In this document: positions 1 through 42,559 of the stretch, in pieces
How positions within the stretch are numbered: the first letter of the stretch is position 1
Layout of the letters: every line of letters begins with the position of its first letter
Assembly (NCBI GenBank): GCA_030043675.1
Contig: JASHXG010000009.1
Span: 1-42,559, forward strand
Origin: Vulcanimicrobiota bacterium
Lineage (GTDB): Bacteria > Vulcanimicrobiota > Vulcanimicrobiia > Vulcanimicrobiales > Vulcanimicrobiaceae
DNA length: 42,559 nt
Direction of reading: 5' to 3'
Made by a program: the position numbers and the translations under genes
Notes under the pieces: generated by a model
What the model was told of the DNA's origin: nothing
Seen by the model: only the letters and a program-made list of their open reading frames with translations
Database searches by the model: none

Positions 1-19
1 CCGCTGCGGATGGAAATAA

Positions 20-982
20 CTACTTCTGCGGCGGCGTGCTGATCGTTACCGAGAACGGCTCTTCGACGGTCACCGTTTTGAGCACCGTGCCTCCCTGCGG
101 GTATTTCCAAACTCCAACAAAAGCGCGCGCGTCGTCAGCTCCAACGATCCTATCTCGATCTATCCAGGTGCTGTAGATTCCATTTCCGTACGGGCTCAGG
201 GTGGTCGATCCGACAACTTGCGCGCCCGACGCCGTGATCTTCAAGCGATAGAGCACGCCGGCGGCTTCGTCGTACATCGTCATATGCTTTCCATCCCATT
301 GAACGCTGCCTGGACCTCGCATGCCTTCGCTCAGTTGAAGATTGGTAAACGCCTTGCCGCCTTTGGGAAGTTCCGTCAGGACGGCGCCGCTCATGGACTT
401 GTTATATCCGTCGGCGAAGAGGTCGCCTTTGTTGTCGTAACCGTAGAATGTCGGGTTGTTGATATAGGAATTCTCGTACAGCGACGGAGTTCCCGAGGCG
501 TTTGCATAGATCGCTGCGTACTGGCTGTCGCTCATGTCGACGTCCACCGCGAGATTCCCCGTGGTAGGATCCGCAGCGCACGTATAAGGAGCCGTGGCCG
601 GCGAGCTGCTTAGCGTCGCGATAGGGCGCGACCCACCGTGCGCGTACTCGAGCGTCTCGTTTTCACCGATGAGCGGTACGAAGACGTCACCGTTGTCGTC
701 CGAGCATAGCCCGACGGGCTGATCAAAGTCCGATCCCGCCAGGACGCCGACCAGTCCCAGCTTCGGATAGGATAAGACGTACACGGCGCTCGTCCACAGC
801 GACGAGACGTAGAGCAGCGACCCCTGCTTAGCACCGGCGAGCATCCACGAACGCGCCGGCTTCGTGACGTTGTGCTCCGGGAGGGCCTGACCCAAGCCGC
901 TCTGAGTGGTCGGCGAGAGCGGCGAGCCGCAACCGGCAAGCGCGACGCACAAGGCCGCGGCCGGCAATGTCAGCCGCCTCAC
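20..982 (-). CDS. Lipoprotein of unknown function, predicted beta-propeller (family P, copy 1)
   Basis: Track ORF 20..1066. An in-frame GTG at 982..980 overlaps the TGA of the upstream paralogue (GTGA) and gives the signal peptide VRRLTLPAAALCVALAGC with a lipobox. It shares LEYAHGG..PIATL, CSD..GDVF, DPTTGNLAV, YGYD..GDLF, VQWDG and WKYPQGG blocks with 979..1968, 7260..8249 and 22245..23234. Confidence 0.8.
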   Translation of the reverse strand: MRRLTLPAAALCVALAGCGSPLSPTTQSGLGQALPEHNVTKPARSWMLAGAKQGSLLYVSSLWTSAVYVLSYPKLGLVGVLAGSDFDQPVGLCSDDNGDVFVPLIGENETLEYAHGGSRPIATLSSSPATAPYTCAADPTTGNLAVDVDMSDSQYAAIYANASGTPSLYENSYINNPTFYGYDNKGDLFADGYNKSMSGAVLTELPKGGKAFTNLQLSEGMRGPGSVQWDGKHMTMYDEAAGVLYRLKITASGAQVVGSTTLSPYGNGIYSTWIDRDRIVGADDARAFVGVWKYPQGGTVLKTVTVEEPFSVTISTPPQK

Positions 983-1968
983 TTGGGCCTCACGCTGACG
1001 GTCACGCCCCAGGGTGAGGCGACGGTGACGCCACCAATGGCGCGGCCGCCGGCCGGATACTTCCAAAGATCGGTGTGAACCGAATAGTAGCTCGGCGCCG
1101 CCACGTCATTTCCCTGAATCCAAAACTGCAAGACGCGGTCGGAGCCGCGTAGCTTCGTCTTCCCGCTCACCTTGCCGCCGGCGCCGTTCGTTCGATAGAT
1201 GATTCCGGATGCCGAATCTCCGACCGCCAGGGATTTGCCGTCCCACTGCACGCCGCCGGGAAGTTTGATGGGCGCATGGATCGTGACGTCGCTGAATGCC
1301 GAGCCGCCCTTCGGTAGCTCGGCAAACACATACTTTCCGCCGGCCACGCCCGTAAACGTGGTCAGCCCCGCGACAAACAGGTTACTATGATCGTCGTAAC
1401 CACATTCGTACGGCAGGTACATGTTCGGGATCGAGTACGTCTGCGGACTTCCGCTCGCGTTCTTGTAGATCGCTATGCTCCCGGCTTCACCGCCGTTCGT
1501 CGTAACGTTGTCGACGGCCAGATCGCCGGTCGCCGGATCGACCGCGCAGGCTTCGGCGGATTGGCCCGTTTCGTACAGTGTTGCAATCGGCGTCGTGCCG
1601 CCGTGCGCGTATTCGAGGATGTCCGACTGCTCGGCGTTCGGAATGAAAACGTCACCGCGCTTATCGGAGCAGAGGCTGAGTGGAAGGAAATCCGTACCGC
1701 TGAGTTCGCCCTCGCGTTTGCCGCCGGGATAAGAGAAGACGTCGACTTCCCAGTTCATCTCGGAGGAAACATACATGAGGTCGCCCTTTGTCGCATCCGG
1801 CGCCATCCACGACGGCGTCACTGGCCTCGGCACGCGTGCCATCACGCCTGGCACGGCAATCGGCCGCTGCATGTCATCCTGCGTCTGTGAAGGAACTGCG
1901 CACCCCGCGAGCAGGACTGCGGCCGCGCCGGACGCGAGCGCGAAGCGGCTGATATGCCCAACTACCAT
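979..1968 (-). CDS. Lipoprotein of unknown function, predicted beta-propeller (family P, copy 2)
   Basis: Track ORF 979..2262. The internal ATG at 1968..1966 is preceded by GGAGG about 7 nt upstream and gives MVVGHISRFALASGAAAVLLAGC (lipobox), 329 aa. It has the same conserved blocks as the other family P copies. Confidence 0.8.
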   Translation of the reverse strand: MVVGHISRFALASGAAAVLLAGCAVPSQTQDDMQRPIAVPGVMARVPRPVTPSWMAPDATKGDLMYVSSEMNWEVDVFSYPGGKREGELSGTDFLPLSLCSDKRGDVFIPNAEQSDILEYAHGGTTPIATLYETGQSAEACAVDPATGDLAVDNVTTNGGEAGSIAIYKNASGSPQTYSIPNMYLPYECGYDDHSNLFVAGLTTFTGVAGGKYVFAELPKGGSAFSDVTIHAPIKLPGGVQWDGKSLAVGDSASGIIYRTNGAGGKVSGKTKLRGSDRVLQFWIQGNDVAAPSYYSVHTDLWKYPAGGRAIGGVTVASPWGVTVSVRPK

Positions 1969-2193
1969 GTGCGACGCCTCCCCCGAGAGCGGATCGGATC
2001 GGAGGTTAGGCTGCTTCGGCAACCTTGTCGGGACACCATTGCGCTGGGGTGGCGGCGGGGCTTTTTCTTTCATGGGTTCGGCGGGGCGGGAGAGGCTACG
2101 ACGCGGTAAGCCCTGGTAAGGCGGCGAAAGGTACAAGCCGCAGGGCACATTGTACACCACTCGTTCGGGAGCGTTACACATGAGGTTTGTACG

Positions 2194-2388
2194 GTGATTC
2201 GCGTCGGAGAACACGTAGTCGTGCGCGGCGAGGACGAGGAGGCGATCGTCACCGCGGTGCATCCCGACTCACAAGTGGAGATCGAGTTTCTCGAGGCGTC
2301 GGGCGGTGGTCCGCGCCGGAAACGCTATGCCGCGGAGGCCCTTCAGGTCGTCGACCGTCATAGCCGGCGGCGCTCCCCGCCCACCTGA
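2194..2388 (+). CDS. Small hypothetical protein (64 aa)
   Basis: GTG start with GAGG 8 nt upstream. Third codon positions are strongly G/C-biased, like the neighbouring genes. I recognise no family. It overlaps the long N-terminal extension of the MFS ORF, so only one of the two 5' models can be right. Confidence 0.35.
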   Translation: MIRVGEHVVVRGEDEEAIVTAVHPDSQVEIEFLEASGGGPRRKRYAAEALQVVDRHSRRRSPPT

Positions 2389-3964
2389 AGCGCGTGGTGC
2401 CCTAACGCGCCTGGTGGGGGTGACCGCCGCGCCCAGCCGATCGTTCTTCCGAATCGAGCTTTTCCAAGACGTTAGTGTCGGCAGCGTCTTCGTGATGCTT
2501 GCCGCGCTGATCTCGCTTTTCGTCGATCAATCGTTCGGCAGCGTATTTCAGTCTATCCAGAATTACGCCGGCGGGAGTCTGGGCGCGAGCGCCGATGAAC
2601 TGCCCTGGACGTCGATCGGATTCAATACCTTCTATTGGGTCATGGTTTTGCTCACGCCCTGGCTCATCTACCGCTTCGGACGAAAGGCGGTCTTCGGCGT
2701 CGGGCACCTGACCTTCGGATTTCTCACGCTGCTGCTCGCGATCACGACGTCGTTGAGTGCCTTTAACGTCGGCCGGTGCTTCCAAGGAATGGCGCAAGGA
2801 ACGTTTTTCGTGTGCGCCGTGGCAACCGTGTTAACGCTCTTTCCGGCGAGGCTGCGCGGCATAGCGTTCTCGTTGTTTTCGGTGGTCTCGCTCTCAGGCG
2901 TCGCGGCCGGACCGTTTATCGGCGGCTGGTTTCTCGATCATGCTCACTGGCGCGATGTGTTCGTGCTATATGCGTTGCTGGCCGTTTTCGCAGGGAGCGT
3001 CATCTTCGCGCTGCTTGAAGCGCCGGGGCGCCAATGGACGGGACGCTTCGACATCCCGGGCATCGCGTTCGCATTACTCGCCTTCTTCTGCTTCGAATAT
3101 GCTTCATCGTTCGGTGAACGCAGGGATTGGCTCCCTAGCCCGGACATCGTGTGGAGCTGCCTGCTTTCGGCGGTCGGCTTTGCGGGATTCATCTGGCGCG
3201 AGCTCTGCGAGGATCGATGCGGTTTCATCCAGTTGCGTTTGTTCAATATCCGAAATCTCGCGGTCGGAAGCATCCTCGGGTTTGGCCTGGGCGTGCCGCT
3301 CTACGGCGCAAATCTCTTCCTGCAGTACGCGCTAACAAGCCTCGCCTTTCCGCCTTCGACGGCGGGTGCGCTCCTGACGCTGCGCATCCCCGCAATTTTG
3401 ATCGTGGCCCCGCTGGTCGTGATGCTTGTGAATTCCGACCGGCTCGACGTGCGGGTTCCGGTGACGATCGGCTTCCTCCTCGTGCCGCTCTCGTATGCGT
3501 TACTCGCGGTACAAACGACATCTGGATCGGAGTTCACGACGTTTGTGTTCGCACTGATTATTTCCGGCGCAGCATTTGCATGTCTCTTCTCGCCGATCGC
3601 AAACGTGCTGGTCCGCTCCCTTCCGACGGACGTGCGCGCCGAGGGCATCGCGATCTTTAAGATGGTATTGTTACTCGGCGGCTCGGTGGCTTCTACCGGC
3701 CTGGGCGTGATCTTCGATCACAGTGCCGCGTGGTTCCAATCGCTGCTCGCGGGCGACGCTACGTTGCGACGCCTGGTGCCACTTGGTTTCGTGCCGCCGG
3801 TGCTGACGTTAGCGTCCCTCGTCCAGCAGGAGGCCGCCGTCCTGGCCTATGCGGACAACTCGAAAGTCGTCGCTCTGCTCTCGCTCCTCAACCTGCCGCT
3901 CATTTTCTTGCTGAGAAAGCCCGGGGTCGCCGCAGTCAGTCCGTCGCCGGAAGCAAAGAAGTGA
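2306..3964 (+). CDS. MFS transporter, probably DHA2/EmrB-like drug:H+ antiporter type
   Basis: 552-aa hydrophobic ORF. It has an MFS motif-A-like LIYRFGRKAVF after TM2 and GxxxGP-type helices (GVAAGPFIGGW). The start is uncertain because in-frame GTGs at 2414 and 2420 lie just before the first TM segment. Confidence 0.75.
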   Translation: MVRAGNAMPRRPFRSSTVIAGGAPRPPEARGALTRLVGVTAAPSRSFFRIELFQDVSVGSVFVMLAALISLFVDQSFGSVFQSIQNYAGGSLGASADELPWTSIGFNTFYWVMVLLTPWLIYRFGRKAVFGVGHLTFGFLTLLLAITTSLSAFNVGRCFQGMAQGTFFVCAVATVLTLFPARLRGIAFSLFSVVSLSGVAAGPFIGGWFLDHAHWRDVFVLYALLAVFAGSVIFALLEAPGRQWTGRFDIPGIAFALLAFFCFEYASSFGERRDWLPSPDIVWSCLLSAVGFAGFIWRELCEDRCGFIQLRLFNIRNLAVGSILGFGLGVPLYGANLFLQYALTSLAFPPSTAGALLTLRIPAILIVAPLVVMLVNSDRLDVRVPVTIGFLLVPLSYALLAVQTTSGSEFTTFVFALIISGAAFACLFSPIANVLVRSLPTDVRAEGIAIFKMVLLLGGSVASTGLGVIFDHSAAWFQSLLAGDATLRRLVPLGFVPPVLTLASLVQQEAAVLAYADNSKVVALLSLLNLPLIFLLRKPGVAAVSPSPEAKK

Positions 3965-3966
3965 CG

Positions 3967-5628
3967 TCAATAACCGAGTGCGGCACCATCGCCGCGCGGA
4001 TCGGCGCCGCCTTCAAAGAATCCTTGTTCCCGATCGACGCGGATCGCGGATGCGTGCCCCATATTGTCGTTCCAATCGGTGACCATCGCGACCGGCTGCC
4101 CGCGTTGCTTCAGCTCCCGCACGACTTCATCGGAGATGCGCCCTTCGAGCGAGAGATTGCGTGTGCGGGTCCCCCACGTGCGTCCCAACAGCCAGCGCGG
4201 CGCCTCGATCGCTTGCTGCACGTCATAGCCGAAATCGACGATGCGCGTAACCAGCGCAGCCTGTGACTGCGGCTGACCCTCGCCGCCCATCGATCCGAAC
4301 GCGAGATACGGCTGACCGTCGCGCTCGAGGAGTGCTGGAATCAACGTATGGAACGTGCGTTTGCCCGGCTCTAAGCGATTGGGATGCCGATCGTCCAGCG
4401 CAAAGAAGGCGCCGCGATTTTGCAAGATGATGCCCGTGTCACCGCCCACCACCGCGCTACCAAAGTCGTGATAAATGGACTGGATCAGCGACACGATCAT
4501 CCCATTCCGGTCGGCGGCACACAAGTAACACGTATCGCCGTCGGGTGCCAGTCGCTCGTGCGGTTGCGCATAGGGGATGCCCGCGGGCACCTCGGCGATG
4601 TCGAGCGCTCGATCGGAGTCGATCAAACGACGTCGTTCGTCAGCATATGCTTTGCTGATGAGCCGCTCGACCGGAATATTGACGAAATCCGGATCGGTCA
4701 GCCACTCGTCTCGATCCGCAAACGCAACCTTAACGGCCTCGGTCATATGATGATAATAGTCTGCCGTGCCGTCTCCCCAGCGCTTGACGTCGTAACCTTC
4801 AATGAGATTGAGAATCTGCAGCGCCGTAAAACCCTGCGTATTGGGCGGCAGCTCGTACAGTTCATAACCGCGATAGGTCGTTTTGATCGGCTCGACCCAT
4901 TGCGCATGGAAAGCGGCGAAGTCATCGGGCGCCAGCGGAGAGCCCTGCGGCTGCAAGGCGGCACAAATACGTTCGGCGATTGGACCTTCATAGAAGCTTT
5001 TGCGCGCGCCCAGGTCGGCGATCTCCTGAAACGAACGCGCGAGATCGCGTTGCACCAACCGTTGGCCAGCGCGCGGAACACGCTTGCCGGGCAGAAATAT
5101 GGCTGCCGTGGCCGGATAAGTTGCCAGAATCGGTTCATCCTGCGCCAGCCAATCGGCTAACGAACGGCTGACCGGCATTCCGTCCCGCGCATAGTCGATC
5201 GCGGCGTCGAACAGTGCGTTCCAGTCGAGCCGGCCGAACCGTTCGTGCGCCAAACGCCAGCCATCGACTGTGCCCGGCACGGTCAAGACGCTAAGCGGGC
5301 CGCTCGTGGGAATTCCGTCACCCTTGCTCCGTGGACGATAGTAATCGACCGTTGCCGCGCGCGCAGCAGGTCCACTCGCGTTGAGTCCGTGCACGCGGCC
5401 TTCCGCAGCCTGCGCAATCAACCAGAAGCCGTCGCCACCCAATCCGGCCATATGCGGGTAGACGACGCACAACACGGCATTCGCGGCAATCGCGGCGTCA
5501 ACGGCACTGCCGCCTCTCTGCAATACGTTCAGCCCGGCTGCACTCGCGAGATAGTGCGGCGTCGCCACCACTCCATGCGGCGCATAGGCAGGAGGACGGC
5601 CGGTACGAGGACCCTTGGAATTACTCAT
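3967..5628 (-). CDS. ggt: Gamma-glutamyltransferase (Ntn-hydrolase family)
   Basis: 553 aa. N-terminal GVVATPHYLASAAGLNVLQRGGSAVDAAIA, an autoprocessing/nucleophile region GDTCYLCAADRNGMIVSL, and C-terminal GSMGGEGQPQ are typical of GGT. Confidence 0.9.
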   Translation of the reverse strand: MSNSKGPRTGRPPAYAPHGVVATPHYLASAAGLNVLQRGGSAVDAAIAANAVLCVVYPHMAGLGGDGFWLIAQAAEGRVHGLNASGPAARAATVDYYRPRSKGDGIPTSGPLSVLTVPGTVDGWRLAHERFGRLDWNALFDAAIDYARDGMPVSRSLADWLAQDEPILATYPATAAIFLPGKRVPRAGQRLVQRDLARSFQEIADLGARKSFYEGPIAERICAALQPQGSPLAPDDFAAFHAQWVEPIKTTYRGYELYELPPNTQGFTALQILNLIEGYDVKRWGDGTADYYHHMTEAVKVAFADRDEWLTDPDFVNIPVERLISKAYADERRRLIDSDRALDIAEVPAGIPYAQPHERLAPDGDTCYLCAADRNGMIVSLIQSIYHDFGSAVVGGDTGIILQNRGAFFALDDRHPNRLEPGKRTFHTLIPALLERDGQPYLAFGSMGGEGQPQSQAALVTRIVDFGYDVQQAIEAPRWLLGRTWGTRTRNLSLEGRISDEVVRELKQRGQPVAMVTDWNDNMGHASAIRVDREQGFFEGGADPRGDGAALGY

Positions 5629-5723
5629 GCATCACTCAAAGGCGAACGGCAGCGATTGATGCCGGTAGGACCTTACCCATAAAGAGAGACTTCCTCGTGC
5701 TGCAGCTCGGCTGGTAACAGCCG

Positions 5724-7076
5724 TCACTCGGTATCGACGGGATCGTTCGAGGGCGCTTCGGAGCGAAACAACCAGGCCGGATACGTCGTTTTCAGCGGCA
5801 CGAAGGCCCGCGGTTTTTGCGTGAAGTCGAAGCTGTCTACGAGACTGTTTGCTCGCGTGTCGGTGTAGCCCGCTCGTGTGGGTCCCAGCGGCGGAAGATC
5901 GAAGGCTTGCTCGATGAACTTCAGGATGCTGCCGTACTCGTATTGGGTGTGCGAAACATAACCGTGCTTCGCGTAAGGCGAGACGATCAGACACGGAACG
6001 CGGATTCCTAATCCGCGAAAGTCGAGTTGCGGCGGCGGCGCGTTGTCGTACCATCCGCCCCAGTCATCCCACAAGATGATAATCGCGCTATCTTTCCAGT
6101 AGCGGCTCTCACCGACGGCGTTGACCACCGCGGCAACCCACGAAGGACCCAACGGGCTACGCCAGCCGGGGTGATCGGAGTCCTGCCCACTCGGCGTGAC
6201 CCACGTCACCGACGCGAGCTTGCCGCGGCCGGGATCGGTCAAGATCCTGGTCTGCGGTACGATGATGTCCTTGTTCCAGTCAGGACCGTCGCGGACGTAT
6301 TTGATCGCTTCGAACGGCTCCCAAAAACCGGCGTCGAGCAGCTTGGTCGCATAGAACTTCCACGAGACGTGCGCGTCATCGAGCGTCTCGGCTATAGTCC
6401 TGAACTGCGTGAAGCAGGGGAAAGGACCGGTGAAGTAGCTGACGTGCCGGAGTTCGTCCACGGTCGAACTCTTGGTGCCTGAAGGCGAATCGCAATCGTC
6501 GGGCGCGCCATCCGTAAAATTGACCTCGGCCTTCTTGCGAGTGACGTTGTCGGTGCCCGCGACGAGCGTCAAATGCGCGGTGAAACTTGGGCCGAACTCG
6601 GTCGGGAACATATGATCGGCGAGCACGTACTGGCGCGCCATCGTCCAGTAAGGCGCGATCAGCGAGCGCCTGACGTAGGCGTAAGCTTGGTACTTTCCAC
6701 GATCGGACGAGTCCGAGAATCGGTAGAACCCGTCCATCTTGCCGTCATCCCAAGAGAGCACGGCCGGACGCCAATCGTGCGGCAGGTCCGGACCTATGAA
6801 CGAGATCTCGTGCAGCCGCACCGTCGTCCCATCGGCCGAACCGGACATCGGCGCATCCGCACCCGGATATCCGGCGAAGAAGTTTTCGAAACTGCGGTTT
6901 TCTTGAATGATGACGACGACGTGCTTGATATACTTGTTGACCGGATTTCCCGACGACGGCTCGAGCGCCGGCAGCGATGCGCTTTGCGCGTGGTTCGTCA
7001 GAGCGGAGTCGAAAGAACAACCCGCAAGAACGGACGTCAGCGCGAATAGCGCTATGGCGATAGCAAAATGCTTAAC
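5724..7076 (-). CDS. Phosphoesterase-family lipoprotein (phospholipase C / AcpA acid-phosphatase type), paralogue 1, with no canonical start codon
   Basis: The track ORF starts at ATG 6848, but the same frame stays open upstream. There it encodes KHFAIAIALFALTSVLAGC (lipobox) and NKYIKHVVVIIQENRSFENFF, which aligns with the N-termini of paralogues 17514..18854 and 24467..25816. No ATG/GTG/TTG lies in that stretch. GTT at 7076..7074 sits 8 nt after GGAGG (7089..7085). The C-terminal motifs WDDWGGWYDNAPPP and GIRVPCLIVSPYAKHGYVSH are shared with the paralogues. Confidence 0.8.
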   Translation of the reverse strand, partial: VKHFAIAIALFALTSVLAGCSFDSALTNHAQSASLPALEPSSGNPVNKYIKHVVVIIQENRSFENFFAGYPGADAPMSGSADGTTVRLHEISFIGPDLPHDWRPAVLSWDDGKMDGFYRFSDSSDRGKYQAYAYVRRSLIAPYWTMARQYVLADHMFPTEFGPSFTAHLTLVAGTDNVTRKKAEVNFTDGAPDDCDSPSGTKSSTVDELRHVSYFTGPFPCFTQFRTIAETLDDAHVSWKFYATKLLDAGFWEPFEAIKYVRDGPDWNKDIIVPQTRILTDPGRGKLASVTWVTPSGQDSDHPGWRSPLGPSWVAAVVNAVGESRYWKDSAIIILWDDWGGWYDNAPPPQLDFRGLGIRVPCLIVSPYAKHGYVSHTQYEYGSILKFIEQAFDLPPLGPTRAGYTDTRANSLVDSFDFTQKPRAFVPLKTTYPAWLFRSEAPSNDPVDTE

Positions 7077-7259
7077 GTTGGATACCTCCGCCGCACCGTA
7101 CAGCTTAGCACGGGCGAGACGCTGACGCCAGATCCGCCGCCGCGGCGTATGTGGTCATGGGCCCGCAAAACGGCTCAGTTTACGGGGCCTTTGCCTCACG
7201 AATTCTGCCCCGCTTCGCGGCATACTAGTAAGTCCAATCTTCTTGGGATGGGTAACGGC

Positions 7260-8249
7260 ATGGCTTTGCAGTCGGCTCGAGTTCTTGCATTTCTGGCCGG
7301 TACGTTAGTACTCGCCGCCTGCGGCGGCAATGATACGGGCGCTCTGATGCAGGCGAATCCGCCGCCGCCAATCGCAGCGCCGGGCGCGATCGCGCAAGTA
7401 CAAACGACCGGGGATGATCTGCTCTACCTAGGGGGCGTTCCCGCTGCCGGTGATGTGTCGACGTACACGTTCCCGCGTGGCAAGCTGGTCGGAGTGCTCA
7501 CCGGTCTTCCGGCGCCGTCGGGAATGTGTTCGGATCGAAACGGAAACGTATGGATCACGAACTACCAGAGCGGAGGACCAATTATTGAGTACGCGCACGG
7601 CGGAACGCAGCCGATCGCGACCCTGAACGCGCCCGCAAAATTAACTCCGCAAGATTGTTCGGTCGACCCAACGTCGGGCGACTTGGCCGTCGTTGGCTAC
7701 GGGGCCGGGCGGCATCAACAGCTCGTGGTATACGCCCCGTCAGGCTCCGCGAAAATATATCGAGCACCCTCCGTGTTCGAAACGACTTCGTTCTGCGGCT
7801 ACGACGACCGAGGCAATCTCTTCTTTGACGGCTATTCCACGAACGGGGTGACGGCCTTCAACGGATTGGGCGAGCTGCGCAACGGAGCGAAAAGCATCAA
7901 CATATTGGCCTTCTCACCCAAAGACCCGTCGTTCCCTTCCTCTTATCCTACGCCGGTTCACTGGGATGGTACGTATCTTGCGGTAGGAGCCATTTACGGG
8001 ATCGACCGGTACGAAGTAAGAAAGAACGTTGCTTTTCTAAAGGGCGAGGTTGGTTTCGACGACATAGGCACGGTTGTCGACAGCTGGATTCAGGGCGGCA
8101 AGGTCGTAGCTGTCGCCGGCTACCCCAACTTTGGCAGTGGTCCGCTGGTTCAAATCTACAAGTATCCTGCGGGCGGCTACCCGGTGACGGGAATCAGCGT
8201 CTCAAGCGCCTTTGGCGTGACGGTTAGTGTGGCTAGACACCGGCCTTGA
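7260..8249 (+). CDS. Lipoprotein of unknown function, predicted beta-propeller (family P, copy 3)
   Basis: Track ORF 7068..8249. An internal ATG at 7260 (alternative 7248) gives MALQSARVLAFLAGTLVLAAC with a lipobox, 329 aa. Family blocks present: CSDRNGNVWIT, IIEYAHGGTQPIATL, CSVDPTSGDLAV, CGYDDRGNLFF, VHWDG, YKYPAGG, GVTVSV. Confidence 0.8.
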   Translation: MALQSARVLAFLAGTLVLAACGGNDTGALMQANPPPPIAAPGAIAQVQTTGDDLLYLGGVPAAGDVSTYTFPRGKLVGVLTGLPAPSGMCSDRNGNVWITNYQSGGPIIEYAHGGTQPIATLNAPAKLTPQDCSVDPTSGDLAVVGYGAGRHQQLVVYAPSGSAKIYRAPSVFETTSFCGYDDRGNLFFDGYSTNGVTAFNGLGELRNGAKSINILAFSPKDPSFPSSYPTPVHWDGTYLAVGAIYGIDRYEVRKNVAFLKGEVGFDDIGTVVDSWIQGGKVVAVAGYPNFGSGPLVQIYKYPAGGYPVTGISVSSAFGVTVSVARHRP

Positions 8250-8263
8250 AAGGACGCCGCGCA

Positions 8264-8617
8264 TCACAGCGAGCCATCATCTGCGTCGATCTCGCTGAAG
8301 AACGTGTAGCCGCCAACGTGCTTCACGGCTGCGAACGTTCCGCGCACGGTGATCGTCTGGCCATCGTTGATGCTCGGGCTCCCAAAGGCGAAGACATGAA
8401 TGCACTGGCCCGAGCAGATCGAGAAAGTGACGTAGGAATTGCCTCGATGGGAGACCTTTCGCTCGAGTTGCTCGACCGTGCCGCTGACGGCGACGTGCCG
8501 GCCGTCGTAGCTCGACGGGCTGTTGAGAATCTGCACGACGGTTGCGGCTCCTGCCAGCGCCGGCAGCGCCGTGCAAAACCCGAATAGTGCTACGCTAAAG
8601 AGAAAGCGCCTAGCCAT
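8264..8617 (-). CDS. Secreted hypothetical protein (117 aa)
   Basis: ATG preceded by GGAGG 7 nt upstream. Signal peptide MARRFLFSVALFGFCTALPALAGA. Preferred over the antisense ORF 8246..8587, which has no signal peptide or SD. Confidence 0.65.
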   Translation of the reverse strand: MARRFLFSVALFGFCTALPALAGAATVVQILNSPSSYDGRHVAVSGTVEQLERKVSHRGNSYVTFSICSGQCIHVFAFGSPSINDGQTITVRGTFAAVKHVGGYTFFSEIDADDGSL

Positions 8618-8703
8618 ACGACCACCTCCGAAGCCCTAGCGAGCTTCTCGCCTGTATTACATCGGCCGTTGGCGGGGCAGAGTTTAGGAAGGGGGTCGGA
8701 ACG

Positions 8704-9060
8704 ATGAGGACACGGTGGCTAATCGCTTGCGCGATCGCAGCGGCGCTCGCATCGCCGGCGCGGGGTCAGAGTCCGCTCTTTACTAGCCCGAATAACGTCG
8801 TGCTGCCGCCGAAAACCGGGCAGTACGTTTGGGTGGCGGCGTCCCAAAAACTCGCTGCCGACCAAGCGGGAAGTGTCGAAGCCGACTGCCCCCGAGGCTA
8901 TGTCGTCATCAGCGGCGGCTACAACTTGCTCCCGCAAGGGCCCGCTCCCAGCGTTGTTGCGACGAGGCCGAACGGCAGGTCGAACGGCTGGATGGTAGTG
9001 CTCGCAGCGGGCCCCGCGGTGAGCGTCTCGGTCTACGCCGGGTGTGCCGCTCCCGACTAG
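8704..9060 (+). CDS. Secreted hypothetical protein (118 aa)
   Basis: G-rich SD (GGAAGGGGG) upstream of the ATG. Signal peptide MRTRWLIACAIAAALASPARG. The stop shares the palindrome CTAG with the convergent gene 9057..9419. Confidence 0.6.
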   Translation: MRTRWLIACAIAAALASPARGQSPLFTSPNNVVLPPKTGQYVWVAASQKLAADQAGSVEADCPRGYVVISGGYNLLPQGPAPSVVATRPNGRSNGWMVVLAAGPAVSVSVYAGCAAPD

Positions 9061-9419
9061 GAGCCTGTCGGGGAGCTTGGATCCAGCTGCAGGTCGTACT
9101 GCTGCGTCTGGTCGGCGAAGACCGAGTACCCCTCGAACGAGGCCGTATCGTACCCGTCCTTTTGGGCGGTGAATGTATAGTCGTCGGGCTGGAGCGAAAA
9201 GACCACGAAGTGTCCGTGGGCATCGGTCGTCACCTGGACCGCCTGCGAGGGAGACGTTATCTGGAGGCGGACGCCGGCGATCGGCGCTCCGGTCTTCGAG
9301 TCGCGAACCGTGCCGGCGATGTTTCCAAGGGTGCCGGCCGGCGCCCCGGCCGTCTGGCTCGCGAGTGCGGCGACCAGCGCGATGAGGCCGAGTGAGTTAT
9401 GCAAGAAAGATCGTTTCAT
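9057..9419 (-). CDS. Secreted carboxypeptidase-regulatory-like (CarboxypepD_reg) domain protein
   Basis: Signal peptide followed by GNIAGTVRDSKTGAPIAGVRLQITS...TDAHGHFVVFSLQPDDYTFTAQKDGY. This is the typical G.V.D..G.P..G..V...TD..G.F....L..G.Y pattern of that beta-sandwich domain. Confidence 0.7.
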   Translation of the reverse strand: MKRSFLHNSLGLIALVAALASQTAGAPAGTLGNIAGTVRDSKTGAPIAGVRLQITSPSQAVQVTTDAHGHFVVFSLQPDDYTFTAQKDGYDTASFEGYSVFADQTQQYDLQLDPSSPTGS

Positions 9420-9514
9420 GCCCTCAGCGTCGCGCGTCGGGCTGGGAAGCTCAATAGAAGAACCCTCAAATGTTCCCGGGCCTCGATCCTTGTGCTTTTT
9501 TTGATGAGCTTATG

Positions 9515-10573
9515 TTATTGAATCTTCTCGATTTGCACGATGCTGAGCGCGCGAATGTATTCTGGGAGCGCGATGAACTGCACGGCGCTGAGATTCTTCT
9601 GTGAACTGCCGTCGCACGTATCGAGCGCCCACGATAGAAACTCGCGGATCGCGGCCGCAGTCGCCGAGTTAGGCTGCTTGGTTGAAACAATTACATACTC
9701 GTAACCAATGAGCGGGTAAGAGTTCGCGCCGGGCGCATAGACCAGGCTCAAACGCTGATCGGGCGGCGTGCGAGGATCGAGCTCCGAGGCACCGGCACGC
9801 ACCGTCTCCGGCGTCGGCAGTAAAAACCTGCCGGCTTGGTTTCCGATCAGGGCGGTTCCGATTCCGGCTTTTGCGACGAGATCGTGAAGGCTCGTTCCAA
9901 CGTAGGAGACGGAGTACGGATTCTTCCGGGTCGCCTGCACCATGCCGGGATTCCCGCTCGCAGTGATCGTCCCGGGCACGGCGGGCCAGACGATCGTAGT
10001 TCCGTAGCCCGGTCCCTGCTCCCACGATGGCGTCGAAAACGTCAAGTATTGCGTGAACAGAAAAGTCGAGCCCGAGCCATCGCTGCGATGAATCGGCAGA
10101 ATGGCGTGGTGCGGAAGTCTCAAGCCGGGATTCAGATCGGCAATCGGCTTGTCATCCCAGTACCGAATGGTCCCGGCGTAGATGCCGGCCAGCGTCGCTC
10201 CATCGAGCTTGAGACCCGCGTGGTTTAGCCCCGGAAGGTTGTAGTTGACGGTCAGGGCAGCGATCGCCAGCGGAACGTTGATGATTTGAGGATTTCCGCG
10301 CAGCTGCTCGTCCGACATAAAGGCATCCGAAGCCCCGATCTGAGCGGTTCCGGCAATCGCCTCCTTTATGCCGATCTCCGAACCGGTCCCGTTTGCCGTG
10401 ATGCGTACCTTCGGGTTCGTCTTAGCGTATTGCGCGATCCAGATTTGAAAGAGCGGATAGAAGAGCGTCGAGCCGGTTTCGACGAGCGTGAGCGCCGCGG
10501 CGCGAGCGGGCGGCGCCGGCAACAGCAGCGCCGCCGCGAGCGATAGGATCAGAGCGAAGCGCAGCCGCGTCAT
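9515..10573 (-). CDS. pstS: Phosphate-binding protein PstS (periplasmic/extracytoplasmic SBP)
   Basis: Track ORF 9515..10687. The internal ATG 10573..10571 overlaps the TGA of the upstream MFS gene (ATGA). Signal peptide MTRLRFALILSLAAALLLPAPPARA, followed by TLVETGSTLFYPL...ITANGTGSEIGIKEAIAGTAQIGASDAFMS, typical of PstS. Confidence 0.9.
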   Translation of the reverse strand: MTRLRFALILSLAAALLLPAPPARAAALTLVETGSTLFYPLFQIWIAQYAKTNPKVRITANGTGSEIGIKEAIAGTAQIGASDAFMSDEQLRGNPQIINVPLAIAALTVNYNLPGLNHAGLKLDGATLAGIYAGTIRYWDDKPIADLNPGLRLPHHAILPIHRSDGSGSTFLFTQYLTFSTPSWEQGPGYGTTIVWPAVPGTITASGNPGMVQATRKNPYSVSYVGTSLHDLVAKAGIGTALIGNQAGRFLLPTPETVRAGASELDPRTPPDQRLSLVYAPGANSYPLIGYEYVIVSTKQPNSATAAAIREFLSWALDTCDGSSQKNLSAVQFIALPEYIRALSIVQIEKIQ

Positions 10574-12093
10574 GCCCCTTCCCCCGTTACCTCGACCAGC
10601 TGCACGACCGTCACGTCTTCCCCGGGAGCGTCGCCGATGCCGATCCGATCGAGCTTGATGCCGGTCGTCTCGATCCGGTACAGCCACGTAACCAGAGCGC
10701 CGAGAAGCGATGTGACGATGAGGATGTAGAGCAAATACTTGGTGCCGATCGAGACCAGCAGGATCGGGAAGAGGAACGCCGTCATCACGGCGCCGACCTT
10801 CGCAAATGCCGCCGCGAAGCCCGCGCCTATGCCGCGGATTTCAGTCGGGAAGACCTCGCCGGCGAGCAAGTACGTCTGGGCGTTCGGACCGAGGTTCGTC
10901 ATGAAATCGAAGAGCATGAACCCGGCAAAAATCAGGAAGATCTTCGATTGGCCGCTGATGTCGACGGAGAGTGACGCCAAGAACAGTCCGACCGCGCAGC
11001 CGATGAAGCCGAAAATCTGCAGCTTGATCCGGCCGACCTTGTCGGCGAGCAGCACCGCAAAGAAGATGCCGACGACCAGCAGCGAGGTAATGAGGGCCGA
11101 CCCCTTCGCCGCGAGCACGTCGTTCATGATCAGATCGCTGGTGCTTCGAACGTGATCGGCCGGGGCTCCGAAGGCGGTGGCCAGAATCGTCGGCGTGAAG
11201 ATGCCGATGCCGTAGGTTCCGAGATCTTGCAAGAACCAGGGGACCGAGGCTAGGATCGTCGCGCGGCGATTGCGCACCGTATTGAAGAGGGCCGCGAAGG
11301 ACGGCCGGCGGGCGCCCGTCTCCGCGTCGCCATTGCCGTCGCCGTGCCGGACCAACGCGATTTCGCTCGGATACTGGGGCGCGCGCACGAGCAGGTTCGC
11401 CATCGCGCGCTCGGCCCGCACCTTTTGTCCTCGGACCAAGAGCCAGTTCGCGCTCTCGGTGATGTAGAACCGGCCGATCGTGACGATGATGGCCGGAATG
11501 ACGGCGGTTGCGAACATCCAGCGCCACGCGTCGAGATTGGGCTGAAAGGCGAGGATCATGAAGCCGACGCCGGTACCGGCCAGGGCGCCGACGGCTTGAA
11601 AGGCAAACGCGCCCAAGACCAGACTGCCACGTTTGGAGCTGGGCGTGTTTTCGGAGATGATCATGTGCGCGGTCGGATAGTCGCAGCCCAGGGCCAGGCC
11701 CAATCCAAACAGACAGATGACCAACGATATAAAGCCCGTCGACAAGACGAGCAGCGCCAGGAAGAGACAAAAGATGATCATCTCGACCACGAACATCCGC
11801 TTGCGGCCGAAGTAATCGGAGAGGCCGCCCAAGGCCACCGCGCCGATCAAAATGCCGAAGAGACTCGCCGCAGTGACGATGCCGGCTTGGGCGGGCGCGA
11901 TGCCGAACTCGCGCGAGATCAGCGGCAGGGCGATGCCGGTCATGAAGACGACGAAGCCTTCGAAGAACTTCCCGGCCGCGGCGAGGTACCAAATCCGCCA
12001 CTGCATGCCGGTCATCGGAGCCGATGCCACGTGCGTCCCGTCGGCCCATTTGGGCAACTCGTCGATATAGTCTTGGACCGATTTAGGCGTCAT
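10570..12093 (-). CDS. MFS phosphate:H+ symporter, PHS (Pho84/PHT1/PiPT-like) family
   Basis: 507 aa. GGAG lies 7 nt upstream of the ATG. The motifs GCDYPTAHMIISENTPSSKRG, VPWFLQDLGTYG and NLGPNAQTYLLAGEVFPTEIRG match, from memory, the GGDYPLS, WFLLDIAFY and NFGPN..TF..PAE.FP.R.R signatures of eukaryotic Pho84/PHT1 transporters. Confidence 0.75.
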   Translation of the reverse strand: MTPKSVQDYIDELPKWADGTHVASAPMTGMQWRIWYLAAAGKFFEGFVVFMTGIALPLISREFGIAPAQAGIVTAASLFGILIGAVALGGLSDYFGRKRMFVVEMIIFCLFLALLVLSTGFISLVICLFGLGLALGCDYPTAHMIISENTPSSKRGSLVLGAFAFQAVGALAGTGVGFMILAFQPNLDAWRWMFATAVIPAIIVTIGRFYITESANWLLVRGQKVRAERAMANLLVRAPQYPSEIALVRHGDGNGDAETGARRPSFAALFNTVRNRRATILASVPWFLQDLGTYGIGIFTPTILATAFGAPADHVRSTSDLIMNDVLAAKGSALITSLLVVGIFFAVLLADKVGRIKLQIFGFIGCAVGLFLASLSVDISGQSKIFLIFAGFMLFDFMTNLGPNAQTYLLAGEVFPTEIRGIGAGFAAAFAKVGAVMTAFLFPILLVSIGTKYLLYILIVTSLLGALVTWLYRIETTGIKLDRIGIGDAPGEDVTVVQLVEVTGEGA

Positions 12094-12165
12094 TTAAGCG
12101 CTCCTTTTAATGCAGAGCATGCGGACGGGCGGCTGGAGTTGCGATGGACGCCATTTTACAAAGAT

Positions 12166-12181
12166 TTGGTTAACGTTGGTT
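12166..12181 (-). promoter_or_regulatory. Direct repeat TTGGTT-N4-TTGGTT in an AT-rich island upstream of the MFS-pstS operon (candidate Pho-box-like operator)
   Basis: TTGGTTAA at 12166 and TTGGTTTA at 12176 have a 10-bp period. They lie 73-88 nt upstream of the MFS ATG, in the only AT-rich stretch of the 104-nt intergenic region. The regulator identity is pure inference. Confidence 0.2.
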
Positions 12182-12197
12182 TATGAAGTGCGCGAAA

Positions 12198-12971
12198 TCA
12201 GTCACCCTGATCTACCGACGCGAAGACCGCCAGCGAGTGTTCGAAAGAATCGGCCGAGATGCCTAGGGGGCCGGAGAACGGGCGATGCAGCACCAGGGTG
12301 ATGAAGAGCAGGGTGCCGATGAGCGCCGCCAAGAGCACCGAAAAGAGCACGTGCGGGTACGTCGCCGGCGTGTGCATCACGAACGTCATCCCCACCACGA
12401 TGGCTCCGCCCACGAGCAGCCCCACCCAGAGCACGGCCGGAAGCGATCCGCTCGCCTCTAAGGTCCGGCGGTTTCGGTCGGCCGCGACGGTGCGCATCGT
12501 CTGCAAGAACTCCAGGCCGATCGGCGAGGCGGCTACCCTCGGGCTCATCGTCCTGTACGCGCCATAGATCGCGCCGAGATCCCGCCGCGCGCGTAAGCTG
12601 GCACCTCCGGTCGCAGCTTGAATCGGCCATTCGTCTACGACGACCGTCTGCGTGTACTGCCGGAGGAGCACCCGCAAGCGTTGCTGCTCCGGGTTCGGAA
12701 GCCCGTCGGTCTGACGGTAGAGCGTCGTGAGCGTCGAGGCTTCTTCAGCAACATTGTCCTTGGCCGCACCGTAACTCTGCCAAACGGCGATGACCGAAAA
12801 TGCAAGCAACACCGCGTAGATCGTGCCCGCGGTCTGGAAGATCGGCACCGGCAGATCGTTGTGCCCTTCGCTGACGCGCCCTCTCATGAAAGCACGAACG
12901 AGGAGCACGCCCGTCAACGCATACAGGATTGCAAGTCCGATAACGGCGGCCGCAAGCATCACGAGCCCCAT
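12198..12971 (-). CDS. Hypothetical membrane protein (DUF4239-like by recollection)
   Basis: 257 aa, with N-terminal TM helices, a central soluble segment (AEEASTLTTLYRQTDGLP) and C-terminal TM helices. The family assignment is tentative. Confidence 0.55.
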   Translation of the reverse strand: MGLVMLAAAVIGLAILYALTGVLLVRAFMRGRVSEGHNDLPVPIFQTAGTIYAVLLAFSVIAVWQSYGAAKDNVAEEASTLTTLYRQTDGLPNPEQQRLRVLLRQYTQTVVVDEWPIQAATGGASLRARRDLGAIYGAYRTMSPRVAASPIGLEFLQTMRTVAADRNRRTLEASGSLPAVLWVGLLVGGAIVVGMTFVMHTPATYPHVLFSVLLAALIGTLLFITLVLHRPFSGPLGISADSFEHSLAVFASVDQGD

Positions 12972-13102
12972 GTCGACTTATTCGCTGCGCCGGTTTCGCT
13001 CGCCCGGGCGATTGCTTAATGCGGCTTAACGTTCTACAGGGTAACCGGCGGATGCAACTAATCTTGTGCGCTCCCAAGCAATAAAAACGAGGAGAAAGAA
13101 CG

Positions 13103-13327
13103 ATGGCCGATCACCAAAGAGCCGCGGAGCACCATCGGAACGCGGCCTACCATAGCCGACATGCCGCGCACCATCACGAGGAGGCCGCTAAGCACCACTC
13201 GGCCGGCGATCACGAAAAAGCTGCCCACCATGCACACGTGGCGCACGGTCACCACCTCAACGCCGAGCACCATCACCACGAAGCGGCAAAGCATCACGCT
13301 AGTGAATACGGGGAAGGCAAGACCTAA
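13103..13327 (+). CDS. Histidine-rich small protein (74 aa)
   Basis: Strong SD (GAGGAG) upstream of the ATG. By my count 23 of 74 residues are His, arranged in repeated AA-x-HH / EHH units. It ends 9 nt before glgP. Confidence 0.7.
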   Translation: MADHQRAAEHHRNAAYHSRHAAHHHEEAAKHHSAGDHEKAAHHAHVAHGHHLNAEHHHHEAAKHHASEYGEGKT

Positions 13328-13336
13328 CACCACTTT

Positions 13337-15814
13337 ATGACGACCGATACGCGCGGTGAGGATGCGACGACCGACGGACGCGCGTCGCTGCGCTTTTTCG
13401 GCAGTCCCGACTCGCTCTACGAACGCCATCTCCTCTTCGATAACGCGATCGATCCAAAAGTCGTCGACGACCGCGAGCGCTTTGAGGCGCTCGCGCGCTC
13501 GGTCCGCGACGTCCTTTCAGAGCGCTGGGTCGCGTGCAAGCACGCTTACGAGCTGCACAACCCGAAACGCATCTACTACCTTTCGATGGAGTTCCTGATC
13601 GGGCGCTCGCTGGCAAACAACGTCACGAATCTCTTGATCGAGCCGCTCGTGCAAGAGGCGATCGACGATGGCGAGATCGAATGGCTGTCGCTGCTCGACG
13701 AGGAGCCTGATGCCGGTCTCGGCAACGGCGGCCTCGGCAGGCTCGCTGCGTGTTTCCTCGACTCGATGGCGACGATGGAACTCCCGGCCATGGGTTACGG
13801 GCTGCGCCATGAGTTCGGAATGTTCCGCCAATCGATTGCCGACGGCTGGCAGCACGAGGATCCGGATAACTGGTTGCGGCGGGCAGACCCGTGGGAGATC
13901 AAACGCTTACACGAAAGCGTCACGGTACCGTTCAACGTGTCCTTCGATCTGGCCGGCGGCACGCTCCGCGCCAAAGCCGGAAAGGCATCTTACTTGTGCG
14001 GGGTTCCGTACGACCGCCCGATCGTCGGATACGGCGGCAAGACGGTGAACACGCTGCGGCTTTGGGCGGCGTCCGCACCCGATTACTTCGATTTTTTGGA
14101 GTTCAGCGAGGGCGACTTCGTCACGGCGATGGTTCACACGCTTACGGCCGAGACGGTCACGCGCGTGCTCTATCCCGACGACACGACGAACCAGGGCAAG
14201 TCGCTCCGCTTCATTCAAGAGTACTTCTTGGTCGCGTGCTCGCTCGCCGACCTGATCCGGCGATTCCGTCGAGCCGGCAACGACTGGCACCTGCTGCCCG
14301 ACAAAGTGGCGATTCAGCTCAACGACACGCACCCGGCGCTGGCCGTCCCCGAGCTCATGCGCGTTCTGCTCGACGAGGCGCACCTAGGGTGGGACGAGGC
14401 CTGGCAGCTCACGCAGCAGACGCTCGCGTACACGAACCACACCCTGTTGCCCGAGGCGCTCGAGGTTTGGCCGGTTCGCTGGTTCGAGTTGCTGTTACCT
14501 CGTCACCTCGAGATCATTTACGAAATCAACCGGCGGCTGCTCGACGAGGTTCGCGAACGCTTCCCCGGTGACGAAGGGCGCGTGGAACGCATCAGCCTGA
14601 TCGAAGAAGGGCCGGTGCGCCGCGTGCGCATGGCAAATCTCGCCATCGTCGGCTCGCACAGCACCAACGGCGTCGCACAGCTGCACTCGCACCTGTTGCG
14701 CACCGTGACCGTCAAGGACTTAGCCGAGCTCTACCCCGAGCGCTTCAACAATAAGACCAATGGCGTCACGCCGCGGCGCTGGCTGCTGCTCTCCAACCCG
14801 CCGTTGGCGTCGACGATCACCGCCGCAATCGGTCCGGGCTGGGAAATGGACCTCGGGCGTCTGCGCGAGCTGAAGCCGCTGGCCGAGGACTCCGGTTACC
14901 GCGCCGCATGGCGGCGCGCTAAACGTGAAGCTAAGACGCGTTTTGGCGACTGGCTCCTGCGCTCGTTCGACATCTCCGTGGATCCCGATTCGATCTTCGA
15001 TACTCAGATCAAGCGGATTCACGAGTATAAGCGGCAGCTGCTCAACGCGCTGCGCATCGTCATCGTCTACAATCGGCTGCGGGAGAACCCCGGCCTCGAG
15101 ATGCATCCGCGGACGTTCTTCTTCGGCGGCAAGGCCGCGCCCGGATACCATCTGGCCAAGCTCATCATCAAGTTCATCAACAACCTCGCGAGCACGATCG
15201 ACGGCGATCCGGCGATGCGCGGCCGGCTCAAAGTCGTCTTCCTTCCCGACTACAACGTGTCGCTCGCAGAACGGCTGATTCCGGCCAGCGATGTGTCGAA
15301 TCAAATTTCGACCGCCGGTTTTGAAGCCAGCGGAACGAGCAACATGAAGTTCATGATGAACGGCGCCCTCACGGTCGGCACGCGCGACGGTGCTACGATC
15401 GAGATCGCCGAGGAGGCCGGCGAAGACAACCTCTTTCTCTTCGGCCTTACCGCGGATCAAGTCGCCGGCAGCCGCGGCTGGTACGATCCGCATTGGCATT
15501 ACCGGCACGACCCGCAGACGCGTGCCGCCCTGGACCTGATCGCCTCAGATTATTTCAGCCGCTATGAACCCGGCGTCTTCTCGCCGATTCTGCGGACGCT
15601 CTTGGACGACGGCGACTACTACATGAATCTGGCCGACCTTGGATCGTACGTGGAAGCACAAGAGCGTCTCGGCACGCTCTACGCGGACTCCGACGCGTGG
15701 GCCCGCAAAGCGATTCTCAACGTGGCAAGCTCGGGTAAGTTCTCCAGCGATCGCACGATCGAGCAATACGCACGCGAGATCTGGCGAGTCGTCCCGTGCC
15801 CGGCGACACGCTAG
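13337..15814 (+). CDS. glgP: Glycogen/alpha-glucan phosphorylase
   Basis: 825 aa. It carries the PLP-lysine motif [28 protein letters not shown], plus [16 protein letters not shown] and [11 protein letters not shown]. Confidence 0.95.
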
Positions 15815-17460
15815 ACCGCATCTCGCCGCTGGCGGGCAAGCCGGCGCCGCGCGAGTTGCTTATCGACGTATCCCAGCTCATCGATGCATACTACGATCGC
15901 CGCCCGGACGTCGACGATCCCAAGCAGCGCGTCGAGTTTGGGACGAGCGGTCATCGCGGCTCGGCCCTGGAGGGTGCCTTCAACGAGGCGCATATTCTCG
16001 CGATCACGCAAGCGATCTGCGAATACCGCCGGCAACAGGGAACCGACGGACCCTTGTACATGGGGAAAGACACGCACGCCCTCTCAGACCCGGCGCAGCG
16101 CACCGCGCTCGAGGTACTAGCTGCCAATGACGTGACGGCGATCGTCCAGCGCGACGATGGCGTTACACCGACCCCGGTGATCTCGCGCGCCATTCTCGTA
16201 CACAACCGCACGCGTACCTACGGTCTTGCCGACGGGATCGTGGTCACGCCATCACACAATCCGCCTGACGACGGAGGCTTCAAATACAATCCGCCGCATG
16301 GCGGTCCGGCCGATACCGACGCGACCAGCTGGATACAAAATCGCGCCAATACGTTGCTGCGCGAGCGCAACACTGCCGTTAAGCGCAGTCCGATCGAACG
16401 GGCACTACACCATTCGCGTACGAATGCCGAGGATCTAATCGGGCCGTACGTCGACGACCTGCATCGCGTCGTCGACATGGACAGCATTCGGGGGGCCGGC
16501 CTAAAACTGGGCGTCGACCCGTTGGGCGGCGCATCGATTCACTATTGGGACCCAATCATCGAACGCTATGGGATCGACGTAACCGTCGTCAATCGCACCG
16601 TCGACCCCACTTTTTCATTCATGACGGTCGACCACGACGGCAAAATCCGCATGGACTGCTCGAGTCCGTACGCGATGGCTCGGCTCGTCGCGTTGAAGGA
16701 TCGATACGACCTATCGTTTGCCAATGACACCGACGCCGATCGGCACGGAATCGTGGCGCGTTCGGCCGGCTTGATGGATCCGAATCATTTCCTCGCCGTC
16801 GCGATTCACTATCTGTTGGTGCACCGTCCGCATTGGAGTTCCGACAGCGCCGTCGGCAAAACGCTCGTCAGCAGCAGCATGATCGATCGCGTCGTCGGCC
16901 ACGTGCGCCGGACGCTTTCCGAAGTGCCGGTCGGCTTCAAGTGGTTTGTGCCCGGACTCCTCGACAGTTCGTATTGCTTCGGCGGCGAGGAGAGCGCGGG
17001 CGCGAGCTTCCTGCGGCGCGACGGCAGGGTGTGGAGCACCGATAAGGATGGCCTCATCATGGACCTCCTCGCGGCCGAGATCACGGCGCGCACGGGGAAG
17101 GATCCGGGCGAACACTACCGCGAGCTCGCCGAACGTTTCGGCACGTCCTACTATGCGCGCGTCGATTCCGCAGCGACGCCTGAAGAGAAAGCCAAGCTCG
17201 CTCGGCTCTCACCCGGCGACGTATCCGCCGAGGAGCTCGCGGGCGAGCGCATCACTGCCAAGCTGACGCATGCGCCCGGGAACGGCGCCGCGATCGGCGG
17301 CTTGAAGGTCACGTCCGAAAACGGCTGGTTCGCAGCCCGGCCTTCAGGTACCGAAGACATCTTTAAGATCTACGCCGAGAGCTTCAAGAACGAAGATCAT
17401 CTCCACGCCATCATGGATGAAGCCGGACGCATCGTAAACAAGGCGCTAACAAATGACTAG
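15796..17460 (+). CDS. pgm: Phosphoglucomutase (alpha-D-glucose-1,6-bisphosphate dependent)
   Basis: 554 aa. It has the catalytic-serine loop [17 protein letters not shown], the metal loop [13 protein letters not shown] and the sugar loop [10 protein letters not shown]. The GTG start overlaps the glgP 3' end by 19 nt. Confidence 0.95.
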
Positions 17461-17513
17461 GGTCATCATATTCACCGCGCGACTCACGGCCGTTACGGGT
17501 ACAACGCCTACCT

Positions 17514-18854
17514 ATGCGGTCCCGCGGTCTTCTGCTCGGCCTCTTTGCGATACTCGCTGCTTGCGGCGGCGGTGGTGGTTCGACGATTCCGATCGCGGTT
17601 CCAGCGGTGTCGCAGGAGGCGATCGCGCCCAACACGGCGGCCGGCAAGTACATCAAGCACGTCGTAATCGTGATCCAGGAGAATCGAAGCTTCGATAACC
17701 TCTTCTCGAGCTTTCCGAACGCCGACGGGACGAAGCGCGGAAAAATGAGCGACGGACGATCGGTCCGGCTCCGCCCGATCGACCTCTACTATCCTAAGTA
17801 TCTCACGAATAGTCACGCAGCTTTCGTTACCGAGTACGCCGACGGCAAAATGGATGGCTGGAACCTGGTCGAGGTCGGTTCTGCCCCATGCGCGCGGTGC
17901 GCTTATGCATATGTGAATCCGTCCCAGATCCAGCCGTATTGGACGATGGCACGCGAGTACGTTCTGGCCGATCATATGTTTCCGGACGAAAGCAGCGGCA
18001 GCTTCACCGGCCATCAGGACCTGATTCGCGGCGATACGGCGATCAACAAGACTGAAAGCCTGATCGACAATCCGTCGAATAGCCCGTGGGGCTGCGATGC
18101 GCCGTCCTTCACCGAGACGCCGCTCATCACCAAGAGCGGGCAGTTCATCAACGACGGACCATTTCCGTGCTTTACGTACGACACGCTCCGGGACGTGCTC
18201 GACGCGAAGAAGGTCTCGTGGAAATACTACGTGCCACCGCTCCTCGGGAACCTTCCCGGCTTGTACTGGGACGCATTCGACGCGATCAAAAAGGTGCGAT
18301 ACGGGCCCGAGTGGAGCGCCGACGTCATCATGCCGGAAAAGAAAATATTTAAAGATATTCGGGCCGGATCATTGGCGGGCGTTTCGTGGGTGATCCCGGA
18401 CGGGGCTAACTCCGATCACGCCGGATTCGCAAAGCACGACACCGGCCCGTCGTGGGTGGCGCAAGTCGTGAACGCAGTCGGTAAAAGCAAATTTTGGAGC
18501 TCCACCGCCATCGTCGTCGTCTGGGACGATTGGGGAGGCTGGTACGATCACGTCCCGCCGCCGCAGCTCACCTATGCCGGTCTGGGAATTCGCGTGCCGG
18601 CGATCGTCATCTCTCCGTATGCCAAGAAGGGCTACGTTTCGCACACGGTCTATCAATTCGGCAGCGTCGTCAAATTCGTCGAGGAGGTCTTCGGGTTGGG
18701 AAGCCTCGGGACGTCCGATCGGAGCTCCGCCAGCATGTTGGACGTCTTCGACTTCACGCAGAAGCCGCGCAAGTTCGAGCCGATCGCGGCGCCGTACTCG
18801 CAGCAGTTTTTCGAGGAGCAACCCGCCTCCAACATCCCGGTCGATACGAACTAA
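17514..18854 (+). CDS. Phosphoesterase-family lipoprotein (PLC/AcpA type), paralogue 2
   Basis: 446 aa. Signal peptide MRSRGLLLGLFAILAAC (lipobox), then KYIKHVVIVIQENRSFDNLF, WDDWGGWYDHVPPP and GIRVPAIVISPYAKKGYVSH. Confidence 0.9.
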   Translation: MRSRGLLLGLFAILAACGGGGGSTIPIAVPAVSQEAIAPNTAAGKYIKHVVIVIQENRSFDNLFSSFPNADGTKRGKMSDGRSVRLRPIDLYYPKYLTNSHAAFVTEYADGKMDGWNLVEVGSAPCARCAYAYVNPSQIQPYWTMAREYVLADHMFPDESSGSFTGHQDLIRGDTAINKTESLIDNPSNSPWGCDAPSFTETPLITKSGQFINDGPFPCFTYDTLRDVLDAKKVSWKYYVPPLLGNLPGLYWDAFDAIKKVRYGPEWSADVIMPEKKIFKDIRAGSLAGVSWVIPDGANSDHAGFAKHDTGPSWVAQVVNAVGKSKFWSSTAIVVVWDDWGGWYDHVPPPQLTYAGLGIRVPAIVISPYAKKGYVSHTVYQFGSVVKFVEEVFGLGSLGTSDRSSASMLDVFDFTQKPRKFEPIAAPYSQQFFEEQPASNIPVDTN

Positions 18855-18901
18855 GGTTCCCCAGTAGGCGCGCCCGGCCGCCTGCCGAAAGAACGGCAAC
18901 G

Positions 18902-21601
18902 GTGAGCCACAGCGCGGTTCCTACCGGTGCGGTCGTCTTTCTGTTCTCGGACATCGAGGGAAGCTCGCGGCGTTGGGAGCGTTACACCGAAGCGATGCGC
19001 GACGCCGTGCGCCGGCACGACGAAATCCTGCGTTCCGAAATCGAGCGGCGTCGCGGGCACGTATTCAAGACCATCGGCGACGCCTTCTGCGCGGCGTTCT
19101 GGACGGTCGGCGAGGCGCTCGAGGCGGCGGTCGCGGCGCAGCGGCGCCTTGGAGGCGCAGACTTTGCCGCGGTCGATGGACTGCGCGTTCGGATCGCGAT
19201 CCATGCCGGCGAGACCGACGAACGCGCCGGCGATTACTTCGGACCCGCGGTCAACCGAACCGCGCGCCTGCTCTCAACCGGGCACGGCGGACAAATTCTC
19301 GTGTCCGGATTCGCCAGCGATCTCGCGGCCTCGAATCTTCCATCCGACATCGCGCTGCGCCAGCTTGGAACGCTGCCGCTCCGCGATCTCACTGAGCCCG
19401 AGCGCGTCTATCAAGCCGTCGCACCCGGGCTTGCCTCGGAGTTCAAGCCGCTCCGCTTGCTGGAGACGCCGCCCAACAATCTTCCGCGTCAAACGACCAG
19501 CTTCGTCGGCCGTCATGACGATTTGGCTCACGTCGAAGCGTTGCTCGGCGACTCTTCCCTGGTAACGATCGTCGGGGCGGGCGGCATCGGAAAGACGCGT
19601 CTGGCACTAGAAGCGGCTACGAGCCGGCTGAACGATTTTCCCGACGGCGCGTGGCTGGTCGACCTTTCGCCGATTTCGGACGCCGAGCTGGTCGCAAGCG
19701 CCGTGCTTTCAGCGCTGGGTGAAGAGCAATCCGAGGATATTCCACCGCTGGAGGCGCTTTTGCGCCACTCGGAAAAACGCGAGCTGCTTCTCGTCCTCGA
19801 CAACTGCGAGCACGTTATCGCAGAAGCCGCTCGCGTCGCGGCCGCCGTGTTGGAGCGTTGTCCGCGCGTCGTGCTGCTGGCGACCAGCCGCGAAGCGCTC
19901 GACGTCTCGGGAGAACGAATCCATCGCTTGCCGACGCTCGACACGGCATCGGCCACGCGGCTCTTCATCGAACGCGCCCAGGCGGCGGATCCCGATTTCT
20001 CCGCCGACGCAAAGCTCGCGATCCTCGAAGAAATTTGTCGCCGCCTGGATGGGATTGCGTTGGCGATCGAGCTGGCCGCCGCGCGAATCCGTACGATGCC
20101 CATCCAGAGCTTGGCGCGTCACTTGGAGCTACGGATGCTCGCGGGCGGACGCGACCGTAGGCCGCGCCAGCAAACGATGCAGGCACTGATCGACTGGAGC
20201 TACGATCTGCTCGCCGGCGAGGAGCGCGCGGTCCTGCGCCGTTGTTCCATCTTTCTCGGGGGCTTTACGCTCGAGGCGGCAATCGCGGTTTGCGCGCTCG
20301 AAGCCGCAGGCGAATGGCGCGCCCTCGAACTGCTCTCCTCGCTCGTCGATAAGTCGCTACTCGTTCTCGACGCACGAAGTGAGCAGCAGCGGTATCGAGT
20401 GCTGGAGCCGATCCGCGAGTATGCGTTGGAAAAGCTCGCGAGCGATGGCGAGAGCTTCGAAGCGGCGCGCCGGCACGCGCAGGCGTTTGCATCGCTCGCG
20501 CGCGCCGCCTACGCGCAGTGGGAGCAGGGCCCAAAAGCCGATTGGCTTTCGCAACTCGAACCGGACCTTCCCAACTTCCGCGCCGCGCTGCGCTGGACGA
20601 TCGAGGAGGCACATGATCTCCCTCTCGGTGCGCAAACCGTTGACGACCTCACGCCGATTTTTTTGCGCCTGACGCTGCTCGCCGAGGGCATCGAGTGGTG
20701 CGAGCGGGTGCTACGGGCCGGATTGACGTTGCCGGCGGCGGAGGAGGCGCGTCTGCGCTACGGACTGTCGATGCTCTACAACAACCAAGGCGCGAACAAC
20801 AGCTCACTCACTGAGGCGCTCGCCGCCGTTGCGCTCTATCGCGAAGCCGGCGATCGGCGTGGACTAGCCCGCGCCCTGGCGCAAGTCGCTCAGCATCACG
20901 CGAGTGCTTCGCATTATGACGACGCGCGGGTTGCTGCCGACGAAGCCCTCCGGCTTGCACGCGCATCGCAGGATCCTCTTCTGCTTGCGGGGAGTCTGCG
21001 GCGCTGCGCCGGAGCATTCACCGCCGACGGCATGGACGGCGTCCGAACTCGTTACGCCGAAAGCGTCGCGCTCTTTCGAGAGCTGGGGGCCGATGACGAG
21101 ACCGCGCGTACCCTGACGTGGTGGGGACAATCGGAAGCCGAAGCCGGCGACTATGCGAGTGCGGCCGAACGATTTCTGGAGGCGCAGCGGTTAGCCGGCC
21201 GAGATCTCTCGATGCACGTCGCGCTCGGGATTGCCTCGTGCTATCTGTCTCTCGGCGATCGCGCGGGCGCCGAACCGTTCGCTTGGGAAGCCCTCGCGCT
21301 TGCGGCGCCGGTGCATCATCCCACCAACTTGCCGACAGCGATACTGTACGTCGCCGCAAGCGCGCTTAAAATCGAGACACCCGACGCCGCGCGTCTCGTC
21401 GGCTGGGCCGAAAGACGCTTTGGCTCGACGGGGTGGCGATGGAGCGCGCAAGATCAAACGATCATCCAAGAGCTCAAAGGGCTGCTACTGCGCGAAATAC
21501 CGCAGCGCAAGCTAATGGAGCTCCTCGCCGAGGGCGCAACATGGACCGAGCCCGAGGCCGTGGCGCGCGCCGGCTTCGTCGCCGCGCGCGCGCCGATTTA
21601 G
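18902..21601 (+). CDS. Class III adenylate/guanylate cyclase fused to a STAND (NB-ARC-like) P-loop ATPase and TPR repeats
   Basis: Track ORF 18494..21601 overlaps the previous gene. The in-frame GTG at 18902 lies just before the cyclase domain (FLFSDIEGSSRRW, FKTIGDAF, GPAVNRTARL). It is followed by the P-loop VGAGGIGKTRLA and an Ala/Leu-rich TPR-like C-terminal half. No HTH is seen at the C-terminus. Confidence 0.85.
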   Translation: MSHSAVPTGAVVFLFSDIEGSSRRWERYTEAMRDAVRRHDEILRSEIERRRGHVFKTIGDAFCAAFWTVGEALEAAVAAQRRLGGADFAAVDGLRVRIAIHAGETDERAGDYFGPAVNRTARLLSTGHGGQILVSGFASDLAASNLPSDIALRQLGTLPLRDLTEPERVYQAVAPGLASEFKPLRLLETPPNNLPRQTTSFVGRHDDLAHVEALLGDSSLVTIVGAGGIGKTRLALEAATSRLNDFPDGAWLVDLSPISDAELVASAVLSALGEEQSEDIPPLEALLRHSEKRELLLVLDNCEHVIAEAARVAAAVLERCPRVVLLATSREALDVSGERIHRLPTLDTASATRLFIERAQAADPDFSADAKLAILEEICRRLDGIALAIELAAARIRTMPIQSLARHLELRMLAGGRDRRPRQQTMQALIDWSYDLLAGEERAVLRRCSIFLGGFTLEAAIAVCALEAAGEWRALELLSSLVDKSLLVLDARSEQQRYRVLEPIREYALEKLASDGESFEAARRHAQAFASLARAAYAQWEQGPKADWLSQLEPDLPNFRAALRWTIEEAHDLPLGAQTVDDLTPIFLRLTLLAEGIEWCERVLRAGLTLPAAEEARLRYGLSMLYNNQGANNSSLTEALAAVALYREAGDRRGLARALAQVAQHHASASHYDDARVAADEALRLARASQDPLLLAGSLRRCAGAFTADGMDGVRTRYAESVALFRELGADDETARTLTWWGQSEAEAGDYASAAERFLEAQRLAGRDLSMHVALGIASCYLSLGDRAGAEPFAWEALALAAPVHHPTNLPTAILYVAASALKIETPDAARLVGWAERRFGSTGWRWSAQDQTIIQELKGLLLREIPQRKLMELLAEGATWTEPEAVARAGFVAARAPI

Positions 21602-22122
21602 CAGGGTTTCGGACCTGTCTCCCGGCGAATGCCCGCATCGCGCACGTAGTAGCATTTTTGTGTAAGCGTATACGTCCCGTGGTCGCCGGTGCAGCCGTGA
21701 ACGGCCTTGTACGATCCGGTCAGCTTATTCGTGGACGAATCGTATTTGCCGGTGATGCTGAACGTGCATGCCACGTTATCGATCGTCGCCACGGAGACTC
21801 CGCTCCCCGACGTGCCAGAGACGTTCGTAACGGTCGAGGTCCTGAACGTCAACTTTGGATACGCGAACGAGAGCCAACCGCCCGTCGAGCTCTTGTACTG
21901 GGCGAACGATCCCGTTACGCGTCCTTTGCCGTAGTAGCTATCCTGTGCCGTCCCCGCATACTGGCCTCCGTAATTTAGCGCTCCCGCGTCATCACCAAAA
22001 CGCGCGCCGGCTGTTACCGGCGTCGCCCCGTTTGCGGTGCCTCCGCCGGATCCCGCACACGCCGTGAACGCGAGCGCAGCGATCAGAATGCCGAAAAGCG
22101 CTCGCTTAGATAAATGACTCAT
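21598..22122 (-). CDS. Hypothetical lipoprotein (174 aa)
   Basis: GAGGAG lies 6 nt upstream of the ATG. Signal peptide MSHLSKRALFGILIAALAFTAC (lipobox), a Gly/Ser/Thr-rich mature part, and four further Cys including the C-terminal residue. Confidence 0.7.
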   Translation of the reverse strand: MSHLSKRALFGILIAALAFTACAGSGGGTANGATPVTAGARFGDDAGALNYGGQYAGTAQDSYYGKGRVTGSFAQYKSSTGGWLSFAYPKLTFRTSTVTNVSGTSGSGVSVATIDNVACTFSITGKYDSSTNKLTGSYKAVHGCTGDHGTYTLTQKCYYVRDAGIRRETGPKPC

Positions 22123-22244
22123 CTCAAGCTCCTCAAAAGCCTAGCATCGAACGTCACACCCCCGAGGAGCATACCTCGCGCCGCGCGAATTAGCCTCTTT
22201 GAGCGCACGGCGGCGCGCTGGGAGCAGCAAAAAGGACCGCAGCA

Positions 22245-23234
22245 ATGGGGATCCCCACTTCGGTTTTGCGAGCAGCAGGGACGGCGGCCACGATCGCCTC
22301 GCTCAGCGCCTGCGGCCACGTCTCCCCGCAGTTGCCGATCGCACCCGTGGCGCCAACGGTTGTGTTGGATCGCGATTCGTCGTGGATGTCACCGGACGCT
22401 GCCCAAGTGAAGACTCTCCTCTATGTGTCAGACGCGCAATCCTATGACGTCTACATTTACAGCTTTCCCGACCTCGAGCTCAAGGGAAAGCTGACCGGCT
22501 TCGACCGGCCCGAAGGCGAGTGCAGCGACGCCGGGGGCGACGTCTGGATCACCGACACCCAAAGCAGAGAGATCGTTCGTTTCCGTCACGGCGGAAGGAA
22601 GGTTGAAGCGACGCTGCACGATCCGATCGGTTTTCCCGTCGGTTGCGCGATCGATCGGAAGTCGGGAGATCTCGCGGTCACCAACCTCTTCGGCTTGAGC
22701 GGCGGCGGCAGCGTGATGATCTACAAGAAAGCAGCCGGCACGCCGAGGCTCTACGTGAATCCAGGCCAATACTATTACTACTTCGCCGGCTACGACGATA
22801 AGGGCGATCTCTACGCGAGCGGCAAGAGCCAAACCAACCGGTACCGCCTCTCCATGCTTGCATCGCGCGGACGTTCGATGGTAAGCGTCTCGATCAAAGG
22901 TCCCAGGATCTTTGATCCAGGAACCGTCCAATGGACCGGATCCACGCTGCTGCTCGGCGATCAGCGATGCCAGCGCAAGAAAACTTCGTGCCTCTACGAG
23001 GCAGTCGTTTCGAGAAGAAGCGTGCGGATCACACGCCGCGTGCCGCTAAGCGGGTCCTGCGACGTTGCGCAAGTCGCGTTCGAGAACGGCCGCTTTGCCG
23101 GCGGCGACGATTGGCACTGCGGCCCTGGCCACAGCAGCACCGACGTTTGGGCGTATCCGCGCGGCGGCTCTCCCGTCCGGGCCCGCACTGACATCCAAGT
23201 ACCGATCGGCGCAACGATCAGCAACCTGCCCTGA
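22245..23234 (+). CDS. Lipoprotein of unknown function, predicted beta-propeller (family P, copy 4, most divergent)
   Basis: 329 aa. Signal peptide MGIPTSVLRAAGTAATIASLSAC (lipobox). Family blocks present: LLYVSD, CSDAGGDVWIT, CAIDRKSGDLAV, AGYDDKGDLY, VQWTG, WAYPRGG. Confidence 0.8.
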   Translation: MGIPTSVLRAAGTAATIASLSACGHVSPQLPIAPVAPTVVLDRDSSWMSPDAAQVKTLLYVSDAQSYDVYIYSFPDLELKGKLTGFDRPEGECSDAGGDVWITDTQSREIVRFRHGGRKVEATLHDPIGFPVGCAIDRKSGDLAVTNLFGLSGGGSVMIYKKAAGTPRLYVNPGQYYYYFAGYDDKGDLYASGKSQTNRYRLSMLASRGRSMVSVSIKGPRIFDPGTVQWTGSTLLLGDQRCQRKKTSCLYEAVVSRRSVRITRRVPLSGSCDVAQVAFENGRFAGGDDWHCGPGHSSTDVWAYPRGGSPVRARTDIQVPIGATISNLP

Positions 23235-23235
23235 T

Positions 23236-24372
23236 CTAGAGCCTCAACCTAAAGACGGTCCCCTCTCCGAACACGCCGCCGCGGCCGGTCACGCCGTAAA
23301 ACGCGTCGTTTACGTCGATGAGAGCGGCGTTCGGGCCTGCACCCTCCGGGGGTCCGGTGAATCGGTAGAGCACCGTCTCTCTCCCGTCCCTCGTCATTTT
23401 GAAGATCGTCCCGGCGTCGCCGGTCCCGCCTCGCAACGTCGTTCCATAAAGAATGCCGTCGACCGCGATCAAAGCGGCCTCGGGAGCACTGCCGTCGGTT
23501 TTCTTACCGCGGCTAAACTCGTAAATCACTCGCTCGGCGCCGGAGGTACTCACGCGGAAGACGGTGCCGTCGCCTTTTTGATCGCCGCCACCCCCGGTCG
23601 TACCATAGAGTGCGCCGCCTAATAACGTCAGGCCGGCCGCGGGATAGGCGCCTTCATCGGTACCACGGTGGTACGTGAAGCGGTGGATGACCGTTTCGGC
23701 GCCGGCTTTGCTCACGCGAAAAACCGTTCCGCATCCGATGGCGCAACGGTCGGTGTGCTCGCCGCCGTATTCGGTCGTCCCGTAGAGGGCGCCGCCGACG
23801 GCGATCAACCCGGCAACCGGCTCCGCGCCGTCGGCACCTCCCTTGAATCGATAAAGGGTCGTCTCCGACTTTCCGTCGGTCGACAGACGAAAGATCGTAC
23901 CGCACCCAGAGAAGCACTCGAGCGCATGGAATCCTCCGAATTGACTGGTGCCGTAGAACGCCCCATCGAACACGGTCAACGCTGCAGCCAAACGCACCGC
24001 GCCGCGGCCGCCTTCGAAGCGGTAGATCACCCGTTCTTTCCCGTCCGGGGTCACCTTAAAGACGGTGCCGCAGCCACCGTCACAACGCTTGCTGCCGCCG
24101 CTGGTCGTCGTGCCAAAGAACGCACCGCTCGCGCCGATCAGCCCCGCGACCGGCGTCGCCCCGTCTCTGCCGCCCACGAAACGATAGACGATCCTTTCGT
24201 CGCCTGGGCTCACTACGAAGACGGTGCCGCAGCCGGGAGTACAATCGCCGGCGCCTCCGGCACTCGTCGTACCGTAGAGGTTTGCTCCCCGCGCAATCAG
24301 CCGCGAGTCCGGTCCGTCACCGTCGTCAAATCTTCCCCCGAAGCTATAGAGCGTCGTAAGGATCGGCGTCAC
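23236..24372 (-). CDS. GloVer-type (Gloeo_Verruco, TIGR03803-like) tandem-repeat protein with 7 repeats, probably a lipoprotein with an undefined start
   Basis: It contains seven ~48-55-aa repeats of the form (R/T)V(I/L)Y.F..G.DG..P.A.LI...G.LYGTT..GG......GT(V/I)F(R/K)(V/L). The coordinates use the first canonical start (GTG 24372). The same frame is open upstream to 24495 and encodes FKPGLVLCAIALSAC, a lipoprotein signal, without any ATG/GTG/TTG. Confidence 0.75.
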   Translation of the reverse strand: MTPILTTLYSFGGRFDDGDGPDSRLIARGANLYGTTSAGGAGDCTPGCGTVFVVSPGDERIVYRFVGGRDGATPVAGLIGASGAFFGTTTSGGSKRCDGGCGTVFKVTPDGKERVIYRFEGGRGAVRLAAALTVFDGAFYGTSQFGGFHALECFSGCGTIFRLSTDGKSETTLYRFKGGADGAEPVAGLIAVGGALYGTTEYGGEHTDRCAIGCGTVFRVSKAGAETVIHRFTYHRGTDEGAYPAAGLTLLGGALYGTTGGGGDQKGDGTVFRVSTSGAERVIYEFSRGKKTDGSAPEAALIAVDGILYGTTLRGGTGDAGTIFKMTRDGRETVLYRFTGPPEGAGPNAALIDVNDAFYGVTGRGGVFGEGTVFRLRL

Positions 24373-24466
24373 GTGGAGTGGCTGATCGAGCGAAAGCTGC
24401 GTGGGCGGGAGCGCGCCCCCGCGCGAGCATGCGCTTAGGGCGATGGCACAGAGAACGAGGCCCGGC

Positions 24467-25816
24467 TTAAAAGTCGTCGTCGGGCTCCGTCCTGTCTATT
24501 GGTTGCTTGAGAAAATAGCTCGGCGGCAGTGGCGCGGGAATCGGTTGAAAGCGCGTCGGCGGTTTGGAGAAGTCGAAACAATCCGAGAGATCGTCGGACC
24601 GGACGTCGGTCGTGTGCAGCGATCCCAACCCGAACGTTTCCTCGGTGAACTTCAGAATGCTGCCGAACTCGTGTTGGACGTGTGAGACGTAATGATTCTT
24701 GGCGTACGGCGATATCACGATCAGCGGGACGCGAAAACTGAGCTCGTACGAGTTGTAGAGTGGCGGTCGAACGTGGTCGTACCATCCGCCCCAGTCATCC
24801 CAAGTTACGAAGATCGCGGTGTCATTCCAATATCGGCTCTTGCCGATCGCGTTGACGACCGCTGCAACCCAGGATGGACCCGATCCGTTGTTGCTCGCGG
24901 CGTGATCGGACTCCAACGCCGTCGGCGTTACCCAAATGACGTTCGCGAGCGCTCCGCGCCTGATATCCAAAAGGACCTGCTGCGGTGGGACCACCACGTC
25001 CACGCGATAATCGCGACTCTCGCGAACGTTCAAGATGGCATCGGGCCCGTTCCAGAGTCCCTGTCCGGTGGAGGCTTGGTAGTAGCGCCAGCTGAGCGAC
25101 TTGCGCTCGAGCAAGTCGATGAGCGAAAGGCGAATGAAGCACGGATAGATCGCCGTTCCCTCGCGGCCCGCTTGATCGATCGTCTCGACCACCACTCCGG
25201 CCGGCGAGTCGCATCCACCCCCGCCTCCCAGCGGATTCTCCGCAGCTCGCAGCCCGGAGCCGTTTGCGATGGTCGACGTTCCGCTCAAGATGTACTGATG
25301 CGCCGGGAAACTCGGCCCCTCGTTGGTCTGAAACATATGGTCGGCAAACGCATACTGCGAGGCCATATCGAAGTAGGGTCGCACCTCGGCGTGCGGCACG
25401 TACCCGTAGGCGCGACGTGGCTGGAGTGGGCAGGGTAGAACCGAGTAGCATCGCACGCCGATCCTATCAAACCCGTTCATTTGACCGTCCGCGTACTCTT
25501 TCTCGAACGCCTGGTGCGAGTGACCGAGGTCGTAGGGCGCAGTTAAACTTACCGGGCGCAGCGGCACGTTCTGTCCGCTGGAGTTCAAACCGCTGCGAAC
25601 CGTATCGGCGCCGGGGAAGCCGTTGAAGAGATCGTCGACGCTGCGGTTCTCTTGAAAGATGATGACGACGTGCCGGATCTTCGACGACGCTTGCTCGGGC
25701 GAGACTGCAAGACGCAGCATCTGTGGTCCCACTTGTGGCGCCGGCACCATCGAGCTCCGCGCGCAACCGGTCAGCGCTACCAAGACAGCGATCCGTGCCC
25801 ACCCTGAACGCTCCAT
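24467..25816 (-). CDS. Phosphoesterase-family lipoprotein (PLC/AcpA type), paralogue 3
   Basis: 449 aa. GGAGG lies 8 nt upstream of the ATG. Signal peptide MERSGWARIAVLVALTGC (lipobox), then KIRHVVIIFQENRSVDDLF, WDDWGGWYDHVRPP and FRVPLIVISPYAKNHYVSH. Confidence 0.9.
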   Translation of the reverse strand: MERSGWARIAVLVALTGCARSSMVPAPQVGPQMLRLAVSPEQASSKIRHVVIIFQENRSVDDLFNGFPGADTVRSGLNSSGQNVPLRPVSLTAPYDLGHSHQAFEKEYADGQMNGFDRIGVRCYSVLPCPLQPRRAYGYVPHAEVRPYFDMASQYAFADHMFQTNEGPSFPAHQYILSGTSTIANGSGLRAAENPLGGGGGCDSPAGVVVETIDQAGREGTAIYPCFIRLSLIDLLERKSLSWRYYQASTGQGLWNGPDAILNVRESRDYRVDVVVPPQQVLLDIRRGALANVIWVTPTALESDHAASNNGSGPSWVAAVVNAIGKSRYWNDTAIFVTWDDWGGWYDHVRPPLYNSYELSFRVPLIVISPYAKNHYVSHVQHEFGSILKFTEETFGLGSLHTTDVRSDDLSDCFDFSKPPTRFQPIPAPLPPSYFLKQPIDRTEPDDDF

Positions 25817-25871
25817 CGCGCGAACCTCCGAGTTGTTCCAGCGCGGCTGCTAAAGCAGCTTGAGTAGGCCA

Positions 25872-25900
25872 ATTATAGTCAGTTGTTTTTAGCCTGTAAA
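25872..25900 (-). promoter_or_regulatory. Near-consensus sigma70-type promoter for the phosphoesterase-3 (and probably GloVer) transcript
   Basis: On the minus strand there is TTTACA (25900..25895), a 17-nt spacer and TATAAT (25877..25872). It begins 8 nt after the stop of the upstream methyltransferase gene and lies about 55 nt upstream of ATG 25816. The predicted 5' UTR contains a GCTGC-N4-GCAGC hairpin (25846..25859). Confidence 0.5.
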
Positions 25901-25908
25901 CGGTGGGC

Positions 25909-26724
25909 TCAACGCGGGGCATCGGCGCGAGCTACCGCTCGATACCGCAATCGTTGGCGGCGCATCCGCGCTCGCAACCGCTGCGTCGACGAGAGGCGCG
26001 GCGGTCCGGAGAGCAGCGTGAAATCAGCGAAGCCGGCCGCGCGAGCCAACCCCTCGAGCGCTTTCGCGTTGGGGGCCCACCAGTTCGATGCATCGTCGTT
26101 CAGCTCGTTGCCGGGGAAAAACTCGCAGAAGGGCGCATCGGGAGCGCCGGGAAGCTCCACCGCCTCCGTTTCGATGAAGAGCGCGCCTCCCGGTGCGGTA
26201 ACCGTCGCCGCCCGCCGCAACGCGCGCATCGGTTCTTCCAAGTGGTAGAGGATGCCGAGGAAGAATACGACGTCGAAGCGTCCTAAAGCGGCGAGGTCCA
26301 TCGTCATGAAGTCGCCGACGACGGGCTCGACGTTGCTCTCGAGGATCGCGCGCGCCGCGTCAAACGGGCGCCGCCCCGGCAGCTCAACGGGACGCCAATG
26401 CCTCGATAGGTGCGGGGGCGGCATCGGCATTCCGGAATCGCGCGAGCTTCTCCATTCCTCCATATACGCGGCCATGTCGGCGGACCATACGTAGTGATCG
26501 AGGGCTACGACGCGCGCCGCGCCCAGTCTCTCAGCGGCGAACGAAAAAAAACCGTCATACGCGCCGATATCGAGGACCGATTTGCCGTGCAGGTCGGGAA
26601 GCTGCAGTTTGCGCAGCGTTTCGTTCCATACTTCAAGCGGGGCGCGACCCGGCGTGACGACACCCGGAGCCAGCTCGATCGAGTGGTACCACTCGGGACA
26701 CGATTGCAGGATGTCGAACGTCAT
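25909..26724 (-). CDS. Class I SAM-dependent methyltransferase
   Basis: 271 aa. N-terminal WYHSIELAPGVVTPG, then SAM motif I VLDIGAYDGFFSF and the post-I acidic residue (VVALD). Confidence 0.75.
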   Translation of the reverse strand: MTFDILQSCPEWYHSIELAPGVVTPGRAPLEVWNETLRKLQLPDLHGKSVLDIGAYDGFFSFAAERLGAARVVALDHYVWSADMAAYMEEWRSSRDSGMPMPPPHLSRHWRPVELPGRRPFDAARAILESNVEPVVGDFMTMDLAALGRFDVVFFLGILYHLEEPMRALRRAATVTAPGGALFIETEAVELPGAPDAPFCEFFPGNELNDDASNWWAPNAKALEGLARAAGFADFTLLSGPPRLSSTQRLRARMRRQRLRYRAVARADAPR

Positions 26725-26778
26725 CGGGGGCGCTTCTCGCGGGCGGAGATCGATCCTTTCGCGCGTAACTATCTTGGC

Positions 26779-27717
26779 ATGCGTCTTGTTTGGCGCGCGG
26801 CTGCAATTCTCGCGGCGCTGGCGTTGGCTCCATCGGTGGGAGTCTCACAAACGTCGCCGCCGGCGACGGCGAACGCGCAGCTTGGAATCGCGCTCCCGGC
26901 CGTCGGCGGAATCCGCTGGCCTGCGATTCGACGGCGCTTCTTCACGCCGGCCGTTATGCGCGACATTCACGACAATCTGCACGCGAGCTTCGTGCGCGTC
27001 GGATGGCGGCCGGACGCGCTACGCGTCGAGCAAGTGCGCTGGCATCGCGAAGACCAGGGCCTCGATACGGTGTGCAGCTCGGGACTGCAGGCGATGATCC
27101 TCGTTCCCAATCCGAACGACGATCACATGGGCGAGCAGCACCTGGTCGATACGGTCGGGGAATTCTTCGCGCGGTACACGCGCCGCGAGTTCGGCTGTCT
27201 GCGCTACGCGGAGATCGCAAATGAAGCCGACATTCACAGCAACGGCTTCGCAAGCGTGAGCGATTACGCCGCGTACTACAAGCAGGTCGCGCCGGCGATC
27301 GCCGCTTTCGGCATACAGGTCATTACCAGCGGAACTTCCGGAAAGGATTTGCCCTGGACGGTGGCATTGGCCTCGATTCTGCGAAACGCGAATCCAAGTC
27401 CGCCGGTCAGCGGATACGGCTTTCACCCGTACGGCGTCCGGCCCGATCAGATGGCGGCTGCGGTCGAGCAGCTGCGCGACGCAATCGGCAACGACCGCGA
27501 CGGCGTGGCGCCGACTGTCTACGTCACGGAGATCGGCAAAAATAACGCCGCCGATCTCTACCAGACTATCGTGCGTCTCGCACCGGTTACACCGACGGTC
27601 ACGATCTACGAATACATGGCGCAACCGAACGAAGACCCCGAGTATGGATTACTCGACAATCCGGCGCTTTACGACGCGGTGCGCAGGGCAGGGGCCGTGC
27701 TTGCTGCGGGGAGATAG
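26779..27717 (+). CDS. Secreted (beta/alpha)8 glycoside hydrolase-like protein (clan GH-A pattern)
   Basis: Track ORF 26410..27717. The internal ATG 26779 gives the signal peptide MRLVWRAAAILAALALAPSVGVSQ. A candidate acid/base motif YAEIANEADIH and a candidate nucleophile VYVTEIG are spaced as in clan GH-A enzymes. The family is not assignable by eye. Confidence 0.5.
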   Translation: MRLVWRAAAILAALALAPSVGVSQTSPPATANAQLGIALPAVGGIRWPAIRRRFFTPAVMRDIHDNLHASFVRVGWRPDALRVEQVRWHREDQGLDTVCSSGLQAMILVPNPNDDHMGEQHLVDTVGEFFARYTRREFGCLRYAEIANEADIHSNGFASVSDYAAYYKQVAPAIAAFGIQVITSGTSGKDLPWTVALASILRNANPSPPVSGYGFHPYGVRPDQMAAAVEQLRDAIGNDRDGVAPTVYVTEIGKNNAADLYQTIVRLAPVTPTVTIYEYMAQPNEDPEYGLLDNPALYDAVRRAGAVLAAGR

Positions 27718-27779
27718 GGCAGGCTTGCTAACCGTCCCAATAGAAGCGTGCGCCAAGTCGAAGCACTTTGGAGCACTTT

Positions 27780-28667
27780 ATGAATTTCATCCGTTGGCTG
27801 CCGCTCGTGATGCTAGGATTCGCGCTGGCCGCGGCGCCGGCGCGAGCGCAACAGACGCCGCCGCCGGCGCCCTTGCCGCCGCCTGCTAATCCCACCCCTC
27901 TCGACCGTGAATACGATGGCCAGTTGCACATCACGCTCGCCCCGTACATTTGGGCCCCGAACGTCAAGCTCAACGCGCAGTACACGATTCAGACGCTGCC
28001 CACGCGTCCGGTTCACATCGTGGCGCCCAGTATCGAGGTCGGGCCGAGTGACTACCTGCCGAAAGTCGACTCGGCATTCTCGGGCGCGTTCGACGCGCGC
28101 AAGGGCATCGTCGATCTCTTCGGTGACGTCATCTACCTCAACGCTGCGACGAGCGCATCATTTGTCGGAACGATTAGCGGTCCGCTCGGGAGGGTCCACA
28201 TCCCCTTCACCGTCGATACGACCGCGCGCATCTCTCCCGCGATCTGGGAGTTGGCGGCCGGCGTCACGCTCGCACACAATGATTTCGCGGATGTAAGCTT
28301 CTTTGCCGGAACGCGCCAGTTCCCGATCTCGGCGTCGCTGAGCTACAACGCCGTCGTCGGCCGGCGAGGAATCATCGCTCCATCGGGAAGTCTCCACACG
28401 TTCGATGCCGCCGATGACATGATCCTTGGCTTGCGCGGCAAGGTGTTCTTTAACCAGCGTATCTTCGTGCCGTATTACGGAGACTTCGGGAACGGCAGCA
28501 ACAACCAGTCCTGGGAGGCGTATGGGGGCGCCGGCTACGCATTCGATCACGGCCAAACCATCGTCGCGCTCTACCGCGCCCTCAGCTACTTCAACTTTCC
28601 TCCGAGCGCTCACCCGCAGAGGCTGAACATGTACGGCCCGCTCTTAGGTTACACGTTCCACATCTAG
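27780..28667 (+). CDS. Putative outer-membrane beta-barrel protein
   Basis: ATG 27780 is preceded by GGAG 6 nt upstream (the track start is TTG 27768). Signal peptide MNFIRWLPLVMLGFALAAAPARA-QQ, then a Pro-rich linker. The rest alternates hydrophobic and polar residues with frequent Gly/aromatic turns and has an aromatic-rich C-terminus (LLGYTFHI). Confidence 0.5.
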   Translation: MNFIRWLPLVMLGFALAAAPARAQQTPPPAPLPPPANPTPLDREYDGQLHITLAPYIWAPNVKLNAQYTIQTLPTRPVHIVAPSIEVGPSDYLPKVDSAFSGAFDARKGIVDLFGDVIYLNAATSASFVGTISGPLGRVHIPFTVDTTARISPAIWELAAGVTLAHNDFADVSFFAGTRQFPISASLSYNAVVGRRGIIAPSGSLHTFDAADDMILGLRGKVFFNQRIFVPYYGDFGNGSNNQSWEAYGGAGYAFDHGQTIVALYRALSYFNFPPSAHPQRLNMYGPLLGYTFHI

Positions 28668-29872
28668 CTCAAAAGCGCGCTAGCCCGTTCGGACCGGGTT
28701 TCGTCGCTGGAGCGTCCGATGCGGATCCGACGACCGTCGCAAGCCTGGCTGTCGTCGGCGCGGCGACGGGCTACATGCTTTCCTGGCTGGTTGTGCTCTT
28801 GTTTCCGATGATCGCGATCGTTCAGTCCATCGCCGCTTCGGTTGGCACCTCGCAAATCAGCATTCAAGGCGCGATCAAGCGCCGGTACGGCTTGACGTGG
28901 GCGCTGCTCGCCCTGATTGCCGTCGTTTCCGTGAACCTCATGACGCTTGCGGCCGATATCCAGGCGGGTGCGGAATCGCTCAAGCTGCTCTTCGGCGTGC
29001 CCCGCCAGGTTTTTGTCCTCCCATTCGCAGCTGGTGCAGCCGCGCTGCTCCTGGTGCGATCCTATCGGCGCGTTGAGCGCGTTCTCTCCTGTCTTCCCTT
29101 CATCTTCGTGGCCTACGGCATCAGCGCCGTGCTCGCCAAGCCTGACTGGTCGGCGCTTGCGCACTCGCTGTTCTTTCCACGCTTCTCGCTCTCGCCGCCG
29201 GTCGTGACCGGCGCCTTGGCGCTGCTTGGGACGACCCTAACGAGTTACGTGTATTATTGGGAGCAGATCCAAGTCTCCGAGCGCCGGACGCCGGCGACGC
29301 GCGCGGGTTGGGCGAGGTCCGACGCCGCTTGGGGAGCGCTGGCGCCGGCAATCTGTTTCTTCTTCATCCTGGTCGCGACGGCCGCAACCCTCGGAAAGAG
29401 TCACTCCAACGTGCAAACGGCCACCGATGCAGCCGTCGCATTGCAGCCGTTGGCGGGCCGATGGGCGACGGCGCTTTTTGCCGTCGGGCTGCTCGCGTCG
29501 GCCGCCCTCGCCGTTCCGATTCTTGCGGCGACCAGCGCCTACGTCGTGACGCAAACCTTCGATCGGAACGGCAGCCTCGACGCGAGCTGGCGCGACGCGC
29601 CGATCTTCTACGCGGTCTTGCTGGGCTGTCTCGCGCTGTCGGCAGCCTTCGCGCTGGTCGGGTCTTCGCCGATCGCTCTGCTCTACGCGGCCTCAGTCGC
29701 CGGCGGCCTGGCAACGCCACTGACGCTCTGGCTTTTGGTAGCCATCGCGCGCAACCGCGCCATCATGGGGGAAGGCCGCATCGGCGGCCCGCTGTTTTTC
29801 GGCGGCACGGCAGTCGCCGGGGTCGTCACCGCCTCGTGCGCCGTCTTCCTCTTGAACGCGTTTCGCAGCTAG
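28655..29872 (+). CDS. Nramp-related divalent metal transporter with an unresolved start
   Basis: The track ORF starts at ATG 28775. The same frame upstream encodes FGPGFVAGASDADPTTVASLAVVGAATGY, the conserved TM1 motif of this family, with no ATG/GTG/TTG. An in-frame GTT at 28655 lies 6 nt after AGG and would give (M)PHLAQKRASPFGPGF. The remainder is a multi-TM protein with LGTTLTSYVYYWE. Confidence 0.7.
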   Translation, partial: VPHLAQKRASPFGPGFVAGASDADPTTVASLAVVGAATGYMLSWLVVLLFPMIAIVQSIAASVGTSQISIQGAIKRRYGLTWALLALIAVVSVNLMTLAADIQAGAESLKLLFGVPRQVFVLPFAAGAAALLLVRSYRRVERVLSCLPFIFVAYGISAVLAKPDWSALAHSLFFPRFSLSPPVVTGALALLGTTLTSYVYYWEQIQVSERRTPATRAGWARSDAAWGALAPAICFFFILVATAATLGKSHSNVQTATDAAVALQPLAGRWATALFAVGLLASAALAVPILAATSAYVVTQTFDRNGSLDASWRDAPIFYAVLLGCLALSAAFALVGSSPIALLYAASVAGGLATPLTLWLLVAIARNRAIMGEGRIGGPLFFGGTAVAGVVTASCAVFLLNAFRS

Positions 29873-29878
29873 AAGTCG

Positions 29879-30805
29879 CTACAGATCTCGCGCGCAGCGA
29901 AACCCGAGATGTGACATTCCGGTGTCGATCATCTGTGGCGAGCGTGCTGCCGGACGAAACCGTAAACAATAGCTCGGCGAACAGAGGAACGATCCGCCCT
30001 TGAGCACTTTGCGAGGAATGCGAAACTTCGGCTGACACGGATCGTAGCTGAGCTCGCGGGCGCCGCCGGCGCAACATGGCGATTCCAAAATGGCGCGTTC
30101 GGCGACGTACCAGTCGCTGGTCCACTCCCAGACGTTGCCGGCCATGTCGTAAAGCCCGAATCCGTTCGGCTCGAACAGGCCCACCGGCATCGTGCCCGGT
30201 CCGCGACGATAGGTGCTGTGCCAGGGAAAATCCCCTTGCCAGGTGTTCGCCGCAGGCTTGCCGCCGGGTTCCATCTCGTCTCCCCAAACGAAACTCTTCT
30301 GATCCAGACCGCCGCGCGCCGCGAACTCCCACTCGGCCTCGGTTGGAAGCCGTTTTCCGACCCAGTGCGCGTACGTCTCTACGTCTTCATACGCGACGTG
30401 AACGACCGGATGGTCGGGGCGCGAATCGATCGAGCTGCCGGGGCCGTCGGGATGCTTCCAGGATGCGCCCGGCGTCCACGACCACCATTGGGAGTAATCC
30501 CGCAGGTCGACCGGACCGGCCGTCATGTGAAAAACCATCGAACCCGGGACCAGATTTTCGGCTGGGGCTCCAGGGTAATCGTCGGGATTCAATGCGCGTT
30601 CGGCAACGGTAACGTATCCCGTCTTGCGAACGAATTTCGAGAACTCACTGTTCGTAACGGTAAACGGGTCGATCAAGAAGCCGGCGACGTGAACCTCGTG
30701 AATCGGTGCTTCCTCGGGATAAAAACGATCGGATCCCATGCGGAACGTGCCGCCTGGGATCACGATCATGCCGTCGCGCCTGGTATCAGGCCCCTTGATC
30801 GCCAT
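29879..30805 (-). CDS. Formylglycine-generating enzyme (FGE/SUMF1 family)
   Basis: 308 aa. MIVIPGGTFRMGSD, PIHEVHVAGFLIDPFTVTNSEF and GNVWEWTSDWY are present. The C-terminal KGGSFLCSPSYCLRFRPAARS...GFRCA has the two catalytic Cys spaced as in aerobic FGEs. An alternative start is ATG 30769. Confidence 0.85.
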   Translation of the reverse strand: MAIKGPDTRRDGMIVIPGGTFRMGSDRFYPEEAPIHEVHVAGFLIDPFTVTNSEFSKFVRKTGYVTVAERALNPDDYPGAPAENLVPGSMVFHMTAGPVDLRDYSQWWSWTPGASWKHPDGPGSSIDSRPDHPVVHVAYEDVETYAHWVGKRLPTEAEWEFAARGGLDQKSFVWGDEMEPGGKPAANTWQGDFPWHSTYRRGPGTMPVGLFEPNGFGLYDMAGNVWEWTSDWYVAERAILESPCCAGGARELSYDPCQPKFRIPRKVLKGGSFLCSPSYCLRFRPAARSPQMIDTGMSHLGFRCARDL

Positions 30806-31631
30806 AGATCAGCGCGGTCTTCGTCGTTCCGTCGCTCAGGTAGTCCTTCAACGACACCTGCAGCGCCTTGAAGAAATCGTCGGCGGCCCGTTGGCCTTTC
30901 TCCTCTTTCTCGTCGCCATCGACGACCCGCGTTGAGAAGCCAAACTCGGCGATCAATGGCTCGAAGCGATCGGGAATGGGCCGGGCCCAGACCGCCAGCG
31001 TCGCGTGGGCGACGACGCCGTGCCCGAACGAAAGATTCCCCAGGGTCGACTGAAGCTCGAAGACCTTTGCGCCGGCGACGATCGCGAGCGTATCTTCCAA
31101 ATCTAGGCCCAACGTTTTGAGATGCGGTAGGTGGTCTGCGAGACGCGAGAGCGGAATCTCCGCTTGAGTCCCGGGATAGTCGACGATGACGTTGTTCGAG
31201 AAAATGCTCGTCATCGTTCCGATCGTGTCGCCGCGAATGAGCTCCTCTTTGAACTTCTTCTTCTGCAGCTTCGGCAGGTTGGTATCGGTGTCAAAAGCTG
31301 CCGCCTTTTCGTACTCGGGCGCGCGGCACTTGAAGGTGAGCTCCCAGCTCTCGCCGGGCCAGACGCTCTCTCGAATCTGCCGAATACGGAAAATCAGCTT
31401 GTTCTTGCGCAGATCCTCGTTCTTCGTGTCGTAGAACTGCACGATCCGAAGCTGGGCGTCGAGCGACTCGACCGGTTCGTAGTGGACGCCGAGGCTCTTC
31501 GCCGTCTGCTCCAATTTTACGTTGAAATCGAGCACCGCTTGACGGCTCAAAAACTTATCCGGCTTCAGCAAAAGCTTGAATTCGCGGTGCGTTACCAGCG
31601 GCGTGGCGCTCTTTTCTACGGTCTTGCTCAT
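30786..31631 (-). CDS. Hypothetical protein, possibly a divergent CYTH/triphosphate-tunnel (TTM)-like fold
   Basis: 281 aa with no signal peptide or TM segment. Beta-strand-like segments carry alternating charged residues in the order seen in CYTH proteins: REFKLLLK, LIFRIRQIR, WELTFKCR, KKKFKEELIR, LIAEFGFS. The canonical ExExK is degenerate (only ExK). The fold assignment is an inference. Confidence 0.45.
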   Translation of the reverse strand: MSKTVEKSATPLVTHREFKLLLKPDKFLSRQAVLDFNVKLEQTAKSLGVHYEPVESLDAQLRIVQFYDTKNEDLRKNKLIFRIRQIRESVWPGESWELTFKCRAPEYEKAAAFDTDTNLPKLQKKKFKEELIRGDTIGTMTSIFSNNVIVDYPGTQAEIPLSRLADHLPHLKTLGLDLEDTLAIVAGAKVFELQSTLGNLSFGHGVVAHATLAVWARPIPDRFEPLIAEFGFSTRVVDGDEKEEKGQRAADDFFKALQVSLKDYLSDGTTKTALIYGDQGA

Positions 31632-31652
31632 TGATTTACTACTCCTACGATG

Positions 31653-32414
31653 TTAGCTGTTCGCCGAGCCGGCGTCGCTGCCGCCGAGCTCCGCGCGCAA
31701 ACCCTCTCCGAGCTTCTTGCGCGCTTTTTCTCCTTCGGTAAGGGGCTCGGGCTCCCACGGCTCCCATTCCTCCCAACCCAAGGTCTGAGCGGTGAGCCGG
31801 AAACCGAAGCCGATAAAGAACGCGATCGCCGTCGATAGGGCCACCGATAGTCCGAGCCCGGCGATGCAGACGCAGTACGCGATCCCGGTCAGCGCTGCGG
31901 CCGTCATGAAGAACTCGCCGCGGACGAGCTGCTTGGGAACGACCAGGCAGGCGCTGTCGATGATCCACCGGCCGGCCGTCGTCGCGATCATCCCGATCAG
32001 CACCGCGGCCAAGTATCCGAGATGGGCGGTCAGCGCCGCCTGCGCACCGACGATCGCGTACCATGGCAGCGTGAAGGCGGTCATGAATTGAAAGAGACCG
32101 TCCTTGAACTTCTGCGCGCTGCTGTAGTCGATGATCAGCGCGAGCCAAGCGGCGACGAAGCAGAGGATCAGGTACCACGGGTTCACGAGCGGCGAGGGGA
32201 CCTTGTTGACGAGCACGTCGCGCACGACGCCGCCGCCGATGCCGCCCGCGTACGCCAAGATGACGATGCCCATCACGGTGAAGTGCCGGTAATGATCGGG
32301 GCGCCGCGCAAGGAGGGCGCCGTTGAACGCGTTGGTCGTGGCCGCGACTAAGGAAATGTAGTCGACGAGGGTGAGCGTCTTGAAACCGAACTGCGAGATG
32401 ACGGGTGCGATCAT
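31653..32414 (-). CDS. TRIC-type cation channel / UPF0126 (YadS/YicG-like) membrane protein
   Basis: 253 aa with two UPF0126-like halves. The Gly-rich helices AYAGGIGGGVVRDVL and IATTAGRWIIDS fit this family. The ATG overlaps the upstream stop (ATGA at 32411..32414). Confidence 0.75.
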   Translation of the reverse strand: MIAPVISQFGFKTLTLVDYISLVAATTNAFNGALLARRPDHYRHFTVMGIVILAYAGGIGGGVVRDVLVNKVPSPLVNPWYLILCFVAAWLALIIDYSSAQKFKDGLFQFMTAFTLPWYAIVGAQAALTAHLGYLAAVLIGMIATTAGRWIIDSACLVVPKQLVRGEFFMTAAALTGIAYCVCIAGLGLSVALSTAIAFFIGFGFRLTAQTLGWEEWEPWEPEPLTEGEKARKKLGEGLRAELGGSDAGSANS

Positions 32415-33265
32415 GCCGGAGCTCTCTCGACGGTGCGCGTGAAGTAGATGCCTACGATCGTCACGACGATGAATTGAACCAAGAGGTAGGTCAGGATCGC
32501 AGCTGGGACGAGCGACGACGCGGAGAAGTTCGAGGTCGCTATCAGCGCGGCGAGTCCGATGTTGCGCAGCGTCGTAGCGGTTCCGAGTACGCGTCGCGTC
32601 TCACGCGCCGGACCGCCGAGTGCCAAACCGGTCAGCATCGACAGCACGACGATGCAGAGCATTGCCACCATGCCCCGTGAACCGTAGACCACCGCAACGC
32701 TGTGCGCAAGTTTCGGAGCCGCCGCAGCTAGCAACACAAGAACTGTCAAGACAAAGACGATGCGGAAAATTCGCGAGAGCCGCGGCGCTGCCGCGGGGAC
32801 GCGGTAGCCAAAGGCGACTCCCAGCAACAGCGGCAGCGTCTGGAAGAGCAACAGCGTTACGACGAACTGCCCGAGCGGAAGCTGCGCCACTGCGTCGGGA
32901 GGAAGCAGCAGCCGAGCGGTCAGGGGCACCGTCACGATGGAGAGCAGCGGCAGGAACAGCGAGAGCTCAACCGCGAGGCCGAGACTGCCGCCCCGTTTGC
33001 GGACCTGAATGAGAACGAGCGGGACACCGGGGGCAATCGCCATCAAGAGAACGCCGGTCGCGATCTCCGGGGGCAGCGCAAAGAGCTTGACGAGCAGCAG
33101 TCCGATAATAGGGACGACTACGAAGTTTGCGAGCAGTGCTCGCGCGAGCAGGCCGACGTCTTTGAGAATCGCGAACAGATGCTCGCGGTTGACTTCCAAG
33201 CCTGCGCTGAACGTCAGCGAAACGAGTACGGCTGCCGAGATGAGCTTTTCAGGGCTCATTGTCAT
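32411..33265 (-). CDS. Bile acid:Na+ symporter (BASS/SBF) family transporter
   Basis: Track ORF 32411..33376. An internal ATG at 33265 (or 33259) precedes MTMSPEKLISAAVLVSLTFSAGLEV....LLANFVVVPIIGLLL...GVLLMAIAPG, which is typical of the SBF fold. Confidence 0.75.
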   Translation of the reverse strand: MTMSPEKLISAAVLVSLTFSAGLEVNREHLFAILKDVGLLARALLANFVVVPIIGLLLVKLFALPPEIATGVLLMAIAPGVPLVLIQVRKRGGSLGLAVELSLFLPLLSIVTVPLTARLLLPPDAVAQLPLGQFVVTLLLFQTLPLLLGVAFGYRVPAAAPRLSRIFRIVFVLTVLVLLAAAAPKLAHSVAVVYGSRGMVAMLCIVVLSMLTGLALGGPARETRRVLGTATTLRNIGLAALIATSNFSASSLVPAAILTYLLVQFIVVTIVGIYFTRTVERAPA

Positions 33266-33362
33266 ACCCCCAAGAAGGAACCGGGCGTTGTGCCTTCCTC
33301 GCCGATATGACCGGGGCCTTTTGCGATAGGGGCGCTTTTTCGCAAGGCGGAAGAGTACCGGA

Positions 33363-33986
33363 ATGCTGGACCGCAAGGCGGTTGACCGCGTCGTCGATGT
33401 CGCCTCGGTGGCGTTGATCTCGATCGCCGCGGTCCTCTCTGCATTCTGCAGCTATCAGTCGGGGCGGTGGGGGGAGGCGCAGTCACGCTTCTACAGCATC
33501 GCGAACGCACAGCACGTGCGCAGCGCCGAAGCCATTGGCCGCAGCAACGCGCTGATGACCATCGATGTGACCCTCTTCCTGAACTATATCAACGCCGTGG
33601 CCGGCGGCCGGACACGGGAGGCGGAGTTTTTCAATCGACGGTTTCGGCCGGAGATGCGCCCGGCGATGAATGCCTGGCTTGCGACTAAGCCGCTTACCAA
33701 TCCCAAGGCGCCGAGTTCGCCCTTCGTTATGCGGCAGTACACGCTGCGCACGAAATCGGAAGCCGAGAGTTATAACCGGAGTGCCGCCGCAAGTTTCGAT
33801 TCGGCACAGGAGGCAGCGCGTCACGCCGACGCCTTCCTGCTGTTGACGGTCATCTTCGCCGGCGTCTCATTTTTGGCCGGAGTGAGCACGAAGATGGTCT
33901 TCCCGCGTCACCTAATGCTCGTCACTCTGGGCACTCTCGCGTTGGCCTACGGGCTCATTCGCCTCGTCAGCCTCCCGTTCTTGTAG
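33363..33986 (+). CDS. Hypothetical membrane protein (207 aa)
   Basis: One N-terminal TM segment and two C-terminal TM segments flank a soluble helical segment. I recognise no motif. Confidence 0.55.
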   Translation: MLDRKAVDRVVDVASVALISIAAVLSAFCSYQSGRWGEAQSRFYSIANAQHVRSAEAIGRSNALMTIDVTLFLNYINAVAGGRTREAEFFNRRFRPEMRPAMNAWLATKPLTNPKAPSSPFVMRQYTLRTKSEAESYNRSAAASFDSAQEAARHADAFLLLTVIFAGVSFLAGVSTKMVFPRHLMLVTLGTLALAYGLIRLVSLPFL

Positions 33987-33992
33987 ACGCCA

Positions 33993-34514
33993 TTATCGCA
34001 GCGCAATCAAGCCGATTACGCCGCCGCCGAGGATGAAGAACACCGGGTTGATTCGCGTCTTTGCTACGGCGGCGAAGGTCGCGAGCGCGACGAGCAACGT
34101 GAGCCATCCCGTGACGGCCGTTCGGCCGAACGTGATCAGACCGCCAACTGCCAGCCCAATCGCCACCGGCGCGAGCCCTTTTTGAATCGAGGCGCGCCAC
34201 GGCCACTGCTCCAGGCGCGTCCACAAACGCCCGACCAAAAACGTCAGGATTCCGGTCGGGATGAAAAACGCGAGCGCACACACGAGCGCGCCAGGAAACC
34301 CGCTGACGAGCTGGCCGACCTCGGCGACCATCATCATGTTCGGGCCCGGCGACATCTGTCCGGTGCTGTAGACGTGGGTCAGTTGTTCGGCGGTCAACCA
34401 GCCGTGGACGTCGACGATCTGCACCCGCATCTCGGGGAAGGCCGCCATCCCTCCGCCGATCGTCAAGAATGACAGATAGGCGAAGACTTTAGCTAGTGCA
34501 GGGAGTTGATCCAC
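33993..34514 (-). CDS. chrA: Chromate transporter (CHR) family, short-chain C-terminal-type half
   Basis: Track ORF 33993..34616. The in-frame GTG 34514 lies 6 nt after GGAGGA and overlaps the upstream half-gene by 22 nt. FAYLSFLTIGGGMAAFPEM is the CHR signature. Confidence 0.8.
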   Translation of the reverse strand: MDQLPALAKVFAYLSFLTIGGGMAAFPEMRVQIVDVHGWLTAEQLTHVYSTGQMSPGPNMMMVAEVGQLVSGFPGALVCALAFFIPTGILTFLVGRLWTRLEQWPWRASIQKGLAPVAIGLAVGGLITFGRTAVTGWLTLLVALATFAAVAKTRINPVFFILGGGVIGLIALR

Positions 34515-35080
34515 TGTTCTTCCTCCTGCGCGGGCTTCTCCGCCGGCGTAGTCGTCGGCCGGTACGTGAAGATCGCCAGCGCGCCCACGGCCAGCAGCGT
34601 GATCGGCACGCCCCACTTGAAGTAGTTGATGCCTAAGATTGCGGCCATCACAAAGAACGCGTCATAGAATCCCCGCAGGGATTTCTTTCCGATTTTGAAC
34701 CAGGTCGCGGCGAGCAAACCGGTTGCGGCGGCGGCGACCCCGCGCAGTGCCGCGCTCGCCAGCGGCCGCGCGTGCGCTTCTCCATACACGACGCCCGCCG
34801 CCGTCATGAAGATGAAGGCCGGAATGCACATCGCGATCAGTGCGAGGGAAGCTCCCGGCCAGCCGCCCAACCGGTCGCCGGCGAGAATCGCGATATTGGT
34901 GGCATTGAGGCCGGGCAGCGTGTTGCTGATCGACGTCAGCTCCAGAAACTCGACGTCGCCGAACCACTTCTTGTTACGCACCAAGCCATCTCGCAGATAG
35001 GCGACGACGCCTCCACCGAAGCTAATCGCGCCAATCTGCAAGAACGTCAGAAATATATCGATGACCGATGCCTTGCGCAT
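34493..35080 (-). CDS. chrA: Chromate transporter (CHR) family, short-chain N-terminal-type half
   Basis: 195 aa, with the CHR signature FLTFLQIGAISFGGGVVAYLRDGLV....W. Confidence 0.8.
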   Translation of the reverse strand: MRKASVIDIFLTFLQIGAISFGGGVVAYLRDGLVRNKKWFGDVEFLELTSISNTLPGLNATNIAILAGDRLGGWPGASLALIAMCIPAFIFMTAAGVVYGEAHARPLASAALRGVAAAATGLLAATWFKIGKKSLRGFYDAFFVMAAILGINYFKWGVPITLLAVGALAIFTYRPTTTPAEKPAQEEEQWINSLH

Positions 35081-35130
35081 GATCCGGGTAGGTTCCCGCG
35101 CAACCGCGCGGCCCCTGGTGCGTGGACGCT

Positions 35131-35682
35131 CTAGATGTCGAACGCCTCCACCGTATCGACGTCGAAAAATGCTCCATCATCTTCCGTCGGAATCGCCCAT
35201 TGGCGCAGGCCGGCGCGATCGCGCAGCCAGCGCAGTGTATCGCCCGGCGGTAAATCGTCGATGTAGCGGCGGGCACGCGTGGAAAGCCGAACCGGATGGC
35301 CCGGAATTCCGTCGCGCATGGGGTAGGCCAGGTCCGCCTCGGCCGGAGCCCGCAAGACCGACTCGAGCAGCGCGGCGCCAACCAACGGTTTGTCGCCCAG
35401 CAAGACGATGATTGCGCCGGCTTGGGGAAGAGCGCGATTCGCTAAACTCAGCGAATGTGCCATGCCGAGCTCCGGCGCGTCGTTGCGCAGCACCGTAACG
35501 TCGGAGCGGCCGGACAGATAACCTGCGACCTGCGGACCGGCAACGACGAGCGGCTTCCACGCCCGCGCCGCCGCGATCGAATACTCGATCAGCGGGCGGC
35601 CGTGGAACTCCATCAAGAGTTTTTGCCGTCCCACGCGCGACGACGTTCCGGCGGCGAGAATGACGGCTCGCGCCGCGATCAT
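35131..35682 (-). CDS. MobA-like nucleotidyltransferase (molybdenum cofactor cytidylyltransferase, MocA-type)
   Basis: 183 aa, with AVILAAGTSSRVGRQKLL and LLGDKPLV. The ATG overlaps the upstream xdhC stop (ATGA). It is the last gene of the cox cluster. Confidence 0.8.
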   Translation of the reverse strand: MIAARAVILAAGTSSRVGRQKLLMEFHGRPLIEYSIAAARAWKPLVVAGPQVAGYLSGRSDVTVLRNDAPELGMAHSLSLANRALPQAGAIIVLLGDKPLVGAALLESVLRAPAEADLAYPMRDGIPGHPVRLSTRARRYIDDLPPGDTLRWLRDRAGLRQWAIPTEDDGAFFDVDTVEAFDI

Positions 35683-36620
35683 GCCCGCGTCGCGAAGCCT
35701 TCGGAGCGGCGATGGATCTCGCGGCCGGTCACTCGCAGCGGCTGGCCCGAGCGCTCGTGCCGGCTTGCGACGATCTCGGCGAGGATCGATACCGCCGTCT
35801 CCGCAAGCGTCGCACCGCCGATATCCAGGCCGGCCGGCCCGTGCACGCGCGCCAGTGCTTCCTCATCGAATCCCTCATGGCGCAGCGACGCTCGCCGGCT
35901 GGCCTGAGAGCGGCGGCTTCCCAGCAGCCCGATGTATGGCGCATTGGAGCGCAAAGCACAGCGCAGCGCCGGCAGATCGAACTTTGGATCGTGCGAAAGC
36001 ATCACGATCAACGTGTGCTCCGAAAGCGCGGCCGGCAGATATTCGTCCGGCCACGCGCGCACCAGCGCGTCCGCGTCGGGAACGCGTTCCCGCGTCGCGA
36101 ATGCGGGTCGCGGATCGACGACGACGACGTTGAAATCCACCCGCCGGCCGATCGTCGCCAGCTCCGCAGCCAGCGACGTGGCGCCGATCAGTATCAACGT
36201 TTCTTTCGGCGGGTAAACGTGCTCGAAAACGGCCGTGCCGCCATCGTAGCCGAATGAAAGACGCGCTTCGCGAGCGCCGGCCGCAATTGCGCGCGCCTCC
36301 TCGCGAAAAGCGCGCTCGGGTCGCCAGGCTACGACCCGCAAGACCGCGCCGCACCCGTTGCCGCCGAGCAACTCGTCTTCATCGAGGTTGAGGTCGAGCC
36401 GGCGTGCTTGCCCGTCGGCCGCCGTGCGCAGGCACGCCTCGACGATCTCGCTTTCGTGACAGCCGGCACCGATGTTGCCGACGATGTGTCCCTCGCCGTC
36501 GACCGCGATGCTCGTACCGATCGGAGCGGTCGCGGCTTGGCGCAACTCGACCAGCGTCGCCAGCGCCATGCTGCGGCCCTCCTCCAACCAATCCGCGGCG
36601 GTCGCGAAGACCTCACGCAT
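35679..36620 (-). CDS. XdhC/CoxI-family molybdoenzyme maturation protein
   Basis: 313 aa. The N-terminal XdhC_CoxI-like region (ALATLVELRQAATAPIGTSIAV) is followed by a Rossmann-like part (LILIGATSLAAELATIG...VVVVDPRP). Confidence 0.85.
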   Translation of the reverse strand: MREVFATAADWLEEGRSMALATLVELRQAATAPIGTSIAVDGEGHIVGNIGAGCHESEIVEACLRTAADGQARRLDLNLDEDELLGGNGCGAVLRVVAWRPERAFREEARAIAAGAREARLSFGYDGGTAVFEHVYPPKETLILIGATSLAAELATIGRRVDFNVVVVDPRPAFATRERVPDADALVRAWPDEYLPAALSEHTLIVMLSHDPKFDLPALRCALRSNAPYIGLLGSRRSQASRRASLRHEGFDEEALARVHGPAGLDIGGATLAETAVSILAEIVASRHERSGQPLRVTGREIHRRSEGFATRA

Positions 36621-37725
36621 CGGCGGCCATCCTTCGGCGCCGGCGCAGATTGGTTAACGCGCCGAGCCGCCCGAACGAGACGAGCGTCGTGAGATAGGGC
36701 AACGCGGCCTGCATGCCGTCGGCCGAGGGCACATAGCCGGGTGAGTCCGCGTGTGGGTTGACCCAGGCAATCGCCGCCGAGCGCCGCGCGATCTCGCGCA
36801 TCGCGCGCTGCAGCTGCGGGATCTCCCCGACATCGAGTCCATCGCTCATCACGATCACGAACGTTTGATCGCTCAAGAGTCCGCTAAAGTTTCGAAGGTA
36901 CTCGCCCAGGCTTGCGCCGATGCGCGTCCCGCCGCCCCAAGCCTCTCCTAAACCCTCCAAGCGATACGCATTACGAGCAGCGCAACGGAGTTGGCGGGTG
37001 ACCTCGCGGAGTCTCGTGCTGAAAACGAACGCGCTTGCGCGGCGCGTGCGGCGGCAAAGCGCATAGGCGAACTGGAGCATCCGCGCGCTGTGCTCGCTCA
37101 TCGAGCGGCTGCCGTCGAGCAACAGAACGAAGCGCGGATTGCGCAGCGGGTGATCGAGCATCCGTGGCAGCATCAGCTCGCCGCCGGTGCGCAGACCGGC
37201 GCGCAACGTGCGCCGCAGATCGAATCGCTCGCCGCGGGCACTCGGTTTCCACCGCAGCGATCGAGCTAGATGCAGGCGTTGGATCAGACGTTGCGCTTGC
37301 GTAAGCGCCGCAGCGAGCCCTTCGGTCGGAATGGCCACGGCGTCGACCGGCGATGCTGCCGGACTGTACTGCGCTCGGCGCAGCTCCCAGCCTTCGGCCA
37401 GGCTCTCCGCGGCCGGCGCGGACCGGCGCGGCGCCCCGGTGGCTCCTGCATCGCTCGCCTGCGGATGGCGCCGCGGGCGGGGTTGCGCAACGCCCGGCGC
37501 GAGTGAGAAGAAGGCCGCAAAGGCGCGATCGAAGATCGCGATCTCCTCCGGGCTGCTGCAGCAGACGCTACGCAACGCGGCTACGACGCGCGTCCGCCGC
37601 GCGATCCCGACGCATTCGATCGCTCGCATCGCGTCACGCGCTTCCCTTGGGCCGACCTTGAACCCATGCTCGCGACGCAGATGCCCGCAGAACTCGACGA
37701 TCCCGGCAGTAAGATTCGCGCTCAT
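36613..37725 (-). CDS. coxE: CoxE-like VWA-domain protein
   Basis: 370 aa. The C-terminal VWA/MIDAS pattern is VLLLDGSRSMS...VIVMSDGLD. The ATG overlaps the coxD stop (ATGA at 37722..37725). Confidence 0.85.
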   Translation of the reverse strand: MSANLTAGIVEFCGHLRREHGFKVGPREARDAMRAIECVGIARRTRVVAALRSVCCSSPEEIAIFDRAFAAFFSLAPGVAQPRPRRHPQASDAGATGAPRRSAPAAESLAEGWELRRAQYSPAASPVDAVAIPTEGLAAALTQAQRLIQRLHLARSLRWKPSARGERFDLRRTLRAGLRTGGELMLPRMLDHPLRNPRFVLLLDGSRSMSEHSARMLQFAYALCRRTRRASAFVFSTRLREVTRQLRCAARNAYRLEGLGEAWGGGTRIGASLGEYLRNFSGLLSDQTFVIVMSDGLDVGEIPQLQRAMREIARRSAAIAWVNPHADSPGYVPSADGMQAALPYLTTLVSFGRLGALTNLRRRRRMAADA

Positions 37726-38666
37726 CCGAGGTTCGCACGCACCGACCCAAGGCCGTAATCGGCTTGCGGCGGCGTAGGCACCACCTCGTCGCCCGCGTCA
37801 GGCGCCAAGAGCGGCCGATACTGCGCGCGGAGCGTTTGCAAGAGCTCCCAATCCTCCTGCACCTTCAGAATGCAACCGGCGGTGAGTTCGAGCGTCGCTT
37901 CGTCGAGTTCATCGCGGTGCAGACGCACCAGCGCCAATGCCCAGTCCAAGCTCTCGGCCGTTCCCGGAACGCGCTGGAACGGTTGCGCGCGCAGAAACTC
38001 CATGAAGCGCGCGATCTGCCGCGCCAGTCGTTCGTTCACGCCGGGCAAGCGTGCCCGCAGAATGGCAACCTCGCGTTCGAGCTCCGGATATGCGATCCAC
38101 AGATAGAGACAGCGACGGCGCAGCGCATCCGAGAGCTCGCGCGAGCGATTCGAGGTGACGATCACCGCCGGACGCTCCTTCGCACGGATCGTGCCGAGTT
38201 CGGGAATCGTTACTTGAAACTCGCCCAGCAGCTCGAGGAGAAAGGCTTCGAATGCCTCGTCGGCGCGATCGATTTCGTCGATCAGCAGCACCGGGGCGCG
38301 GGCTTGAGAGATGGCCTCGAGCAGCGGCCGCGCGAGCAGGAACGGCTCGCTGAAGATTTGTGTCTCGCGCTCCGCCAGGGAGAGGCCTTGGTCCTCGGTC
38401 AGCCGGATGTGCAGCAGCTGCTTGGGATAGTTCCACTCGTAGAGCGCGCTCGCCGCGTCGAGGCCTTCATAGCATTGGAGCCGGATCAGCTTGGTGTCTA
38501 GCACGTCGGCAAGCACTTTCGCGCTTTCGGTCTTGCCGACGCCGGCGGGACCTTCCACCAGCAACGGCTTCTCGAGTGCGAGCATCAGCTCGATCGAGGT
38601 CGCGAAGTCTTCGTCGGCGATGTAGCCACGCTGCGCGAATCGTTGGCGGATCTGCGTCCCGTTCAT
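37722..38666 (-). CDS. coxD: CoxD-like MoxR-type AAA+ ATPase
   Basis: Track ORF 37722..39512 is an overextension. ATG 38666..38664 overlaps the upstream stop (ATGA) and gives a 314-aa protein with Walker A LVEGPAGVGKTE and Walker B VLLIDEIDRA. Confidence 0.9.
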   Translation of the reverse strand: MNGTQIRQRFAQRGYIADEDFATSIELMLALEKPLLVEGPAGVGKTESAKVLADVLDTKLIRLQCYEGLDAASALYEWNYPKQLLHIRLTEDQGLSLAERETQIFSEPFLLARPLLEAISQARAPVLLIDEIDRADEAFEAFLLELLGEFQVTIPELGTIRAKERPAVIVTSNRSRELSDALRRRCLYLWIAYPELEREVAILRARLPGVNERLARQIARFMEFLRAQPFQRVPGTAESLDWALALVRLHRDELDEATLELTAGCILKVQEDWELLQTLRAQYRPLLAPDAGDEVVPTPPQADYGLGSVRANLG

Positions 38667-39673
38667 GCATGTGCCGCCACGGCGTAGCGCGACGGATCCT
38701 CTTGAAAGATGGTGCGACATCCGGCGCCGCAGAAGTAATAGCTCCGGCCGTCGTGTTCCGCGCGCTGCGCGTCGACTGCAATCTCGACGTCCATGCCGCA
38801 GACCGGATCGGCCGCGAGTTTCTCGCTCAACGATTCGGGCCGCACCGCTTGCGGTTCGATGGCAGCCACAATCGCGACAATCTCCGCCAAGATCGAAATC
38901 GCGACGTCGCCGGGCCGGCGAGCGCCGATGTCCAGGCCGGCTGGATTGCGCACGCGTTCGATCCGCTCGCGCGCAATCCCCGACGCGGCAAGCGTCGCGA
39001 AGACGCCGGCTGCGCGCCGGCGACTCGCCAACAGACCGATGTAGGGCAACGCCTGCGCGTCGAGCAGCGTTTCGAGAACCGGCTCGTCGTAATGACCTTG
39101 CGTGGCGACGACCGCGACCAGCGACGCGCGCTCTCCCGGCTCGAGTCCGCGCAGAAACTCGCCCAGGGCCGAGAGCGCAATCACGCCCCGAAGATCCTCC
39201 GGCGAAAGATCGGCCAGGTCGGTCTCCTGCAAGACGCGCACGACGCGGAAACCGTCGAGCAGCTCGCCGAGGCCGACGAGCGATCGCGCCACGGGCGTCG
39301 CTCCCGCGACCAGCAGCACGCGGGGCGGCAGGTGCGGCTCGACATAGACGTCCACGGCTCCCTCCGACGTACAGGCCATCGGCACGATCACCGTCCCGAC
39401 AGGCGCTGCATCGTCGGCGTCGGGCGGCGCGCCCGGACGGATCTGCACCAGTCTTCCGGTCCCGCTGCGCATGGCCGCGACCGCCTGACGGCGCACGATA
39501 TCGCGCGAGCAAGCCCCACCCACGAATCCCTGCATGCGTCCATCGGCAAAGACGATCGCGCGATCGCCCAGATGCGAGCTGACCGGCGGATGGCGGACCA
39601 CGACGGTCGCGAGCGCAAACGGCGTGCGCGCGCGTTCCAGCTCCGCGACCCGTTCGAAAAAGCTAGCTGCCAT
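38663..39673 (-). CDS. XdhC-family maturation protein with a C-terminal YHS/TRASH metal-binding domain
   Basis: 336 aa. XdhC_CoxI-like N-terminus (FALATVVVRHPPVSSHLGDRAIV), a Rossmann part (VLLVAGATPVARSL) and a C-terminal DPVCGMDVEI....GRSYYFCGAGCRTIFQEDPSRY (about 38666..38809). Confidence 0.85.
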   Translation of the reverse strand: MAASFFERVAELERARTPFALATVVVRHPPVSSHLGDRAIVFADGRMQGFVGGACSRDIVRRQAVAAMRSGTGRLVQIRPGAPPDADDAAPVGTVIVPMACTSEGAVDVYVEPHLPPRVLLVAGATPVARSLVGLGELLDGFRVVRVLQETDLADLSPEDLRGVIALSALGEFLRGLEPGERASLVAVVATQGHYDEPVLETLLDAQALPYIGLLASRRRAAGVFATLAASGIARERIERVRNPAGLDIGARRPGDVAISILAEIVAIVAAIEPQAVRPESLSEKLAADPVCGMDVEIAVDAQRAEHDGRSYYFCGAGCRTIFQEDPSRYAVAAHA

Positions 39674-40148
39674 CTCCGGGGGCGTTCGCCGGCGCCTGCG
39701 GGCTGCCGCTCAGGCTTTTCCTGACGTTCTCGAAAGTCGTAGCGATCACGCGACGCGCCTGTGTGTCGAGCACGCGGCCGCCGACGGTTGCGGCCGGACC
39801 GCGGATCTCGGCAGTGCCCTTCCAATTCAGGGTGGTCGAAGCGTCGCCGTTGGAGATGAGATCCGCGCCCGCAACGAGGTCGACGACGCTTCCCAACCCG
39901 CCTCCCGAGACCTTCATGTCCATATGGTTGCCGTCGCTCGCCGGTATGAGCGCGATCCTGAAGGTAAACTTACCGCGCACAGGGCCAAGCGCGACGCCGA
40001 CGATCGCGTCGAAACTGTGGGCGTCGCGAATGGTCGTGCTTTGGACGTCGAGAAGACACGTGGCGATCTTGGCCGGATCGTTGATGAACGTCCAGACGGC
40101 GTCTTTGCCGGCCTGGATCTCTTCGGTGCCGTTCCACGAAAGATTCAT
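39663..40148 (-). CDS. coxG: CoxG-like SRPBCC-fold protein (CO dehydrogenase subunit G family)
   Basis: Track ORF 39663..40520 is an overextension. ATG 40148..40146 overlaps the coxL TGA (ATGA) and gives 161 aa starting MNLSWNGTEEIQAGKDAVWTFINDPAKIATC. Confidence 0.8.
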   Translation of the reverse strand: MNLSWNGTEEIQAGKDAVWTFINDPAKIATCLLDVQSTTIRDAHSFDAIVGVALGPVRGKFTFRIALIPASDGNHMDMKVSGGGLGSVVDLVAGADLISNGDASTTLNWKGTAEIRGPAATVGGRVLDTQARRVIATTFENVRKSLSGSPQAPANAPGDGS

Positions 40149-42472
40149 TGCTGCGCTTTGGCATCCCGGATCGCGCGCCAGATTTTTTCCCGCGTCAACG
40201 GCATGTCGATGTGCGTGATGCCGAGCGGAGCGAGAGCGTCCATCACGGCGTTTACGAACGCCTGCGGCGAGCCGACGTTTGGACTCTCGCCGACGCCCTT
40301 GGCGCCGATCGGATGGTGCGGACTCGGCGTGACCGTGCTGTCGGTCTCCCAATGCGGCGTTTCTAGGGCCGTCGGAACGAGGTAATCGGTGAAATTCGTA
40401 TTCAAGTGGTTGCCGTCGTTGTCGTATTGGATCTCCTGCATGAACGCCATGGCAAACCCCTCGGTCAAGCCGCCGTGGACTTGCCCTTCGACGATCATCG
40501 GGTTGATCACCACGCCGCAATCGTCGACCGCCAGGAAACGGCGCACCTTCACGGCACCGGTTTCGCTATCGACGTCGACGACCGCAATGTAGGTTCCATT
40601 CGGGAACGTCAGGTTGGGCGGATCGTAGTAATACGTCGCCTCCAATCCGGGTTCGGTATCGGGGGGCGGATTGGTGTACGCCGCAAACGCAACGTCCTTC
40701 ATCGTGACGCTCTTGCCCGGCACGCCCTTGACGCTGAACTTGTAATCCTTCCATTCGACGTCGGCTTCCGAGGCTTCCAACAGATGGGCCGCGATCTTCT
40801 GGGCCTTCTCGCGAATCTTCCGCGCCGCCAACGCCAGCGCGCCGCCCGCCACCGGCGTGCTGCGGCTGGCGTAGGTCCCCAGACCGTAAGGCGCGGTGTC
40901 GGTATCGCCCTCTTCGACCAGCAGCTCTTGCGGGTCGAGGCCCAGTTCTTCGGCCACGATCTGCGCCCACGTGGTCTCGTGACCCTGGCCTTGGTGACGC
41001 GTACCGGCACGCACGATGCCGGATCCGGTCGGATGAATCCGAATCTCGGCGCTGTCGAACATCTTGATGCCAAGGATGTCGAAGTGCTTGCCCGGTCCGG
41101 CGCCGACGATCTCCGTGAAGCTGGAGACGCCGATGCCCATCAGCTCGCCTTTGGCGCGCTTATCGGCTTGCTCTTTACGGAGCGCGTCGTAGCCGATCTT
41201 GTCCAACGCCTTGCGCATCGTCGTTTCGTAATCGCCGCTGTCGTAGACGAAGCCCAACGGTGACGGATACGGGAACTGCTCCTTGCGCACGAAGTTACGC
41301 CGGCGCAGCTCGGCGGGATCTATCGCGAGCTTACGCGCGAGAATGTCCATGCCGCGCTCGATCGCGAAAGAGGCTTCGGTAACGCGGAACGAGCAGCGAT
41401 AAGCGATCCCACCCGGCGCCTTGTTCGTGAAGTAGGCGTCGACTTCGGCGAACGCGGTTGGAAAATCATACGAACCGGTCACGATGCCGAACATTCCGGC
41501 GGGATACTTGCGCGGATCGGCGGCCGCGTCGAAAGCGCCGTGGTCGGCCGTCGTGGAGACCTTGAGCGCGGTGACCTTGCCTTCTTTGGTTGCGCCGATC
41601 TCAACGTCCATGTGATAGTCGCGCGCGAAACCGGTGGTCGTGAGATTTTCGGTGCGCGTCTCGACCCACTTCACCGGAACCCCAATGATCACCGAGGCGA
41701 CTGCCGCGACGACGTAGCCCGGATAGACCGGTACCTTGTTGCCGAAGCCGCCTCCGACGTCGGGCGAGATCACGTGAATCTTGTCCTCGGGGATGCCCGT
41801 AACCAGCGAAAACGCCGTCCGATGCACGTGCGGCGCTTGCGAGGTCATGTAGACGGTCAAACGGCCCGTCGCCTTGTTCATGTCGGCGACCATACCGCAG
41901 GGTTCGAGCGGGGCCGGATGGCAGCGCGGCGAGAGGATGCGCTCCTGGATGCGAACCGCCGAGCGCTCCAGCGCGGAGGCAGTCTTCTCTTTGTCGCCGA
42001 CTTCCCAGTGATAAATATGGTTCGTTTTCGTCTCGCGGTCGTCGCGCAGAATGATCTTGTCTTCCTTCGACTGGAAGGGTGAGACGACCGGATCGAGCGG
42101 TTCGTACTCGACTTCGACCAGCTCGGCACCGTCGTGAGCGACCTCGCGCGTGGTCGCGACGACGCCGGCGACCTCTTGATACTGGTAGAGCGCTTTGCCC
42201 AGCGCCAGCACCATTTGCTTGTCGAAGCCATGGAAGGTCGGCAGCCATTCGAGCTTGGCGGCATCGAGATCCTCACCGGTGATCACGGCCTTGACGCCCG
42301 AAAGCGCCATCGCTTTGCTCTTGTCGATGCTCTTGATGCGCGCGTGCGGATAGGGGCTGTGTACCAAGGCTAGATAGAGCATATTCGGAAGCACGATGTC
42401 ATCGAGGTAGCGGCCGCGGCCGCGGATGAAGCGCGGGTCCTCCTTGCGCTTCATCGCCTGTCCGATTACCAT
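40145..42472 (-). CDS. coxL: Aerobic CO dehydrogenase large (molybdopterin) subunit, form I
   Basis: It carries the form-I active-site signature AYRCSFR, encoded at 41384..41404. The N-terminal KRKEDPRFIRGRGRYLDD and the overall length are typical. ATG 42472 lies 6 nt after GGGAG and is preferred over the track TTG 42478, which abuts the SD. Confidence 0.95.
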   Translation of the reverse strand: MVIGQAMKRKEDPRFIRGRGRYLDDIVLPNMLYLALVHSPYPHARIKSIDKSKAMALSGVKAVITGEDLDAAKLEWLPTFHGFDKQMVLALGKALYQYQEVAGVVATTREVAHDGAELVEVEYEPLDPVVSPFQSKEDKIILRDDRETKTNHIYHWEVGDKEKTASALERSAVRIQERILSPRCHPAPLEPCGMVADMNKATGRLTVYMTSQAPHVHRTAFSLVTGIPEDKIHVISPDVGGGFGNKVPVYPGYVVAAVASVIIGVPVKWVETRTENLTTTGFARDYHMDVEIGATKEGKVTALKVSTTADHGAFDAAADPRKYPAGMFGIVTGSYDFPTAFAEVDAYFTNKAPGGIAYRCSFRVTEASFAIERGMDILARKLAIDPAELRRRNFVRKEQFPYPSPLGFVYDSGDYETTMRKALDKIGYDALRKEQADKRAKGELMGIGVSSFTEIVGAGPGKHFDILGIKMFDSAEIRIHPTGSGIVRAGTRHQGQGHETTWAQIVAEELGLDPQELLVEEGDTDTAPYGLGTYASRSTPVAGGALALAARKIREKAQKIAAHLLEASEADVEWKDYKFSVKGVPGKSVTMKDVAFAAYTNPPPDTEPGLEATYYYDPPNLTFPNGTYIAVVDVDSETGAVKVRRFLAVDDCGVVINPMIVEGQVHGGLTEGFAMAFMQEIQYDNDGNHLNTNFTDYLVPTALETPHWETDSTVTPSPHHPIGAKGVGESPNVGSPQAFVNAVMDALAPLGITHIDMPLTREKIWRAIRDAKAQQ

Positions 42473-42474
42473 AC

Positions 42475-42559
42475 TCAACTCCCTGCGGCGGCCGGTTCGG
42501 CCGCGGGGTGCGCGGCGAGTTCGGCCGCGGCTTGCTGCACGGCCTTGACGATGTTCTGA
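42475..42559 (-). CDS. coxS: CO dehydrogenase small [2Fe-2S] subunit, C-terminal fragment (gene runs off the window)
   Basis: The partial frame ends ..QNIVKAVQQAAAELAAHPAAEPAAAGS*. The YQNIVKAV-type motif is typical of the C-terminus of CoxS/XdhA-like iron-sulfur subunits. The stop lies 2 nt before the coxL ATG. Confidence 0.65.
   Translation of the reverse strand, partial: QNIVKAVQQAAAELAAHPAAEPAAAGS

Follow-up and report, generated by a model that had tools for sequence, protein, structure and literature searches.

The PF04185 family, within the alkaline-phosphatase superfamily, includes Francisella AcpA, a Burkholderia acid phosphatase and bacterial phospholipase C. Three such proteins (PLC1–PLC3, Table 1) are encoded in the window, by which we mean the whole 42,559-nt stretch of Vulcanimicrobiota DNA analysed. 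Like the described enzymes, they are full-length PF04185 proteins, extracytoplasmic, and keep the metal and nucleophile motifs (QENRS, the Ser of GPS/SGS, SDH and WDDWGG), but they differ in being ~450 residues long and lipid-anchored, and in occurring as numerous paralogues, as many as six to an array. Their mutual identity is 40–45% and, as an earlier sequence-only reading had reported, each carries a lipobox together with QENRS, WDDWGGWYD and RVP..(V/I)(I/V)SPYAK. The catalytic residues E56, N57, S163, H167, S300-D301-H302 and D338-D339 are present in all three, with Ser163 aligning with the serine in the GPS motif of AcpA. The nearest solved structure to PLC2 is AcpA (2d1g, E = 2.4e-30), and all three proteins fall well short of both NCBIfam subfamily cut-offs. 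The enzymes probably hydrolyse organophosphates in the envelope.

The PknD sensor domain and other NHL propellers (PF01436; COG3391 ‘YncE’) are the described systems closest to the second lipoprotein family of the window, family P (P1–P4). Family P resembles them in its six predicted four-stranded blades, its NHL-like strand-A motif, its extracytoplasmic, membrane-tethered location and the lack of an evident catalytic site. It differs from them in having a lipoprotein anchor rather than a kinase or transmembrane anchor, in lying below the Pfam NHL threshold, in its own repeat signature (EYAHGG and YPxGG C–D turns), and in its hundreds to thousands of paralogues, the named members coming nearly all from Eremiobacterota (Ca. 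Cybelea). BamB, of the BAM complex, and BtuG, of Bacteroides, are lipid-anchored propellers that bind partners or ligands, and family P and GloVer, the third family, are likewise lipid-anchored propellers; in Foldseek searches the GloVer model matched BamB best, and the family-P model had BtuG among its matches. However, the blade numbers of BamB and BtuG differ from these (eight and seven, respectively), there is no sequence similarity, and no BAM or TonB-dependent transporter gene lies beside a P or GloVer gene in the window.

GloVer itself belongs to TIGR03803, the ‘choice-of-anchor tandem repeat GloVer-containing protein’, of which we found no mention in the literature searched. The product of 23236–24372 has seven GloVer repeats, but differs from its kin in that it consists of a single propeller domain anchored through a lipobox, and in that its ORF, which lacks a canonical start, overlaps the gene of a phosphoesterase. 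The arrangement recalls translationally coupled gene pairs and near-cognate starts (the AUU of infC), in that the frame overlaps the upstream stop codon and an SD-like element lies inside PLC3; known coupled pairs, however, reinitiate at ATG, GTG or TTG.

Table 1. Features of the window discussed in the text.
Feature	Position	Strand	Basis
P1, family-P lipoprotein, 320 aa	20..982	-	Translation, lipobox; 38% identity to P2
P2, family-P lipoprotein, 329 aa, reference copy	979..1968	-	Lipobox; AF2 model and profile search
PLC1, AcpA-like PF04185 phosphoesterase lipoprotein	5724..7076	-	Pfam E 3e-58
Divergent intergenic region PLC1/P3, 183 nt	7077..7259	.	Coordinates of PLC1 and P3
P3, family-P lipoprotein, 329 aa	7260..8249	+	Translation, lipobox; synteny breakpoint just 3'
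PstS phosphate-binding protein	9515..10573	-	TIGR00975, 300.7 bits (cut-off 205)
MFS transporter	10570..12093	-	Best PDB match PiPT 7sp5, E 1.6e-40, full length
PLC2, PF04185 phosphoesterase lipoprotein, downstream of glgP-pgm	17514..18854	+	Pfam E 4.4e-52
P4, family-P lipoprotein, 329 aa, third trio member	22245..23234	+	Translation, lipobox; convergent with GloVer, abutting its 3' end
GloVer, seven-bladed propeller, ~400 aa	23236..24480	-	TIGR03803, 224.8 bits, 7 repeats
PLC3, PF04185 phosphoesterase lipoprotein, first trio gene	24467..25816	-	Pfam E 1.2e-47

The window is a chromosomal contig from a soil member of Eremiobacterota that is Baltobacteraceae/Ca. Cybelea-like. It holds three phosphoesterases, four six-bladed family-P propellers and one seven-bladed GloVer protein, drawn from three families of extracytoplasmic lipoproteins, each massively expanded in Eremiobacterota (>1,685 homologues of P, at least 7,986 of PLC and at least 7,990 of GloVer). 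On balance, we favour the view that these are ordinary expanded envelope families with one interesting conserved cassette among them, PLC3–GloVer–P4, and that the phosphoesterases do not have a general partner in family P. Genes of the three families appear to be scattered genome-wide through variable regions, as singletons and as tandem arrays (up to seven P and six PLC genes per 20 kb), and such scatter would make their interleaving in the window largely a by-product. Only one enzyme–GloVer–propeller trio forms a conserved unit, so a general enzyme-plus-partner system is unsupported.

That unit, with a PLC3-type gene followed by GloVer and met by a convergent P4-type gene, recurs at seven loci and in two genomic contexts. 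One context takes in the window, L161, L163 and L166, and the other L162, L165 and L164, the contig of L164 stopping short of the P position. Orthologues of P4 (51–81% identical) are convergent with GloVer, as in the window, in L161, L162, L163, L165, L166, L167 and L169, and orthologues of PLC3 are 76–85% identical. The proteins of the trio diverge together (77–85% identity for PLC, 59–85% for GloVer and 64–81% for P). GloVer, with a model of 28 strands (pLDDT 93.2), had been placed correctly between P4 and PLC3, with its seven repeats, in the sequence-only reading, but had been treated there as an interloper; it is this gene, and not the NHL propeller, that is most tightly coupled to the phosphoesterase.

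The PLC3 stop codon (24467–24469) falls inside the GloVer reading frame, and the lipoprotein signal peptide, where the frame reads ..TTTFKPGLVLCAIALSAC.., is encoded at 24427–24480, upstream of the first canonical start, a GTG at 24370–24372 that lies downstream of the lipobox. In all eight distinct orthologous junctions the PLC3 C-terminus PDDDF* is kept and a conserved ATG, GTG or TTG for the signal peptide is absent, while the GloVer lipobox L-x-A-C is conserved. Pairwise differences between junctions fall at the three codon positions in the ratio 84/46/132, a bias to the third position indicating that the signal peptide is under coding constraint; in addition, the 16 post-stop codons are free of indels in the seven of eight junctions scored, L164 being left out because one codon is inserted directly behind its lipobox. 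The overlap with the PLC3 stop, taken with the lack of a canonical start, points to coupled or near-cognate initiation: translation of GloVer may be coupled to that of PLC3, either by termination–reinitiation or by initiation at one of the near-cognate codons ACG, ATT and CTG, which a conserved SD-like AGGA/GGAG precedes. ACG is the sole codon conserved in all eight junctions; initiation at ACG is, however, very inefficient in E. coli, which counts against it. In four of the eight (L162, L165, L166 and L168), the start chosen by gene callers is an ATG immediately behind the lipobox, so that a signal-less product is possible there. Overlapping unidirectional gene pairs are described in PMC10666635 as coupled via termination–reinitiation and often as encoding subunits of heteromeric complexes. 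The products of PLC3 and GloVer would probably act jointly at the membrane, perhaps joined there by P4.

Two other accounts of the missing start codons bear on this junction. A programmed +1 ribosomal frameshift at the TTY-TAR stop would yield a phosphoesterase–propeller fusion protein, and GloVer does lie in the +1 frame without a start codon, half of the junctions (4/8) having a TTT TAA/TAG that permits a tRNA-Phe slip similar to that of prfB. In the other four, however, the sequence is TTC T, at which re-pairing is impossible, and the SD-like element precedes the Phe codon by ~13 nt, a spacing that suits initiation but is too great for RF2-type stimulation. The canonical lipobox of GloVer is strictly conserved, implying an N-terminal signal peptide, fusions of PF04185 with GloVer are absent among the PLC and GloVer matches listed, and a more distant GloVer orthologue (L079) has a TTG start within the overlap; we therefore consider a frameshift highly improbable. 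A better case can be made, although we doubt it, that the start-less PLC1 and GloVer genes are pseudogenes or assembly errors in an otherwise unremarkable region. For PLC1, the ORF of the sequence-only reading stands but does not open with a start codon: codon 7074–7076 is GTT, the first ATG, GTG or TTG is that of Met77 at 6848, the orthologues of L047 and L121 begin with ATG, and the GTT is thus isolated. Homologues lacking a canonical start are rare (4 of the 246 with a recognisable lipobox), which makes the window unusual on this point. Against this account, the PLC1 ORF is otherwise intact, with a perfect GGAGG 8 nt upstream, and the start-less arrangement of GloVer recurs in eight independent assemblies with coding-type substitutions, which excludes sequencing error and recent decay for that gene. 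Coupled or near-cognate initiation is the reading of the GloVer junction that we retain.

The copies of family P are 30–38% identical in pairs (E from 1e-25 to 1e-63), and the description of four paralogous lipoproteins of ~329 residues, three of exactly that length, is borne out. P1 and P2 are in tandem, the GTG start of P1 and the stop codon of P2 sharing the four nucleotides GTGA, and the P2–P1 tandem is also present in L001 (54% and 48% identity). The family is large (3,425 clusters at 50% identity, E < 1e-30), one 3.6-Mb contig carrying five of the best 80 matches. The predicted structure of P2 (pLDDT 88.9, pTM 0.84) has 24 strands and, with a profile match to the PknD sensor NHL domain (1rwi, E = 1.9e-21) and structural matches found by Foldseek among YWTD and NHL propellers (TMq 0.62–0.65), identifies family P as a predicted six-bladed NHL-type β-propeller, as had been guessed from the repeats. 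The same reading had called the family unnamed, which is true in so far as its members reach no Pfam or NCBIfam cut-off (13–17 bits for NHL and SGL, against the 20 and 26.3 needed), but its profile clearly matches NHL propellers.

Two other roles can be considered for family P: that of a dedicated partner of PF04185 enzymes (a substrate presenter, a second hydrolase or an inhibitor) in a Pho-regulated envelope system for scavenging organophosphates or phospholipids, as that reading proposed, and that of an enzyme in its own right, an SGL/SMP-30/PON-type lactonase or phosphotriesterase carrying out a second hydrolytic step. The former is suggested by the window itself, where 26 kb contain three PLC and four P genes and where pstS and a Pho84-like transporter are also encoded, and by a PLC density that is 4.5 per 100 kb at distances of up to 1 kb from P, compared with 0.99 at 3–10 kb (7 observed within 1 kb vs. 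1.5 expected, Poisson p = 0.001, several of the loci being orthologous), a rise that indicates some real local association; P and PLC may also be co-enriched regionally. At least three P orthogroups stay beside PLC: the P4 trio, L012/L077/L068/L058, and L028/L033. Family-wide, however, the partnership fails. Among 153 immediate neighbour slots at 79 P-centred genome loci, 130 are filled by other genes, from 124 Pfam families, 11 by GloVer, 7 by P and only 5 by PLC; of the 53 full-length P loci, only 13 have a PLC gene less than 10 kb away and 40 have none. The 12 adjacent P–PLC pairs vary in orientation (tandem in both orders, divergent and convergent) and do not exceed the within-locus shuffle (9.0 expected, p = 0.15), whereas PLC–PLC adjacency does (34 vs. 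17, p < 2e-4); P–P arrays, PLC–PLC arrays and P–GloVer pairs are at least as common as P–PLC pairs. No pst or Pho family is found among the 25 most frequent of the 142 families neighbouring PLC, and the PLC1/P3 pair is missing from a close relative. A dedicated partnership is therefore unlikely for the family as a whole. The enzyme alternative has the six-bladed fold common to SGL/SMP-30/PON-type enzymes, weak SGL matches (E = 0.05–0.07) and PF08450 assignments on a few homologues in its favour, but the SGL score is well under the cut-off (13 vs. 26.3 bits), the best profile matches are non-catalytic propellers (PknD, Pizza designs and TRIM), and the conserved residues recur in every blade as a repeat motif (h-Y-x-x-G-G in the C–D turn, G-x-x-x-D in strand A) rather than forming a single metal-binding quartet. 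Moreover, variability is greatest on the face that usually carries the active site, and we consider this alternative very unlikely.

The pattern of conservation would instead suit a binding scaffold. With faces assigned from the DSSP strand and loop classes of the predicted model alone, the strands (0.63–0.73) and one face (A–B loops 0.74, C–D loops 0.72) are conserved, whereas the opposite face (B–C loops 0.35, D–A loops 0.52) is hypervariable, with 40 of the 50 insertion columns falling in its loops. Family P may therefore be a membrane-tethered scaffold, comparable with the PknD sensor domain, BamB and BtuG, whose paralogues would recognise different ligands or proteins.

The divergent pair PLC1/P3, stressed in that reading, does share the 183-nt region described there, but it is not conserved: the pairing was not found in other loci, the best relatives of P3 being at most 39% identical, and in L170, which is 86% identical in nucleotide sequence to positions 8254–21065 of the window, synteny breaks off exactly at 8254, beside P3, with an unrelated gene to the left. 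Orthologues of PLC2 (89–95% identity) have an identical context in L161, L163 and L170. The assignment of pstS is upheld, and the gene, which shares 4 nt with the MFS gene upstream of it, is conserved in L170. The proposal of a Pho84-type symporter for the MFS gene agrees with its best structural match but not with the NCBIfam phosphate:H+ symporter model (TIGR00887, 122 bits against a cut-off of 610); it is probably a PHS/Pho84-type Pi:H+ symporter.

The window carries a patch of genes from three envelope lipoprotein families that are expanded in this lineage, together with one conserved three-gene cassette, and the features concerned are collected in the table. The three AcpA-like phosphoesterases (PLC1, PLC2 and PLC3) were all recovered with the lipoboxes and motifs that the sequence-only reading had quoted; they are whole-domain matches to PF04185, scoring 198, 178 and 163 bits against a cut-off of 23 and covering profile positions 1-355/356, and share 40-45% mutual identity. 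In the alignment, E56, N57, S163, H167, S300-D301-H302 and D338-D339 are kept in all three proteins and Ser163 lines up with the Ser of the AcpA motif GPS, so that the metal-binding and nucleophile set (E/N of QENxS, the Ser/Thr nucleophile and DD of xDDxxG) is complete, the roles of these residues being presumed from the AcpA literature. The closest solved relative is Francisella AcpA (2d1g, E 2.4e-30), followed by bacterial and plant PLCs. Scores of 115-163 bits against the NCBIfam acid phosphatase model of Burkholderia type (TIGR03397, cut-off 362.75) and of 104-123 bits against the PC-PLC model (TIGR03396, cut-off 580.25) lie far under both thresholds, which places the three proteins, as predicted enzymes, in a separate subfamily of AcpA-like PF04185 proteins. 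The family is large, with at least 7,986 matches among 8,000 candidates, which saturates the homology search, and tandem arrays of up to six genes, and its members adjoin one another more often than a within-locus shuffle predicts (34 adjacencies observed vs 17 expected, p<2e-4). Among the PLC homologues of alignment A2 (PLC2 numbering, columns counted separately), E56T, V347E and the replacement of the putative nucleophile, S163D, each occur in 4/31 sequences, suggesting a sub-clade whose active site is altered or inactive.

Features of the window discussed in the text
Feature	Position	Strand	Description
P1	20-982	-	320 aa, lipobox
P2	979-1968	-	329 aa, lipobox
PLC1	5724-7076	-	Pfam PF04185, E 3e-58
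P3	7260-8249	+	329 aa, lipobox
MFS gene and pstS	9515-12093	-	Overlap of 4 nt
PLC2	17514-18854	+	Pfam PF04185, E 4e-52
Cyclase-STAND gene	18902-21601	+	Adenylate-cyclase/STAND NTPase/TPR protein
174-aa ORF	21598-22122	-	No Pfam match
P4	22245-23234	+	329 aa, lipobox
GloVer	23236-24480	-	TIGR03803, 224.8 bits vs cut-off 44, 7 repeats
PLC3	24467-25816	-	Pfam PF04185, E 1e-47
CO-dehydrogenase/xanthine-dehydrogenase-type cluster	35131-42478	-	Large Mo subunit, CoxG, two XdhC-like, AAA CoxD-like, VWA CoxE-like, MobA

The four copies of the second lipoprotein family (family P, P1-P4) are clear paralogues, as had been proposed, with pairwise identities of 30-38% (E 1e-25 to 1e-63). Pfam and NCBIfam scans returned nothing over threshold: the NHL model (PF01436, clan CL0186) gave 13.6-17.1 bits against a cut-off of 20, with no match to P2, and the SGL model (PF08450) 13 bits against 26.3. 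A profile built from 67 members matched the NHL-type sensor domain of PknD (1rwi, E 1.9e-21), the designed ‘Pizza’ derivatives of PknD (E 1e-30 to 5e-37) and the TRIM2/3 NHL domains (1e-5 to 1e-3). With the same 67-member alignment, AlphaFold2 returned a six-bladed propeller of 24 strands (pLDDT 88.9, pTM 0.84), in which the C-terminal strand 319-325 bears the strand-A motif, giving an N/C-terminal closure. A Foldseek search of the PDB with this model found generic six-bladed YWTD and NHL propellers only (TMq 0.62-0.65; target-normalised score 0.80 against nidogen and Pizza) and no enzyme-specific match. The fold guessed from the repeat spacing, a six-bladed NHL/SMP-30-like propeller, proved to be right.

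Mapping conservation onto DSSP strands showed that the motifs listed for family P are a per-blade repeat: G-x-x-x-D in strand A, G(D/N)hhV in strand B and h-Y-x-x-G-G in the C-D turn. Conservation scores are 0.63-0.73 in the strands, 0.74 in the A-B loops and 0.72 in the C-D loops, against 0.35 in the B-C and 0.52 in the D-A loops; 40 of the 50 insertion columns fall in the B-C and D-A loops, 10 in A-B and none in C-D. The invariant columns contain no blade-specific acidic or Asn quartet of the SGL/SMP-30 metal-binding type. Conserved strands with one variable face are the pattern of a rigid scaffold carrying a diversifying surface, which would make family P a putative binding module rather than an enzyme with a conserved pocket. 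A β-propeller phytase was considered and rejected: PF02333 gave no match, the fold matches included no phytase, and an acidic Ca-binding face is absent. Family P exceeds 1,685 matches among the scored candidates, with 3,425 50%-identity representatives at E<1e-30, and its named members come almost entirely from Ca. Cybelea, Baltobacteraceae or ‘Eremiobacteraeota’ MAGs. Copies are many per genome (one 3.6-Mb contig, CAVVKC010000001.1, holds five of the best 80 matches) and form arrays of up to seven genes per 21 kb. Some members, among them P0241-P0251, are tandem fusions of two to three propellers (550-922 aa).

The sequence-only reading proposed that family P is a dedicated partner of the phosphoesterases. 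The comparison covered 80 loci centred on P, taken from Eremiobacterota genomes, and 80 centred on PLC, taken from metagenomes, each limited to ±10 kb, with genes called by a codon-usage model (suffix-score caller) and family members labelled by tblastn. The 153 immediate neighbour slots of P were occupied by 130 ‘other’ genes, 11 GloVer, seven P and only five PLC; the ‘other’ neighbours span 124 Pfam families, the commonest being other NHL/SGL propellers (9) and STAND/TPR regulators (5-6). A PLC lay within 10 kb in 13/53 full-length P loci, and P was present in 3/13 full-length PLC loci. The neighbours of PLC homologues span 142 families, and neither pst nor Pho families figure among the 25 most frequent. 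Adjacent P-PLC pairs number 12, in tandem (in both orders), divergent and convergent arrangements, and the sampled genomes show no conserved P-PF04185 operon of constant adjacency and orientation.

Distance decay and within-locus shuffles served in place of a genome-wide density baseline, and the two tests differ in strength. PLC genes closer than 1 kb to P had a density of 4.5 per 100 kb, compared with 0.99 at 3-10 kb (p=0.001), whereas the 12 adjacent pairs did not significantly exceed the shuffled expectation of 9.0 (p=0.15). Several of the PLC-near P loci are orthologous (L012/L077/L068 and L028/L033), and constant adjacency and orientation are confined to the P4-type subgroup, where they run through the GloVer gene. 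We conclude that, within the loci sampled, stable linkage to PLC holds for a few P orthogroups but not for the whole of family P; expanded families that interleave locally should not be taken for a functional module. A second conserved two-family unit, present in seven genomes (L008, L016, L022, L026, L032, L045 and L051), pairs a family-P gene with the gene of a different GloVer lipoprotein (MKRSCLLL..LAACGGS), which is codirectional and immediately precedes it with a gap of 18-37 nt.

The divergent PLC1/P3 pair, on which the earlier reading had laid stress, fared no better. Its 183-nt spacer is correctly described, but the pair has no orthologues in the compared loci, where the best P3 relatives are at most 39% identical. 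The DNA of locus L170 is 86% identical to window positions 8254-21065 (12.8 kb), with pstS, the MFS gene, bestrophin, glgP, pgm, PLC2 and the cyclase-STAND gene all syntenic, and to the left of 8254 a gene for an unrelated 448-aa lipoprotein replaces P3, PLC1 and the genes further left. The breakpoint is sharp and falls right after the P3 stop codon (window 8250-8254 vs L170:739), so that the P- and PLC-rich left part of the window is a variable region.

The exception is the trio to which P4 belongs. The GloVer gene, correctly placed between P4 and PLC3 from the start, was used for an orthologue look-up, which showed that a PLC3-type gene, the GloVer gene behind it and a convergent P4-type gene are kept as a unit. 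In one context (the window, L161, L163, L166 and the short contig L167 with the same trio) a methyltransferase lies on one side and, where the contig reaches, the 174-aa ORF, the cyclase-STAND gene, PLC2, pgm and glgP on the other; in the second (L162, L165 and the truncated L164) the trio is flanked by AdoHcyase, MetK and a 205-aa ORF on one side and by a patatin or an FAD mono-oxygenase gene on the other. In every case the third gene is the closest relative of P4 by tblastn, and identities are 64-81% for P, 59-85% for GloVer and 77-85% for PLC. A distant locus, L169, retains the convergent GloVer and P4-type genes (49% and 51%). GloVer and P4 either abut at their 3′ ends or overlap there, by up to 6 nt. 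The AlphaFold2 model of GloVer is a seven-bladed propeller of 28 strands (pLDDT 93.2), its best fold matches being BamB, kelch and SGL propellers at a TM score of about 0.5. Between PLC2 and P4, the cyclase-STAND gene is conserved in L161, L163 and L170, and the 174-aa ORF in L161 and L163. The patatin-like phospholipase gene of L162 (10638-11831) lies directly beyond the P4-type gene, a possible hint at a lipid-related role.

The GloVer gene has an unusual 5′ end. Its 378-aa ORF begins downstream of its own lipobox, and in 8/8 distinct junctions (window 24427-24495, minus strand, and L161-L168) the frame stays open further upstream than any canonical start, as far as an overlap with the stop of the PLC gene, which ends …GAC GAC GAY TTY TAR. 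This upstream frame encodes (K/R)-L-R-x-V-L-C-x-x-A-L-x-A-C-(S/A)-R-G-G-x-L-P-P, by its sequence a textbook predicted lipoprotein signal peptide with lipobox. In 7/8 junctions the frame is interrupted by a stop codon another 8-9 codons upstream, and between that stop and the lipobox Cys no ATG, GTG or TTG is conserved across the junctions. The 16 codons after the PLC stop are free of indels in the seven junctions scored (L164, with a one-codon insertion just after the lipobox, was left out), and pairwise differences by codon position number 84/46/132, a coding signature which indicates that the junction is translated.

The candidate initiators are ACG-ACG (8/8), ATT (6/8) and CTG (6/8), and ACG ACG is the sole conserved near-cognate; an SD-like AGGA or GGAG stands 4-5 nt before the first ACG, although the overlapping PLC residues differ (KD vs TE). 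A +1 frameshift joining PLC3 and GloVer into one product is less likely, because a slippery TTT-T is found in 4/8 junctions only and the conserved GloVer lipobox implies an N-terminal signal. We consider instead that the trio's central GloVer gene probably uses a non-canonical start coupled to PLC3. A more distant PLC-GloVer pair (L079) has a TTG start inside the overlap, which suggests that the trio clade has lost the canonical start. Overlapping unidirectional gene pairs are described (PMC10666635) as showing termination-reinitiation coupling and as often encoding subunits of complexes; from this we infer coupled expression of PLC3 and GloVer and a probable association of their products. That all three products would form an undescribed heteromeric lipoprotein complex, its stoichiometry set by near-cognate ACG (or ATT/CTG) initiation of GloVer from ribosomes terminating on the PLC gene, is a rather unlikely extension of this proposal.

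In the window, a signal peptide and lipobox ([LVI][ASTVI][GAS]C) can be reached from a start codon in P1-P4, PLC2 and PLC3, and both are encoded with no ATG, GTG or TTG upstream in PLC1 and GloVer. The PLC1 start had been placed at 7074-7076 (minus strand), where the codon is in fact GTT; the earliest in-frame ATG, GTG or TTG is that of Met77 at 6848, 76 codons downstream. The GTT is preceded at 8 nt by a GGAGG and leads into a perfect signal peptide with lipobox (window 7074-7090, minus strand). The orthologues in L047 and L121 start with ATG, making the PLC1 GTT an isolated anomaly; mutation, sequencing error and a weak start are all conceivable causes. Start-less lipoprotein ORFs as a lineage-wide feature were rejected, being rare (4/246); the other 242/246 recognisable lipobox homologues of these families have a canonical start.

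In the Eremiobacterota, an almost uncultured group that abounds in acidic, nutrient-poor soils and peat, genomes invest heavily in the three expanded lipoprotein families. With more than 3,400 50%-identity clusters and no Pfam or NCBIfam model, the NHL-type family P is a sizeable uncharacterised part of the envelope proteome. Literature searches on phospholipase C or phosphatase in Eremiobacterota/Baltobacterales, and on TIGR03803/GloVer, found nothing relevant. The sequences are members of known families, and the cassette and the start-less ORF are a modestly novel lead: PLC3-GloVer-P4 can be put to the test as a concrete candidate phosphoesterase complex, and the conserved but start-less GloVer ORF lends itself to studies of coupled or near-cognate initiation in bacteria. 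A systematic annotation error comes to light as well: in every database entry and orthologue seen, gene callers shorten GloVer and remove the signal peptide.

As for phosphate, the pstS call was upheld (TIGR00975 equivalog, 300.7 bits vs a cut-off of 205). The MFS gene upstream of it, called a Pho84-type symporter, has the Pho84-type phosphate transporter PiPT as its closest solved relative (E 1.6e-40), but scores 122 bits against TIGR00887, the PHS/Pho84-type phosphate:H+ symporter model, below the cut-off of 610, so that a Pho84-type identity is plausible rather than assured. The overlapping pair is conserved in L170, and the window holds no pstCAB genes; PstS looks like an orphan whose translation is coupled to that of a secondary Pi transporter. 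Together the two genes support a predicted local Pi uptake, without tying family P to phosphate. Rfam and tRNA scans of the window gave nothing. Elsewhere, Nramp, an FGE-type enzyme, transporters and the cox/CO-dehydrogenase cluster are ordinary chromosomal content, the last being unrelated to the lipoprotein finding.
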